Below, one piece after another: positions 1 to 60,133 of a stretch of 60,133 nucleotides of DNA. How positions within the stretch are numbered: the stretch's first letter is position 1; each line of letters opens with the position of its first letter. The stretch comes from a virus. Its lineage: Duplodnaviria > Caudoviricetes. A model generated the notes under the pieces. That model saw only the letters and a list, made by a program, of their open reading frames with translations. It did not search any database and had not been told where the DNA came from. Position numbers and translations under genes: made by a program. The stretch spans positions 1 to 60,133 of the IMG/VR virus record IMGVR_UViG_3300042453_003688, one strand, 5' to 3'.

Positions 1-124
1 AGCACCCACCCACCAACCGCACTACACAGCGTGCTAGACAGCTGGAGCGTCAAGAGCAGACGCGACAAGTGGGTTTACAAGGCCGCGCGAGACGAAATTT
101 ACCTCCCCACACACGGAGGATTTT
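1..124. repeat. Terminal direct repeat, left copy (identical to 60010-60133)
   Basis: Exact 124-nt match between the two ends; circular assembly overlap or terminal redundancy. Confidence 0.97.
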
Positions 125-672
125 CCATAAAAGTTTGCCCTGTCCGCTAGTTAGGACATGGGCCCCCTTCGCGGGCTGACTATTGCATTATTAGGAAAGC
201 ATTATTGGAATTCCCCACCACGGGCCCACATAGAGGCCAGGGAGGATATCACTAGAATTGTACGGAGATGTATCTTTTCTGGGGAGACTAACAGGGGGCA
301 TCCCCCGGTACTAAGCCGGCGGCATTCCTAACACTTCTACACTCTTGACGTAGCTAAACAGGGAGCCAAGTAGGGGGGGAGTATGCAGGAACGCAGCAGG
401 GCCCCGACAGACAGGCAGCACAGGCGGCTGACGGGGTACTACGCTAGCTCCAAGGTGCCGGCGAGCAGGAGCACGGACGACCAGGACGAGCACGGGCCCC
501 TACGCTAGTGATGATGTCGCAGGTAAGCCACTAGATGGAACTATACTTAACTATAATGGATAGATAGGGTAGGCAAGGTAGAGGCAAGCACTGTATCTAT
601 TAGGGTCTAGCAATGTTTCTATTACTAGCCTAACAGTGTCTCTTACGGTTAAGCATTGTCTCTTATACATAG

Positions 673-701
673 ATTATACAAACCACCAATAATAGTGTCA
701 A
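673..701 (-). promoter_or_regulatory. Consensus sigma70 promoter, leftward
   Basis: Minus strand TTGACA-N17-TATAAT (plus tgtcaa 696-701, attata 673-678). Confidence 0.85.
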
Positions 702-723
702 GTACTATTTATTGACACAAGTA

Positions 724-753
724 TTGACAACACACATAGCAATGATGTACTAT
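724..753 (+). promoter_or_regulatory. sigma70-type promoter, rightward
   Basis: TTGACA(724-729)-N18-TACTAT(748-753); ATG at 763 gives an almost leaderless mRNA. Confidence 0.7.
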
Positions 754-762
754 TCTCCTACC

Positions 763-1083
763 ATGCCGACTAGACCCATTAAAAATCGTCTCGTACCCTA
801 CAAGATAATGGTGTGTCTCCTTTACGGGGAATACACCTGGCTTTCGCGGGCATCAGACGACCCCTCATCCCTCTCTCTCCGCCTCGGTCCCATGTCAAGG
901 TTTCTCCGGGTCAGTTCCTCCCGCCTCCGGGAGCACCTCGACTGGCTCTCTACCCGCCGGTATCTCGCCTCCCTATCGGTGAAGTATGGAGAAGCCGTGG
1001 TGACTATCCGGCCCCCGCTGGCAACCCTCCCCCACCCGCCAGCGGGCGGCCCCCCCACCCAGGAGTACCATGCGTCGCTCTAG
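763..1083 (+). CDS. Hypothetical protein, possible winged-helix DNA-binding protein
   Basis: ORF 712-1083, likely start ATG 763 after the promoter; the segment MSRFLRVSSSRLREHLDWLSTRRYL resembles an HTH/wing pattern. Confidence 0.5.
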   Translation: MPTRPIKNRLVPYKIMVCLLYGEYTWLSRASDDPSSLSLRLGPMSRFLRVSSSRLREHLDWLSTRRYLASLSVKYGEAVVTIRPPLATLPHPPAGGPPTQEYHASL

Positions 1084-1576
1084 TAACACTCCAGGTGACA
1101 CTCTGCATTCCGTAGCAGCTGAGGTTATTTTCCAACCCACAGAGCCCCAGCGCAAACTGAAGGCTACCCTGCTAGCCAAATTGGCAGACAACCCCCTCTA
1201 CGACCTGGCTTCCCTGTCCCTGGCCCAAGTGCAGGAACTAACCAGCAATAGTAGCGTCCACAAATGGTGGTCCACCCCCGGATTCTCCGACTGGCTCCTG
1301 GATAAGAATGAGAACCGGGCCAAGCTGGAATACCTATTCTCTCTAGCCCTGGAAGCAGCCGAGCAGATTCTGATGAACACTGACCCCAAGGCCCAAGGTT
1401 CCCGCGTAGCAATGATAAAGACCCTGGCTGAGTTGGCCGGCAAGCTACCCGGTAAACAACCGGCAGCAGTCTCTAAAGCCAACGAAATCGCAGCCGTACA
1501 AACCATGGACCGCACTCAACTAATGGAATTCCTGGCTACTCGTGGCCTTATTTCTTCTGTCCCCAATAAAGAATAG
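1070..1576 (+). CDS. Putative terminase small subunit
   Basis: 168 aa, helical, HTH-like centre (VHKWWSTPGF), near start of packaging arm; positional inference. Confidence 0.5.
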   Translation: MRRSSNTPGDTLHSVAAEVIFQPTEPQRKLKATLLAKLADNPLYDLASLSLAQVQELTSNSSVHKWWSTPGFSDWLLDKNENRAKLEYLFSLALEAAEQILMNTDPKAQGSRVAMIKTLAELAGKLPGKQPAAVSKANEIAAVQTMDRTQLMEFLATRGLISSVPNKE

Positions 1577-1605
1577 TAGACAACCCCAACCCTCTTTGTT
1601 AAGAT
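1577..1605 (+). promoter_or_regulatory. sigma70-type promoter with extended -10
   Basis: TAGACA-N17-TAAGAT with TGn before the -10, intergenic. Confidence 0.65.
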
Positions 1606-1631
1606 GACAGGGCAGTGCAGGAAGTTATAGA

Positions 1632-2216
1632 GTGCTAATTCATCCCGGTACGCAAACTCAACTGGTGAAGTTATCCGCTCCCGCAGCCGGTACTACTGCT
1701 AGGGATTTCTCTATCCAATCGGACGCCGTCCTCCTATCGCTCTCGGCTAGCGCAGTCTCCGGTAACCTAAGCGTAGTCGTCTACCCAGTGGCCTCCGACG
1801 GCACGACTTCAAGCCCCGCTCTGGTTTCGTTTCCTGTACTTTCTGCTCCCACCTCCGGGATAGTTACCGTACAGTCTGGCGTCATCCCCAGTGCCCTGCG
1901 TCTGGTGGCTACCTACTCTGGTCCCTGTTCCTTCGAGGTCGTTGCCAAGGCAGTATCTTCGCCGGTAGGTGAAGTGGAAATAGTAGGCACCGTAGACGTT
2001 GAGCTGGTAGAAAACCTGCGTCAACAAATCCTAAAGGCAGCAGACAGAGTGACCTCTTACACCTACGCCGATGTAGCATCCAACAAGAATCGCCGCATTA
2101 CTAGAATAGACTACACCGCAAGTTCCATCGGCAGCTACACTGCCAGACGAAATATAAATTACACGCTAGTGGGGACTGAATACGTCCGCACTACAGATAC
2201 ATGGGAGATATTATAA
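1632..2216 (+). CDS. Virion structural/appendage protein
   Basis: 194 aa beta-rich Ser/Thr/Val ORF, coupled to next gene. Confidence 0.6.
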   Translation: MLIHPGTQTQLVKLSAPAAGTTARDFSIQSDAVLLSLSASAVSGNLSVVVYPVASDGTTSSPALVSFPVLSAPTSGIVTVQSGVIPSALRLVATYSGPCSFEVVAKAVSSPVGEVEIVGTVDVELVENLRQQILKAADRVTSYTYADVASNKNRRITRIDYTASSIGSYTARRNINYTLVGTEYVRTTDTWEIL

Positions 2217-2218
2217 CA

Positions 2219-4564
2219 ATGAAGTTAGTAGACCTCAACCTACTGGATAGCGTCGGAACGAGCTACGACCAGACAAGAACCACAATCGCTGGACGAGTAA
2301 CACAGCGGACGATTGATTCTAAGCCGGTGCTTGGTCCATCACCAACTAGGTTTTTGGACGTTTTCTCGGATACGGCGGGCGCGTTCACACCGACGACCAC
2401 TATGTTTGCAACCGACAATGGCCGCATTTTCATGATTGGTGCCGTCGCTGGTGGCGCTCTCCCAGTCGTCTGTTATGAAATAAATCAATCTACAGGCCAG
2501 CACACTTATGTTGGTCGTATAAACATTATCATGCCCGGGCAGGGTCCGTTGATTGTTCACACAATTCGTTCAATTAAAGTGATTGATAACGGAACTACGG
2601 GCTGGAAAATATACGTCATAGCAACCGGAACTATTCTGCTTGGTGGCTCTGGTGTTTTACTTGCAAACAATATTTCACGCTCAGACTTTTCTCAGGTATC
2701 TCCTCCAACCATTCCATTTGCTACTGGCAACGACCAAAAAGCAGTTTACCAACTAGGTCGCTTGCCTTCTCTTAATTCACGCTCAATGACCATAACGTTA
2801 GGAACACCTGTAAAGTTCAACTTCGTTGGTCATGGCTTTAATAACAACGACCAAGTTTATTTCACTTCGCAAGTTGGCCCGGCGTGGACGACTTCGACAT
2901 TTGTGGTCAACACAAAGTATTTTGTCCGTAATGCAACAGCCAACGACTTCGAACTTTCAGCGTCATTCAACGGAGCATCGATAGGTGCCGCCGCTGGACC
3001 TACTTCAGTAGTTATGCAACCACTGAATCAAGAGCTTGACGCCTTTGGAGCAATTATCGATGTGGCAAACAATAGGTTATACACCCACGTTGGAACTGCC
3101 GCGCTTTCTCAGTATTTTGTGCGGGATACGTCAGTTGCCCCAACATACTCAACGCTGACGGTCGACGTGATAACAGGAACGCCAGCTAAAATTTCACTTA
3201 TTTCCCACGGCCTGACAGAAAATGAGCCTGTTCAATTTTTAGCAGGCTCTCTTCCAACCGGATTTTTGCTGAACACAACTTACTTTGTGCGCAATCCAAC
3301 GGCTAACGACCTTGAGCTTTCTGCAACGGCTGGCGGTGCATCTATTAACGCCGCAACAACCGCAGCGGGAGTGACTCTCGGAAAAGCTTTTGGTTACACA
3401 AATAGCCAGTGGCTTCACAAAACAAGCATTCTTCCAGCCATTTCTGGGACACTTCTTTCAACAACAGACGTTGATGCTATAGCGACGCCAACAAATGCTC
3501 CACTTAACGGCTCACTACTTAACGGCCAGAAGTGTGCATTTTTTGCAACATCGACTAACCTCTATCTCGGAAGGTTAGACGAGCTAACTTCTGAAACCAC
3601 AAATTGGCCAAGCCTTACAACATCCAACATGCTTGGCTTGCCGTCTCAAATTGTTGCGCCAGTTGTTGTTAGTGCAAGTTGGTCGGATGCTCTTGACCAC
3701 GCAATAATTTTGTTTGGTCAGGTTGCTGTCGCTCAATTCAGGTTCATGCTCAAAAAAGTCGAAAACAATAAAATTACCACCATGTTCGGGGGCGTTAACG
3801 CCGACTTTTATGAGACGACAACACGAGAAGCTTACAAATTAGAACTGGCAGCGCAGCCTCTCAACTTCACAAATAACAATGGGTGGCTATTTGCTATTAG
3901 CGGTGCAACTGGGCAGCGCGGCATTATAGCTTCAGACGTTCGCTCAGACTGTCTTTTTGACCACAGCTACATTGTCTCTAAGGTTGTCACGCTCCCGCAG
4001 AATTCAATACTTAAAGCCATCGTTGCGATGGAAGAATTGGCAAATCAATCCGGATTAGTAGATGTTTACTACCGCACATCGGGCTTTGGTTCGATAGCTG
4101 GCGGCTGGACATCTATTGACGACAAGCAGGAACTCAATCTTTCTGTTGCGTCACAAGTTCAATTTAAGCTTTGTTTTAAAACTCACTCAATTGAAAGAAC
4201 GACCCACGTTCAAGTTTCTGATGTCTTTGTTGGATACGACGCGCTGGAAGAACTCTCAGACAATTGGGAATACTCCTACGACGACTCCTCCTCAGGTTCT
4301 CCTACTCGAATTGGTTTCCGCCTGAAGCAGGCCTACGCTAGCGCAGTCCCATTAACACTAAGATTCCAGGCTTCTGACCTCAGTGCTACAATTGTAGTTA
4401 ATCAGACAATTACAAGTAATCCCAGCAACTTTGAGTACTCGACAGACGGTGGAACTACCTGGCTTGCCCTCGGTACAATTCCTAACGTCGTGGGTACCCT
4501 GGTACGGTACACCTTCACGTCGCCTCCTGGAACTGACATTCGCCCAAGCCTGAAGGATAGCTAA
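2219..4564 (+). CDS. Large beta-rich virion appendage / receptor-binding-like protein
   Basis: ORF 2201-4564, likely ATG 2219; two internal repeats HGF/L-x4-V-x-F...YFVRN-x-TAND-F/L-ELSA. Confidence 0.65.
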   Translation: MKLVDLNLLDSVGTSYDQTRTTIAGRVTQRTIDSKPVLGPSPTRFLDVFSDTAGAFTPTTTMFATDNGRIFMIGAVAGGALPVVCYEINQSTGQHTYVGRINIIMPGQGPLIVHTIRSIKVIDNGTTGWKIYVIATGTILLGGSGVLLANNISRSDFSQVSPPTIPFATGNDQKAVYQLGRLPSLNSRSMTITLGTPVKFNFVGHGFNNNDQVYFTSQVGPAWTTSTFVVNTKYFVRNATANDFELSASFNGASIGAAAGPTSVVMQPLNQELDAFGAIIDVANNRLYTHVGTAALSQYFVRDTSVAPTYSTLTVDVITGTPAKISLISHGLTENEPVQFLAGSLPTGFLLNTTYFVRNPTANDLELSATAGGASINAATTAAGVTLGKAFGYTNSQWLHKTSILPAISGTLLSTTDVDAIATPTNAPLNGSLLNGQKCAFFATSTNLYLGRLDELTSETTNWPSLTTSNMLGLPSQIVAPVVVSASWSDALDHAIILFGQVAVAQFRFMLKKVENNKITTMFGGVNADFYETTTREAYKLELAAQPLNFTNNNGWLFAISGATGQRGIIASDVRSDCLFDHSYIVSKVVTLPQNSILKAIVAMEELANQSGLVDVYYRTSGFGSIAGGWTSIDDKQELNLSVASQVQFKLCFKTHSIERTTHVQVSDVFVGYDALEELSDNWEYSYDDSSSGSPTRIGFRLKQAYASAVPLTLRFQASDLSATIVVNQTITSNPSNFEYSTDGGTTWLALGTIPNVVGTLVRYTFTSPPGTDIRPSLKDS

Positions 4565-5652
4565 TGTCTAATCTTCTATTTGCCGGAGGCCCTGTTGTAC
4601 AGGGCACTACTCTCGGCAATATATTCGGTAATCAGCTTATAACGGGCGGGGCTATCCAGTCCAGCTCGCAAGCTTGTATTATCGACCTGACGCCTCCCAC
4701 CTTTGCAGGCATCACGTTCCTGGGCAGAGGGGCTCTAGGTCAATTACGAGCCATGTGGTCAGCAGCCTCTGACTCATCAGCTCCCATTAGGTATGAAGTG
4801 TATGTACAAGAAGAGCCAGCCTCCAATCTATTCCACCCTAACAACGTCGCCCTTGTAACTCCTAATTTGCAAGCAGACATTTTCGCCATAGCCAACGGCA
4901 CACTTCTGCAATCCGGTGTAAAATACTACGTCGGCGTGCGGGCAGTAGACGCAGTCGGTAATCGCGATAATAACACTGTTAATTTATTTCAAACTAGTCC
5001 AGGCATTACAGGCGCAACTAACGCCTCTATTAACGGTGTATTCGCTGTTAATACCAGTAATCAGCTTATTGCCAGTTTCTGGGTAAACGACAACGACGGC
5101 GTAATCAGTAATCCAGCCCGTCTGGGTCTCGCTAGCTACGTTATCTACGACCAGAACGGCAATCTCGTGCCAAGCATGACACAGAGTAACATTGCTCCAG
5201 ACGCTGAAGGATTCTACGAAATTACTCCAGTCGCTTCTGTTCTGGACCTGGATAATACTTACTACACCGTCAAGGTAACTATTCCGGTTGACGGCATATC
5301 AATTGTTTACAACCTGCCAATTACCTACGCTGAAGCTGGTCCTCAGTACGAGCCTCGGGCAGTCTTTAGTATCGATGCCGCTAACCAGTTGCAGGCTACC
5401 ATCTGGATTACTAAGAACGGAGAACAGCTAAGCAGTAACCTGGGCACCGCTTCTTACGCCATCTACAACAGAGACGGTATAGCTGTGGGCATTTCTCAGT
5501 CAGGAATTACGGCAGACGTTAACGGCTTGTTCAAGATTGCCCCAGTCATTGCCAGCTCTATCGTTGACTTAACCCACTACACTGTTATAATTACAGTTAC
5601 AGCCGATGGGGCGGTTCGCAAAGGCGCCATTGGAATCACGGTGGCTGAATAA
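4564..5652 (+). CDS. Virion protein with fibronectin-III/Ig-like domain
   Basis: DLTPPTF...WSAASD...YEVY...YYVGVRAVDAVGN FN3 pattern; two C-terminal repeats (VFAVNTSNQL / VFSIDAANQL). Confidence 0.65.
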   Translation: MSNLLFAGGPVVQGTTLGNIFGNQLITGGAIQSSSQACIIDLTPPTFAGITFLGRGALGQLRAMWSAASDSSAPIRYEVYVQEEPASNLFHPNNVALVTPNLQADIFAIANGTLLQSGVKYYVGVRAVDAVGNRDNNTVNLFQTSPGITGATNASINGVFAVNTSNQLIASFWVNDNDGVISNPARLGLASYVIYDQNGNLVPSMTQSNIAPDAEGFYEITPVASVLDLDNTYYTVKVTIPVDGISIVYNLPITYAEAGPQYEPRAVFSIDAANQLQATIWITKNGEQLSSNLGTASYAIYNRDGIAVGISQSGITADVNGLFKIAPVIASSIVDLTHYTVIITVTADGAVRKGAIGITVAE

Positions 5653-6197
5653 TGGCTACCAGACGGGTAAACATGTTAACTAATAATCACTATGTGCAGC
5701 CGCTAAAGCTAGCCTTCTTCAATAGGAAAGTGATTGCTCCAGGCGCTGCTTACAATAGCTTGATTACTAAGCCAACTTACGAGAGGCCGCAGTTTAGGGA
5801 CTACAAGATTAAGGCTTGGATGCGCTTTAATTCTAATACTTTCGATGGCGCACAGCTTATAGCCAGCCTGGTGCTGGATAATAAGTTCAAATCAATTGGC
5901 TCCTGTACATTTAAGTTGTACTCTATTGACCCCTCTAGCAATTGGACAGAAACACTTCGAGCAACTCTTCCAGGCACTGCCCTTTCTCCCAGCAGATTTG
6001 CAGTAGACGTTTCAGAAGCCCTGGTTCTCCCTGCTGACTTCACGGGCGAACTAACTTATAGACTTGAGGTAGAATTGACCCGCTATGCTAAAGTATATCG
6101 AGACACTTTCTACTTCAATCATGTGGGCATTTACGGCAGTCTTATTAGCCTTAAGAACAAAGTAGAATTCTTAGACATAACTAAATTGGACGAATAA
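5652..6197 (+). CDS. Hypothetical protein, probably structural
   Basis: 181 aa, TAATG coupling with upstream gene. Confidence 0.6.
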   Translation: MATRRVNMLTNNHYVQPLKLAFFNRKVIAPGAAYNSLITKPTYERPQFRDYKIKAWMRFNSNTFDGAQLIASLVLDNKFKSIGSCTFKLYSIDPSSNWTETLRATLPGTALSPSRFAVDVSEALVLPADFTGELTYRLEVELTRYAKVYRDTFYFNHVGIYGSLISLKNKVEFLDITKLDE

Positions 6198-6200
6198 ACA

Positions 6201-6584
6201 ATGAACGCTTGGATTCCACGCCTAATATCCCTACCACTATCTCCCACTGTAGTCGGAGCTTCACAGACTAACGTACCGGTCAGTAAACGCTTCGCTATTA
6301 CAGCAGGCGGCTCTCGCAGTATGGTAATTGCCATCAAGGCCAGCAGCGTAACAGCGGGAGCTGGCATCACTGCCAAGCTGCGTTCCAGCATTGGAGAGAA
6401 CACTCCAGTAGACGCAAAGACTGTCAGCATAGCAGCAGACGGCATTGTCTACCTGAAGCTGGATATCAATATTTCTGGCGACCAGACCCATCTTCCCCTG
6501 CTTTCCTTGGGCGAAATTGTTCTTACAACCGGCGCAGGCAGCGCAGCAACTATTGATGCTGTTTGGGTTCTTCAAGAAGATTGA
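6201..6584 (+). CDS. Hypothetical beta-sandwich structural protein
   Basis: 127 aa, beta-rich, in operon. Confidence 0.55.
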   Translation: MNAWIPRLISLPLSPTVVGASQTNVPVSKRFAITAGGSRSMVIAIKASSVTAGAGITAKLRSSIGENTPVDAKTVSIAADGIVYLKLDINISGDQTHLPLLSLGEIVLTTGAGSAATIDAVWVLQED

Positions 6585-6595
6585 GTTAATTACTA

Positions 6596-8041
6596 ATGTC
6601 TAATGATGTTCTAGCAGCAGCCGTAGCGCGGCTCAAGAAGCTTGAACTTCAGGAGTGCTTTGACCCGGCCATCCCGGGAAGTAGACCGACTCCTATGCAA
6701 GAGTCCGTCTTCAAAGAATTCGGCAACATCAAGCGTCAGTGGATAGTAGCAGGTAACCAGTCAGGCAAGTCAGCCACTTGCGCACGCATCGTCAGCTGGT
6801 TTGTCACCGGCACTCACCCCCACTGGAAGAAGCCTCTGCAGTGGGGCAATGAACCCCTGCTAGTCATCGTTGCCGGACGTACAGGCAAACAGATAGAAGA
6901 CTCCCTCCTTCCCAAACTTATCTCCTTTCTGGAAGAGGGAACTTACAAGGTAGTGCGCATAGGCAACATAGCTCAGCGCATAGAGCTAGATAATGGAAGT
7001 CGTATCATCTTCCAATCTCTCGAAAACCCCAACGTAGCGCGGGAACGCCTCCAGTCCTACGTAGCCCACCTTGTATGGGTGGACGAAATGCCAGCAACCA
7101 TTGGTATCATCAACGAGCTCATCCTACGGGTCCAGGCCCGGAACGGTTTCTTTCTGGCTTCCTTTACTCCACTCATGAGAAATCTGGACATCCAGAAAAT
7201 GGTGGAGGCTGAGCAAGCCCCCGCAGGCAAGAAATACCACTTCGCCATGCTAGATAACCCAGTCTACAACGACCCCAAGCGTAAGGCTGAAATTCTTGAG
7301 AGCATGGCTACTCTGCCTGAAGCTGTCAGGAACACACGCCTTTACGGCACCTGGTCAAGCAGCGAATCCCACGTCTACTACTTCGACCCCGCCAGCATGG
7401 TAGAGGCCCCAAAGAATTACTCTCCTAGCTGGCGTCACGTTGAAGCTAGCGACCCGGCCCTCCAAAGTAAGTTCGGTTTTACTCTCTGGGCTGAAGACCC
7501 TTCCACCGGCATTTGGTACTGCGTAAAGGCCGACTACATTAGCGGCATCTACGTACCGGAAGCAGTAGTTGAAGAGATAAAGAATAGAACCCAAGGCTAT
7601 AATATTATTAGGAGAGTTGCCGACCCTCACGAAAGTTGGTATCTCCATACAGCTAACAGTAAGGGCATGACCTACGTAACCCCCTGGAATAAGAATAGCC
7701 GCAAGGGCGAACTTATAAAGAACCTCCAGACCGCCCTAGGGACATCCATCCGCATAGCCCCCTGGTGCTCCGACCTCATTGATGAGCTTACCGGCTGCCA
7801 GTGGTCAGACACTACGGCAGGTAAGATTGTTAACAGCAGTTCCTACCATCTTTTAGATAGTGCCCAGTATTTCGTAGATTGCAAACCTAAATGGGATGGG
7901 GTACAATTTGTAAAGCCGTGGCATGCTGAATTACGCGAAGCTAACGAGGTTCGTAAAAAGGAAGAAAAGCTAGCTCAGGCTGTCCGTGTAACTAACCGCA
8001 GAAAATGGGCCCTAGGTCCCAGAGGGAGTAGGCGATTATGA
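6596..8041 (+). CDS. terL: Terminase large subunit
   Basis: Walker A AGNQSGKS, Walker B LVWVDE, coupling motif FTP, C-terminal nuclease with HLLDSAQY. Confidence 0.92.
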   Translation: MSNDVLAAAVARLKKLELQECFDPAIPGSRPTPMQESVFKEFGNIKRQWIVAGNQSGKSATCARIVSWFVTGTHPHWKKPLQWGNEPLLVIVAGRTGKQIEDSLLPKLISFLEEGTYKVVRIGNIAQRIELDNGSRIIFQSLENPNVARERLQSYVAHLVWVDEMPATIGIINELILRVQARNGFFLASFTPLMRNLDIQKMVEAEQAPAGKKYHFAMLDNPVYNDPKRKAEILESMATLPEAVRNTRLYGTWSSSESHVYYFDPASMVEAPKNYSPSWRHVEASDPALQSKFGFTLWAEDPSTGIWYCVKADYISGIYVPEAVVEEIKNRTQGYNIIRRVADPHESWYLHTANSKGMTYVTPWNKNSRKGELIKNLQTALGTSIRIAPWCSDLIDELTGCQWSDTTAGKIVNSSSYHLLDSAQYFVDCKPKWDGVQFVKPWHAELREANEVRKKEEKLAQAVRVTNRRKWALGPRGSRRL

Positions 8042-8187
8042 TGGAATTCTTATTGGCCGTCCATCTTGCTATCCCCGTTGCTGGACTTCTTTTTCTTGCC
8101 ATCAGGGCCGAGAAGAAGAAACTCCTGTCTGAACGTCGTAAACTATCACAAACATTGCTAATTGCTGCCAGGGGAAGGAGGAGATAG
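8038..8187 (+). CDS. Small membrane-anchored protein (49 aa, not in ORF track)
   Basis: MMEFLLAVHLAIPVAGLLFLAIRAEKKKLL...RRR; ATGA overlap with terL stop. Confidence 0.6.
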   Translation: MMEFLLAVHLAIPVAGLLFLAIRAEKKKLLSERRKLSQTLLIAARGRRR

Positions 8188-8468
8188 TGGACATTAAAAT
8201 TACCATCAGTAACATTGCTAGAAACAATCCTCCCTCTAAACAAGATAGCACTTGCAAATCCCCCTCACTTCAGGATAAAATTGATTATGCGTTGGGGCTC
8301 CTGGAAGCCAGTGCCCCTAATCGCAAGCAAGCTGTAGACTTCCTACAAAAAGCCTACCACGCTATACAGAAGCAGCACCCCTACAAACAGCATCACTCTG
8401 ATATGATGGAAAAGCTGCAGGCTGTCTTCTCTACCTACGGCATCAAGTACAAGAACTCTCAGGATTAA
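8187..8468 (+). CDS. Hypothetical protein
   Basis: 93 aa, strong RBS (AGGAGG) before GTG. Confidence 0.65.
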   Translation: MDIKITISNIARNNPPSKQDSTCKSPSLQDKIDYALGLLEASAPNRKQAVDFLQKAYHAIQKQHPYKQHHSDMMEKLQAVFSTYGIKYKNSQD

Positions 8469-8474
8469 CAGAAT

Positions 8475-10496
8475 ATGGCACGTATCGTAACCTGGACTCC
8501 TGACGCCGCTAAAAAAGAATTAGCTAAACGGCTTCAGTACTGCAAGGATGCACGAAAAAACCACGAGTATCAGTGGGAAGAGTGTGAGCGGGCCGTATTC
8601 AATACACGCGCCAAGAGTTTCTCACCAAACCTATCTGTATCCTTTCAATCTGAAGTAGAGCTTGGTATCACTGACGTCGACGCAAGTACAAACGACATCG
8701 GTATTAACTACACTTTCAAGAACCTCCGTTTCATTCACTCACAACTCTCAGCTAATCCCCCCTCAGTAGTCGTGCGCCCCACGTCGAACGACCCGTCTGA
8801 CCGCCGCAAGGCCGACGCTGCTGACAGGCTTATAAGATTTGCCCTGCGTCAGTATAAGATGCAGGAACTTTTCGACCGCACCTCCATGTACACTCTCGTC
8901 CTCGGCACCGGATTCGTCAAAACAATCTGGGACCCAGAGAAGGGCGACATTATCGACATGGATGAAACTACTGGCGAACTGACAATGGAAGGGGACATTA
9001 CTGTAAGTAATCCCTCCACTTGGGACGTCTACATTGACCCTGACGCTACCTGCTGGGACGAAGTAAAATTCATGTTCGAGCGTATCTACATGCCGTATGA
9101 GGAAGCTCTTTTCAAGTTCCCAGGCATGGAAGAGATTCTAGAGAAGGTACGCATTAAAGAAGAAGCACAGCGTCACGAGTACGGGTCACACACCGCCCTG
9201 ACTGAGAAGAAGTACGACGTTGTAGAAGTCTACCAGTACTGGGAAAAGGGTCTGCCGTACAACGGTATGGTAGGCAGGTTCTGCTACTTGACCCGCGACG
9301 GCGACCTCCTGACTCCAGTTGGTCCTAATCCCATGCGGTTTTCTCCACCACGTAATCACGGCATTGAAGACCTCTCTAACAGCATGGAAGAAATGAAACC
9401 CCTTCCAGCTAAGGCAGTGCTTCCCTATCACATCTTCACTGACATCGACCTTCCGGGCACCTGCTGGGGTCGCAGTATCGTAGCGTTCGAGGCACCGCTT
9501 CAGGATATGTATAATAGGATGCTTAACGTGACGATGGATAACATCCAGGCTCACGGTGTAGCTCGCCTCATTCTCCCCGAAGGCGCAGAGATTGCTGATG
9601 GCTCGATTACTAACAGCCCCTGGGACATCGTAAAGATTACAGGCAATCAGCCTCCCCACTTCATGGAACCTATGCCCCTGCCTACTGCAATGCCACAGAT
9701 GATAAATATGGCTAAGCAGGGGATAGATGACATGGCAGGCGTTAACGAAGCCATGTTCGGCCAACAGTCCAGAGAACAGTCTGGCTTCTCGATGCAGTAT
9801 GCTACCAATCAAGGTAACATGATACGTCGAAGATTATTTAATAAATACGTACTACTTACTGAGAACGTCTATAAGGCTTTCCTTAACCTGGTGAAAAAAC
9901 ACTGGGAAGAGAACAGAGTTATTTACGTACTCGGTAAAGAGAAAGCATTCGAAGCAGTCGATGTTAAAGGAAGTGACATTGACGGTGGATTTGACCTGGT
10001 GGTAGAATACGGTGCAAGCCTTTCCTTGGACCCGACTACGCGCCGCCAGGAAATCCTCACGATGATGCCTCTTTTCAAAGAAGCAGGCATCTCCCCACGT
10101 ACAGCCCTTCAGCTCCTTAAACTCAACGAACTGGAAGGCATGTACGACATTGTTCAGATGGCTGAAGATAGGCAGCGGGAAATCTTTGAAGAGATGATTG
10201 CCAAAGATATCTACATTCCGCCTCGCGAAATGCAAGACCATACTAACATGCTAAGTTACGCATACAACTTTGTTATGACTAGCGAATTCAAGTACCTGCG
10301 CCCGGAACACCAGGCCCTGATTGAACGCCATATCAAAGAGCGTGAGCAGTTGAAGATGGCCAGTGCAGCCGCTGCCCAACCAGGCGCTCCAGGAATGCCC
10401 GGCGCAGCCCCCGCCCCCGGCGGTCTCCCAGCAGTACCTGGTTCAGGCGGCCCGCTTGACGTAATGCAAGCTGGCCCTAACATCGTGAACAAGTAA
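8475..10496 (+). CDS. Portal protein (P22/podovirus-like)
   Basis: 673 aa downstream of terL; GTGFVKTIWD, WGRSIV, DDMAGVNEAMFGQ motifs; Pro/Gly tail. Confidence 0.9.
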   Translation: MARIVTWTPDAAKKELAKRLQYCKDARKNHEYQWEECERAVFNTRAKSFSPNLSVSFQSEVELGITDVDASTNDIGINYTFKNLRFIHSQLSANPPSVVVRPTSNDPSDRRKADAADRLIRFALRQYKMQELFDRTSMYTLVLGTGFVKTIWDPEKGDIIDMDETTGELTMEGDITVSNPSTWDVYIDPDATCWDEVKFMFERIYMPYEEALFKFPGMEEILEKVRIKEEAQRHEYGSHTALTEKKYDVVEVYQYWEKGLPYNGMVGRFCYLTRDGDLLTPVGPNPMRFSPPRNHGIEDLSNSMEEMKPLPAKAVLPYHIFTDIDLPGTCWGRSIVAFEAPLQDMYNRMLNVTMDNIQAHGVARLILPEGAEIADGSITNSPWDIVKITGNQPPHFMEPMPLPTAMPQMINMAKQGIDDMAGVNEAMFGQQSREQSGFSMQYATNQGNMIRRRLFNKYVLLTENVYKAFLNLVKKHWEENRVIYVLGKEKAFEAVDVKGSDIDGGFDLVVEYGASLSLDPTTRRQEILTMMPLFKEAGISPRTALQLLKLNELEGMYDIVQMAEDRQREIFEEMIAKDIYIPPREMQDHTNMLSYAYNFVMTSEFKYLRPEHQALIERHIKEREQLKMASAAAAQPGAPGMPGAAPAPGGLPAVPGSGGPLDVMQAGPNIVNK

Positions 10497-10594
10497 TTTT
10501 TCACACTTACTACCCATCCCGATAGGTTTCAGGACGGTAGTGGGAATCTCGCCTATCCTCTCGCCCTCATGGGGACGGCACAAAGGAGAATATT

Positions 10595-11755
10595 ATGAGT
10601 GCAACAAACGTCAAGACCGCTAACCCGGTTGTAGACAACCCTGTAGCATCGGCACTGGACGCCCTCAAGGGCGGTAAGGATGTTGAAGCTGCAGTGTACG
10701 GTTCTTCCTCTGCTCCCAAAGTAGAGGCTGGCGCACCTTCCTCAGCAGATGCGGACGAGTCTACGTTTAATGTAGATTCTTTTATGTCTGGCGAAGAGGC
10801 CCAGGTTCAGCAGGATAGCTCCATTGAAGGAGGAGTTTCCGAAGAGTCCACACTTGATGAAAAGGTCCCCAACTCTGCTTCTAAACCGGCGGCAGATATT
10901 GAGGAAATTCTTATCACGGACGACAGTGGAAAGAAGAAACTCAAGGTCGATTGGTCTGACCGGGAAAGACTGAAGAAGTATGTTCAACAAGCTGCAGGAA
11001 TGCGCAAATTTCAGGCTGAAAGAGACCAACTCACCACTAAGCTCAAGACTATAGAGCCTGAGTATCAGGACCTTAAGAAGAGCTGGGGTGCCATTGAAGA
11101 AGCCTTCTCGAAAGGCGGAATCAAAGGATTGGTTAACTTGCTTGCCAATGACCCACAGGGTTATGATAAGCATCTTCAAAATGAAGTAGGACGCATCAAG
11201 GCACGCGAAGCCGCTACGCCGGATGAACTTGCTCGCATGGACCTCGAAGAGAAACTGACTCTGGAGCGTAGAGAGCGCGAACTTCTGCAAAAGAAAGTAG
11301 AAGCTGACCTCAAGCGTTCTCAAGAAGAAAGAGAAGTTGCCTCCCTGAAGTCTCTCGAAGCACAGGTACATCCAGCATTCGACAAGTACCGTTTCGCAGG
11401 TAAACTGGGTGACGATGTTGTTGAGGCACGGCTTGACCAGGCTGTTTGGGACCAAGCTCTCAAAAGGCTGGAACAGTATCCGGACGACGTTGAGTTATCT
11501 TCCTCCCTTATTGATAAAGAATTCCGTGACGTAGCTAACAGCTTCCGGAAAATCATCAATAAGCAAGCTGAGGTAAAGGCTAACAAGGTCGTGACCAGCA
11601 AGAAAATTGCTGCTCAGGAGAACGCTGCTACAGCTGCTATGAACAGCATGATGGCCAACACTGCTCAGTCCGCTGAGAAGTTTAAGCAAGATATTCGCAA
11701 AGGTGACCTTACCAGTGCCCTTCGCGACATGATGACTGGTAAATTTAAGTTTTAA
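10595..11755 (+). CDS. Capsid scaffolding protein
   Basis: Acidic disordered N-terminus plus coiled coils, between portal and capsid; RBS AAGGAG. Confidence 0.75.
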   Translation: MSATNVKTANPVVDNPVASALDALKGGKDVEAAVYGSSSAPKVEAGAPSSADADESTFNVDSFMSGEEAQVQQDSSIEGGVSEESTLDEKVPNSASKPAADIEEILITDDSGKKKLKVDWSDRERLKKYVQQAAGMRKFQAERDQLTTKLKTIEPEYQDLKKSWGAIEEAFSKGGIKGLVNLLANDPQGYDKHLQNEVGRIKAREAATPDELARMDLEEKLTLERRERELLQKKVEADLKRSQEEREVASLKSLEAQVHPAFDKYRFAGKLGDDVVEARLDQAVWDQALKRLEQYPDDVELSSSLIDKEFRDVANSFRKIINKQAEVKANKVVTSKKIAAQENAATAAMNSMMANTAQSAEKFKQDIRKGDLTSALRDMMTGKFKF

Positions 11756-11784
11756 TTTTAAGTAAATGCAGGTAAAATACCCTT

Positions 11785-12408
11785 ATGGTAAAATACTGCA
11801 AATACTGCAAAGTTGAACATCAGTTGACTGAATCATTCTGGTATAGGCTAAATTCTTCACCAAGGTGTAAAGTTCAAGTAAAACAAAAAGTTATACTAAG
11901 ACAATCATCGTTAAAGCAGCAAGAATACAGAAAATACCAGAAAGAATATAGGTCAAGGAGGAAGGACGAAAGACTAGAGCAAAATAAAGTTTGGCGAGAA
12001 ATTAATCGAGAATATCATAGGGCTAGTTCCCGTAAGTGGTATCAAGATAATAAAGCTAAACGGAACAAGCAGGTCAGTCTCCGCCTCAAAAAAGATGTAA
12101 TGTTTAGATTAAGGAAAAATATAACCAACAGATTAAGAGTTGCTCTTCAGGGAAAAATGAAACCTGAAACAATGAAACAGTCATTAGGTTGTACTTTACT
12201 TGAATTAAAACAACATCTTGAACAACAGTTTACTCAAGAAATGACTTGGGAAAACTATGGCAAGGTGTGGCAAATCGACCATATACTACCTCTAGCCAAT
12301 TACTTGTTAACTGACAGAGGTACTTATAGAAGGTTGTCTCACTATACAAATCTTCAACCGTTATTAAAGTTAGATAATCAAATTAAAAGTAACAAGGAAA
12401 TCAATTAG
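11785..12408 (+). CDS. Free-standing HNH homing endonuclease
   Basis: C-terminal WQIDHILPL...HYTNLQPL...N..KSNK motif; basic N-terminus with CxxC; AT-rich relative to flanks. Confidence 0.88.
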   Translation: MVKYCKYCKVEHQLTESFWYRLNSSPRCKVQVKQKVILRQSSLKQQEYRKYQKEYRSRRKDERLEQNKVWREINREYHRASSRKWYQDNKAKRNKQVSLRLKKDVMFRLRKNITNRLRVALQGKMKPETMKQSLGCTLLELKQHLEQQFTQEMTWENYGKVWQIDHILPLANYLLTDRGTYRRLSHYTNLQPLLKLDNQIKSNKEIN

Positions 12409-12410
12409 TT

Positions 12411-14023
12411 ATGGCATTTAGTAATATTGACAATTTACAGCTCGGTGAATAATTTGCCGCCCCATGTCACTCTCTGAGTACTTGGGTGCATAATCGGGCA
12501 AAAACGGTGAAGGCTGAAACGCTAATACCGTGGTAAGTCTGAGAAATCAAAATCTCAGACCACCGTAACGCATAGACAGTGACCCTACCTAGTAGAATAT
12601 AACCTGTCCAAGAGTGTCCGACCCGCGAGGGAAAATATATGCTGAACTATAGCGAAACACAAGCTATAGAAGTTAGGATAAAAAGCCTAACGATAACACA
12701 CTGAAATTTCTCCAAATTGCATTCTCTGAAGGCGTCCGTTCACAAATCTCCAGCGACTATCGTGACTGGGAATATGTAAAGCGTCACCGCGTTAGCGACC
12801 CAGATGGTCGTGAGCTGCGCTTCTTGTTCCAGAAGAGCTACGGCCCGGCTGCTATCCAGTACCGCAATCCAAGCGGCAGCACCGTGTTCCCGTCTGCTCA
12901 GCAAATCACCGTCTCGGAACACACCGCTGTGTTCAAGGAAATCAACGCAACCATCGAGCTCGAGTACAACTTGTGGGACCGCGCACGTCGCTCGCCTTCC
13001 AAGTATGCTGAGCCGCTGGCCCTGGAAATTCAGTCGAAGACGATTGCTTCCAAGCGTCGTTTAGCTGCTGACATGTATGGTGACGGCACGGGAGTCATTG
13101 CTGAAGTTGCTTCAGTTATCTCTCTCGCTTCCGGCGTTGCTACCCTCCAGCTCTCAACAAGCGCATCGTCCCCTGGACACATCGGTTTCTGTGAATTCGG
13201 TGACCTCTTGGTCGCTGCTGACAGTGCTGGTGCTGCAGTTCTTCCATCAGGCGCAGCTTCCTTCTACGCTTACCGCGTGAAAGAGCGTCGTCGTAAATTG
13301 GACCAAGTCGTCCTTGAAGTCGTTGACTCTGCTGGTAACGTGATTACCGGTGCATCGGCTACTAACCTCGTTTCCGGCAATTTGCTCTACCGCGTTGGTC
13401 AGCCAACCATCCCGAACCGTACCTCTATTTCGGACTACGGAACTGTTACTGAAGTTATGCCTGGCCTCCAGTCTCTGGCAGCCGCTGACGGTCGTACTGT
13501 TCACGGTATCGTTATGAGCGGTGCTAGTGCAGCTACCCAGATTGACGCAGCAGGTAACCCGCTGGACGTTAGCCAAGTTCAGGAAATGATGGACGCTGTG
13601 AAAATCAACGTCGGCCAGTCTGCTTACAGCTGGAAGATGCTTGCTATGGCTCCTGAAGCACACGCTGCCCTGATTGAATCACGTGAAACTGACCGCCGCT
13701 TCCAGTCTGTGGAAGACAATAAGCGCGGTATCCGCGTGTTCGCATACGTTCACGGCAACGACGTTCTCGAAACCTACACCTCTGAATATGTTCAGAAGAA
13801 GCAAATGTACGCTCTGCCGGAAGCCAAGTCAGGCCAGAAGGTTCTGGAAGCCTACATGACGGACTTCGAACCCGTTAAGATGGGTGGCATGGGTGAGTTC
13901 CACCTGAAGCCAGCTGCTAGCGGTGGACATGAGCGGAAAATTTCGAGCTACATGCAGTGTCTGACCACATTGATTTGTAAGCACCCGGCTGCTATCGGTC
14001 GTCTCTCGAACTTCTCTCTCTAA
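12411..14023 (+). CDS. Major capsid protein, spliced (exon 1 12411-12446, exon 2 12704-14023; 451 aa)
   Basis: RBS AAGGA then MAFSNIDNLQLG joins in frame to KFLQIAFSEG... upstream of ORF 12824-14023; follows scaffold; capsid-sized. Confidence 0.88.
12447..12703 (+). ncRNA. Group I self-splicing intron (IA-like, no ORF, 257 nt)
   Basis: P1 CGGU/GCCG with U.G at the 5' splice site; P10 AAUUU with exon AAAUU; P3 12494-12500/12615-12621; P4, P6, P8 and P9 stems; P7 GCAUA/UAUGC; terminal G at 12703. Confidence 0.92.
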
Positions 14024-14036
14024 GAGGTAATTAGAA

Positions 14037-14243
14037 ATGTCTAACCCAAGCAACAATGCTCAGAAAACTGTCAAGGTTACTAAGCAGTTGCCGAACAAGC
14101 GGGAGCGTGCTTCCGCCCAATTCGGTCAACTCAGTGACCTCGTGGCAGGCGACTGGGCAGCTCCGGCTCCCAAGAGCATAGCAGAGGCAATCAACAGGCT
14201 AGCAGCAGCTCTCGCAGCTGAGACTGGCTCACCGATTCCGTAA
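14037..14243 (+). CDS. Small capsid-associated protein
   Basis: 68 aa directly after capsid gene, RBS GAGG. Confidence 0.6.
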   Translation: MSNPSNNAQKTVKVTKQLPNKRERASAQFGQLSDLVAGDWAAPAPKSIAEAINRLAAALAAETGSPIP

Positions 14244-14255
14244 GTTACTCATTAC

Positions 14256-14290
14256 GGGGAGGGCTGGCTATCCAGCTCTCCCCCCTTCCG
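14256..14290 (+). terminator. Hairpin after capsid genes (putative terminator)
   Basis: GGGGAGGGCTGG-ctat-CCAGCTCTCCCC stem; weak U tail. Confidence 0.55.
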
Positions 14291-14302
14291 TAGAGACCCT
14301 GC

Positions 14303-16993
14303 ATGACCACTCTGACTAGAAATCTGAAACTGCGCCTCTCTGCAGACCTGTCTTCTGACGCCCGCTACAACCTGGAACGTATTGACCAGCTAGGGGCTAC
14401 CTTCAACATCAATACCCTGAATAGCACAGTAGTGCGTGCATCAGGCGACATTCAACTACGTCCACAAGATAATAGCGTGGGCGGTTCGGGCAGCGGTGGC
14501 ACCATTCAATTTGGTGACTCATCTCAACCCCTTAGTGCAGCAGTCATTAATGGCCCGCTGGCCCTTCTGTCCACTAACAATACCAATAAACTTACCCTCC
14601 GTTCTTCCAATACATCCGACCAGACCCTTACTATAAATACAGGGGCTGCTAACTTTCTTCTTAATCTTCCTATCACTGACGCTGAAGTGTCTGCCACTGC
14701 AGCCATTTCAGACACCAAGCTGGCTACCCTCATTACAGCTGGAAAGGTAGCCAACAGTGCTACCACAGCCACAGCCAGTAATACTCCCAGCGCCATCGTT
14801 GCCCGGGACGGCAGTGGTAACTTCTCTGCAGGAATTATCACGGCAAATCTTCTGGGAACAGCCACCGCATTCACGGGCAATCTGACAGGAGACATTACTA
14901 GCGCCGGAATGGTGACCTCTATCGCCCCCGGGGCCATAGTAGATGGAGACATTAATGTTGCAGCAGCGATTGCAGGAAGCAAAATATCGCCTGTATTCGG
15001 TAACCAGTTGGTATCTTCTGAACAGGGATACCGCATCGTTAATGGTGCGCACACTACGACTCTTCTACCAGCTAGTGTACAGAGCTCTAGTCTGAATCTG
15101 CGCCTACCAGCTGCCGACGGTACAGCAGGGGCTGTTCTCACTACTGACGGCAGCGGCAATCTATCCTTTGCCCTCATTGCAGGCAGCGGAACAGTTACAA
15201 GTGTCGGGCTTTCAATGCCCAGTCTGTTCACGGTTACTAACTCACCAGTGATTTCCTCTGGCACTCTGGCCGCTTCTCTTAATGTGCAGGCTGCTGGACA
15301 GGTGCTAGCTGGCCCCGCTTCCGGCCCCGCCGCGGAGCCATCCTTCCGCCAACTCTCCTCAGACGAACTGTCTGCTGGAAGTATCAATAAGTTCTACACA
15401 AGTACTCTCTTCAATAGCGACCTGGCTACGAAGACCACTTCCGACCTGGCCGAAGGGACTGCCCTCTATCACACTGACACCAGGGCACGGACTGCCGCAG
15501 TGGCAGACAGTATAACAAGTGGAATTACTAACATCGCCCCCTCACAGAATGCAGTATTCAATGCTCTCTCCTTGAAACTGGATACCTCACTCAAGGGAGC
15601 GATTAACGGCCTGGCTGAACTTGACGGTACAGGAAAGGTACCGCTGACTCAGATACCGAGCGGTGTTGGCGCTGTACAGTCTGTCAATACAAAGACAGGC
15701 AGTGTAGTTCTTAATACAGATGATATTCTAGAAGTACTGACCCCGACTAACAAGTGGTTCACGGACCTCAGGGCGAAAACGGCTGCTGTGTCCAACACCA
15801 TAACTAGCGGCATCGTAGACGTAGCCCCAAGCCAGGATGCAGTCTTCTTAGGACTTCAGGGCAAGGCTAACTCTGTTCACACACATACCGCGTCAAACAT
15901 CACCGACTTCACATCAGCCGCTAGAACGGCGACAGTGGAGGACCTGCTGGTAGACGGAATAACTAACATAGCTCCTTCCCAGAATGTGGTATTCGATGCC
16001 CTGGCTGGTAAGGCGGCCCTAGTGCACACGCACACTGCTTCAGCCATCACTGACTTCTCGTCAGCCGCAAAGTCGGCAGCAGTAAGTAACAGCATATCAG
16101 CAGGGGTGGTAGATGTTGCCCCGTCGCAGAATGCCGTATTCGATGCCCTAGCCCTCAAACTTAACACCTCCCTTAAGGGGGCAGTCAACGGTCTAGCTGA
16201 GCTGGGTTCCGACGGCAAGATTCCGTCTAGCCAGATTCCTGCCATAGCCATTACTGACACCTTTGTAGTTGCTTCTCAAGCAGCCATGCTTGCTCTAGTT
16301 GCTGAAAAGGGGGACGTAGCGGTAAGGACTGACCTTAATAAGTCTTTCATCCTTTCTGGAACTAACCCCGCCATACTAGCTAACTGGCAAGAATTGTTGA
16401 CCCCAACTGACGCTGTCCTTTCTGTTAACGGGCAGACTGGGACTGTTTCTCTTACTACGTCAAATATCGCTGAAGGCACTAACCTCTACCACACGGCTCT
16501 CCGTGCCCAGGATGCAGCTGGTAGCCTGGCCACCAGTACCGCCACTGCCCAGATGTCCTACGTAACTGGGACTAGCCTCTCGGTAAGTGTACTGCCCGCA
16601 GGTTTCATTAATAGTACCAGCGGCTTAGCCTCCGCATCTAATATCCTTAGAATTGACCCAACGCAGGCCACGGCAAAGACAGGGGTAGTCGGAGCTGACG
16701 CCCTCTTGATAGCTGACAGTGCAGACAGTAATACCTTGAAACGGGTAACGGTCTCTGATATTGTTAATCTCAGTGGCGCAGGCTACAGCACTACGTGGAC
16801 CTCAGGCACTTCAATTGCCGTAACCCACGGACTGGGCACAAGAAATGTTCTCGTCGAAGTATATGACAATACAACCTACGAGACAGTCCTTCTGGACACT
16901 GTGGTCAGAACCAACACTAACACCGTAACACTTACAGCCAGTCAGGCCCCCTCAGGAGCCGGACTCACCGTACTCATTAAAAGGGTAATCTAA
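14303..16993 (+). CDS. Tail fibre protein with internal repeats
   Basis: 896 aa; four APSQ(N/D)(A/V)VF repeats, two HTHTAS.ITDF motifs, two KGA.NGLAEL..GK.P motifs. Confidence 0.8.
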   Translation: MTTLTRNLKLRLSADLSSDARYNLERIDQLGATFNINTLNSTVVRASGDIQLRPQDNSVGGSGSGGTIQFGDSSQPLSAAVINGPLALLSTNNTNKLTLRSSNTSDQTLTINTGAANFLLNLPITDAEVSATAAISDTKLATLITAGKVANSATTATASNTPSAIVARDGSGNFSAGIITANLLGTATAFTGNLTGDITSAGMVTSIAPGAIVDGDINVAAAIAGSKISPVFGNQLVSSEQGYRIVNGAHTTTLLPASVQSSSLNLRLPAADGTAGAVLTTDGSGNLSFALIAGSGTVTSVGLSMPSLFTVTNSPVISSGTLAASLNVQAAGQVLAGPASGPAAEPSFRQLSSDELSAGSINKFYTSTLFNSDLATKTTSDLAEGTALYHTDTRARTAAVADSITSGITNIAPSQNAVFNALSLKLDTSLKGAINGLAELDGTGKVPLTQIPSGVGAVQSVNTKTGSVVLNTDDILEVLTPTNKWFTDLRAKTAAVSNTITSGIVDVAPSQDAVFLGLQGKANSVHTHTASNITDFTSAARTATVEDLLVDGITNIAPSQNVVFDALAGKAALVHTHTASAITDFSSAAKSAAVSNSISAGVVDVAPSQNAVFDALALKLNTSLKGAVNGLAELGSDGKIPSSQIPAIAITDTFVVASQAAMLALVAEKGDVAVRTDLNKSFILSGTNPAILANWQELLTPTDAVLSVNGQTGTVSLTTSNIAEGTNLYHTALRAQDAAGSLATSTATAQMSYVTGTSLSVSVLPAGFINSTSGLASASNILRIDPTQATAKTGVVGADALLIADSADSNTLKRVTVSDIVNLSGAGYSTTWTSGTSIAVTHGLGTRNVLVEVYDNTTYETVLLDTVVRTNTNTVTLTASQAPSGAGLTVLIKRVI

Positions 16994-16995
16994 TA

Positions 16996-18927
16996 ATGAA
17001 ACTTTTTGGCAGTATAACTGAACTCTTTAGAATAATCCTCCGTAAGGATACAAGGGCAATTACGGTAAGGCCTAGTCAGACTGTAACGTATACAGCTGAC
17101 CGGGATGTACAGCTGCCGCCCGAGAATGCCGACTCTGTTCTCGTATCAGAGTCTGCTTCCCAGACGCTTACTAATAAGACGATTGATAGTGACAACAATA
17201 CTATAACTAATATAGTCAATGCCGACATCAAAGCAAATGCTGGTATTGTATATTCTAAATTGAGTATTGCTGACGGGGACCTCACTATAGCTAAAACTAG
17301 CGGCCTGCAGGCGGCCTTGGATAGCAAGGTAGATGAGAATGCTCCTATCACCGGTGCCACGAAAACAAAGATTACTTACGACAGTAAGGGCCTAGTTACA
17401 GCCGGTGCTGACATCGCTAATACCGACATGCCGGAAGACATTGCAAGGAGCAAGCTGGCTCCTGGCAGTAATAACCACGTCATCATTAACGATGGTACAG
17501 GTGAGATTACTAGCGAAGCGCAGCTGGCTACTAGCCGGGGTGGAACTGGAGTAAACTCCACCGCTATTTTCCCAGCAAGCGGAACAGTAGTTACTAGAGA
17601 TGCCGCTGAGACTCTGCTTAATAAAGACGTCAGCAGTACTGCTGCCCTGACAGGAGCACTCCGGCTTCCGGTTGGGAATTCAACCACAGAAAGGCCTTCT
17701 GGTACAGCCGCACAGCTCAAAGGTATGGTGCGCTACAATGATACGGAAGATGTGTTTGAAGGCTACAACGAACTGAGTGGTTGGTCTTCGATTGGCGGCG
17801 GTGGAACAACCGACCGAGTAACCCAGGCTTCTCACGGATTTGTAATTGGTGATGTTCTTTATCTGAACGGTTCGACATACGCTAAAGCCAAAGCTGATGC
17901 GGCAAACACTGCTGAAGTAGTTGGTATGGTTAGCAGGGTCATTGATTCAAGTACATTTGAATTAACCCTTTCCGGGGAAGTATCTGGACTTTCTAGCCTT
18001 ACAGTAGGTGAAGTATATTTCTTGTCTGCTTTAACTGCCGGTGCAACTACTGTTACTGAACCTAGTGTTGTGGGGCAAGTTAGTTTACCGGTTGGTATAG
18101 CAAGTAGTGCAACGACAATGTATGTTGCTCCTAAGCGCGGTATTTTGATTGGTGCAACTAATGTTAGAACGCAAATCAGCCTTGCGAATAACACGACCAC
18201 CACCGTTCAAGACGTATCCGCTTATGAAGCTGGTGAACTTAGTGGTTGGGTTGCCATTGCAGCAACAACATCCTTAAAGTTCTATGTTAATGCTCAGTTT
18301 TCTAAAAACGGTGCTGGTAATAATTACAACATCAGTTACCAGACAAGCGGTGACGCTCCGCCAGCAGGGTTTCAACTTACAATTACAGCGGCAGGACTTA
18401 TTCAGTGCGTAATGCCGAACGTTACTGGATTTGCTTCGGCAAGTATCAACTACGGACTTGACGTAGCTGCCATTGGCGCAACGCTTCCGCTTAGCATTTC
18501 TGCAAGGAACGTCATCGGTGACACCACTGGTACGACTGTTCCAACAAGCTACATTGGTGAAACTTTAACAGCAAGTCCCGGAGCATCGGTAACATGGGGT
18601 ACTAGCGGAGCATATAAAACAGTGACTTCTGTTACGTTAACTCCCGGCGTTTGGTTATTGAAGGGAGTAGTTGGAATTGATGCTACAGGAGCAACCTGGA
18701 CATTCACTGATTTGAGCATTTCTACAACCACAAACGCGTTGGGCATTCAAGAATCGAGGCAAGGATATCCCTCGACAGCCGGAAGCGGGCAATATCAAAC
18801 AGGTAACGCCTACGTTAATATATCGGCCAACACGACATATTATCTAACAGCGCGGGTTGATTATTCTGTGAACTCTTCGGTTGGGTTTACGACAAACTCA
18901 ATTATTAGAGCAATCCGGATTGCCTAA
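16996..18927 (+). CDS. Tail fibre protein
   Basis: 643 aa; QTLTNKT, KITYDSKGLVT and GMVRYN fibre motifs; C-terminal tip domain ending IRAIRIA. Confidence 0.8.
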   Translation: MKLFGSITELFRIILRKDTRAITVRPSQTVTYTADRDVQLPPENADSVLVSESASQTLTNKTIDSDNNTITNIVNADIKANAGIVYSKLSIADGDLTIAKTSGLQAALDSKVDENAPITGATKTKITYDSKGLVTAGADIANTDMPEDIARSKLAPGSNNHVIINDGTGEITSEAQLATSRGGTGVNSTAIFPASGTVVTRDAAETLLNKDVSSTAALTGALRLPVGNSTTERPSGTAAQLKGMVRYNDTEDVFEGYNELSGWSSIGGGGTTDRVTQASHGFVIGDVLYLNGSTYAKAKADAANTAEVVGMVSRVIDSSTFELTLSGEVSGLSSLTVGEVYFLSALTAGATTVTEPSVVGQVSLPVGIASSATTMYVAPKRGILIGATNVRTQISLANNTTTTVQDVSAYEAGELSGWVAIAATTSLKFYVNAQFSKNGAGNNYNISYQTSGDAPPAGFQLTITAAGLIQCVMPNVTGFASASINYGLDVAAIGATLPLSISARNVIGDTTGTTVPTSYIGETLTASPGASVTWGTSGAYKTVTSVTLTPGVWLLKGVVGIDATGATWTFTDLSISTTTNALGIQESRQGYPSTAGSGQYQTGNAYVNISANTTYYLTARVDYSVNSSVGFTTNSIIRAIRIA

Positions 18928-18953
18928 CATGAACCGAACTATTGGGAACTAAT

Positions 18954-19181
18954 ATGCTAATTAAAATTTTACCAGGCGAATACTTGTGGAGCGAAAGTGG
19001 TCATCACATTATAGGTGACAACGGCTTTGCCAGAATAGCCACAGAAGAAAGTGAAGTCGAAGTTACTGATGAGGCTCAATTAGCAATCATCCAGGCTTAC
19101 CAGGAAGAAAAAAGACAACCTGCTTCTCAACCAGAAGCGGAAGAAGAACCTGTAATACAGGAGGAAAACACAAATGGCTAA
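18954..19181 (+). CDS. Small acidic protein, possible fibre chaperone
   Basis: ORF 18942-19181, ATG 18954. Confidence 0.5.
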   Translation: MLIKILPGEYLWSESGHHIIGDNGFARIATEESEVEVTDEAQLAIIQAYQEEKRQPASQPEAEEEPVIQEENTNG

Positions 19182-19695
19182 TAGTGCAATTGGAGCTACA
19201 GGCGCGATAGCGGCCCTCCCTGCTGGCGTTATGATTGATTATGCTGGGGGAACTGCTCCCTCCGGTTGGATTATGTGTGACGGTGCCGCCGTTAGTCGCA
19301 CTGTTTATGCGGGCCTATTTGCAGCCATCGGTACTGCCTACGGTGCAGGTGATGGCTCGACTACGTTTAACTTGCCTGACTTCCGTGGCAGGTTTGCTCG
19401 TTACATGGACAACATGGGTACGGTTGCTGGTGCAGCGAATAGAGATACAGAAAGGTCACTTGTAACTGCTCGCGGAACATCTCAGACAGCATTAATTGGT
19501 TCTCACAGTCACGTTACAACAACAGACCCGACTGGTTATTACGGATACGGTGGCGTTTCAACTTTTGGTGGTGCGCCTGGTGTTGATTGGGATATTTCTT
19601 TGCGCCATCAACACGCGACTACAACAGCTGCAAACTCTCAATCTGGAGATTCCCGTCCTATCAACTTGTCCTGTAACCGAATCATTAAGTATTGA
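19174..19695 (+). CDS. Phage tail collar domain protein
   Basis: PAG...YAG.TAPSGWIMCDGAAVSRTVYAGLFAAIGT.YG.GDGSTTFNLPD.RGRF signature. Confidence 0.92.
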   Translation: MANSAIGATGAIAALPAGVMIDYAGGTAPSGWIMCDGAAVSRTVYAGLFAAIGTAYGAGDGSTTFNLPDFRGRFARYMDNMGTVAGAANRDTERSLVTARGTSQTALIGSHSHVTTTDPTGYYGYGGVSTFGGAPGVDWDISLRHQHATTTAANSQSGDSRPINLSCNRIIKY

Positions 19696-19706
19696 GGTGA
19701 AATAAC

Positions 19707-20132
19707 ATGGTACAAAAAGCACTACTTCAAGCTTCAGGTGATGGGACGGCGGTTCCGGCTGGGGTCGTTGGTACAGAACTTGTTTTTAATGGGTCGGCCA
19801 CAGCGACAACAGCCGCCGCAACAGAAATTGGATTTTTAGGTTTACCAATCGGTGTTTGGTTGGTTAATGCCTCTGTTTTTTTGAATGATGCGGCTGGTTC
19901 AACTGGCGCAAACGTGTATATGCAAATTAAAGGGTCAGCATCATACACTGTAGCAGATACTCAACTTGGATATCTTGGCGCGAGCGGTCAATTAACAACT
20001 GTAACTTTCCCAATTAGAACCGTAACTGTGCAAACGGCAGGTGAAGCTACAGAAACAATAAAAATTAGAGTTCAGGCTATAGGAGCAAACAGGACCGCAT
20101 TGATTTCAATTCATGCTGTAAGAATCGCCTAA
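19707..20132 (+). CDS. Stand-alone fibre tip-like domain
   Basis: Paralogous to C-terminus of 16996-18927 (GD.T.VP...G, L..GVWL, A.RIA end). Confidence 0.65.
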   Translation: MVQKALLQASGDGTAVPAGVVGTELVFNGSATATTAAATEIGFLGLPIGVWLVNASVFLNDAAGSTGANVYMQIKGSASYTVADTQLGYLGASGQLTTVTFPIRTVTVQTAGEATETIKIRVQAIGANRTALISIHAVRIA

Positions 20133-20133
20133 C

Positions 20134-21036
20134 ATGCTAGAAACACTCTGGTACATTCTCAGCGGGCGGGGTCTTGCAAAGCGAGGCCCGCGTCCGCCCT
20201 ACTCTGACAGTAAGCTGCTGGTAGACAAGTATCTCCTCTACCGCCGTCAGTGTAAAGATTGGCAACCAGGGTGCGACGGCCTCCTATTCACTGCCCTGGG
20301 ACAGGCAGCTGGTGCTTGCGATAACGTCAAACTAACAGACGCCGAGGGCGAAGCTGGGCAATGGTTCCGCTCTCCCTCCCACGACTGCTACCCAACGCGT
20401 AGCAAATCCGACATTAGTAGGGACATGCTCATTGGGCTTGCCCTCTGGTGTCACGTATACAATGCCCCACATATTGCCCGCAGAACCCTTATAAGAGCTA
20501 TTCTCAGGGGCGGCAATATAGGAAGACCCTGGTACTTGATATCCCGTACCCTTCTCTCTCCCTCTTTGGCCTACCTCCTCTGGCTAGTGAGTAAGCCTGG
20601 TCGTAAGCCCGGCATCCTGGGACGCCTCATTATGGCCCTCAATCACCTCTCTCCACAGCTCACTTTCCGGGCACACCTCCAGTCCCTCTCCATACTACTT
20701 CTGGCCAGGATAGAAGGTGGGTACAACCCCATCTCCCGGAAAACACTGGAGAAACTGGCTGCCCGCAACCCCAGGAATGCCCTCTTTTCCGCCATGCTGG
20801 ACCGTAATAACGAGTGTTTATCGACACTTATGGACACCTCCCTCTTTCCTGACTCCTCCCTTCCTACAGTTTCTAATTACGATTGTGAATACCTCTGGCA
20901 AACTGACCCCCTTGTAAACCCAAAAGATTGGTTGCCTGCTGAAAGCGAAAGTGTTAAGATGCACACTGGTACTGCAAAGATGCACAGTGGCATCGACTTC
21001 CTTTTAGCTGCGGCCATCTATCTCAAAATGGTATAA
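20134..21036 (+). CDS. Hypothetical helical protein, possible enzyme
   Basis: 300 aa; CDGLLF, GQWFRSP, SRDM and SGIDF blocks. Confidence 0.65.
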   Translation: MLETLWYILSGRGLAKRGPRPPYSDSKLLVDKYLLYRRQCKDWQPGCDGLLFTALGQAAGACDNVKLTDAEGEAGQWFRSPSHDCYPTRSKSDISRDMLIGLALWCHVYNAPHIARRTLIRAILRGGNIGRPWYLISRTLLSPSLAYLLWLVSKPGRKPGILGRLIMALNHLSPQLTFRAHLQSLSILLLARIEGGYNPISRKTLEKLAARNPRNALFSAMLDRNNECLSTLMDTSLFPDSSLPTVSNYDCEYLWQTDPLVNPKDWLPAESESVKMHTGTAKMHSGIDFLLAAAIYLKMV

Positions 21037-21041
21037 CGCCC

Positions 21042-21248
21042 ATGAGCAACATTACAGACAAGTACCTGGAACGAATAGAGGCCAAAGTAGACCGTATCGA
21101 CGCTAAGTTGGACGTTCTGGGAAGTCGTACCACCCGTGCTGAAACGGACATTGTCTGGGTCAAGGGTGGCCTGGCCATAGGTCTTTCTGTAATAATGGCA
21201 GTAGCTGGATACCTGGTTACTCGCCTAGCTAACCTTATACGCTTCTAA
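21042..21248 (+). CDS. Holin/haemolysin-XhlA-like small membrane protein
   Basis: N-terminal coiled coil plus one C-terminal TM helix. Confidence 0.5.
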   Translation: MSNITDKYLERIEAKVDRIDAKLDVLGSRTTRAETDIVWVKGGLAIGLSVIMAVAGYLVTRLANLIRF

Positions 21249-21325
21249 CAATGACGTACACGAGATTCTAACCTTGGCATATACGATTCTAACAACACAA
21301 CTTTTAATATTGGAAGTTATTAACA

Positions 21326-21580
21326 ATGATGAAACAACTCGCTAAACTCAAAATGCCAGCACCGAAGAAAGACCCGATGCTTGAACTCGACGAGGAAATG
21401 GACCTCGCGGAAGAAGGCGCAGAGGCAGAAGAAGAAGCTGGCGAAGAGATGGCAATGGAAGAGGAAGCAGAAGCGTCGGCAGACCTCTCCGAAGTCAGCG
21501 ATGAAGACCTCGTTGCTGAACTTGAAGCCCGTGGCATGATGGTCAGCAAGGCTGCTGCAGAGTCCTCCGAAGAAGAGTAG
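21326..21580 (+). CDS. Highly acidic small protein
   Basis: 84 aa Glu-rich; LSEVSDEDLVAELEARG. Confidence 0.7.
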   Translation: MMKQLAKLKMPAPKKDPMLELDEEMDLAEEGAEAEEEAGEEMAMEEEAEASADLSEVSDEDLVAELEARGMMVSKAAAESSEEE

Positions 21581-21616
21581 TCCTAGTTCTTCGAACTCCT
21601 CTACGAGGTATAAGAC

Positions 21617-22579
21617 ATGGCTGGTCGTAGACTGACTACCACTGACCTCATTGAAGAAGTACGCAGTTTGCTTGACGAAAGTAACCGGGCGAACGTCTCC
21701 GATGAGTTGGATATTCTGCCCGCACTCAACAGGGCTCAGGATGTCGCTGCTAATATTTTAGCACGGCACTACGAAGCTCCGTTGCTTGCTTACAAGTCCC
21801 TTCAACTGACTGCAGGCCAGTCCGAGTACGACATTCCGGAAGATGCTTTCGAGCAGCGCATTGAAAAGTGCGAAGTGTATATTACTAGTGTCTACTACCC
21901 AATCAAGCGTATAGACTACCGTGATATCACCCTCTACGAAACTCCTACCCGCACGAATGTCCCCTACTACTATACAGTGATTGGCACCAAGTTCCGACTG
22001 CTGCCATCACCAACTGCAGTTTACCCACTGCGTATCTGGTATCTTAAAGACCCGGAAGTACTCGTTGCTCCTCAAGGCCGTCTTACTATTGTTAATCAGG
22101 CCCAGAATTACGTTATTGTAGACAGCATCGGTTCCGACCTCACCAGTGCTATGGATGACCTGAACAGCTACGTCAACCTCATTGACGGGCAGACTGGTAA
22201 CATCAAGGCCACGATGCAAATACAAAGTATCGTTGGTAACAAGATTACTTTCAAAAGTAGCCCATCCCGTAGTACAGTGCTCAATAAGACAATTGAAAGT
22301 GCTCTCCCTGTCACAGTGGAGCCGGACGATTTCATTTGTACTATTCACGGTACATGTATACCAGCATTCAAGAAACCATTCAGTAACTACCTCATACAGT
22401 TCGCTGTAGCTGAGATACAACGTAAATTGGGTGGCCCGGCTGACATTGAACTCAAGGTCCGCGATGAACTTGAGAAGATTGTGGAACGTAGCTGGGTGGG
22501 AAGAGAGAACTTCCTGCGTGTCCAGAAGCGCAATAGAAACTGGCAAGTCCCAAGTAGACGCTATTTCAATAATAATTGA
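21617..22579 (+). CDS. Head-tail adaptor / tail tubular protein A-like
   Basis: DLIEEVRSLLDE...ALNRAQ, LTAGQSEYDIP and RLLPSP motifs typical of adaptor proteins. Confidence 0.7.
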   Translation: MAGRRLTTTDLIEEVRSLLDESNRANVSDELDILPALNRAQDVAANILARHYEAPLLAYKSLQLTAGQSEYDIPEDAFEQRIEKCEVYITSVYYPIKRIDYRDITLYETPTRTNVPYYYTVIGTKFRLLPSPTAVYPLRIWYLKDPEVLVAPQGRLTIVNQAQNYVIVDSIGSDLTSAMDDLNSYVNLIDGQTGNIKATMQIQSIVGNKITFKSSPSRSTVLNKTIESALPVTVEPDDFICTIHGTCIPAFKKPFSNYLIQFAVAEIQRKLGGPADIELKVRDELEKIVERSWVGRENFLRVQKRNRNWQVPSRRYFNNN

Positions 22580-22593
22580 CCAGCAGTAGAAAT

Positions 22594-22872
22594 ATGTCAG
22601 ACCGCAAAGAAACAGTTAAGAAGCTCCGCAAGAAGGGATTCCAGTTCAAGAAGGAACACAAGAATCCTGAAGGCGGTCTGTCCGAGAAAGGGCGCAAGGC
22701 CTACAACCGGGCAACTGGCAGCAATCTCAAGAAGCCCCAGCCGGAAGGCGGCAAGCGTAGGAATTCCTTCTGCGCCAGAATGAAGGGCATGAAGAAGAAG
22801 TTGACCAGCAAGGAGACGGCTAACGACCCGGATAGCCGCATCAATAAATCTTTGCGCAAGTGGAATTGCTGA
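22594..22872 (+). CDS. Small basic protein (DUF6321-like)
   Basis: KNPEGGL..KGR..YN...GSNLK.P...RR.SFCARM.G...DP.SR...LRKWNC; likely start ATG 22594. Confidence 0.75.
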   Translation: MSDRKETVKKLRKKGFQFKKEHKNPEGGLSEKGRKAYNRATGSNLKKPQPEGGKRRNSFCARMKGMKKKLTSKETANDPDSRINKSLRKWNC

Positions 22873-22874
22873 AC

Positions 22875-23387
22875 ATGGATAAGAAAGACCTGCAAAGAAG
22901 AGCGGAACTGCTGAAGAAGCTGGCCATTGGTACCGGCGAACAATTCAAAGAAATCAAGGAAGAGATTACCGGCGAAGCAGAGACTGCTCGCAAGAAGAAA
23001 GAATTGCAGACGGCCAAAGGTAGACTCAAGAATAGGTTGCAGGAAGGTGCCGTTCAAAAAGGCTACACCCCACAGCAGGCCGGAGAAATCTCTGACTACC
23101 AGATGGAACAGATGAAAGAGCGGCCAGGAGAAGCTATACCTCTCATGATTGCCGGTGAGCCGGATGTTCCAGAAAGGGATAGGCCCTTCCCGGAGAACAT
23201 CAAAAGACAAACCATCTGGGAAAGTCCGAGATACTACACCACCAGAGAGCTGGACCCGGAAACTCAGGAAATCACCACCAAGGAATACGCTGGTGATGCC
23301 GCTAAGCCAGTCAGCGTTAAAAGAGTTCCCCGCAGTCAATTACTCAAAGAACTGCCCATGCCTGTAAAAACTAGAAAGAAGAAGTAA
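22875..23387 (+). CDS. Hypothetical protein
   Basis: ORF 22860-23387, likely ATG 22875. Confidence 0.65.
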   Translation: MDKKDLQRRAELLKKLAIGTGEQFKEIKEEITGEAETARKKKELQTAKGRLKNRLQEGAVQKGYTPQQAGEISDYQMEQMKERPGEAIPLMIAGEPDVPERDRPFPENIKRQTIWESPRYYTTRELDPETQEITTKEYAGDAAKPVSVKRVPRSQLLKELPMPVKTRKKK

Positions 23388-23391
23388 TTCT

Positions 23392-23544
23392 ATGCCACTC
23401 CTTAAAGGTTCTAGCAAGGAAACAGTTAGCAAGAACATCAAGAAAATGATGGAAGAAGGCTACCCCCAGAAGCAGGCGATTGCCGCGTCTCTCTCTGCTG
23501 CAGGCAAATCAAAAAAGAAGCCAGCAAAGAAACCAGCTAAGTAA
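23392..23544 (+). CDS. Small Lys-rich phage protein (50 aa, not in ORF track)
   Basis: MPLLKGSSKETVSKNIKKMMEEGYPQKQAIAASLSAAGKSKKK, a pattern seen in many phages. Confidence 0.75.
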   Translation: MPLLKGSSKETVSKNIKKMMEEGYPQKQAIAASLSAAGKSKKKPAKKPAK

Positions 23545-23556
23545 CGGGAGCCTCTA

Positions 23557-26500
23557 GTGGCCTACCAGTTTAATACCATCAGTGAAAATGACTGGGGTAG
23601 CGGCATTGACCAGCAGTCAGCTGAGAATGCTGTAAAGCCTGGCTTTGTGGAAGACCTGGTTAACGGGGACCCAAAGGCAGAAGGCTACATTGCTAAACGT
23701 GTAGGCTACCAGGGATTCGCTGGCAATCTGCCAGTCCGAGTTAGTCGTGTGGACTACTCCGGCAATGACCTCTGTTTCACCCTAGATAACGCAATTACGC
23801 TCACCTCAATCGACCTCTCCAGAGTACGCAGCTCTCCTATCTACGTGCAAGGGAAGCTCTCTGTTACCTCAGGTGGCGGGGACTTCGATAACATTGGAGA
23901 CAGTGTAAACTACTACACAGGTTTTACACTTGATACCACCCTTAGCATACCTGCCGGTACAGGGACTCTGTCAATCCCAGCGTCCTTTCATGGTCAGGGT
24001 ACCCCTTACTTTCTTCCCAGGTTCTACGAATCGACGCACCCCACAGATAATAGTAATCGTCAATTCTTTGTTGACGGCATAACTATTAACAAGACTACCT
24101 ATGACATGTCGATTGATTACACCAACGGTACAGGTAACTCTTTTCCAGTTTTCGTTACTTACTCCAAGCGGAATGCAGGCTCCTACATCGCCCCAAGCCT
24201 GACTACTGTTGCTCCCAGCACAACATCGACTATCAACGTCTCCGCCGCTACACACGGCCAACCTAACTTCAACCTACAAGTTGAGCTCTGGCAGGACGAC
24301 GGCACATCGTTTATCAATGTAATACCTGACAGTGTGACAATCAATACAGCAGGCCAGGTGACCATCGTGTTAACCAACAACGGCCCTGCACCCATTGACG
24401 TCTTTCCTGTTATCACAGCGGTTGACGTAGCTAATAAATTTGAAGAATCACTGGCGTTCTCTAATCAGACTCTGGTTATAAATAATCTTTCTACCGACTT
24501 CATTGGCGCAAGCGTATACGTCAAGAATGCTACGACTGGATTATTGACACAAGTTATTCCTGAGCAGATTGAACAGGATGCAGATAGCCGAACGGTCACC
24601 ATGACTTTCGGATTTAATAGCCAGGATTATGCCGACTACTATACAGTCACCGGCCAGGCTACTTTTGTAGTACACTGGGAAGACCTAAGGATAACGGCTA
24701 ATAAGTTGTGTGTCACGGCTCACAATACCATAGGTGGCGCTATCTTTGACGAGAGGCCACAGTTAACTATCTGGGGTCTTGACCACTCAGAAATCTACGG
24801 AACAGCACCTGTAGTATCCAGACCAGGCTGGGTTAACCACATCGATAGCTATAAGTCCTCTGCAGCAAGCACGGTTATAGCTGGCCTTGGTGGTAACATC
24901 TTTGCTGCTAATCAGCTGCCCAGTCCCATTCTCTACTACCCAAATTTACGAAATAGGGTGAACATAACTCCAGCCTCGCAGACGGTGGCACCAGCTTTCT
25001 GGGGACTGACAGACTCTCCGGTAAGGACAGCTGGCTATTTCAAGTTTGCTGGCGGTGAAGAGAACTGGGCACGTGTCTCCAGTGTTACCTGGATAAGCGG
25101 TAATACCATTGAGTACGTCCTGAGTACCCCCAGCCTATCTGTTACAGGCACTCCCCTCTCTATTAATAATGACCAGATTACTATAGCGGGTTCTGGCTGG
25201 AGAGTAAACGATGGCACATTCACTGTTACTGCTGTCACTCCTGGGACTAACACCCTTACTATTCGTGTTACAAACCCTAACAGGGATAGTGCTGACTTCA
25301 ATGAAACTGACAGCGGAGCTCTAGCCGGCATTTTCACCAGCAGTCTGACTCTTGCTGCTACCTCCTCATTCATTGCTGGCGATAGACTTATTTCTGACCT
25401 CTTTGGGGATGGTACCGACCTTGTTGTACTTAGCAGCTCAGGAAGCGTAATTGTCATAGGCAATGTAATGACTTCCTACACACTGCCTGCAGGTCTCACC
25501 ATAGTTGCAAGTCGCTCTGGCTGCATACTACCACTTCGCACAATTAATGAGATACCATCTATAGATAATATTGTCCGCGGGGACATGGTGACATACAATG
25601 GTCTTAACAGGGCTATCCGTATTCTCTATGTAAATCCTGCGGCAGATGAGAGCGTAGCACTTAGCGGGGACGGACAGACTCTTACTATTACCCTGCTCTC
25701 CACTCTTGCTCTGCGAATAGGCCAGAAAATACTGCTGACGCAAGCGGGTGCATGGGACGGTGAGCACACCATTACTGACATCCCATCCCCTACTGCTATC
25801 ACGGTAGCTAGTACGATAAGCGGCTCAGGCACCGCTACCCTCGTCGGTAAAACAATTGAGCTGGATGAACAGACTACTCTAATAGACCAGCAAAACAATC
25901 AGATATCCGTGAGCGTCCCTGTGCGTTGGTCTCCTATTGAGGCACCAGCTAGCGTTGCGCAGCAGACCTATGTATCTCACTTTCCCTCCGAAGGCTACGG
26001 AGAGCAGGCTATCATAAGAAGTACAATGTCATCTGATAACCTCTACCTGACTAACGGCCAGGACCAGGTTATGAAGATGGACGGCAATAGTATCTACCGT
26101 GCCGGACTTCCCAGGTGGCAGCCTCAGGCATTTATTACTGTGGATGAAGACCCGTCCACTATGCCCATTCAGGGTAAGATAATAATTAGCAATCCTCCCA
26201 TTGTCAGCACGGCAAGAACTACCAGTCACTTTGTTATTAATTATGCTGATAGAAGAAGGTTTGCTGAGGGACAAAAAATATATGATACAGCAAATCACAA
26301 TATTTATACCATAACTGGAATTACAGAAGGCAGCAGTGCCGCTCCTACACAAGCCTACATTAACGTAGCAGAGACAATTACATATCAGGGTGCAGGTTCC
26401 CATAACCTTACTAACGTATTTTATTATCGCTACTACTTCCGCCTGAATGCTATTGATGCCAACAACAATATTATTATTAGTGCTATAACTGGCTATCAAG

Positions 26501-28944
26501 ATAACACTGTAATTATTGAGCACCCGTCTCAGATACGCATTCGCCTTATTGGCTTCCCTGCATGGGATAACTACGATTACGCTAGACTGGAACTGCAAGT
26601 CTACCGTACCAAGCTTGACCAGGCAGCTCCTTTCTTTTTGGTATCTACTGTACCACTTCCATACGGCACCAATACAGGTTACGTGGACATTGTTGATACT
26701 AAGGATGATTCGTTCCTCACTGACCTTGACCCAAGCAGTGTTCTTTCTAGCAGTGAACTGGGAACCAGGTGGTCAGGCCCCTTGCGTAGCAAGTACATCA
26801 CCAGCGCAGCCAATAAGTTGATTCTGGCTAACGTGGAAACTGACCCACAACTGGACATTAATATCCTTCAGCCAGCTAACAGCGCAGCTCTAACTGCGGC
26901 TAACTTCAATGGCAAGAGATTCCTGTTCCGTAAAGATAATACGGACAGCGGCACAACTACTGACAACATTAATAGGATGGCCTACGAATTCCGCAGTACT
27001 GGTGCCCTCACTATTACCGGGGTAACCAACAATGCCGGTACCTCCTTTACAGTGACAACCAGCGCACCTCACGGTCTTTCCTCAGGTAACTGGGTTTACC
27101 TGACCACACGCGCAGTAGAGACTGATTGGTCATTTGACAGTGTAAGTGCTACTAATGATGAACTTATTAACACCGCTTCAGTAGCACACAATTACACGAC
27201 CGGCCAAAGAGTGGTTCTCTATTCCACTAATGCCCCAGGTGGGACAACTACCCTTAGTACTTATTATGTTGTACTTGGGTCTACTCCTTTCCGCCTTAAA
27301 CTAGCCCTTACCCTAGCTGCTGCTATTGCTGGCACTCCTGTAATAAATCTTACAGGTGCAGGTGGCAGTACAGGTAACCTGGAACCACACAACCAGATAC
27401 GCCTGGAATATGCTGGCTGGTGGCAAGTAGCCAGTAGTAACACATTGACTTTTACCATCAACCATACGCATAGTGCCTCTTATGTACCGGCCCTCGACGG
27501 CTGGGAACTTAATACTGCAGTCAAGGCTACTAACCCTAATGATATTCCTGTATGGATTGAGCTTGATGATAACTACGGCAGTATCACAGGCGATAGTCAA
27601 TTTATACAAAACCGCGTAGTCGATAGGCTTTCTCGCGCCATCAGCGCAAGTCAGCGTCTCTGTCGCACTGCTGGATTTACTCCCTGGCTAATTGCGGGAG
27701 CAGGACAGGATTACAACAGCGGCCAGATTATTATTACGCAGCCGAAATCGCTACCTACAATTACTGAGCTGCAGCTGCCCTCCTTTACTGAATTCCTTGT
27801 ATTCGTAAACGGTGTTCAGAAAACCAGTGGTGAATCGGCTAGCACTTTCTCTTACAAATACCCGAGCCGCCTTCTTGCCTCCTACACCAACTATCCTGAA
27901 CTGTTTGACAATGTGACGACAACTGACCCCGACCAGTCAGTCAGCGTAATTGATATCAACAGTGCTGACGGACAGCAGATTACCGGCGTCATTCCCTTCT
28001 TCGGAGAATCGGCCTTCGGTGCTGCCCTGCGTAGCGGTGTAGTTGTCGTTTTCAAAACTAATAGTATCTATCTAGTAGACCTTGCTGAGAAAGCAGCTGG
28101 CCGTAACCCGGTGCAGCGCATTGAATCACAAGGCCTGGGATGCACAGCCCCGCACTCTATCGCCAATACTCGCGATGGTATTATGTTCGCCAATGAAAGC
28201 GGCATATACAAGTTGACGCGCAGCATGGCAGTAGAGTATGTTGGAAGAAAGACAGAAAGAGTCTGGCGGAACCGAGTTAACCGTGATGCCCTTGAGCTAG
28301 CGTTCGGTCATCACTATTCCACTGGCAGCCAATATAAGCTCGCCGTTCCGCTAGATGGGGGCACGTCTCCGGGAGACCTTCTGGTCTACTCACACGTTAG
28401 AGAGTATCAGGGTGGCGTTGGAGCCTGGAGCCGGTACTCTCACTCCCCCGCCATCGGCTGGTGTAACCTCTTCAGCGATGCCTTCTTTGCCTCTACCAAT
28501 GGCCGTGTATACTCCATACGCCGGGCTGGCGATAATACTGACTACCGCGATGATAACCAACCCATAGCTTTTGAGGCTACGCTTCGGGCTATGGACTTTG
28601 GTGATGGCGGTATTCGGAAAATTATTCATTATGTTATCTCTAAGTTCCGCGTCCTGAAAGATGCCAGCGGTACTGCTCTCTCCACGGCTGCTGACCTAAC
28701 GGACAACTTCCAGGATGCTGACAACTTCCGGCTGGAAAGCCCGACGGATAACACTAATGGCCTGAATGACGCTAATGCCATAAAGGTGCAAACGATTAGA
28801 TTCTCTATTGATAACAGGAAGTTAGTCTTTTTGCAAGTACGCTTCACTAACTCTACTATTGATGAACCTGTTGAAATTACTGAAGTAAGTGTACGTGTTG
28901 CTGGCATGACCGATAAGGGAATAACATCCGCCGCTAGAACATAG
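23557..28944 (+). CDS. Tail nozzle / tail tubular protein B-like with large inserted domains
   Basis: 1795 aa; N-terminal GID/N.D/G.I.KR.G motifs and C-terminal propeller (VVFKTNSIY, GLGCTAPHSI, MDFGD). Confidence 0.75.
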   Translation: MAYQFNTISENDWGSGIDQQSAENAVKPGFVEDLVNGDPKAEGYIAKRVGYQGFAGNLPVRVSRVDYSGNDLCFTLDNAITLTSIDLSRVRSSPIYVQGKLSVTSGGGDFDNIGDSVNYYTGFTLDTTLSIPAGTGTLSIPASFHGQGTPYFLPRFYESTHPTDNSNRQFFVDGITINKTTYDMSIDYTNGTGNSFPVFVTYSKRNAGSYIAPSLTTVAPSTTSTINVSAATHGQPNFNLQVELWQDDGTSFINVIPDSVTINTAGQVTIVLTNNGPAPIDVFPVITAVDVANKFEESLAFSNQTLVINNLSTDFIGASVYVKNATTGLLTQVIPEQIEQDADSRTVTMTFGFNSQDYADYYTVTGQATFVVHWEDLRITANKLCVTAHNTIGGAIFDERPQLTIWGLDHSEIYGTAPVVSRPGWVNHIDSYKSSAASTVIAGLGGNIFAANQLPSPILYYPNLRNRVNITPASQTVAPAFWGLTDSPVRTAGYFKFAGGEENWARVSSVTWISGNTIEYVLSTPSLSVTGTPLSINNDQITIAGSGWRVNDGTFTVTAVTPGTNTLTIRVTNPNRDSADFNETDSGALAGIFTSSLTLAATSSFIAGDRLISDLFGDGTDLVVLSSSGSVIVIGNVMTSYTLPAGLTIVASRSGCILPLRTINEIPSIDNIVRGDMVTYNGLNRAIRILYVNPAADESVALSGDGQTLTITLLSTLALRIGQKILLTQAGAWDGEHTITDIPSPTAITVASTISGSGTATLVGKTIELDEQTTLIDQQNNQISVSVPVRWSPIEAPASVAQQTYVSHFPSEGYGEQAIIRSTMSSDNLYLTNGQDQVMKMDGNSIYRAGLPRWQPQAFITVDEDPSTMPIQGKIIISNPPIVSTARTTSHFVINYADRRRFAEGQKIYDTANHNIYTITGITEGSSAAPTQAYINVAETITYQGAGSHNLTNVFYYRYYFRLNAIDANNNIIISAITGYQDNTVIIEHPSQIRIRLIGFPAWDNYDYARLELQVYRTKLDQAAPFFLVSTVPLPYGTNTGYVDIVDTKDDSFLTDLDPSSVLSSSELGTRWSGPLRSKYITSAANKLILANVETDPQLDINILQPANSAALTAANFNGKRFLFRKDNTDSGTTTDNINRMAYEFRSTGALTITGVTNNAGTSFTVTTSAPHGLSSGNWVYLTTRAVETDWSFDSVSATNDELINTASVAHNYTTGQRVVLYSTNAPGGTTTLSTYYVVLGSTPFRLKLALTLAAAIAGTPVINLTGAGGSTGNLEPHNQIRLEYAGWWQVASSNTLTFTINHTHSASYVPALDGWELNTAVKATNPNDIPVWIELDDNYGSITGDSQFIQNRVVDRLSRAISASQRLCRTAGFTPWLIAGAGQDYNSGQIIITQPKSLPTITELQLPSFTEFLVFVNGVQKTSGESASTFSYKYPSRLLASYTNYPELFDNVTTTDPDQSVSVIDINSADGQQITGVIPFFGESAFGAALRSGVVVVFKTNSIYLVDLAEKAAGRNPVQRIESQGLGCTAPHSIANTRDGIMFANESGIYKLTRSMAVEYVGRKTERVWRNRVNRDALELAFGHHYSTGSQYKLAVPLDGGTSPGDLLVYSHVREYQGGVGAWSRYSHSPAIGWCNLFSDAFFASTNGRVYSIRRAGDNTDYRDDNQPIAFEATLRAMDFGDGGIRKIIHYVISKFRVLKDASGTALSTAADLTDNFQDADNFRLESPTDNTNGLNDANAIKVQTIRFSIDNRKLVFLQVRFTNSTIDEPVEITEVSVRVAGMTDKGITSAART

Positions 28945-28972
28945 TGGTACTTCAGCTGCTCGGACCTAGTAG

Positions 28973-29001
28973 TTGACATCCTCAGTCAGTAATAGTATCA
29001 T
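28973..29001 (+). promoter_or_regulatory. sigma70-type promoter for ejection-protein genes
   Basis: TTGACA-N17-TATCAT, intergenic; followed by hairpin 29022-29045. Confidence 0.75.
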
Positions 29002-29063
29002 TCTTATAATCCCCCAATACTCCAGCCTTGGTTAGCCAGGGCTGGGGTCCCTCAAGGGCAACA

Positions 29064-31646
29064 ATGGCATCACCTCTCGACAGACTTCAATCCCAGTTCC
29101 AGCTTGGTGGGCAGACAGTAAGCTCCAGTGCTGAAGAGCTACAAGGCCTATCTGCTAAGGCAGGTAGACAGGCTCCTCCTACGCAGCCTCTTGAAACTGC
29201 TGTCCTTGGTGGTACGCCCAGTCAAGCTAAGATGGCTGGCAGCAGTGCTAACTTGGGTCTGGCTCAACGCCTATCCCTCACCCCTCAACAAGAATTACCA
29301 GGGTACCTCCGTCAATTACAAGCCTCCCGTCCTCTCCTTGAACAAGAGCAGGAGAGAATTACTCGCGCTAAGAGTATGGGGCAACTCAATAGCCTTGAGG
29401 AGCGCGTACAGGCTGCAGCCGTTAAGCAGTTACAAACGGCACCAACTACCTCTGCCGTACTTAAGGTGGCTGACGATAAGTTACCTAATACCCTCACGCC
29501 TGAAAATAAGGCCAAGGCTACCGAGCTTCTTAGTCTCATTGGTCAGGGCAAGGATGAGGATGACAGTGGTAACGATGTCTACGCTCAGCTTATTCCCTTG
29601 CTTGGCTACGGCACCTCTGCTGATGTTTCCATAAATGATATCAAAGCTGACATTAAAGATAAGTATCTGACGAACGCTGAGACTGAGATGGCTAAGGCCG
29701 CTGCCAGCGGTATGCCTGACCAACTTCTAGTTTCCCAATTAGCCCCAGAAGACCTTGGCTTTACAAACTGGGGCGAAGTAGCGGCTCTTCTCAAACTTCC
29801 TCCAGAGACTGACCTAGGCTCTCTTACCATACAGCAACTTACTGACCAGGTGCAGAAGGTGCAGGCCGAGGAGTATTCCCGCACCAGCGCACTCCTTCGC
29901 ATAGTTAATGACCCTAACGTAGGTGCTGCCGAGAAAGAGGCCGCACGTAGACAACTGGAACAACTGGGTGCCACTGGCGTAATGGCCGCAGAGGCTGACG
30001 TTAGTAACCTTGCCGCTCAAGTAGACGACATCAATACTGTCACCATTGCTGGCAAGGACTACACTGTTAGTGAGCTGCTGTCAGACAAGGGTGTGGCTTC
30101 TATTGTTAATGACTACTTGAAGAATCCAGATAGGGCTGCCCTCATAAGAGAGGCCTCCCCACAATTGGCAACCTGGATAGACAGTAATAAGACTGCTCTC
30201 GAAAACATTGTTGGCAAGATTGACCCGGGATTTCAGGCTGTAGCAACTACGATTGAGAACAATGCCAAGCTGCAGACCCCTGCTACTGGCGGCGAACGTC
30301 TTAATGACAATGTTATGCAGACTCTCTTTGGGCAGAACTGGAAGTCGTCTACTACGTCGCTAACTCCCCCGGCTATCTATTCAGCCCTTAGTCCCACGAA
30401 CACCACAGTATCCAATCAGGTTAAGTTGGACCTTACTCGTCTTCTTAATACAATGTCAGACAGGCCGAACGATATTACCTACCTAGCCGGACTCTCTGAA
30501 GCTGAGTTAGAAGAAAAGGGCCTTTTGGACCCGGCTGGCATTGCTCGCTACTCGTCCTACATACAGTCTTCTGAGCAGCTGGCTGGCGCTCTGGGGGACG
30601 GTGCTTCAGTCTCAGGCATAGTTGCATCTGTCTTCGGCGACAAGATAAGTACGTCAGGATTTAATGAGCTACTAGAGCAAGTCAGAATTATCAATGATAC
30701 TAATCTGGTATCCGACCTCACCCCGCAGGAGCTAGAAGTTCTCAAGATTTTCGATGCTGACGGTGACGGAAAGATGGATAGTATTTCTGAGATACACTCC
30801 CGTGCCCAGGATATGTTCAGCGGTAAATCTTTGCAGGACCTGGTGGGCGGAGCTAACGACATCAAGAGTGGGGCAGATTTGCTCTCCTCTCTGCAGGGCA
30901 AAATAATCGCCGCCCAGTCTGACCCGACATACATTAAGTTTAAAGACATACTGTCTGACGGTAAGATTGGGAGTGATGAAATTACACAACTTGAACAGAG
31001 TAATGCCTCTATTGAAGACCTGCAGTTAATGATTGATAAAGGGGTCCCAGGCTCAGCTGCAGTTAAATCTCTTGTTGATAAAAAGATATCTTCTGAAACT
31101 GATTCTATATTAAAAAATATCTCATCAAATCTTAGTAACTATTATAGAGGCAAGCAAGTCAGCGATGAGGATGTTATGTCCGGTATCCAGCTTCTATATA
31201 AAGCTATTGACGAAGATACTATCCCGGCAACCAATCAGGCAGTTAGAGATGGCATTAAAGCCAGGCTTAATGAATTAGTAGATAAAAAGCTGGATGAAAT
31301 TTCTACTCGTAAAACTAATGAAAAGACATCTAGTACAGCCCCTCTTAAAGTGCAACTTGATAGAGTATCGGTTAAAGTTGATACTGCTAAGGCCGAGTCA
31401 GACGCAGCCGCTACTGCCTACAGGGCTAAAACTACAACATATGGAAGTCAATCTGGGCCACGTCCGGGAGTAACAAGGGATGAGTGGCTTAAGGCTAAAA
31501 GTTATGCAGATAAAACGCTCGCAACATATAACAGCTTGAATGCTCAAAAAAATTCTATTTCATCAAAAATCACTGAAAAAGAAAAAGAAGTAGAAAATAG
31601 ATATAGTTCCACAGAAACCAGTTTGCGTGGATATAAAGTACAATAA
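29064..31646 (+). CDS. Internal virion / ejection protein
   Basis: ORF 29028-31646, likely ATG 29064; helical; EF-hand-like DADGDGKMDSISE. Confidence 0.6.
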   Translation: MASPLDRLQSQFQLGGQTVSSSAEELQGLSAKAGRQAPPTQPLETAVLGGTPSQAKMAGSSANLGLAQRLSLTPQQELPGYLRQLQASRPLLEQEQERITRAKSMGQLNSLEERVQAAAVKQLQTAPTTSAVLKVADDKLPNTLTPENKAKATELLSLIGQGKDEDDSGNDVYAQLIPLLGYGTSADVSINDIKADIKDKYLTNAETEMAKAAASGMPDQLLVSQLAPEDLGFTNWGEVAALLKLPPETDLGSLTIQQLTDQVQKVQAEEYSRTSALLRIVNDPNVGAAEKEAARRQLEQLGATGVMAAEADVSNLAAQVDDINTVTIAGKDYTVSELLSDKGVASIVNDYLKNPDRAALIREASPQLATWIDSNKTALENIVGKIDPGFQAVATTIENNAKLQTPATGGERLNDNVMQTLFGQNWKSSTTSLTPPAIYSALSPTNTTVSNQVKLDLTRLLNTMSDRPNDITYLAGLSEAELEEKGLLDPAGIARYSSYIQSSEQLAGALGDGASVSGIVASVFGDKISTSGFNELLEQVRIINDTNLVSDLTPQELEVLKIFDADGDGKMDSISEIHSRAQDMFSGKSLQDLVGGANDIKSGADLLSSLQGKIIAAQSDPTYIKFKDILSDGKIGSDEITQLEQSNASIEDLQLMIDKGVPGSAAVKSLVDKKISSETDSILKNISSNLSNYYRGKQVSDEDVMSGIQLLYKAIDEDTIPATNQAVRDGIKARLNELVDKKLDEISTRKTNEKTSSTAPLKVQLDRVSVKVDTAKAESDAAATAYRAKTTTYGSQSGPRPGVTRDEWLKAKSYADKTLATYNSLNAQKNSISSKITEKEKEVENRYSSTETSLRGYKVQ

Positions 31647-31647
31647 C

Positions 31648-32367
31648 ATGGCTACTCTCCTCGAACAACTCCGGCAACAAGGCCCTACTGGCATGCAGAC
31701 TGAGCAGGCGCAGAATCTTCTTTCTGCCCGTTCAGGTAAGGCTACCGCTCCGGGTGCCGCTCCCCGCGCTACTAACATTCAGGAACAAGTACAGGACCAG
31801 CTTACCCGTGGTCAATTATCTGAAGTAGCCCAGCAAGCGAGCCTACAGTCTCGGCAGCAGGGACAGGAGCAGAGGGCAGTTGAGCAGCAGTTTGCACAGC
31901 AGACAGCCCAACTTAATGAGCAGGACATTGCCTCGCAAGAAACGTACCAGCGTCAGGTAGAAGCTGCCCTGAAAGATTACCAACGTAATATCAAGCAACT
32001 TGACGTAGCTAAACAGGGAGCCAAGGTGGAACAACTAGGCTTCCAGCTCAGGCTCTCCAATCAGAATTACCTTATGCAGCTGAAAAATGCTGCAGCCCGT
32101 GATAGAATTACAAGTGCTGTAGGTTTTCAGGAAGCCTTGCAGCGCACGGTATTTGCTGACGAAATTGACCTGATGTCCTCTGACCTTGATTTCCGTATGC
32201 TCCTTAAAGCCGATGATGCCCAGTTCAATAAGATGCTTGCCCAAATTGACATTGATACAGCCCTTGAAATAGCTAAGGCGCAGGCTAAGGACGCAGCAGC
32301 CCAGCAGACAGTCAGTGGAATTAATCAACTCATACAAGCCGGTGCTAGTTACGCTAGTAAGACATAA
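31648..32367 (+). CDS. Gln-rich internal virion protein
   Basis: Coiled-coil, Gln/Ala-rich; likely ATG 31648. Confidence 0.6.
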   Translation: MATLLEQLRQQGPTGMQTEQAQNLLSARSGKATAPGAAPRATNIQEQVQDQLTRGQLSEVAQQASLQSRQQGQEQRAVEQQFAQQTAQLNEQDIASQETYQRQVEAALKDYQRNIKQLDVAKQGAKVEQLGFQLRLSNQNYLMQLKNAAARDRITSAVGFQEALQRTVFADEIDLMSSDLDFRMLLKADDAQFNKMLAQIDIDTALEIAKAQAKDAAAQQTVSGINQLIQAGASYASKT

Positions 32368-33215
32368 TGAACACTCGCATTAACCAACTTAATAAGTTAG
32401 CTGGCAGCATTCCTGTAGTGAATAATAATATCGCGCAGGGTATGCAGGCAGCCAGGACTACTCAGCTGCAGCAAGCTATAGCTAGTATGGCCCCGCAGCA
32501 AGCAGGCACTACACAGGCTGCACAGCAGCTGGGTGCTCAGCAGGCTCAAATGTCCGGTGCCATCCAGGTACAGACTGCTCAGAAGAATAGTCAGCAACTG
32601 GCTCAAGTGGGGCAGATGGCTCTGCAAGAAGACAGGATGCAGAAGAATCAGGAACTGTTTACTAGACAGCAGGCTCTGACCCAGCGCAACCGCGCCCTTA
32701 CTAATCAGCTAGCACAGCTGGACAGCAATCTTAAAGACAATCTCCTCGACCAGCAACTCTCCTTTAAGCAGGATGAATTCGGTAGGACTATCTGGAATGA
32801 AAGACAGCTGGCAGACTTTGCTGTACTGCAAGCCAAGACACAGGCTGACCTGGACAAATTTGAACAGACAATCAGCCAGCAATCTCAGCGTAGACTTCAG
32901 ATATTACAGACAGTGCAGGCTAAACTGAAGCAGGCCCTGGAACAGAATTACATGAGAGAGGGTCAGGAGTTGGACCAGCAGACCCGTCTCTACATTGCCA
33001 ACCTCAAGAAGCAAGCCGCTGAAAAAGAAAGAAGAGAAAGAGCTAAAAGAGCCAACCGGGGCGCTATGATACAAGGTGCCTTTACTATTATTGGCGCAGG
33101 AGCCGGGGCTTACTTGGGGATGGGTACTCCCATAGGAGCAGCTGCTGGCGCGGCTATCGGCTCTCAAGTAGGCAGTGGACTTGGCCAAGTAGTCCAGGGT
33201 ACAGAAGGAGCATAG
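32367..33215 (+). CDS. Ejection/pilot protein with glycine-zipper tail
   Basis: Gln-rich coiled coil then GAGAGAYLG..GAAAGAAIG. Confidence 0.65.
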   Translation: MNTRINQLNKLAGSIPVVNNNIAQGMQAARTTQLQQAIASMAPQQAGTTQAAQQLGAQQAQMSGAIQVQTAQKNSQQLAQVGQMALQEDRMQKNQELFTRQQALTQRNRALTNQLAQLDSNLKDNLLDQQLSFKQDEFGRTIWNERQLADFAVLQAKTQADLDKFEQTISQQSQRRLQILQTVQAKLKQALEQNYMREGQELDQQTRLYIANLKKQAAEKERRERAKRANRGAMIQGAFTIIGAGAGAYLGMGTPIGAAAGAAIGSQVGSGLGQVVQGTEGA

Positions 33216-33225
33216 GAAAAAGAAA

Positions 33226-34398
33226 ATGGCTATTAATATTACACCTGAACTGCAGGCTGAAGCTGACGAAAAAGGTATTTCAGTTGAAGAGCTGCTTGAG
33301 CAAAAAAAGCAAGCAGAGCAAGCATCTTCTTTAGGTAGATTGCAGACAAAGGCTAAAGAGGAAATGGAAACCCCTGAAGTAGTGAGGGCTGTAGAGTCTG
33401 CACAATTCAGGCCTACTCCAACAGGCACCACACCGATGGCCCCGACTCCCACAGGCCGCATGGAAGACGTATCTTCTTTGCCCGGGCGTATACAAAACCT
33501 CCAAAAACAAGTAGCCGGCGGTGCGCAGACAGAACAAAAGTCTGATGCTATTGAAGCAACTGCAGCCCCTCTTAGTAGCTCTCTCGAAGAAAGCAGTAGT
33601 AAAGAAGCTAGCGTATTCAAAAGTAAACTGGATGAACTGAGAGCTCAAAAAGCAGAAGCACTTAAAGAATACCAGGAAAATAAGAACCGTGTAGCTAACG
33701 CCGAACTTATTGATGCTATTGGTAAGGGAGTGGCCCAGCTGGCCGCCGGTTGGTTCGGTATGAATACCGGCAGAGACGCAGTGTCCGGTGTGGACTTCAG
33801 GCCCAAGGATTGGTCTAGCAACTATCTCCTTGCTGACCGGGAATACCGCACTAAACTAGGCAGTATCGAGGAAGAAATTAAAGATATCCGCGGTGAAGAA
33901 AGAGAACTCGGAAGAGAAGAAAGGGCTGAAAAGGCCTACGAACGCCGCGTAGAAGCTGCAACTAAACGAGAAGAGACTGCACGCACTAGGGCTGAAGAAA
34001 AGCAGGAACAGGCCAGACAGAAAGAAGCCAAGAGAAAAGAAGAAGAACGAACTGAAGACCAGCAGAAAGCTATTACCAAACTCAGGCAGGCTATCGAAGG
34101 TCTTAAATCTAGTTCCAATAAAAAGAATATACAGGCAACTAAAGAGGCAATGGTCGCTGCAGGTATGTCGTCTGAGCAGATTGAGCAAGCATTTGATGTC
34201 GCTGAAAAGGGCATTAATGACTACTCCCGTCTGGAACAATTCATACCACAAGTCCAGCAGCCGAGTGCTCCGGAAAAGCCAGCAGCCGCTGCTCCAGCAG
34301 GCGGACCAGCACCAGGTACCATTATTGAGCGGAATGGTAAATGGCGGTTCAAGGGCGGAGACCCCACACAGCCCGCTAGCTGGGAACGCGTGCAGTAA
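33226..34398 (+). CDS. Internal virion protein
   Basis: 390 aa charged coiled coil; C-terminal WRFKGGDP...SWE motif. Confidence 0.6.
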   Translation: MAINITPELQAEADEKGISVEELLEQKKQAEQASSLGRLQTKAKEEMETPEVVRAVESAQFRPTPTGTTPMAPTPTGRMEDVSSLPGRIQNLQKQVAGGAQTEQKSDAIEATAAPLSSSLEESSSKEASVFKSKLDELRAQKAEALKEYQENKNRVANAELIDAIGKGVAQLAAGWFGMNTGRDAVSGVDFRPKDWSSNYLLADREYRTKLGSIEEEIKDIRGEERELGREERAEKAYERRVEAATKREETARTRAEEKQEQARQKEAKRKEEERTEDQQKAITKLRQAIEGLKSSSNKKNIQATKEAMVAAGMSSEQIEQAFDVAEKGINDYSRLEQFIPQVQQPSAPEKPAAAAPAGGPAPGTIIERNGKWRFKGGDPTQPASWERVQ

Positions 34399-35048
34399 TG
34401 TCAGGTCCCTGGGAACTCTATAGACAGAATCAGAAACCTCAGTTTGCTCCAACTTTGAGCGGACAGGCAATTCAGCCAGACCCTGAGGTAGATAGATTCT
34501 TTTACGGCGTCGCTGCCGTAGAGACCGGTGGTACTAAAAATCCATATGAGGCTGAGAATCCTAATAGTAGTGCCGTTGGTAAGTACCAGTTTCTCTGGAA
34601 CCAGTGGGGCGATGCTATCAGTAAGTTTGCCGGAGAGCCGGTAACTAAGGAGCAGTTCAAGAAGAATCCTGAGCTGCAGGAAAGATTTGCCAGACACTAC
34701 TACCATAATGTTTTGAAGCCGGAAGCTACACAGCTTATGGCTGCAAGTAAACAGGCCCCCACACAACGGGGCGTATCCAAAATAGCTGACGCCAAACTAC
34801 TCATTCACTTTCTGGGCTTTCCTGGCGCTAAGGATTATGCGACTACGGGTAAAATGGCCGAAAAGGCCGCTGCCATAAATAAGACACCAGATGAGTACCT
34901 TAAGAAAGTAAAAGATAACTGGGCTAATTTCGACGCATCCAAGGTGTACCTCGTTAACGTAAATGGTATGTTTTTTAAGGTACCGGCAAAGAATCTTAGA
35001 AAGTTGCTAAAAGACCAACCTACTGCTAAAATAATATCAGAAGCATAG
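34398..35048 (+). CDS. Virion-associated lysozyme-fold / transglycosylase protein
   Basis: AAVETGG...NPNSSAVGKYQF...W motif. Confidence 0.72.
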   Translation: MSGPWELYRQNQKPQFAPTLSGQAIQPDPEVDRFFYGVAAVETGGTKNPYEAENPNSSAVGKYQFLWNQWGDAISKFAGEPVTKEQFKKNPELQERFARHYYHNVLKPEATQLMAASKQAPTQRGVSKIADAKLLIHFLGFPGAKDYATTGKMAEKAAAINKTPDEYLKKVKDNWANFDASKVYLVNVNGMFFKVPAKNLRKLLKDQPTAKIISEA

Positions 35049-35053
35049 GAAGT

Positions 35054-38000
35054 ATGGCAAAAGACTTTGACCCAACTGAATATGGTGCCATTCCGGTAGA
35101 CACCTCTTCTACCAATCAAGAGGAGGGTCCTTGGTCTCTTTATGCCAAGCCTAGTCAACCACCAACTGCCGCTGCCACCGCAGGCGATGACGGTCCCTGG
35201 AATGCTTACAAGGTAGCTAAACCTGCTAAAGAGGGCCAGGTTGGTGATGATGATTTGCAGAGTATAGCTTCCCGTCGGGGCATATCTGTAGACATTCTTA
35301 AGAATGCACTCCCTTATTTCACTGGTTTTACAGGCCCGGAAACCCCGCAGGCAGCTATCCCTCAGAAGCTGGCTGGTGAGGTGGGTAAAGCCCTGGCATT
35401 TGAACTCCCACAGAAACTGTACGTACTCTCTCAAAGCAGTCCAAAGGTGCAAGCAGCACTGGATGACCTCCGTGAACTTATTGAAGACCGAAAGACTACC
35501 ACCCAGGTCGCAGCAGAAATTGCTACAAGCATTATTCCTGCCGTGGGTATAGGTGTACTGACCGGCGGTGCCTCTCTTGCAGCCCCGATTGGTAGGGCTA
35601 TTCTACCGCAGGTAGCAAAAGAAACAGGTAAGAGGGCCGTAGCCAGGGCAGCAATTACTGGCGGCATTGAAGGTGCAGCAGGCGGTGCCCTTCTTGGTGT
35701 GGGCAGGTCTCGCACGGGAGAGGAACTACAAGGTGCTGCCGAAGGTACGCTGTTTCCTGGCGTCATTGGTGCAGGCGCTGCTGGTGCATTCCGTGCGGCT
35801 CAGGCATTCCGCAAAGTATCCCCTAAGATAGCACAGGAACTTGAAGACGGCCTCAAGACCCTGGACGCCGAAGCCGACCTGTCAGGCAAAATTGAACAGA
35901 GACTAGCTACTACTAAGCAAGCAGATGATGACTTTGTATCCTTCATAAAAGATGAAGAAGGTATCGGCAGTCTCATAGACGATTTGAAATCTGTTAGAAA
36001 ACAAATTAAAGAAGTTCGTTTAGAGGGCGGCGATGTTGCTCCCCTTATGTCAGCACAAAAAGAGCTGCTAGGTAAGGCTGCCAAAGTAAGAGAATTTGGT
36101 GAGTTTGTTACCGGTAAATCAGGTATCAGCCTCAATAGTGCAGTGGATGAAGTAAGCAAACAGGCTGCCATTTTCGGGGACGAGATTGGCAGTACCTACG
36201 CTACCTTTAGACGGGCTCAGACACTACCAGAAGAGCTCGGTAGATTAGCCACAGAAGGCAGTAGTAAACTTAGTAAGCAGGCCCAGCGTACCCTTGACCT
36301 CACTGTTTCAGGCCGCTACGCAGCCGCTGATATTGACCGCTCCCTCAAGACAGATGCAGTACGCATCCTGGATGACTTTGCTACGGCAGATACTGCCTTT
36401 AAGATTACTACGGCCACAGTTAAAACATCCCTTAATAGAATAATAAAAGAGGCTAACAAAGCAGGCATAGCTCCTGACCAGATAACCAGCGTACTCAGGA
36501 AGGCCACAACTCCTGAAGAGATACGAGCACTCATTCCGGAAAAAGAAAAGGCTGACGTCGTTGTTAGGATGCGGGAATTCTTTGACAGCATCAGAGAAGA
36601 CGTAGCTTCTACACGAACAGATAGAACAGCAGTTAAGATGGGCTTTCTTGAAACTTATGCCCCGCAGAAACTCGCTGATGATGCTACTGTAATATCCAAG
36701 ATAGATGCCCTTACAAGAGACGTTGAGAAGCAGTTCTCCACTAAAGTAGGCAATCCTAGTACCGAAGCTAAGCAGACTATGGGTGCCCTTATTAAAGAGT
36801 ACCAAGAGGAAATACGCCCTCTAATGATATTCTCTAAAAAGGCTATTGACCCCACCGAACAGAAGGTTATTGATAACTTCCAGGCTAGGGCTGGTTCCTT
36901 CGGCACTCTTCTACACGCCATTGATTACCTCAGTCAGGGCGACTTACTCGGCAAGGCTGTTGGTAAGGGTAAGGAGGTAGACATTGAAGACATTCTTAGG
37001 TTTACCCGTAGTCTGGATAACGCTGACTTCCTGGGTGCCCGCACAGAGAAGATTGCAGGCAGTGCCATGGAAAGACAGCTGCGTGCTCCTGAGATTATCC
37101 TAGAGAATAACGTATTCAAACTAGGACAGAAGTATGCCTACGACCTTTATAGAACAGCCTACTATAAGAAAACTGTAGACGGCCTCAAAGGTGTGCAGGA
37201 AGTGGCTCGCCGGGCAGGTGATGCTAGGTCAGAAGCCTGGGTAACTAACGCCCTTAAGGACCTGGCAGGTGTTCGACCCGGCACTGGTCTTGCAAAATAT
37301 AAAGAGGTAACGCAGGCCGTACAGGTGTGGGCCCTGAAAAAGGCTAATGAGACTGTCCCCGGCAGTGTATCCCACAGTGCTCTGACTTACTTATCTGAGA
37401 GCCCAGAGATACTTTCTAATATGCTTAACAGTGTCTACCCCTACTACTTGGGTGGCAGTGTTCGTTCATTCGTTAATAACCTTGGCGGTGCTACGTTCAC
37501 CCTGGCTCCTGAAGTTGGGGTACAGTATTCAGCCAATGTATTCAAAGGGTATCTCCGTCTTGCTAAACTACTTAGCACTGGCGAGGAAATAACTCTCTCC
37601 CAGAGAACGGCAGATTACCTCAATAAGATGAACCCCAGGTCAGGTGCTGCTTACGCTGCAGGTGAAACTATTCTTACCAGGAATCCTTCCCTCTTCGTAA
37701 TGAATACCCTGGGAGGCAGTGGCTCTCTAGCAAATGAAGCCTTTACTACCCTTAATAAGGCACTGGATAAGAATGCCCTAGCTAGAACTACAACGTCCGC
37801 TATTAATAAGTGGACTGACCTGGCCATGTATTTCTTTGAGAAGTCTGAAAGTATCAACAGATTCGTGGCCTTAGATGTGGGCCAAGATATTGCCAGAGAC
37901 CTGATGGAAAAGAAACCCGGCGCTCTAGCACTGCTTGGTAAGATGGACCAGTCCTACCGTATTGCTGTCCGTAAGGCAGTAGACTCTAATAATACAGCTG

Positions 38001-38644
38001 AAGTCCAGCGTCTTACACAAAGATGGCTTGTGGCTAAGACAATGTTCGATTATAATAGACTCAACCAGGCAGAGGCTGCCCGCTTTATGGGGCCACTGTT
38101 CTCTACTTTCACTACATACCCTGCCAACGTGTGGGGAGATGCCGTGAATTCGCTAAGGGAACGTGGAGCGCTCAAAGGCGGTGCAGACCTCGTTGCGCGT
38201 AGGTTCCTGCCCCTGATTGCTGCCATGTCTATAGGTAGCTATTTCATACCTGAACCAGGCGAAAGCCAGATAGCTGATGTTATGTTCGGTAAGGAGAAAC
38301 TTGCTGGCATGACCCCGGCTGCTTCAGTTCTTTCAATGACTACACGTGGCATAACTCCTCCAGCGTTGCAGGTAGCAGGACAGGGCATCAAGGCCGCAGC
38401 TACAGCCGACCTCTACGAATTCTGGAGATTCTTTAATAGTGGTATGGCATTCATTCCGGGTGCCTCATTCATTAAGTTTATAGGGTCAGACCTCCCGACT
38501 GCCATTTACGGAAAGCCTGAGAGTAAGACTACCCTAGGCAGGGCTGTCGAGACATTCACGGGCGGCTCTATCCTGCTTGACGAAGATATTAAGCAGTTTA
38601 CTAAAGACTACAAAGAGATGCTGACTGACCCAGCAGGAGATTAG
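35054..38644 (+). CDS. Large internal virion (ejection) protein
   Basis: 1196 aa; GPW..Y repeats, Gly/Ala-rich segment, largest gene of the core module. Confidence 0.65.
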   Translation: MAKDFDPTEYGAIPVDTSSTNQEEGPWSLYAKPSQPPTAAATAGDDGPWNAYKVAKPAKEGQVGDDDLQSIASRRGISVDILKNALPYFTGFTGPETPQAAIPQKLAGEVGKALAFELPQKLYVLSQSSPKVQAALDDLRELIEDRKTTTQVAAEIATSIIPAVGIGVLTGGASLAAPIGRAILPQVAKETGKRAVARAAITGGIEGAAGGALLGVGRSRTGEELQGAAEGTLFPGVIGAGAAGAFRAAQAFRKVSPKIAQELEDGLKTLDAEADLSGKIEQRLATTKQADDDFVSFIKDEEGIGSLIDDLKSVRKQIKEVRLEGGDVAPLMSAQKELLGKAAKVREFGEFVTGKSGISLNSAVDEVSKQAAIFGDEIGSTYATFRRAQTLPEELGRLATEGSSKLSKQAQRTLDLTVSGRYAAADIDRSLKTDAVRILDDFATADTAFKITTATVKTSLNRIIKEANKAGIAPDQITSVLRKATTPEEIRALIPEKEKADVVVRMREFFDSIREDVASTRTDRTAVKMGFLETYAPQKLADDATVISKIDALTRDVEKQFSTKVGNPSTEAKQTMGALIKEYQEEIRPLMIFSKKAIDPTEQKVIDNFQARAGSFGTLLHAIDYLSQGDLLGKAVGKGKEVDIEDILRFTRSLDNADFLGARTEKIAGSAMERQLRAPEIILENNVFKLGQKYAYDLYRTAYYKKTVDGLKGVQEVARRAGDARSEAWVTNALKDLAGVRPGTGLAKYKEVTQAVQVWALKKANETVPGSVSHSALTYLSESPEILSNMLNSVYPYYLGGSVRSFVNNLGGATFTLAPEVGVQYSANVFKGYLRLAKLLSTGEEITLSQRTADYLNKMNPRSGAAYAAGETILTRNPSLFVMNTLGGSGSLANEAFTTLNKALDKNALARTTTSAINKWTDLAMYFFEKSESINRFVALDVGQDIARDLMEKKPGALALLGKMDQSYRIAVRKAVDSNNTAEVQRLTQRWLVAKTMFDYNRLNQAEAARFMGPLFSTFTTYPANVWGDAVNSLRERGALKGGADLVARRFLPLIAAMSIGSYFIPEPGESQIADVMFGKEKLAGMTPAASVLSMTTRGITPPALQVAGQGIKAAATADLYEFWRFFNSGMAFIPGASFIKFIGSDLPTAIYGKPESKTTLGRAVETFTGGSILLDEDIKQFTKDYKEMLTDPAGD

Positions 38645-38648
38645 TATC

Positions 38649-38837
38649 GTGTCAATACTTCACACAATAGGACTGACTACAGTACGCGTGCTGCTTAGCA
38701 TGCTCACTGCACTTCTAACTGAAACATTCCTCAGGGCCATCATTGTCGAGGCCCTTCAAATGCTTGTAGACCGCACCGAGAACGAGTGGGATAATCGCTT
38801 ATTGCAAAAGGCTAGAGAGGCCTGGGAGAAACGCTAA
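38649..38837 (+). CDS. Small hydrophobic protein (holin candidate)
   Basis: 62 aa, hydrophobic N-half, T.N.WD motif. Confidence 0.5.
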   Translation: MSILHTIGLTTVRVLLSMLTALLTETFLRAIIVEALQMLVDRTENEWDNRLLQKAREAWEKR

Positions 38838-38839
38838 CC

Positions 38840-39103
38840 ATGAATACTGAGTTCAAGAATAAGTTACTGCAGATATCGCAGAAGGACAGTGCGGCCCAGA
38901 AAGAGGGGCCGGAAGTCCGGAGAGCAAGTATTCGCCGCCTCCTACAGAAGATGCAGGAAGGCCCGGTACCTGATATGAATACTGATAGGGAAGTGGTTGA
39001 CGAGAAAGAGAATGCTATTCTTCGTCAGTTGGAGGGGCTGGAGGCTGAGGAGGAGTCTGCTGTCGTGAAGCCACGAAGGAAAGGTCTTCCCGCATCGCTC
39101 TAA
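38840..39103 (+). CDS. Hypothetical protein, last + strand gene
   Basis: 87 aa; overlaps convergent gene. Confidence 0.55.
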   Translation: MNTEFKNKLLQISQKDSAAQKEGPEVRRASIRRLLQKMQEGPVPDMNTDREVVDEKENAILRQLEGLEAEEESAVVKPRRKGLPASL

Positions 39104-39335
39104 CAATCTTGGCCAGGGATAGTAAGTTATTTTCTAATCTCACTATACGTTCCTGGTGTTCTTCCAAAACCTCAAGAAGTTTGTAGAATCGTTCGTCTAT
39201 AGTTTTCTCAGCAGCACTCTTGGGCTTATTTAGCCGGGTGGTCTGCTTTTTGTCTTTTTGCTCGTTGCGAGCGGACTTCAGGTAAACTACCTTCACTTCC
39301 GTCTCCTTTGGTGGTTGGTTGCTGCTGTCGTCCAA
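39015..39335 (-). CDS. Hypothetical coiled-coil protein
   Basis: 106 aa ORF. Confidence 0.55.
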   Translation of the reverse strand: MDDSSNQPPKETEVKVVYLKSARNEQKDKKQTTRLNKPKSAAEKTIDERFYKLLEVLEEHQERIVRLENNLLSLAKIVRAMREDLSFVASRQQTPPQPPAPPTDEE

Positions 39336-39489
39336 TTTCTTCCGCCAACTTCTTTGGGAACTCGGAGGCGATAAGTATCACTGCTTCTCTCGCCCCCTGG
39401 TAGTACACCACGTCATGCTGGGCCTTTCTTTCAAGGTCCACCAGCTTATCCAATATTTCATTACACAGTTTCGTCAACACGTCCTGCAT
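39226..39489 (-). CDS. Hypothetical protein
   Basis: Strong RBS (GGAGGGAG) before ATG. Confidence 0.6.
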   Translation of the reverse strand: MQDVLTKLCNEILDKLVDLERKAQHDVVYYQGAREAVILIASEFPKKLAEEIGRQQQPTTKGDGSEGSLPEVRSQRAKRQKADHPAK

Positions 39490-39504
39490 ATTTATTTCTC
39501 CCTC

Positions 39505-39909
39505 CTAGTCTATCATATAGATGCGCAAGAACCAATCGATACTTGACAGGTCCAGCTGCTTGTCTAGTTTAAGCTGAATAGAAAGTTCAGCAGTATCACC
39601 AGGTTCCACGATTCTTGGGTGCCCAACGACACCGTATTTGTGTAGTGTGGGATTGCACTCAATAATGGCCTGGAACTTTTGGGGGCTAATAGTGCCTGCC
39701 TCGATGCTAACCCTTTTATTAGCGGGGATAACTTCGCCCTCTAACGTGTCGCCAGCGTTGTCTCCGGACTGGGATATTACCTTAACGCCTTTGCCAATCT
39801 GGATACCCAAGGCTGACTTAGTGTTAGTAATTTCTACCCAGGGTGGTACGTCCATCTTCAGGTAGTTACTCTTACGGCTTGATAGATTGAGCTTAACGAG
39901 AGCTGACAT
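39505..39909 (-). CDS. dUTPase-fold-like protein, degenerate
   Basis: IPANKRVSI...AIIE.NPTL.KYG....RIVEPGD..EL resembles trimeric dUTPase spacing but lacks RSG/GVID. Confidence 0.45.
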   Translation of the reverse strand: MSALVKLNLSSRKSNYLKMDVPPWVEITNTKSALGIQIGKGVKVISQSGDNAGDTLEGEVIPANKRVSIEAGTISPQKFQAIIECNPTLHKYGVVGHPRIVEPGDTAELSIQLKLDKQLDLSSIDWFLRIYMID

Positions 39910-39981
39910 TGCATGAACCTCTTAGGTGTTGGCCCCTGCCCAGCCACTGGGACTGGACAGGAGTTTAAGGGGGTATAGAGA

Positions 39982-40010
39982 ATAGTACATTACTGGGAAT
40001 ACGGAGTCAA
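39982..40010 (-). promoter_or_regulatory. sigma70-type promoter
   Basis: Minus TTGACT-N17-TACTAT; shares ATGTACTATTCTC with the promoter at 724-753. Confidence 0.65.
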
Positions 40011-40438
40011 GAAAGAAAGAGCGCACGCTCGGCAACACGCCTGCGAGTAAGTCCTGCTACTTCCTTACCACCGGCTCTATTCCATTTCAAAAATTCTTCT
40101 GCTGCGCCACTAGTATCCCCTGCTCGAAACTTCTTGAGGAGAGTGCTCTTACTCAGGGCACCCAGGCCCACATTGTAAGAGAAGCAAACAAGGGCGGAGA
40201 ATTGATTGACTGTACAGTTAGCGGGAACCAGCTTCCTGACGCCAACTTCAAACTTACTTACATCCTTAGCAAGCAGTGCACTCGCTTCATCAGTGGTAAT
40301 AATCTTACCCTTGATTACATCGGGACCTGTGTGCCCGTAGCCGATTGTCCACACACCAACGATGTCCTGATAGGCTTCCAGCCGGAGCCCCTCAAATTCT
40401 TTTATAAGAGAGAGACCGGCTGTATTAAGGGCTAGCAT
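40007..40438 (-). CDS. Endolysin, GH24 phage lysozyme
   Basis: IKEFEGLRLEAYQDIVGVWTIGYGHT (E-x8-D-x5-T), FSYNVG, GLTRRR.AE; likely start ATG 40438. Confidence 0.93.
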   Translation of the reverse strand: MLALNTAGLSLIKEFEGLRLEAYQDIVGVWTIGYGHTGPDVIKGKIITTDEASALLAKDVSKFEVGVRKLVPANCTVNQFSALVCFSYNVGLGALSKSTLLKKFRAGDTSGAAEEFLKWNRAGGKEVAGLTRRRVAERALFLS

Positions 40439-40445
40439 TGTACTA

Positions 40446-40667
40446 CTACTCCCAGAGATTGAAGTCGGCGCAGGCTTCGTTGTGGAGGAAGTCTCTGACT
40501 GACTGGAGGGCGTCTCGGACTGGTTGGTCAAGTTCCTCGTACTTGAGTCTACCTCTGAGATAGTTGTCGATTTCCTGGAGAGCAGCGATATAAGCCACTG
40601 CATTAAGCGCATGACGGAACTCATCTCGTTCCTCCGGTAACTCAAATTCTAATATACTCTTAGGCAC
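40446..40667 (-). CDS. Hypothetical phage protein
   Basis: K.ILEF.LPEE...F..A motif common in phages; RBS AGGAG. Confidence 0.65.
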   Translation of the reverse strand: MPKSILEFELPEERDEFRHALNAVAYIAALQEIDNYLRGRLKYEELDQPVRDALQSVRDFLHNEACADFNLWE

Positions 40668-40676
40668 GGTGTTCTC

Positions 40677-41006
40677 CTACCAAAGTGCAATCACGGTTAG
40701 TAGTACGCCAGTCAGGGACAACACTACCCCAACGGCAGCTATGGCACCTACAATTTGAAATCTGCGTTTATTGTGTAGCTGCACTTGATTCATGATACCA
40801 AGGATATCCAAGTAACCAGTCTCTGTCATGTACTTCAGACGAATAAGTCTCTCGCCCTCTTCCAGGGCAACTACTGCCTGCACGGCGTAGTATAGATTCC
40901 GTCCACTACTGCTGCTGCCGTCACTTCCGCTACCACTTCCCTTACCCTTACTGGCCTTGGAGAAGTCTACAACATTATTCTTCGGGCCTTTTGGTTCATC
41001 GCTCAT
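40677..41006 (-). CDS. Membrane protein with C-terminal TM
   Basis: 109 aa; NVVDF motif; RBS GAGGAG. Confidence 0.65.
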   Translation of the reverse strand: MSDEPKGPKNNVVDFSKASKGKGSGSGSDGSSSSGRNLYYAVQAVVALEEGERLIRLKYMTETGYLDILGIMNQVQLHNKRRFQIVGAIAAVGVVLSLTGVLLTVIALW

Positions 41007-41039
41007 CGTATTATACTCCTCTGTAATATTCAGCAGTTA

Positions 41040-41237
41040 CTACCAATTTCCTTTACCTGCCCAATTGCGTCCGCGGAGTACCGTCTGCTTGCCACCAATA
41101 ATCTTTTCCCACTTGCCAGTCAGTCCCTTAGCTTCTTCTTCAGTAGGAGGTACGTCACTGTCATTAAAGGTGCGGATTACTTCTACTATTGTTTTGGTTT
41201 CCTGGTGTTCCCAGGCGTACATAGGAGGCATACTCAC
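41040..41237 (-). CDS. FmdB-like small protein without Cys
   Basis: MP.Y.W...T..IVEV...W.K.I...F/L.G..W pattern. Confidence 0.5.
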   Translation of the reverse strand: MSMPPMYAWEHQETKTIVEVIRTFNDSDVPPTEEEAKGLTGKWEKIIGGKQTVLRGRNWAGKGNW

Positions 41238-41449
41238 AATTCCTTCCCTTCAGTGTCCTTGCGTGGAGGTGGACTGTCCTTCAGTCTCTTAGCAATAATA
41301 TCCAATTCAGTTTCTAGAACATCCAGCCTGGCATCTAGGGCCATGAGGGCGCGGGTAAGGCTGTCGATAACCTTGTAGGACTCTTCGCGGTGAGCGTCGA
41401 GCTCTTTGGTCAGAACCCCAATCGCGCCTTCAGTAACATTTGTACTCAT
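41234..41449 (-). CDS. Coiled-coil hypothetical protein
   Basis: 71 aa ORF with RBS. Confidence 0.55.
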   Translation of the reverse strand: MSTNVTEGAIGVLTKELDAHREESYKVIDSLTRALMALDARLDVLETELDIIAKRLKDSPPPRKDTEGKEL

Positions 41450-41530
41450 TAATTCTCTGCCTCCTTCCAGACCCAGTCTACGAATATAAGTTTAGTGTCA
41501 CACTTCTTACAATAAGATACTCTCATACCT

Positions 41531-41558
41531 GTATCGGCAGGTTTATGATAATCTTTAG
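41531..41558 (-). promoter_or_regulatory. sigma28/FliA-type promoter
   Basis: CTAAAG-N14-GCCGATAC; lies inside a small Cys-containing ORF. Confidence 0.55.
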
Positions 41559-41618
41559 GACATTTTGAAGAGGAGTAATAAGGCCAGCTCCAGGCTCCAT
41601 CATGCTCATCTTCTGTCA

Positions 41619-41921
41619 TTATTTTCTCTTCTCCACTTTCTTCAGTTGGCTTATTGCCTTTTGTATCTCGCCCCTCTTGGCGGGGGGAAGGTCAGCCGCT
41701 TCGCTTTCCAACTTGGCAATCTCTTTGTGTTCCTGGAATCCCTTACGCTTGGTGCCGTCGATATAGCTGGCACGGGTGAAGTTGGGAGCACTGAGGGTCT
41801 TACTCATAGGGCCGCCGCAGTCAGGACAGCCCCAGGTTCCGCCCTGCTCATCCCTGTCTATCAGGATGTCAGTAACCAGGTCACACTCTTCACAACGTAT
41901 ATCGATGGTTATCCAGCCCAC
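41619..41921 (-). CDS. FmdB-family zinc-ribbon protein
   Basis: CEEC...CPDCGG.M.K.LSAP. Confidence 0.75.
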   Translation of the reverse strand: MGWITIDIRCEECDLVTDILIDRDEQGGTWGCPDCGGPMSKTLSAPNFTRASYIDGTKRKGFQEHKEIAKLESEAADLPPAKRGEIQKAISQLKKVEKRK

Positions 41922-41970
41922 TGCATGCCCTCCACCATCCCGCTATCGCGGCTCGTTATCCATCCCACTG

Positions 41971-42135
41971 CTACTTCTTACCCTCCTCTTTTCCACAGGG
42001 CTTCCTACATCCGTGGCAACCGCGGCACTTGTGTACTACCGGGTCTTCTCTATAGGCCATAAATACGCAGGCAATAATAAGCAGGCAGAGCCATACCAGT
42101 CCAGTGATGTGAGGGTCTACAGTTATGAAGCCCAT
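41971..42135 (-). CDS. Small Cys-rich membrane protein (54 aa, not in ORF track)
   Basis: MGFITVDPHITGLVWLCLLIIACVFMAYREDPVVHKCRGCHGCRKPCGKEEGKK. Confidence 0.55.
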   Translation of the reverse strand: MGFITVDPHITGLVWLCLLIIACVFMAYREDPVVHKCRGCHGCRKPCGKEEGKK

Positions 42136-42140
42136 TGCTA

Positions 42141-42395
42141 CTATTCCTTTACGCTACCTAACTTATAGGCTTTTATTGTCTTAAGTTCTGTCCAGCCGTC
42201 ACTCCGTAGTACCTTGTTAAAATACCCGGCCTTGCCTCGGAATAGCATATCTTCATAGGCAGATTCTAAATCCCAGCCCAGGCAGTACTTGTCATTTGAC
42301 ATCGTGCCATCGGTGTACTCTATGAATACTTGATACCTGTCACAATTTTTAACGGGAAAGAAATCTGACAATTTTTTGGTGATATAGTTACCCAT
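42141..42395 (-). CDS. Hypothetical protein
   Basis: 84 aa, RBS GGAGGAG. Confidence 0.6.
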   Translation of the reverse strand: MGNYITKKLSDFFPVKNCDRYQVFIEYTDGTMSNDKYCLGWDLESAYEDMLFRGKAGYFNKVLRSDGWTELKTIKAYKLGSVKE

Positions 42396-42397
42396 CG

Positions 42398-42868
42398 CTA
42401 CTCCTCCACCTCGAAAATGTATTGCTTATATAGGTCTTTCAGTGCCTCACGGGGGACTCGATATCCTCCAGTTATCCATCCCCGATTCTTAATAGAGTGC
42501 ATGTACATGTCTTTAGTAATACTATCGAGACGCTTAATGAGTGCTGGGAGGTCAGTGAATTCGAAGTAGGTATTGTGTCGGACAAACATATAGCAGAATA
42601 TCTCAACCCCTTTGCCGTGGGATTGCCAGATACTGCCGGGCTTTTTATTAGTGATGTCACTCCACCGTTCAATAAAGAAGTTGGGAGTCTTCTCCATATT
42701 GTAGGTGTCAGTCTTTAGTTCCAGAAGGGCTCCGGTACTAACGACCTGGAAGTCTGCCGCGTGCTTGGGATATACAACGATAGGCTGGTGATAATACTCC
42801 AGAAAGAGTTCCTCCCCACGACTGCCTACCTCTATCTGTTCTTTGAAATCCCAAGTCTTGTTGCTCAT
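42398..42868 (-). CDS. PD-(D/E)XK-type nuclease-like protein
   Basis: G..GE...ADF...ELKTD...NFFIE pattern. Confidence 0.65.
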   Translation of the reverse strand: MSNKTWDFKEQIEVGSRGEELFLEYYHQPIVVYPKHAADFQVVSTGALLELKTDTYNMEKTPNFFIERWSDITNKKPGSIWQSHGKGVEIFCYMFVRHNTYFEFTDLPALIKRLDSITKDMYMHSIKNRGWITGGYRVPREALKDLYKQYIFEVEE

Positions 42869-42869
42869 G

Positions 42870-43177
42870 ATACCCCTTGCTTGGTGAATACTGGCGAATG
42901 TGCTTCATTGGCTACCGGGTTCGATTGCTCTACCCGCTGGTCGAAGACCGCCACTGCTTACCTCCTGCCTACTCGGAGACCAGTTATTGTGGGAACAGGG
43001 CCGGTCGCTACTCCGGCCACAGGCCGATACATGACGGATTGCACTGAGTTCACTCCCGAAGGAATCGGCTACGTCTAGCCCGCCGCCTATATAACTGCGT
43101 GTCTCCTGTTGTGTTGCTAGCCAATTACGGTGGATGCTATGCACCCTCACACAACTGCTTCCCACGCCGCCTGTTCC
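42870..43177 (-). ncRNA. Structured ncRNA with tRNA-like core
   Basis: GGAACAGG/CCTGTTCC closing stem stacked on a GCCGG/CCGGC T-like arm; GCGTG/CACGC D-like stem; UUCG hairpins; starts right after a sigma28-type promoter. Confidence 0.7.
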
Positions 43178-43185
43178 TTTCTGTC

Positions 43186-43213
43186 TTATCGGAATACTTC
43201 TCAGAAACTTGAG
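43186..43213 (-). promoter_or_regulatory. sigma28/FliA-type promoter for the ncRNA
   Basis: CTCAAG-N14-TCCGATAA, intergenic. Confidence 0.8.
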
Positions 43214-43215
43214 TG

Positions 43216-43416
43216 CTAGTAGAGCTGTTTGACACAGCAGGCCCCGTTACCGGCTATCCAGTAGTACCAGTATCCGGGACCTATATTTCTTCGTGCAACT
43301 TCTTGTTCATTATAGCAGAAGATAACTTCAGTAGATTCCAGCAAACAGAATACAACCATCGGTTGGAAGTCGTTGGCATCTAATCTCATGAGAACACCAG
43401 ACTTTCTTTCCACCAC
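43216..43416 (-). CDS. Hypothetical protein
   Basis: Small ORF coupled to helicase end; start uncertain. Confidence 0.45.
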   Translation of the reverse strand: MVERKSGVLMRLDANDFQPMVVFCLLESTEVIFCYNEQEVARRNIGPGYWYYWIAGNGACCVKQLY

Positions 43417-44840
43417 TGCGGAAAGAGGTGAGAGTGGTCCCGGTAGAGTCTGTGTTCAAATGTACTGTCAATAATGTAAGTGATACCCCAGTCGTCCGCT
43501 GCTCGGACTACCCTGCCGCTAGCCTGGAGAATTGACTTGGCTGTCTCCCATGCGTACCACTCAGGGTCACTGTCAGCCAGATACCTGACTGCAGGTTCAG
43601 CGAGGGAGGGATAGGGCACCTTGGTAATCACCTGCCAGCGGGCTGCATCGTAGGGGAGGTCAATCCCTTCGTACATACCGCTCGCCACAAGGACAGCACC
43701 TGTACTAGCAGGCTCATCCTTAAACGTCGTATAAACTTCCCGCGCATTCTCCCGTGTATGCCAGCGCAGCCTGGGCTCATTAGCTAAGAGAGGCCTGAGC
43801 ATAGAGGCAAGGGAGTAGGTAATATGAATGAGTCCCTTTTCCGGGTGGTCGCGCAACAAATTGCGCACGGCCTCAGCCAGAACAGGAAGATTAGTTTGCT
43901 GCTGTGCATAAGCCATACTACAAGTAGACAGTACAACGACTGGCCTTCTCTCAGCATCGACAGGAGAGGTAGCATTAACTGTGTACACCCTCTTCTTATC
44001 GAGACCCAGCTGCTCGACATCCTTCTGTCCAATGGTGGCTGACAGCAAAATTACCTTTCGTACCTTACTTCCCGGCCAAAAGAGTGGGGGCTGGTCCCTC
44101 ACATCGACAGGGGCCATCTTAATGCACTCCCTATCTTCTCCGTGATAGAGCTCACTACTTCGGGTAATCACGTACCGAGTCTTACCTGATTGCAATTCTT
44201 TGTGGAGAAGCTGGAGTTTCGGGTCCTCATCCAGATAGGGGTTAGCTTCCAGCCAGCGGAGAAGTGACCCGTAGTCCCTGACGTAACCCGGGAATCCGTA
44301 GTCGTGGTGCCAGAAAACTTTTGCTGCCCTGTCCTGCAGGACGCGAACTAGGTTGTGGGCTTCGTCAGCAATAAGGATATCCCGGTACAGCTTATGTGCC
44401 AGGTAGATGTGATTATTATAAATGCCATAAGGGACAGCATGAGACTGCCTGATACCCTTGACGTAGGGACAGTCGCTACAGTGTTTCTTCCTGCGGGCGT
44501 GCGTATCCTTGCAACTTATTCTGTGCTGGTCAGTCGAGAAATTACAGGTGTAGCTATCCTTCTTACTGAGAGAAGGCAGCTTGGGGAAGTCTGTCCTGTA
44601 CTGGTCAACTAGGACATTAGTAGGCGTGATGATAGAAGAGCCCAGCTTTCTCATGCTGCTGGCCCAGCGTGACAGGGTTACTGCCACCCTACTCTTGCCT
44701 GCCCCTACTGGGAGGTTGACGACGAATACGTCAGCCTTATCCCAATTCTCTTCAATCTGCTGCAGTGCCTGTATCTGAATAGCGCGGGGAACGCCTGGAA
44801 AGAAATCCAGCATCCCCGCCTTTTTGTTAATGCGTTCCAT
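43386..44840 (-). CDS. SF2 helicase, DinG/XPD-like
   Basis: LPVGAGKS, DEAH, LSAT, EGIDLP, KVPYP and QASGRVVR motifs; four Cys in the Fe-S region. Confidence 0.9.
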   Translation of the reverse strand: MERINKKAGMLDFFPGVPRAIQIQALQQIEENWDKADVFVVNLPVGAGKSRVAVTLSRWASSMRKLGSSIITPTNVLVDQYRTDFPKLPSLSKKDSYTCNFSTDQHRISCKDTHARRKKHCSDCPYVKGIRQSHAVPYGIYNNHIYLAHKLYRDILIADEAHNLVRVLQDRAAKVFWHHDYGFPGYVRDYGSLLRWLEANPYLDEDPKLQLLHKELQSGKTRYVITRSSELYHGEDRECIKMAPVDVRDQPPLFWPGSKVRKVILLSATIGQKDVEQLGLDKKRVYTVNATSPVDAERRPVVVLSTCSMAYAQQQTNLPVLAEAVRNLLRDHPEKGLIHITYSLASMLRPLLANEPRLRWHTRENAREVYTTFKDEPASTGAVLVASGMYEGIDLPYDAARWQVITKVPYPSLAEPAVRYLADSDPEWYAWETAKSILQASGRVVRAADDWGITYIIDSTFEHRLYRDHSHLFPQWWKESLVFS

Positions 44841-44865
44841 CCATCCGCCCCCCGGCTGTGTTCTA

Positions 44866-45327
44866 CTACCACTCCAACGATATACCTACAGCCACTTCTT
44901 TTCTGTCAACATCTACAATGACGTCCGCCCAGGCCGGGCTGTCCCAGAGTCTCTTGCCGACCGCGACAACAGGGTGGCCTTTGAGTTCTTTCTTCCACTC
45001 TGGTCTGACGGCAACCGTTGTTCTGAACTGGCGCGGCCTTTCTTTCGGCGTGACCGTGACCTTGCTGCTTTCTTTCTTGTCGCTGACTTTGGTGGTGTCT
45101 GTAACTGTTTTGATTGTTCTACTTCCATCGGGCTTGATGACTTCAGTGGTGGTTGTAGTCGATTTCTCAACCTCGTTATTCGCAGAGATAGAGCTACTAG
45201 TACTATCGCCGCCCGGCTTACTGCCCTGTCTAATGCCGACAATATAACCAATAACAAGTGCTGCACAAATAACTCCTATATATTTAATAATGTTACTAAT
45301 CATATTTATTTGCTCCTGTCTTTCCAA
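44866..45327 (-). CDS. Membrane-anchored protein with C-terminal beta-strands
   Basis: N-terminal TM, Thr/Lys-rich linker, ends VAVGISLEW. Confidence 0.7.
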   Translation of the reverse strand: MERQEQINMISNIIKYIGVICAALVIGYIVGIRQGSKPGGDSTSSSISANNEVEKSTTTTTEVIKPDGSRTIKTVTDTTKVSDKKESSKVTVTPKERPRQFRTTVAVRPEWKKELKGHPVVAVGKRLWDSPAWADVIVDVDRKEVAVGISLEW

Positions 45328-45680
45328 TCAGTAAACTCTTGCTTACCCATGCCGTCCGCTGCACCGCAGATAGCCCTATAAGTATAGTCAGCTACCTTGG
45401 CGAACACCTTAAGGCAGGGGCTGACCGGGAACAACTGGGCGCAGCGAGGAACTGCAAGCTGGTAGTTAGCTTCGTCTATCCTGTCGTAGGGCAGACCCAG
45501 GCGGGTTGTCTTAGGGCAGGGGGCAGGTTGTGGCCTCTGTGGAACAGGCTCACACACTGGTGGGTAGACTGCCGGATATATTTTACCGGGGTCGCAAGGC
45601 TGCATCTTCTCTTCTACACTCTTGCACTGAGCAAAACCGAGAGCTATAAGAAGGGCCAGTCCTGCAAGTCGTATGTTCAT
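45306..45680 (-). CDS. Putative lipoprotein, Cys/Pro-rich
   Basis: Signal peptide ending FAQC. Confidence 0.6.
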   Translation of the reverse strand: MNIRLAGLALLIALGFAQCKSVEEKMQPCDPGKIYPAVYPPVCEPVPQRPQPAPCPKTTRLGLPYDRIDEANYQLAVPRCAQLFPVSPCLKVFAKVADYTYRAICGAADGMGKQEFTDWKDRSK

Positions 45681-46243
45681 GGAAGTATAACCTCGTCAGC
45701 AAGTCCTAGTTCAACCGTCTCTTCGGCGGTAAGAATGGTATCAAATTCAAGCATCTTATTCAGACGTCCTCTACTGAAGTCGGGGTGCTTCTCTCTGATT
45801 CTCTCTAGTAACTTGTCGGAACAAATCTTATCTTCTTTAGCATTATATTTTGCCCAGCGTTTAACAATACTTGCATGGTCATCATAGGACTCACTGCCCA
45901 CGTGTACCATAAGGCGGGAGGTAGGAGCCATTCTCCGAGTGTCAGCAGCCTGCAATATAATTGAGGCCATGCTGCAAGCCTCTCCGTAGACATCAATTGT
46001 AATGTGAGCTGACTGCCTGCGTATCATGTCCATGATAGCTAGGCCCTGGTTAACATCCCCGCCCTCGCTATTAAGGATGATGGTGATGGGGTCAGAGTTC
46101 AAGTTACCGAGTATATGCAAGCCCTTGATGATGTCCTCAGCGGAGTCCTGGGTTATCTCTCCAATCAGGGACAGAGTTCTACTAGGTACATGAATACCCT
46201 TTTCATAGAAGGTTAGAATGGTTTCCGTGTCATTCTTTCTCAT
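45677..46243 (-). CDS. ClpP-family protease subunit
   Basis: NSEGG, ACSMAS (Ser), LMVH (His), FDTILTAEE (Asp), GLADEV. Confidence 0.88.
   Translation of the reverse strand: MRKNDTETILTFYEKGIHVPSRTLSLIGEITQDSAEDIIKGLHILGNLNSDPITIILNSEGGDVNQGLAIMDMIRRQSAHITIDVYGEACSMASIILQAADTRRMAPTSRLMVHVGSESYDDHASIVKRWAKYNAKEDKICSDKLLERIREKHPDFSRGRLNKMLEFDTILTAEETVELGLADEVILP
45813..45840 (-). promoter_or_regulatory. sigma28/FliA-type promoter, internal to the ClpP gene
   Basis: CTAAAG-N14-TCCGACAA. Confidence 0.5.
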
Positions 46244-46589
46244 CTACTTCCCCTTCAATAAATATTTCGAGACTCGCTGGTACTTCATATTCTACCCTGC
46301 CAGGCGGACATATTCCAAGCTGTATATTCATCATCGCCTGCTTTCTTTGCCAGCGTCCCCTACTTCTTTTCTTGACCAGCGCTTCCCAGCGGCAAGCCTG
46401 GCTGCGCGTCGAAAATCCCTTAAGGTAACATAAGAGTTTCCACCTACCTGCCGACCTCCGCGTCGCCCTCGCGCCGCCAGATATTTCGCCATTATGCTGC
46501 CGTAGCCTACGAGTAACACAAGTAGTACTGCCAACATAAGTCCGTTGTCCATCGAAAATAAGGTAGACATACCAGTCACTCTTCTTCAT
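46230..46589 (-). CDS. GIY-YIG nuclease, SLX1-like
   Basis: YVYL...TYVGST...RRLRQHNGEISGGA..T...W...GF.....A..WE. Confidence 0.88.
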   Translation of the reverse strand: MKKSDWYVYLIFDGQRTYVGSTTCVTRRLRQHNGEISGGARATRRSAGRWKLLCYLKGFSTRSQACRWEALVKKRSRGRWQRKQAMMNIQLGICPPGRVEYEVPASLEIFIEGEVDEKE

Positions 46590-46773
46590 CTCCCGACTCC
46601 TCTAGAATCAGGGAGTGAAGCTGAACGATAGCCTCATGCAAATCTGCCGGTAGGAGACCCCACACAGTACGGCCTTCAGAGCTGACGAACACTTCTATCC
46701 CGGCAGGTTCTCCGTCTTGCATGTCAAGCCGTTCCAACATGTATTCCACTGTCTCACGTATTAGAGGATTCAC
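46576..46773 (-). CDS. Hypothetical protein
   Basis: 65 aa acidic ORF overlapping neighbours. Confidence 0.5.
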   Translation of the reverse strand: MNPLIRETVEYMLERLDMQDGEPAGIEVFVSSEGRTVWGLLPADLHEAIVQLHSLILEESGDEEE

Positions 46774-47284
46774 GCATCACCTTCTCTGGTAGTAGGGGTA
46801 GGGGCTTCTCTGATAGCCGACATGCAGTGAGTATGGCAGTATACCCCAGCATGATAGCGTCCTTCTCATCAGTCTTCTGATAATCTTTTGGAACATGCTT
46901 ATGCCAGGTGATAGGCGGCACCTCTACCAGTGGCCTATCAATGCTACCGATGATAGCACCGATTGCCCTCTGCAAAGAAACGATACTCTTACTGAAGCCG
47001 CTACCTTTCATGAAGGGCGGAATGAATTCCACAACTAGTATGTCCGGGGTAGGAAACTCTTCGCGGAGTGTCTGACTAATGAGATAGAGTTTTCGATTGA
47101 ATTCCCTATCACGGGCTACTTCAATGAAACCGCTGTCAATGAGTACACCTTCCTGGAAGACCGCGTAGCCTGGCATACTATTACGGCTGCCGGAGGACGG
47201 GTCGATAGCCAGCACATTACCACCCAGTATTTGAGGGATGACTTTGGATACCTGCTTCTCCAGGTTGGTCATAGGCTTAGTCAT
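46754..47284 (-). CDS. RuvC-like Holliday junction resolvase
   Basis: VLAIDP...GYAV, LVVE, V.P.TW.K, DE.DAI; likely ATG 47284. Confidence 0.78.
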   Translation of the reverse strand: MTKPMTNLEKQVSKVIPQILGGNVLAIDPSSGSRNSMPGYAVFQEGVLIDSGFIEVARDREFNRKLYLISQTLREEFPTPDILVVEFIPPFMKGSGFSKSIVSLQRAIGAIIGSIDRPLVEVPPITWHKHVPKDYQKTDEKDAIMLGYTAILTACRLSEKPLPLLPEKVMRESSNT

Positions 47285-47462
47285 TATCCCACTCACTTTC
47301 TTCATAGTCTCTAAGCAGACGCATGAGGAGACCGGAGATAGCGCCAGCCAGAAAGCCAGCAAAGAGGCCCTCTACCCACGTCATCCTATCCGACATCGAG
47401 AGGAGCATTAGGAATACACCACCAATAATTATCCACGCAATAAGCCTGACTAGTATTACCAC
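47277..47462 (-). CDS. Two-TM small membrane protein
   Basis: Two hydrophobic helices. Confidence 0.55.
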   Translation of the reverse strand: MVILVRLIAWIIIGGVFLMLLSMSDRMTWVEGLFAGFLAGAISGLLMRLLRDYEESEWDND

Positions 47463-47782
47463 TTGATTTGAAACTCCTCGTCATATTTGCCTTCGAATAG
47501 TGCAGCCATCTCGTCCTTTATAACCTTGATAACCCTGCGGTGTCGGGGAATCTTCTTGCTAACTACGTACTCCAAGGCTAACTCTTCTACGATTCTTTCC
47601 CAAAGAAACTGACGCACTGCCTCATCTAGAAAGTGTAGCCTATTCTCCATGGCTAAATCATTAACAAGGTCACTGTTACCTACGATGTGCTTAGCGGTGA
47701 ATAGGGCAACTAGCGTGTGCTTACTATTCTTCCTTTGGTTTGATTTCATATTCCGCCTCATCGGTAGAAATGTCTCGGTCAA
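47456..47782 (-). CDS. Hypothetical protein
   Basis: ORF in operon; start uncertain. Confidence 0.55.
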   Translation of the reverse strand: MTETFLPMRRNMKSNQRKNSKHTLVALFTAKHIVGNSDLVNDLAMENRLHFLDEAVRQFLWERIVEELALEYVVSKKIPRHRRVIKVIKDEMAALFEGKYDEEFQIKW

Positions 47783-47937
47783 TAATCAACATCAAGTTCA
47801 AGATGCTGTCCGATTCCGCTACTACTATGCCATTTCTCAAAAGTTGATACAGCTTCATATGCAATGTTCCCGACGATAAATCCCATGAAATAACCAAAAC
47901 CAAAAGCAGCAGTTACCGCTATAATACTACGTACCAT
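47779..47937 (-). CDS. Small membrane protein
   Basis: Likely ATG 47937; one TM. Confidence 0.45.
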   Translation of the reverse strand: MVRSIIAVTAAFGFGYFMGFIVGNIAYEAVSTFEKWHSSSGIGQHLELDVDY

Positions 47938-48286
47938 TTTGCCTCTGCCCCTTATAGTACTGGATGTTTTCCGGCATGAAGGAACTGGCAGTACAGTCAT
48001 CGAAGTACCACGTTGGCTTGGCCATGCAGGCCCACACCAGGTCAGATAGACCCAGTGCCTCTACCACATTGCGAGACCACTCACTGCCCCCGGCTGACCA
48101 TACAATAACAGTATGTCCGCGGGCAGCGAAGTCCCTGATAGCCTCTACGTGCTTCTCTTCAACTATCCAAGCTCTGTCATTAATAAGGGCAATTGGTCCT
48201 TCCGCCTGCGGGTACTCCGCCTGCGAATAGACCAACGTATTATCGACATCGAAATATACTGTCGGACCGGGGGGTGTAGTAAACAT
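47927..48286 (-). CDS. HAD-superfamily phosphatase-like protein
   Basis: FDVDNTL, VWSAGG, KP.WYFDD. Confidence 0.82.
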   Translation of the reverse strand: MFTTPPGPTVYFDVDNTLVYSQAEYPQAEGPIALINDRAWIVEEKHVEAIRDFAARGHTVIVWSAGGSEWSRNVVEALGLSDLVWACMAKPTWYFDDCTASSFMPENIQYYKGQRQNGT

Positions 48287-48302
48287 AATACCTCCTACTC
48301 CC

Positions 48303-48330
48303 TTATCGGAAGAAAGCGGAGGTACTTGAG
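48303..48330 (-). promoter_or_regulatory. sigma28/FliA-type promoter
   Basis: CTCAAG-N14-TCCGATAA, intergenic, upstream of RBS AGGAGG. Confidence 0.8.
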
Positions 48331-48338
48331 GGGAAATA

Positions 48339-48617
48339 TTACTGGGAGATTATAAGTGCGGAGGAACTGTCTGGGAATGCAACTTCCCGCCAACTTATGA
48401 GAAGAGAGTCCGTTCCCTTTTCATTAATAAGTTTGTAGCCAAGCAGCTTCATGGCCTCTACATTCTCGGGGAACATGTAGCCGTGGAAGATAAACTGCAA
48501 GTGGCCTTCGGACGCACGCTTCTGTATGTGAGAAAGTATCTCGGAGTACTGCGTTGCAATCTTTTCAGCGTGCTTAGTTAGTGCCAACTTCTTTGCTTCT
48601 TCTGCTCTCACTTCCAC
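48339..48617 (-). CDS. Hypothetical protein
   Basis: A.EA...I..RA..G...LGYK...ISW pattern common in phages. Confidence 0.6.
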   Translation of the reverse strand: MEVRAEEAKKLALTKHAEKIATQYSEILSHIQKRASEGHLQFIFHGYMFPENVEAMKLLGYKLINEKGTDSLLISWREVAFPDSSSALIISQ

Positions 48618-50845
48618 TATCCTTCTATTTTAATGTCAGCTAAACAGTGGGCAACCATGCCCTCACCCTTCAAGGGGATGCGACCTCCCAGTTGCCTATT
48701 GAGAACCTGCATGGACTCGACTGTCAGTATCCAGAGGGCCTCGTTAGCGTAAGACTCGGGCACCTCTATAATACTCTCGTCGTGCAGGTCAGCTATAATA
48801 GGAGCAAAAGGGATGCCTGCTTCTTGTAACATTCTACTATAGATGGTAACCCATTGCACTAGAATATCGTGGCCCGTACTCTGGACTACCCGGTTAACTA
48901 TATCCTTCTCCAGGTCAGGGGCTATACCCAGTGGTCTACCTAACCCATTGAGAACCCAGCCGTTATTGTTATTGAGCTGTCGGAGTAGTTCCTTCTCGTA
49001 CTCTTTGACACCAGCATAGAGTTCCCAGTAGCCGGCATGAATTGTCCTGCATTCTTCAAGGGAGATAGGCACACCCTCAAGACGTAGGGTCTGATGTATC
49101 TTACCCGGTCCAGCCCCGTAGCTGCTGGCCAGCGTGATTACCTTTGCTATTCCGCGCTCCTTCTTGGCCTGCTTCTTGGCACTAGCAATACCTTCGGGAG
49201 TGGGGCTATTCGGGTCGTAGCCAGCATCCTGTATAACCTTTCCTATCTTAGGGAGCTGACTACCAGTGAATAGGTAGACGTCATTCTTCGGAGCCCCCGG
49301 ACCATAGAGTTTCCAAAGGGCTGGGTCCCGGGATAGTTCAGCTAGCACCACTTGCTCAAGGGCAGTGAAGTCCATCTGTACCCACACATGTCCTGGCCTA
49401 GCTACCCAGCAGGACAGGAACTCCTTGCTCTTCGGCATCTGCTGGACGTTCAGACCGCCTGCCCCTGCTAGTCTACCAGTCAGTGTGCCTGGTACCTTGA
49501 ATGCTGGATGTAGGGTGCCGCCCTTACTATGCTGGAGCACGGCCTCAACGTATCCTTTTTCTTTCACTGCTTCGTTCTGCCCTATTAGGATGCGGCCCGG
49601 CTCACCGAAACCTTTCAGGGCCTTCTCGTCGGTGGCTGGCTGGCCGCTCTCTGTGGTCAGTGTGACCGCGTTACCTAGCTTAGTATAGAAGAGCCACTGT
49701 TTCTGCTGATTGCTATTGATATTAAAGTGCTGTTCTTTCTTTAGTTCATCCAAAGCGAGGGCCCACTTCAGCCAGTTCTTACTCTCGACCAGCGGTGCGT
49801 CAGCCTTCTGCTTCCACTTCAGCCAGTTAGTAGAGACAGTGCCATCCTTCTTATACTGTGCTGGTTCCTTGCCTAGTTTCTTTTTGAGATAGCGTTCAGG
49901 CTCCTTGGCCAAGTGCTCGTCTACTACCATTTGATTCCATTCAGCAATCAGTGGGGCGATAGACGGGTGGGCCAGGAAGTCTTTCTCAAGCTGGGCGATT
50001 GTGCTTTCCAGCTGGCAGTCGTAGTCCAGCAGCCTGCTGCGGTCAATAGCTATACCTGAGAACCGCTGCTGTATGAGTATCTGCAGGTAATCCATATATA
50101 CGGGACCAGCATATTCTTGTAGTACCCTGTACTTCTGTAGGGCGGGGAGTAGTACCTGTGTATAGAGAAGGTAGGTACTGTCAGCATCGAGAGCACAGTA
50201 GTGGCCCAGGATACTAGCGGGTGCCCGCCACATCTCACCCTTGCTCGGTCGAAGGATAGTCTCGCCGGTCTCACTGTCTACTATCTTTGTGCCGTAGCCG
50301 TTGTCAACCAGCCACTGGGACAATTCTTTTTCGTTACTCTCTTCCCAGCCGAGCAGGTCAGTTTGTGCGTTCTTCAGGCCCCACTTCTGGCCGTTGAATC
50401 CTTCGGTAGCAAGGAGTTTATAGAGGGCGTAGGTACAGTGCTGCCAGTTGTGCCACTTGCCACCGCTGTCACGCATGACGTAGCTTGCATCGAAGAATAG
50501 GTTGTGTGCTACTAATGGAATGTTGTTTGTCAGCAGTTCTTCCAGTAGCCATTCATAGGTTCCTGGTGCTGCTGATACAATGTCGATGTATACACTGCCG
50601 CGACTATCAGACAGGCCGACGCCTACCACCTGACTGTCAGGGTCAGAAGGGTCGCCCCCGCGTGTCTCCACGTCGAGGGCCATTGGGTCGGTAGGACTGA
50701 TGCGCTCAGTAAAGATGAAGGACAGGTCAGATGGACTGCTGCCTTCGAGGATGGAAAGGTTGCTTAAGCGGGGCGGGGCTACCACTGGAGTTAGAAGCTT
50801 GAACGGAATGTTCCGACTTGTTGTAACTACCAGAGATGCGAGCAT
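48617..50845 (-). CDS. polA: Family A DNA polymerase with 3'-5' exonuclease
   Basis: Exo DVET, HNLFFD, YCALD; TGRL; motif A DFTALE; motif B KVITLASSYG; motif C HDE. Confidence 0.95.
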   Translation of the reverse strand: MLASLVVTTSRNIPFKLLTPVVAPPRLSNLSILEGSSPSDLSFIFTERISPTDPMALDVETRGGDPSDPDSQVVGVGLSDSRGSVYIDIVSAAPGTYEWLLEELLTNNIPLVAHNLFFDASYVMRDSGGKWHNWQHCTYALYKLLATEGFNGQKWGLKNAQTDLLGWEESNEKELSQWLVDNGYGTKIVDSETGETILRPSKGEMWRAPASILGHYCALDADSTYLLYTQVLLPALQKYRVLQEYAGPVYMDYLQILIQQRFSGIAIDRSRLLDYDCQLESTIAQLEKDFLAHPSIAPLIAEWNQMVVDEHLAKEPERYLKKKLGKEPAQYKKDGTVSTNWLKWKQKADAPLVESKNWLKWALALDELKKEQHFNINSNQQKQWLFYTKLGNAVTLTTESGQPATDEKALKGFGEPGRILIGQNEAVKEKGYVEAVLQHSKGGTLHPAFKVPGTLTGRLAGAGGLNVQQMPKSKEFLSCWVARPGHVWVQMDFTALEQVVLAELSRDPALWKLYGPGAPKNDVYLFTGSQLPKIGKVIQDAGYDPNSPTPEGIASAKKQAKKERGIAKVITLASSYGAGPGKIHQTLRLEGVPISLEECRTIHAGYWELYAGVKEYEKELLRQLNNNNGWVLNGLGRPLGIAPDLEKDIVNRVVQSTGHDILVQWVTIYSRMLQEAGIPFAPIIADLHDESIIEVPESYANEALWILTVESMQVLNRQLGGRIPLKGEGMVAHCLADIKIEG

Positions 50846-50998
50846 GGACGCGAGCCCCTTGAGTTGGATGGAATGTAAGAGGAGTCGATGCCTTCCTTGG
50901 CGTCAACCCTTCGTACTGACCCAGCCGTTCCATCTCCGAGAAGTAGGAACCATAACCGCCATACTGATAGTTATTTTTAGCTGGGCTTGACATGCGAA

Positions 50999-51253
50999 TT
51001 ACTTCGCTGCCTTGTCATTGGTCATGACGTAGTAGGTGACTCCACTCTCACGGTCTTTACCTGAGAAGTAGGTCTGGCCTTTCTTTGACACTGACTCAAA
51101 GAGTCCGGTCAGGGTCTTGATGGAACCGTCAGCATCCTTGAACTTCAGGATATACTGAGGGAGTACGCGAGCCTGGCCACCTGACTGTGCAGCCGGTGCT
51201 GCAGAGCGTTGGGTAGCTGGACCACGGCTCGGGACGTTAGAGTTGTTACGCAT
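50999..51253 (-). CDS. Small putative ssDNA-binding (OB-like) protein
   Basis: TGLFES.SKKG.TYFSG pattern; next to polymerase and exonuclease; RBS GGAGG. Confidence 0.45.
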   Translation of the reverse strand: MRNNSNVPSRGPATQRSAAPAAQSGGQARVLPQYILKFKDADGSIKTLTGLFESVSKKGQTYFSGKDRESGVTYYVMTNDKAAK

Positions 51254-51319
51254 GAGATTCGCCTCCTGCCCATGTAGGGCTATGTTTGTCTGTCAGTAGA
51301 CACCATGCCTCCTGACAAA

Positions 51320-52294
51320 TTACTTATCGGACAATTTCTTTAGAACTTTAGCCGTCCATTCGCTGACGCTGTTACCTCCGTAGGATTCGCAGGTTGCTGA
51401 CAGCGGGCAATAGTTACAGATAGAGTAGCCGCCCTTCTGTCCGTCAGCCTCAATATTAATAGGGGCGGGGGGCAGCTTGTTAGTGGCCTCCATCGTAGCC
51501 ACGGTATCGAAGTAGTTGATAATGGATTGCTTGGTAATCATTGTATAAGTCCACGGCCCATCGCCTACCGGACGGTAGCGCATCTGGTCTTTCGGAGTCC
51601 ACTCCATTTCATAGCCTTGTACAAACGGCAGGACTTTCTTTATCTCACCTTTGTCGTTGTACTCGCATCTCTCACTACCGGGCTCACCAGGTCTGGGAAA
51701 ATTCTTCTGTGCCCAGCCCATCACAGCGAAGTCTGCACGACTCGTATACCAAAGCTCGAAGGGAATACCTAGCTGCCAACTGTAGTGGGCACCCTGCATA
51801 AGGTGAAGCATCTTTGGCTTCATCTGAATGCCTACATCCCGCACGGTCCAGAGAGAGCTAGCCTGCTTCAGTTCAATGCCGTTCTCTGGCACGAACACAC
51901 CATTCTTCTCACGGCCTATTACAATATCGGGACGGCCAGTCACCAGTACGCCACTGGGGGTACGCCAGCTAATCGGAATCTCTTCCTCTCTCCTTATGAC
52001 AAGGGTAGGGTCAGCAGCCCGAAGCACTTCGAGCCAGCTGTCCTCATTACTCCTGCCTGCCGCAAACATGAGTTCACGGGAGTGGTCAGCCTCTTCAACG
52101 GTGATTCCCTTGTACCTGAGGTAGGTAAGCCGGGCACACTTTCCTATTACCCTACCGTCTGCAGTTAGGAGGCCCGTATTACCGGCGCGAAGAATACCTA
52201 GCTTGGTCTTCTCCTGCTCAGCGTGGGCGGCCACAAGTGCCGCCGTCCCCGCCTCAAATAATTTCTGTATTCTACTCATTTTTTCTGTGTCCAA
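51320..52294 (-). CDS. Cas4/RecB-like PD-(D/E)XK exonuclease
   Basis: CAR, GRPD, ELK, Q...Y and C-terminal CNYCP....C. Confidence 0.8.
   Translation of the reverse strand: MDTEKMSRIQKLFEAGTAALVAAHAEQEKTKLGILRAGNTGLLTADGRVIGKCARLTYLRYKGITVEEADHSRELMFAAGRSNEDSWLEVLRAADPTLVIRREEEIPISWRTPSGVLVTGRPDIVIGREKNGVFVPENGIELKQASSLWTVRDVGIQMKPKMLHLMQGAHYSWQLGIPFELWYTSRADFAVMGWAQKNFPRPGEPGSERCEYNDKGEIKKVLPFVQGYEMEWTPKDQMRYRPVGDGPWTYTMITKQSIINYFDTVATMEATNKLPPAPINIEADGQKGGYSICNYCPLSATCESYGGNSVSEWTAKVLKKLSDK
51324..51351 (-). promoter_or_regulatory. sigma28/FliA-type promoter
   Basis: CTAAAG-N14-TCCGATAA at the exonuclease gene end, before the SSB-like gene. Confidence 0.7.
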
Positions 52295-52701
52295 AGTGAG
52301 CTATCGCTGCCGTGGTAGTAGGGTACCGTCTCAAGTCCACCGGTCCTCTCGTCCACACTGTATGCTCTCTGAGCAATTGCTGGACGGTAGCGGTTATCCT
52401 TGAGGGTTCCAAGTTCCTGCTGTCTAAGAATCATCAGACAATTTGCCATGGCATGGCCGAGGTGGTTGACTCCGCTTTCCGGGTCATTGTCCTCACCGTT
52501 AAACCATGCAGCCAGGTGGCGCTTTGCTGCCGCCACTAGCTGACTAGCCTCGTGTCCCTTGCAGTAGTTGTACCTGCCATACTTCTTCTCACCATACATC
52601 ATTGCCTGTGCAATCGCCTGCTCAGCCACGCTGGGGATAAGAGAGAGGTCTACCTTTTCCTTACCTGGTTCTCGGTCGAATTTGCTTGCACTATCTGCCA
52701 T
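52276..52701 (-). CDS. dATP/dGTP diphosphohydrolase-domain protein (DUF5664)
   Basis: K.D..K..LSLIP...M.YG..KYG.YN...G...AA.RH...W..GED.DPESG..HL.HA. Confidence 0.88.
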   Translation of the reverse strand: MADSASKFDREPGKEKVDLSLIPSVAEQAIAQAMMYGEKKYGRYNYCKGHEASQLVAAAKRHLAAWFNGEDNDPESGVNHLGHAMANCLMILRQQELGTLKDNRYRPAIAQRAYSVDERTGGLETVPYYHGSDSSLWTQKK

Positions 52702-52707
52702 ACTATT

Positions 52708-52920
52708 TTACTCCGCAAAAAAATTGGTAGGAGAAACCCACTCTAATGCCTCGGACGGAAAGAGCTCTATGTTCTTAGAGCCCTCGTAGTAGCCAACGTA
52801 TGCCAGTGGGTCAGGGCTGGGCCCCAGTATTGTCGCTACCCTGCGACTGTTCGACCAGTGTACTGCCCGAAATGCCCGATGATTCGCTTCCCGATAGAGC
52901 TGCACCAGTGTCTTCTTCAC
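52708..52920 (-). CDS. Hypothetical protein
   Basis: 70 aa ORF. Confidence 0.45.
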   Translation of the reverse strand: MKKTLVQLYREANHRAFRAVHWSNSRRVATILGPSPDPLAYVGYYEGSKNIELFPSEALEWVSPTNFFAE

Positions 52921-53098
52921 GTGCGTGTTCTTCCTTCATCTGAGCAATCAGTTTATTACGAATATCCATGGCCTCTTTAAGAAGTCCTATCTTGGCCAGA
53001 CGCTTAACGTCTACCTGCATTACACTTGCTGCGGCCTGAACCGCTAGCATCTCCGTGCCCGAAAGACGTACTACAATCCTTGCTCTTCCTTTGCTCAT
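52811..53098 (-). CDS. Possible ribbon-helix-helix protein
   Basis: RIVVRLS..E...V.AAA pattern. Confidence 0.5.
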   Translation of the reverse strand: MSKGRARIVVRLSGTEMLAVQAAASVMQVDVKRLAKIGLLKEAMDIRNKLIAQMKEEHAREEDTGAALSGSESSGISGSTLVEQSQGSDNTGAQP

Positions 53099-53817
53099 TG
53101 CTTAGTACTCCTGCTTTGAAGAAATACACTAATGGAAGCCTCATCACTACCGTCACTATTCAACCCACCGAAGAGGGCCTTGTCAGTCTTGATGTCAGAT
53201 ACAATGGTAATCCAATTACGTTGAGGAATCTGTTTAACCAGACGGGTAGCAGTCCAAAGAGTTTCATTCTTGTAGTGATATGAGAACCATTCTTTGTGCT
53301 TTGCGGAAGCAATACCCATACTAAGTTCCAGCCGGTCACACATCTCGAAGTTGATAGCCTCAAGTTCTTCCGCCATGTAACGTGCATCCTCAGCCTTGAG
53401 CGTAGCAAACATCAGCATAGCGCGAGCCGGGTGGAATAGAAGCAGGGAATTAGACAGGGCATAGCGTTCACTGCACTCCGACAGAATAATAAAGGCCATA
53501 CTTGCAGCCAAATTTGTGACGGCACAACGTACCGTAACGCCGCGGGCCTTAGCTATGTGAAGGGCCTCGACTAACTGGAGACCTGCAGGAACACTGCCTC
53601 CTGGACTGTTAATAATAATATTAATTGGCTCTGAAGACGCTGCGGAAAGCCTCTCTATGTTGGATGCAACAGACAGAATAGAACCGCCAACCTCTCCACT
53701 TATGCGGACAGTACGGGAGCCCGTCATGTCGATAGTCGGACCGGCGAACGCTGGGAAGAGACTAATGATACACGTTAAACTGAAGGCAGCGATTGTTTTC
53801 ATTAAAAAGTTTCTCAT
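53095..53817 (-). CDS. ClpP-like protease with N-terminal signal peptide
   Basis: Signal peptide ending AFA; INSPGGSV, AASMA (Ser), LLFHP (His). Confidence 0.8.
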   Translation of the reverse strand: MRNFLMKTIAAFSLTCIISLFPAFAGPTIDMTGSRTVRISGEVGGSILSVASNIERLSAASSEPINIIINSPGGSVPAGLQLVEALHIAKARGVTVRCAVTNLAASMAFIILSECSERYALSNSLLLFHPARAMLMFATLKAEDARYMAEELEAINFEMCDRLELSMGIASAKHKEWFSYHYKNETLWTATRLVKQIPQRNWITIVSDIKTDKALFGGLNSDGSDEASISVFLQSRSTKQ

Positions 53818-53819
53818 TA

Positions 53820-53969
53820 TTAGACTAACCTAAGGTGATTGGGTTTTTGTTTCTTCGTGCGCTTGTTGTTTCCTGGAATACTATTGCCGCCAGTCAGCGT
53901 GGCTACTACCTTTCGGTTGTTCTCCTCCCGTATTTTTTGTGAGTTATTTTTCTGTTGTTGATAGTTCAT
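53820..53969 (-). CDS. Small basic protein (MNYQQQK...HLRLV)
   Basis: RBS GGAGGAG and promoter directly upstream; could instead be the 3' part of ORF 53820-54218. Confidence 0.5.
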   Translation of the reverse strand: MNYQQQKNNSQKIREENNRKVVATLTGGNSIPGNNKRTKKQKPNHLRLV

Positions 53970-53994
53970 TGTCTTCTCCTCCCCATTAGTACTA

Positions 53995-54022
53995 TTATCG
54001 GAATCTTTTCTGGAATCTTTAG
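53995..54022 (-). promoter_or_regulatory. sigma28/FliA-type promoter
   Basis: CTAAAG-N14-TCCGATAA. Confidence 0.72.
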
Positions 54023-54221
54023 TAAGAATTTGTGGGTCCAACTGGCAAGCTGCAACCCACTTATCTACTGCCAGCTTCAGGGCCTCGGGACCGTCAGTCA
54101 TACCTCTACAAATAGGACAACTGCCGGATGGATTGGGATTCCTAACAGACTCCCAGTGCACAGGCATGCCACTAGTTACCAAGGTGAGGGCAACCTTATG
54201 TGTGACACAAAAGGACATTTG

Positions 54222-54656
54222 TTAGTCCCCAATACGGCGCTTGAGCTGGTAACCACGTGCCTTACTAGTATCACTTATAGTACTAATAAGCTGCTTGTCT
54301 GCCTCGTCTGCACCCTTGCACAGTTCCTCAGCCATCTTCTGCAGAGCTGCTTCCATCTTGAGGGCATGCCGCCAGAAGTCAATGGATGCAGCTTCGACAT
54401 CCGGCGCATTCTTCAGGTACTTGGAAACACGGGCAAGCATGTCGTTCAGGTCCAGAGTGTCGCAGCCGTGGGTGCCGATGATACGCTCGACCACGCTATC
54501 GAATTGCCCTTCCACTGCGGCATAACTGTCAGCCGCATGCCCATGGTCAGCAAAGAAAGACGGACCCTTCAGATGGTGGTGAACATGGTGGTAGTAGAGT
54601 TGCATGCTACGCAGGTAGGTAGCCAGCACTGTCATGTCGTTAGCGGATGTTGCCAT
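54222..54656 (-). CDS. Dps/ferritin-like protein
   Basis: H..H...KGPSFF.DH......Y.......D...ER, the Dps ferroxidase-type pattern. Confidence 0.75.
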   Translation of the reverse strand: MATSANDMTVLATYLRSMQLYYHHVHHHLKGPSFFADHGHAADSYAAVEGQFDSVVERIIGTHGCDTLDLNDMLARVSKYLKNAPDVEAASIDFWRHALKMEAALQKMAEELCKGADEADKQLISTISDTSKARGYQLKRRIGD

Positions 54657-54658
54657 TG

Positions 54659-54934
54659 CTATTCTTGCTCCTCGTCATTTTGTTTAAAAAAAATAATATC
54701 CAGATAATTCTCATACATATTGAGTAGCTCTATATCATCCAGCCTTTCTAGCTCAGTGTAGAGCTTGTCCCACACCAGGTTAAGGTGGTCGTCAGTCACT
54801 GCGTCACCGTAATCCTTCGGGCAGAGGGCAACTATCTCTGCATCTGTCATCTCATCTAGCCTGAAGTTAGCCATGGCTACCATCATAGTATGGAAGTCGC
54901 CTGTAAGATTACGCCCCAGTATCTTGTCAGTCAT
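54659..54934 (-). CDS. Acidic hypothetical protein
   Basis: 91 aa, RBS GGAGG. Confidence 0.6.
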   Translation of the reverse strand: MTDKILGRNLTGDFHTMMVAMANFRLDEMTDAEIVALCPKDYGDAVTDDHLNLVWDKLYTELERLDDIELLNMYENYLDIIFFKQNDEEQE

Positions 54935-54942
54935 TGTTATTA

Positions 54943-55137
54943 TTACCTCCCCCTATCTTGCTTATCGGTAATTATACCAGAAACTTGAGTAGGCTTTCTG
55001 GTCCAGAAATTTACTTGGACTTCTTGACCGGGCGGATAACCCTGATTGATTGTTCTGTCGTAGTCCCTGAGCCGGGGCAATAGAATAATAATACCCAGTA
55101 CAGCGTAGGATATAAGCAGGATGCCAGCGAAACTCAC
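54943..55137 (-). CDS. Small membrane protein
   Basis: N-terminal TM. Confidence 0.45.
   Translation of the reverse strand: MSFAGILLISYAVLGIIILLPRLRDYDRTINQGYPPGQEVQVNFWTRKPTQVSGIITDKQDRGR
54962..54989 (-). promoter_or_regulatory. sigma28/FliA-type promoter
   Basis: CTCAAG-N14-ACCGATAA upstream of the 54934 gene and Dps. Confidence 0.75.
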
Positions 55138-55385
55138 GGCAACACCTCCCCTGTTTCAATGTCGTAGCGAAGACTGTCGTTGGCCACTACTTCCTCACCT
55201 GTCCACGGGTCAGGCGTTGTGAAACTGTACAGAATAATACCAACATTGAATTTCTTGCTGCAAATATTGTAGTATTCCACGTTGTTACCCCGAAGGTAGG
55301 TGAGTACCTCTGACACGTGCTTACAACTAGCGAACATAGCTTGACGGCCTCCGTTAAGAATGAGTATAATCCAAAGTACACACAC
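55134..55385 (-). CDS. Hypothetical protein
   Basis: 83 aa; start uncertain. Confidence 0.45.
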   Translation of the reverse strand: MCVLWIILILNGGRQAMFASCKHVSEVLTYLRGNNVEYYNICSKKFNVGIILYSFTTPDPWTGEEVVANDSLRYDIETGEVLP

Positions 55386-55432
55386 ACAACAGGGTCTGCA
55401 CTGCTAGCCACACACTAGCAGTCAGGCCCCCC

Positions 55433-55741
55433 CTATCCTATAGTGCCCGCTGCTTTGAAGATGGTGCCCCTAGCCCTTAGCCCAACACTTCCCCTCTCCC
55501 GGTCCTCCAGCTGCAGTACATCGACTGCACTCAGAAGGTCAGCCATATTACAGTAGTCCAATACAATACGGTTATCGCCTATCCACACGACGTAGCCATT
55601 GCCGGTGCAGGTCAGTTCAACACTGCCGCTAGCTACTGTCTTTCTGTCATTCTTGCGGTCGGTTACGGTCACCCTGCCGTCTACCTCACCGTCGCTGTCA
55701 CAAATTATTATATAGTTTCGTGACGCCTTACCCATTCCCAT
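55433..55741 (-). CDS. Hypothetical protein
   Basis: 102 aa ORF in operon. Confidence 0.55.
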   Translation of the reverse strand: MGMGKASRNYIIICDSDGEVDGRVTVTDRKNDRKTVASGSVELTCTGNGYVVWIGDNRIVLDYCNMADLLSAVDVLQLEDRERGSVGLRARGTIFKAAGTIG

Positions 55742-56504
55742 TATTAAGTACCTTTCTTTGAAGTAATTCTGCAGTTCCTAGTAATGCAAGGTAGAGTTCG
55801 TATTGGTCGGTAGAGTAATTATGCCTATCTGCTATTTCTTTAGCCCTTTTCACCCATTCAGCGATTGTATGGGACTCACAACCGATATTAACTCTATCGT
55901 GCAGCACTGTAATAGTATGCATAGATAGTCCAGACATTACTGGCACCCTATATTGAACAGCAGCATTGCCATACACCTGAGCATAACCGTACACCCTAGC
56001 ATTACCGTACGCCTGAGAATTGCCGTACACTTCAGCATTGCCGAACACCTTAGCATTGCCAAACACCCAAGCATTGCCGAACACCTTAGCACTGCCAAAC
56101 ACCTGAGCACTGCCGTACACTTCAGCATTGCCGAACACCTTAGCATTGCCAAACACCCAAGCATTGCCGAACACCTTAGCATTGCCAAACACCCAAGCAT
56201 TGCCGAACACCTTAGCACTGCCAAACACCTGAGCATTGCCAAACACCTCGGAATTGCCGGACACCCTAGCATCGCCGGACACCTGAGCGTTACCAAACAC
56301 CCTAGCATTGACAAACACCTTAGCATTGCCGGATATCCAGCAATCACCATCGTGGGATAGATTGTATTCCGATTCTATATACCCACCTACTTCCCCTTCT
56401 TTAATAGTGGAGAAATTTCTAAGGGCAACAATCCTTCTAAGATTGAGATTGTTTGGATGCCTTTCACCTGTAAGTTTATATTTTGTATTCTCACTCATCG
56501 CCAT
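55728..56504 (-). CDS. Hexapeptide-repeat (left-handed beta-helix-like) protein
   Basis: L.RI.ALR.F...G..GG.IE.E.NLS..G.CW followed by about 20 V(F/Y)G(N/S)A-x repeats. Confidence 0.85.
   Translation of the reverse strand: MAMSENTKYKLTGERHPNNLNLRRIVALRNFSTIKEGEVGGYIESEYNLSHDGDCWISGNAKVFVNARVFGNAQVSGDARVSGNSEVFGNAQVFGSAKVFGNAWVFGNAKVFGNAWVFGNAKVFGNAEVYGSAQVFGSAKVFGNAWVFGNAKVFGNAEVYGNSQAYGNARVYGYAQVYGNAAVQYRVPVMSGLSMHTITVLHDRVNIGCESHTIAEWVKRAKEIADRHNYSTDQYELYLALLGTAELLQRKVLNNGNG
55966..56335. repeat. Tandem 18-bp coding repeat array
   Basis: Units such as cttagcattgccgaacac / ccaagcattgccaaacac. Confidence 0.9.
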
Positions 56505-56904
56505 TCACCTCATGCTCTAGTGCAAGATAGACGCCATTGTCGATTGCCGTATAGCCACTTACCTTCTCTGGATTAATACTGTTTACGCGCACCATCTTTC
56601 CCATGTACTCCTCGGTTCCCTTCATGACAAAGAGAAGCCAGGAATGTCCCTCTCTATTAATCTCCAGCACACTCTCCTGTTCAAAGTTCTGAGCGGCCAC
56701 AGTGACTAGTCTGCGTATCACCTCAGCAGAATGGGGTCCAGGCATTACCATGAGACTGCGTTCCATCTCCCCCTTGTACATACCTAGGACTCCGTGGACC
56801 TCTACTCCTGCCGACTCCAGCATGTTTCGCATCTGGTGAGTTCGCGCCAGATTGTTGGCTGCGCCTGGTTTCTCTGCACTTATAATGAATACGGTACTAG
56901 ACAT
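56491..56904 (-). CDS. SAM lyase (T3 SAMase-like), paralogue 2
   Basis: IISA...N..R...G.Y.G..E.S...A..F.QESVL. Confidence 0.7.
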   Translation of the reverse strand: MSSTVFIISAEKPGAANNLARTHQMRNMLESAGVEVHGVLGMYKGEMERSLMVMPGPHSAEVIRRLVTVAAQNFEQESVLEINREGHSWLLFVMKGTEEYMGKMVRVNSINPEKVSGYTAIDNGVYLALEHEVNGDE

Positions 56905-56939
56905 TTGTATGGTTCCTCCCAGTAGTTACCAGTCCTGCG

Positions 56940-57185
56940 TTAATAATCGTTACCATTGCTACCTCCTCCTTCCATTCCAATCTCAAGAAGGGCACCGACC
57001 CCTTCCCACCTTTGTTTCCTGTCTCGCTCAGCCCTTCCCAGTGCGACTGCTACACGTACGGCCTCTTCTCCCGTGCCCATGAACATGACCATGCCGGCAC
57101 CCATCCTGTCCATCGCATCCCCAAGAGAGCCCGTACTAGTCAGCCCTGTACCATCTTTTCGCATGGTGTGGAATTGTCTACTCAT
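56940..57185 (-). CDS. Hypothetical protein
   Basis: Likely ATG 57185 within ORF 56940-57350. Confidence 0.45.
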   Translation of the reverse strand: MSRQFHTMRKDGTGLTSTGSLGDAMDRMGAGMVMFMGTGEEAVRVAVALGRAERDRKQRWEGVGALLEIGMEGGGSNGNDY

Positions 57186-57405
57186 CATTGCCCCCCTCCC
57201 CCTCTTCGCCGTCAATAAGTTGCTGCAAGAACTGTTCCGCGTCCAGACTATCTTCGAAAGTGTCCACTGTGTACCACTTACCTGCGTCCTTCTCCTGCAC
57301 CGCCCAGAAGTCCGGGATGTCGTCCGGCAATGCCTTCCTCTGACGTGCACTGCCCTGATTGTCCACTTCCTCGGTTGTGACTACTGCTATCAGTCGGTAT
57401 CTCAC
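57178..57405 (-). CDS. Hypothetical protein
   Basis: 75 aa acidic ORF. Confidence 0.5.
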   Translation of the reverse strand: MRYRLIAVVTTEEVDNQGSARQRKALPDDIPDFWAVQEKDAGKWYTVDTFEDSLDAEQFLQQLIDGEEGEGGNDE

Positions 57406-57425
57406 TGTAGTGCCCCCCTGTACTA

Positions 57426-57677
57426 TTAGAATGCTGCCGTCAGTCTACCGTCGTGGGATAGGTAGATGACGCTGTTAATCTTAAAGGAACGGTAACCGCC
57501 CTTCCTAACGTCGAACACGGTAACGATATCCTTGTCCAGCCTATCCAGTGCCCGGCTGTCCACCTTGCAGACTAGCGTTCGCAACTCTCCATTCATCTTC
57601 ACGAAGTCAACACTGATGAACCTGCCGCTGACTGCCGCCTCGCCCAGGACTCGGATGATTGCCTTCTCGCTACTCAT
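57426..57677 (-). CDS. WYL_2/SH3-like fold protein
   Basis: V.F.K.NGE.R.L.C...VFDV.K.GYRSF. Confidence 0.7.
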   Translation of the reverse strand: MSSEKAIIRVLGEAAVSGRFISVDFVKMNGELRTLVCKVDSRALDRLDKDIVTVFDVRKGGYRSFKINSVIYLSHDGRLTAAF

Positions 57678-57847
57678 AATCTTTTCTCCCCTTCTTGTAT
57701 GTTAATTTCTTTCAGCTCAGCAATCAGTTGGTTGACTCTCTTGATACTCTCGACCAGTCTCTCCCGCTGGTCCCCTACTGTTGCATCGTTGCCCCACTTC
57801 TCACGCAGCCACTCATGTACATAGATAACCACTCGGTCCTGTTGCAT
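57674..57847 (-). CDS. Small hypothetical protein (57 aa, not in ORF track)
   Basis: MQQDRVVIYVHEWLREKWG...; RBS GGAGG; ATGA overlap with next gene. Confidence 0.5.
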   Translation of the reverse strand: MQQDRVVIYVHEWLREKWGNDATVGDQRERLVESIKRVNQLIAELKEINIQEGEKRL

Positions 57848-57880
57848 GGATGAAACTACCTCCTGCCAATGCCGGTTAGT

Positions 57881-58147
57881 TCAGCTATTACGATTACTGC
57901 GACGATGATACACGTAATGATTCCAAGGGTTGCTGTTATGAGTACTACACTCGGGACAACTTGCTCTAATACTAGGCCAATCACATGCTTGTCCATCTTC
58001 TCCTGCCTCCTCTGTTAGTACACGTTCGACTACTTGTTGGAATTCCAGGAACTTCTTCTCTTCGGGTGAGCAGCCCGGCCTGGAAGCCGGGTCTGCCAGT
58101 GTGTCATCCAGAGACCACTCTTTCTTATTCTCACGCCACCTTTGCAT
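57881..58147 (-). CDS. Hypothetical protein with Cys/His cluster
   Basis: CPEC...HYVYH; start uncertain. Confidence 0.45.
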   Translation of the reverse strand: MQRWRENKKEWSLDDTLADPASRPGCSPEEKKFLEFQQVVERVLTEEAGEDGQACDWPSIRASCPECSTHNSNPWNHYVYHRRSNRNS

Positions 58148-58913
58148 CGATTGCGGCCTCCTCGATTGTTGAGAGTAGGTTGACATTGCGCATTTCATTG
58201 CCGAACACTGAGCGACTGCTGCGACGGAGTGCCTCATTTATTGCATTATACAGTGCCCAAAGATTCGGTTCATTGTCGCGTCCCAAGCTACCACTGCGGA
58301 TGTGTTCCAGTTGACTGAGTTGTGCCTTACCAAGTCCCAGCTGCGCAACAATGCTGGTTTCCTGTTCCTGAGTGATTGTACGGCTAGCCATTGCAGAGAA
58401 CTTGCTTTGTATCGTAAGGAGTCCGTCGAACACGGCACAAATGCGCTCATCAAGGTTTTTTGTGAAACTGTCCATTGATGGGCCTTTCAGGTGCCTACGT
58501 TTAGCAGAGGTAACAACGTCCTCATAACCGGGTACAGGCATTGTAAGGCCATTGCTGCACACCAGTCGAAAGAAACCCATATAGAAGCGCAAACTGGACT
58601 CGCCATTATAACTGTTGACAATGACCATTTCCGGATGTCCCTCGTTAGGACTGCCGCCACCGGACAGTGCAGCAAAGCGTATGCGGACACTATGCAGTGT
58701 GCCACTCCTACGGGTGCTGACAGTGGTGCGGTCGATGTGGAATCCCTTCTCGACACCGATACGCAGAACTCGCTGCAGTACGTCAGCAGTGTCCACGTGA
58801 GCGTACCTTTCTGTGGTCTGCTTCTTACTTGCGGCATTTGCCATCAGGCGGGTGTTAACCTCAGCGAACGACTCGACAAATTGACGGTTGCGGATACTGG
58901 TTACTACTTGCAT
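58131..58913 (-). CDS. DUF932-family protein
   Basis: NSYNG.SS..F..G.FRLVCSNGL...RH...LW.LYNA.NE. Confidence 0.85.
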   Translation of the reverse strand: MQVVTSIRNRQFVESFAEVNTRLMANAASKKQTTERYAHVDTADVLQRVLRIGVEKGFHIDRTTVSTRRSGTLHSVRIRFAALSGGGSPNEGHPEMVIVNSYNGESSLRFYMGFFRLVCSNGLTMPVPGYEDVVTSAKRRHLKGPSMDSFTKNLDERICAVFDGLLTIQSKFSAMASRTITQEQETSIVAQLGLGKAQLSQLEHIRSGSLGRDNEPNLWALYNAINEALRRSSRSVFGNEMRNVNLLSTIEEAAIDAKVA

Positions 58914-58949
58914 ATTTTTCTCTCCCCTTGTTATTTGTTACTAACTACC

Positions 58950-58978
58950 TTGTCGGCATTCTGCCAGAAAAACTTGAG
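58950..58978 (-). promoter_or_regulatory. sigma28/FliA-type promoter
   Basis: CTCAAG-N15-GCCGACAA, intergenic. Confidence 0.7.
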
Positions 58979-58986
58979 CCCTATTT

Positions 58987-59208
58987 TTATTTTTCAATGC
59001 TTACAATCGGTTGCGTTGCTGGCATGGTTTCACTTGCAAGGACATCCCGCAGTTGAATGAACGGATAGATATCGTCCGTTACCTTCCGCATACGGGCAAG
59101 GTCCCTTCGGTCCCGCAGTACCGCAGCTGCATGCAGTACCATAACTGCTGTCCAGAATCCCGCCACCGTGCCGAGTAGCATTGCCATAACTGTCACGCCG
59201 GTTTCCAT
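58987..59208 (-). CDS. Small membrane protein
   Basis: N-terminal TM. Confidence 0.5.
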   Translation of the reverse strand: METGVTVMAMLLGTVAGFWTAVMVLHAAAVLRDRRDLARMRKVTDDIYPFIQLRDVLASETMPATQPIVSIEK

Positions 59209-59210
59209 AA

Positions 59211-59393
59211 CTATCTACTTTCTACGTGGTGTACGATGCTGTCCACGTCATCGAACGGGACCCGCAGACCGCTATCGTATCCCGATTCCCCGAAGTACAG
59301 CTCGCAGTATGCCTTCTCGGTGCGGACGTTATACCAGATACTCGTAATGCGTACGCTCTCACCTCTGAAATTGCCCGTTGCTATCGTCTTCAT
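59211..59393 (-). CDS. Hypothetical protein
   Basis: 60 aa, RBS AAGGAG. Confidence 0.6.
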   Translation of the reverse strand: MKTIATGNFRGESVRITSIWYNVRTEKAYCELYFGESGYDSGLRVPFDDVDSIVHHVESR

Positions 59394-59460
59394 ACTGTTT
59401 CTCCTTGGTTATACCGGTGACGTCACATCACGCCACCGGCGATTAGTACTTACCGCTTAC

Positions 59461-59835
59461 TTATTCGGCGATATAGAAACGACCCTCGACTATAGTGTAA
59501 GCATCCTTGCCTTCCACGTCCGATTCTGAAACCTGTCTAAACTTACCTAGTTCATAAGTACTTCCGTCATCAAACAGTAGGCTTGCATCACTGTTTGCGC
59601 CTACAACCAGTATGGACTCCTGATTATATTTGCGCGCAACTACTTGCAGGGATTCGGGACCTAACCCCGTGACCACTAGGGACCCTTCCTGGATTCCCTT
59701 GTAGTAGCCGGTAGCGTCAACCATCTCGCCACCAATTGAGCGGATGTCCACGCGCAACCTTGTATGCCTTGCCTCATTTTGTTTGGTGGTTAGTTCAGCG
59801 CGGTATGCGGACATTATAATCATTGGACCTTGCAT
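59461..59835 (-). CDS. SAM lyase (T3 SAMase-like), paralogue 1; first gene of the early arm
   Basis: IMSAYR...N..RH...TGYY.G..E.S...ARKYNQESIL...LGKFRQV...YT, matching T3 gp0.3 motif spacing. Confidence 0.78.
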   Translation of the reverse strand: MQGPMIIMSAYRAELTTKQNEARHTRLRVDIRSIGGEMVDATGYYKGIQEGSLVVTGLGPESLQVVARKYNQESILVVGANSDASLLFDDGSTYELGKFRQVSESDVEGKDAYTIVEGRFYIAE

Positions 59836-59886
59836 AACTTGTATCCCCCGTTAGTAAGCAGCGCGACCATCGCGCCGATGTCATAC

Positions 59887-59915
59887 TTAACGGCGAAAGC
59901 AACCAGAAACTTGAG
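59887..59915 (-). promoter_or_regulatory. sigma28/FliA-type promoter
   Basis: CTCAAG-N15-GCCGTTAA upstream of the first early gene. Confidence 0.65.
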
Positions 59916-60009
59916 CACTATTTTTATAACCCAACGCTGTCGCGGACTTGCAGCAAAGGGCCCCATTGGCGGGTACGCGGAGAAACAATGCCAGCCCAGG
60001 AGACTGAAG

Positions 60010-60133
60010 AGCACCCACCCACCAACCGCACTACACAGCGTGCTAGACAGCTGGAGCGTCAAGAGCAGACGCGACAAGTGGGTTTACAAGGCCGCGCGAG
60101 ACGAAATTTACCTCCCCACACACGGAGGATTTT
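60010..60133. repeat. Terminal direct repeat, right copy
   Basis: Identical to 1-124. Confidence 0.97.

Follow-up and report, generated by a model that had tools for sequence, protein, structure and literature searches.

Sigma28-consensus sites along the replication arm of an uncultured 60-kb phage suggest transcription by a host FliA-family holoenzyme

Phage-encoded sigma cascades are known from T4 (gp55/gp33) and SPO1 (gp28 and gp33/34), in which the host core polymerase reads separate gene blocks of a single phage from distinct classes of promoter. In Proteobacteria, sigma28 (FliA) reads class-3 flagellar promoters with the E. coli consensus TAAAGTTT-n11-GCCGATAA, as given in PMC2859248. 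In Bdellovibrio bacteriovorus, PMC3627812 describes FliA-type motifs of the form TTAAG-N16-CCGATA, found ahead of 92 of 140 attack-phase promoters. In Alphaproteobacteria, pili- and flagellotropic phages carry clusters of CtrA-binding sites, presented in PMC9437464 as a case of 'lytic deferment', and the signature is described there as having arisen independently in several phage lineages.

The genome analysed here (the window, 60,133 nucleotides) belongs to an uncultured phage and is complete at about 60 kb, with a record that is assigned direct terminal repeats and a completeness of 100%. The genome unit measures 60,009 bp, and the G+C content is 46–54% in 2-kb steps. The minus arm, which contains the replication genes including DNA polymerase, carries sigma28-consensus sites, and sigma70-type promoters are found on the virion arm. 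The same split is present in five complete relatives. Nine co-oriented sites had been reported in the first-pass annotation; all of them lie where it placed them, on the minus strand, and its search pattern yields nine minus-strand matches and none on the plus strand. They are listed below as P1 to P9 together with the surrounding features; bit scores are from a weight matrix trained on sites of related phages only.

60010–60133, no strand: 124-bp repeat of 1–124, circular or terminally redundant assembly
724–753, plus strand: sigma70-type promoter TTGACA-18-TACTAT, 10/12, head of the virion arm
1577–1605, plus strand: sigma70-type promoter TAGACA-17-TAAGAT with upstream TG, 9/12, intergenic between 1070–1576 and 1632–2216
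28973–29001, plus strand: sigma70-type promoter TTGACA-17-TATCAT, 11/12, intergenic between 23557–28944 and 29028–31646
673–701, minus strand: perfect sigma70-type promoter TTGACA-17-TATAAT, 12/12, head of the minus arm
1–672 and on across the terminal repeat to 59916, minus strand: ORF-poor leader from the sigma70 promoter to P1, about 770 nt in total
59887–59915, minus strand: P1, first in the arm, CTCAAGTTT...GCCGTTAA, the TCAAG and GCCGTTAA boxes being 15 nt apart, 24.7 bits; the SAM-lyase gene starts 51 nt downstream
59461–59835, minus arm: SAM lyase gene (Pfam S-AdoMet_lyase, E 1.5e-19)
58950–58978, minus strand: P2, intergenic, 31.1 bits; the DUF932 gene has its ATG 36 nt downstream
58131–58913, minus arm: DUF932 gene
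54962–54989, minus strand: P3, 27 nt upstream of ATG 54934 (gene 54659–54934), 31.1 bits
53995–54022, minus strand: P4, 27.3 bits, followed after 25 nt by a strong SD and ATG 53969; within the longest reading of ORF 53820–54218, before its strong internal start
53095–53817, minus arm: ClpP-like gene, next after the P4 ORF
51324–51351, minus strand: P5, overlapping the final codons of gene 51320–52294, upstream of 50999–51253 and of DNA polymerase A, 27.8 bits
51320–52294, minus arm: conserved 324-aa gene
48617–50845, minus arm: DNA polymerase A
48303–48330, minus strand: P6, intergenic, 16 nt upstream of ATG 48286 (gene 47927–48286), 22.8 bits
45813–45840, minus strand: P7, inside the second ClpP-like gene, 132 nt upstream of gene 45306–45680, weakest at 20.1 bits
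45677–46243, minus arm: second ClpP-like gene
43186–43213, minus strand: P8, intergenic, 20 nt upstream of GTG 43165 (gene 42905–43165, followed by the nuclease-fold gene), 29.0 bits
42398–42868, minus arm: PD-(D/E)xK nuclease-fold gene, 156 aa
41531–41558, minus strand: P9, 81 nt upstream of ATG 41449, heading the last unit of the arm towards the endolysin, 25.3 bits
40007–40645, end of the minus arm: endolysin

The sites fit both octamers and the spacing of the sigma28 consensus, which comes from E. coli. All nine have CT[A/C]AAG as the -35 element (five CTCAAG, four CTAAAG), followed by TTT in five, and [G/T/A]CCG[A/T][T/C]A[A/C] as the -10 element, with an exact CCGATAA in five. TAAAG and GCCGATAA are separated by 14 nt in seven sites and 15 nt in two, corresponding to n11 and n12 between the octamers. 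Most sites had been described as intergenic or just upstream of a ribosome-binding site: an SD-like sequence and a start codon follow 16–81 nt downstream of eight of the nine, and three overlap coding sequence. When the outside consensus (TAAAG-N14/15-GCCGATAA) was run on both strands against 200 dinucleotide shuffles, 12 matches with at most two mismatches were found versus 2.38 ± 1.64 in the shuffles (largest 9), and three with at most one mismatch versus 0.125. Nine of the 12 are P1–P9, the others being at 1416 on the plus strand and at 17029 and 4705 on the minus strand. A matrix trained solely on 41 sites of related phages recovered the nine at 20.1–31.1 bits, its one extra match being a weak minus-strand site at 17029 (16.9 bits); no plus-strand match in the window reached 14 bits. 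The same matrix gave 0–2 matches in each of 20 random first-order Markov sequences, 14 in total.

The motif is conserved in related phages, as a comparison with 21 related viral loci (372,842 bases; DNA polymerases 22–69% identical) demonstrates. With at most two mismatches, there are 64 matches to the sigma28 consensus on the polymerase strand as against 10 on the opposite one. The 41 relatives' sites have CTAAAGTTTTT at -35 and TGCCGATAAG at -10, their spacers being split between 14 nt (20 sites) and 15 nt (21 sites). Positions conserved beyond the search pattern include the C before TAAAG, the TTT after it and the G after GCCGATAA, and in many sites the -35 box is preceded by A-rich sequence. 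An SD and a start codon lie within 150 nt of 36 of the 41 sites (at most one mismatch), versus 450 of 820 random positions. The position of P5 is itself conserved, a site with at most two mismatches being present at that gene junction in eight of ten motif-bearing loci, and a site near-identical to P7 is found in locus L001.

Relatives without the motif carry strong sigma70-type promoters at the same place instead, and these two predicted promoter classes are exchanged within the family. In the 12 loci then classed as motif-free, 29 strong sigma70-type sites (at least 11/12) are co-oriented with the polymerase and two are opposite; in 11 motif-bearing stretches, including the window, the respective numbers are four and seven. 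On the polymerase tree the motif trait requires three changes, at least two of which are forced by well-supported branches. The virion arms of the five complete relatives contain 41 co-oriented versus two antisense TTGACA-N16-18-TAnnnT sites, although a few sigma28-type sites are also found there (G003 43245, G004 17107). The G+C content of motif-bearing relatives spans 45–56%, which suggests several hosts.

The sigma70-type promoters noted earlier at 724, 1577 and 28973 are all present in the window. Sites scoring at least 10/12 in positions 1–40000 number six on the plus and five on the minus strand, so the window taken alone is weak evidence for sigma70 promoters of the virion arm; in the minus arm (40134–60133) there is no excess of sigma70-like sites (22 versus 20.9 ± 4.9 expected). 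The assignment of sigma28-type sites to the replication arm and sigma70 to the virion arm holds with one amendment: the perfect sigma70 promoter at 701–673 on the minus strand, which had been overlooked and which diverges from the plus-strand promoter at 724, also heads the replication arm. Such a divergent pair recurs in G001 (32932-/32966+) and in contig G009c (54586-/54644+), and both share the whole arrangement, in which the minus-arm promoter reads through ORF-poor DNA towards a first sigma28-type site. Because this perfect promoter heads the arm, sigma70-driven read-through into it may take place. The intervening leader contains no ORF with a convincing SD, its RNA folding is not unusual (z = -0.54) and it matches no Rfam family; at the equivalent place in G001, about 1 kb is poor in ORFs. 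Nor is the arm purely early, as it had been called, since its final unit runs into the endolysin.

We consider it probable that host RNA polymerase with a sigma factor of the FliA family transcribes the replication arm. The nine motifs would then be promoters for the host core enzyme with a sigma28 (FliA/WhiG-family) factor and would split the minus arm, 20 kb long, into some nine transcription units. These would carry, in addition to anti-restriction SAM lyases, the DUF932 protein, the two ClpP-like proteins and a dNTP diphosphohydrolase, also DNA polymerase A, a RuvC-like nuclease, a helicase and the PD-(D/E)xK nuclease, with the endolysin last. The virion arm would be read from ordinary sigma70-type promoters, and the promoter at 701–673 would also feed the head of the minus arm via the non-coding leader. 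The first gene after P1 encodes a SAM lyase, and in phage T3 this anti-restriction function is expressed first, a point in favour of a holoenzyme that the phage finds in the cell when it enters. The sites resemble proteobacterial class-3 flagellar promoters in both octamers and in the 11–12 nt spacing of the consensus in PMC2859248. Unlike those promoters, they precede replication, anti-restriction and lysis genes of a lytic-type genome rather than flagellar or chemotaxis genes, and they have the additional conserved C before TAAAG and G after GCCGATAA; their FliA dependence is a prediction.

The sharing of gene blocks between two promoter classes resembles the T4 and SPO1 cascades, but those phages bring their own sigma and none is detectable here or in the five complete relatives. 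As the first-pass annotation had it, no phage sigma factor or RNA polymerase is visible. Six-frame searches of the window and of the five complete motif-bearing relatives (G001–G005) with Sigma70_r2 and Sigma70_r4 (PF04542, PF04545) gave no match at E<=10, although very divergent sigma-like proteins or a virion-packaged polymerase could escape sequence profiles, and no sigma was seen among the 55 ORFs, out of 85 called, that were scanned with Pfam and PHROGs. The profile of T7-type RNA polymerase (RNA_pol, PF00940) had no match either, but its control also matched in no genome, so this search is weak. The bipartite motif is unlike the promoters of T7-type polymerases.

A phage-made or virion-delivered specificity factor, such as a divergent sigma, a sigma appropriator or a packaged RNA polymerase, might read the motif in place of host FliA, the likeness to sigma28 promoters then being due to descent or convergence. 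We regard this as unlikely, though it is the strongest of the alternatives. In its favour, orphan proteins are common in the arm, no family being found for 17 of 20 small ORFs, and three large virion-arm proteins (1795, 872 and 1196 aa) have no family match; early plus-strand genes could also be expressed first, from the sigma70 promoters at 724 and 1577. However, the first plus-strand genes (1070–1576 and 1632–2216) are present in motif-free relatives too, the motif is used by the very first unit of the arm, and no sigma domains were found across the six genomes. Moreover, both boxes and their spacing are those of the canonical sigma28 consensus, which a private factor need not keep. No window ORF was present in all five complete motif-bearing relatives and in none of four others. 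Nearest to being motif-specific is the 156-aa gene, which co-occurs with the motif in five of five complete motif-bearing relatives and in G009c, a contig with some sigma28-type sites, and in none of three motif-free genomes. Its product, however, has the predicted fold of a PD-(D/E)xK nuclease (pLDDT 90.9; best fold matches RecU/PrfA, DpnI and Hjc), and the gene, which has its own sigma28-type promoter, comes late in the arm.

The first-pass annotation had suggested a Bdellovibrionota predator as the host; with FliA as the global sigma of its attack phase, the phage would follow the switch between attack and growth. The G+C content of B. bacteriovorus is close to that of the window, and the attack-phase promoters described above place a sigma28-type motif at a large non-flagellar, phase-tied gene set, as the sites reported here would. 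That regulon is cellular, however, and its -35 box as published in PMC3627812 is TTAAG, unlike the CT[A/C]AAG of the window; TTAAG is found in none of the nine window sites and in two of the 63 relatives' sites listed. Searches of protein, DNA and binning revealed no link to Bdellovibrionota, and the spread of G+C among motif-bearing relatives speaks for several hosts. A predator host is therefore unsupported, and we consider this explanation very improbable. A cluster of endolysin look-alikes, mostly from Pseudomonadota, offers a weak hint to the host. A point against the FliA reading is that one contig of the phage family was binned with a MAG whose phylum lacks flagella.

It is equally improbable that the motif is a coding by-product or a repeated binding site of a phage protein (repressor/operator, replication or packaging), for although three of nine sites overlap coding sequence and some relatives' sites coincide with the conserved L-K...T-D-K peptide of the 156-aa gene, the motif consists of two boxes at a fixed spacing in one orientation, usually stands 16–81 nt upstream of an SD and a start codon, is exchanged for sigma70-type promoters in relatives and matches a known promoter class.

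Returning to transcription of the replication arm by a host sigma28 holoenzyme, we infer that the host sigma is FliA; bulk expression of the arm would therefore need a host with free sigma28, that is, a flagellated cell in the motile state. Phage development would in that case be coupled to a host life-cycle switch, and the dependence on sigma28 may be adaptive, for example for a phage that meets motile cells only. As in the CtrA phages of PMC9437464, promoters would be wired to a host regulator that reports an appendage-linked cell state, and the sigma28-type trait, which changes at least two to three times on the polymerase tree, parallels the repeated origin of the CtrA signature described there. 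The CtrA system, however, relies on a transcription factor with few sites in one region, whereas here an alternative sigma would replace sigma70 across a 20-kb arm; and the CtrA phages of that study are pili- or flagellotropic, whereas flagellum-dependent adsorption of the present phage is putative. This predicted wiring is a new form of phage use of a host sigma, with no precedent found in the literature searched.

More tentatively, and with less confidence than in the reading of the promoters themselves, we propose that the arm has been rewired at least two to three times between sigma70 and host sigma28 in this family of 60-kb phages, and that takeover and replication of the sigma28 lineages occur only in post-hook, motile cells with free FliA. 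If true, sigma28 wiring would suit phages that adsorb via the flagellum or profit from planktonic, energised hosts, and it would provide a sigma-level sensor of host state without a phage regulator. Replication of these phages may thus depend on the motile state of the host.

All nine sigma28/FliA-type sites reported in the first-pass annotation are present on the minus strand of the window (41531-41558, 43186-43213, 45813-45840, 48303-48330, 51324-51351, 53995-54022, 54962-54989, 58950-58978 and 59887-59915), and the pattern by which they were described has no match on the plus strand. Since that pattern was fitted to the nine sites themselves, two independent descriptions were used as tests. 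The first was the sigma28 consensus TAAAG-N14/15-GCCGATAA, given in PMC2859248 as TAAAGTTT-n11-GCCGATAA. With at most two mismatches, this consensus matches the window 12 times, versus 2.38 +/- 1.64 times in 200 dinucleotide shuffles (largest count 9), a stringency at which counts contain chance matches, about 2.4 per 60 kb over both strands; nine of the 12 are the reported sites. With at most one mismatch there are three matches, versus 0.125 in dinucleotide shuffles. The second description was a weight matrix trained solely on 41 sites of related phages. The nine sites score 20-31 bits under this matrix, the plus strand of the window has no match at 14 bits or more, and 20 random sequences yield 14 matches in total. 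The one further match of the matrix in the window is a weak antisense site (17002-17029, minus, 16.9 bits) within a virion-arm gene (16996-18927). Eight of the nine sites are followed, 16-81 nt downstream, by a Shine-Dalgarno (SD)-like sequence and a start codon. Site 45813 is located within a ClpP-like gene, site 51324 overlaps the final codons of a 324-aa gene, and site 53995 falls within the longest reading of ORF 53820-54218. Sigma70-like sites show no excess in the minus arm (22 versus 20.9 +/- 4.9 expected).

The first 124 bp of the window are identical to its last 124 bp; the single 60,133-bp contig is the entire record, which is catalogued as 100% complete, with direct terminal repeats. 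Genes are oriented on the plus strand over 1-39 kb and on the minus strand over 39.5-60 kb.

Annotated features of the window (coordinates, strand, feature)
6596-8041, plus, terminase
8475-10496, plus, P22-like portal
14303-16993, plus, tail-repeat protein
59461-59835, minus, SAM lyase, first gene of the minus arm (Pfam E 1.5e-19)
58131-58913, minus, DUF932 protein
56491-56904, minus, SAM lyase, second copy in the minus arm (Pfam E 9.4e-18)
55728-56504, minus, YdcK-like solenoid
54222-54656, minus, ferritin-like protein
53095-53817, minus, first ClpP-like protein
52276-52701, minus, dATP/dGTP-diphosphohydrolase N-terminal domain (E 1.6e-27)
48617-50845, minus, DNA polymerase A
46754-47362, minus, RuvC-like nuclease
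45677-46243, minus, second ClpP-like protein
43386-44840, minus, helicase
40446-40667, minus, 73-aa ORF overlapping the first 80 codons of the endolysin's longest reading
40007-40645, minus, lysozyme-type endolysin, end of the minus arm

Three large plus-strand proteins of the virion arm have no family match, and no tRNA genes were found in the window. Both ClpP-like genes sit in the replication arm, away from the capsid genes, and the one at 53095-53817 is retained in all nine complete relatives examined. Diphosphohydrolases of dATP/dGTP are enzymes of a kind that accompanies pathways for modified bases; the ORFs scanned in the window include no PurZ-like protein. The repeated 10-mers of the window are coding repeats of the YdcK-like gene.

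Conservation of the motif was assessed in related phages. Homologues of the polymerase number 220 at E<=1e-10, and many lie on contigs of 56-62 kb. A single-protein search for related loci gave no matches, but a search based on an alignment of 19 homologues succeeded, yielding 21 loci on viral contigs; all were turned so that the plus strand encodes the polymerase. Across these loci the consensus (at most two mismatches) occurs 64 times on the polymerase strand versus 10 times on the opposite one. The matches are concentrated in ten loci (polymerase strand/opposite: L001 6/0, L002 10/2, L003 5/2, L005 9/2, L007 4/1, L010 3/0, L011 3/0, L013 6/1, L014 11/0 and L016 6/0), the remaining eleven having few matches or none. 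Conservation extends to positions outside the search pattern: a C precedes TAAAG and TTT follows it, GCCGATAA is followed by a G, and the sequence upstream is rich in A. An SD sequence and start codon are found within 150 nt of 36 of the 41 relatives' sites (at most one mismatch), versus 450 of 820 positions drawn at random from these loci, and the site between the 324-aa gene and the polymerase operon keeps its position in eight of the ten motif-bearing loci. In the five complete motif-bearing relatives (G001-G005), sites with at most one mismatch cluster on the polymerase arm, with three exceptions (G001 42443, antisense; G003 43245; G004 17107). Such sites are missing from both strands of G006-G008, the three complete relatives classed as motif-free. 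Polymerases of about 1070-1087 aa in L013 (5928-9137) and L014 (7478-10738) point to a large insertion, and that of L007 (9003-12178) is divided among three ORFs. In L004, GGGACAGTGTGTGGG-like units recur densely along one strand, and their component 10-mers occur 6 to 16 times, all on a single strand.

Relatives without the motif carry sigma70-type promoters in its place. Strong sigma70-type promoters (at least 11/12) in the polymerase arm of motif-free loci number 29 co-oriented versus 2 opposite; the window arm and the ten motif-bearing loci together have 4 co-oriented versus 7 opposite. In the virion arms of the five complete motif-bearing relatives we counted 41 co-oriented and 2 antisense occurrences of TTGACA-N16-18-TAnnnT. 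One phage-like contig, G009c, was initially placed among the motif-free relatives on the basis of its partial locus L022, and is in fact mixed: two good sigma28-type sites with SD and ATG stand at the head of the arm, and sigma70-type sites occur further along. Repeated k-mers disclosed no alternative motif shared by the motif-free relatives, and the Bacteroidota-type promoter TTG-N17-21-TAnnTTTG is enriched in none of the loci. The polymerase tree comprises 21 rows, L015 and L021 being omitted for want of a long ORF. Motif-bearing rows form a group of five that includes the window (support 82/98, under the star threshold of the tree) and another clade of five (support 100/100), and L010 adjoins the motif-free L020. 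The trait requires three changes on this tree, at least two of which are forced by well-supported branches.

The minus arm is also headed by a sigma70-type promoter. This promoter, a perfect TTGACA-17-TATAAT at 701-673 (minus), diverges from a plus-strand promoter at 724. Downstream of it, some 770 nt (1-672 and 59916-60009, minus) contain no convincing ORF and lead up to the first sigma28-type site. G001 has such a divergent pair too, with roughly 1 kb at the equivalent place that is poor in ORFs and shows no sequence similarity to that of the window, and the pair is likewise present in G009c. Sigma28-type promoters are thus not the only ones to feed the arm. The leader (1-672) has no Rfam family or special RNA folding, and no sequence similarity to the relatives' leaders except one 39-nt match (E 0.006); the ORF-poor stretch may serve as an origin or packaging site, or may give rise to a decoy transcript. 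The 27-nt sequence CTTGGCTCCCTGTTTAGCTACGTCAAG is present twice on the minus strand, in the leader (about 329-355) and inside gene 31627-32367 (31984-32010). The arm was labelled 'early' in the first-pass annotation; the endolysin at its end means that it is not purely early. The lysozyme domain starts at residue 82 of the longest endolysin reading, and the true start is probably downstream of that reading's start. The overlapping 73-aa ORF, conserved in all five complete motif-bearing relatives, may be a genuine small gene, e.g. a holin.

The motif could be read by a host sigma28-family holoenzyme or by a phage factor that has escaped detection. Consistent with the earlier remark that no phage sigma is visible, Sigma70 regions 2 and 4 were unmatched at E<=10 in six frames of the window and the five complete motif-bearing relatives, in searches whose positive controls were recovered. 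A T7-type polymerase search gave no match, but its control was likewise found in no genome, so that this null carries little weight. Of the 85 called ORFs of the window, 55 were scanned against Pfam and PHROGs, with no sigma or transcription factor among the matches. The whole-genome presence table contains no window ORF found in 5/5 complete motif-bearing relatives and 0/4 others. The nearest to a motif-specific gene encodes a 156-aa protein (42398-42868), present in all five motif-bearing relatives and in the mixed G009c. Its structure model is confident (pLDDT 90.9), and the best fold matches, all weak and none at E<=0.001, are mostly PD-(D/E)xK nucleases (RecU/PrfA, DpnI, Hjc), in line with its conserved D...ELK motif; this fold and the position late in the arm led us to reject it as the factor. 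Genes 1070-1576 and 1632-2216 are of sigma-like size and lie directly behind sigma70 promoters; as they are shared with motif-free relatives and match nothing in PDB or Pfam, they were rejected. The 324-aa gene, also without any match, is core to the phage family and was set aside. As for a polymerase site in the large virion-arm proteins, the only D.D.D match, DADGDGKMD in an 872-aa protein, looks to us like a calcium-binding loop. The first gene behind the first sigma28-type promoter is a SAM lyase. In phage T3 this anti-restriction function is made first, and by analogy such a position would fit a holoenzyme already in the cell. The sigma-search nulls, the presence table, the nuclease fold, the sharing of the plus-strand genes and the leading SAM lyase together favour recognition by host sigma28 holoenzyme, which on this genomic evidence is the probable reading; an undetected phage factor appears unlikely.

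The first-pass suggestion of a Bdellovibrio host found no support: the second T of the TTAAG box in the attack-phase motif TTAAG-N16-CCGATA, as published in PMC3627812, is found in none of the nine sites, and no search tied the phage to Bdellovibrionota. The phage family is uncultured. Megablast of 40000-60133 found no close relative among cultured phages, and across long matches identity does not exceed ~20-25% for the polymerase, the fibre-like protein, the terminase or the portal. Among 185,579 species genomes the only match is the 59.4-kb phage-like contig (contig 138 of G009, source of L022) in a Saprospiraceae MAG, probably a binned phage contig and rejected as host evidence. The YdcK-like protein matches phages of many hosts. 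The only host hints, both weak, are the endolysin's nearest look-alike cluster in the Atlas, mostly Pseudomonadota, and strong Shine-Dalgarno use in the window.

Phages use host sigma70, bring their own sigma factor or polymerase or, in few cases, heed host regulators such as CtrA. In the sigma cascades of T4 and SPO1, the sigma is supplied by the phage, unlike in the window, where none was detected. A search of full-text literature, with subscription journals and supplementary files outside its coverage, returned no report of a sigma28-type promoter set on a phage. Among published concepts, the closest found (PMC9437464) concerns pili- and flagellotropic phages that infect Alphaproteobacteria and carry CtrA-binding sites in clusters. 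The repeated exchange of sigma70 and sigma28 within one phage family offers a natural experiment in promoter-class turnover. If host sigma28 holoenzyme does read the motif, an entire arm for anti-restriction, replication and lysis would be handed to the host flagellar sigma, a new link between infection and host physiology. Non-motile, flgM-overexpressing or fliA-mutant cells would then be predicted to be poor hosts despite adsorbing the phage, and the motif would be a sequence-only marker of FliA-bearing hosts, by which motif-bearing and motif-free members of the family could be distinguished.
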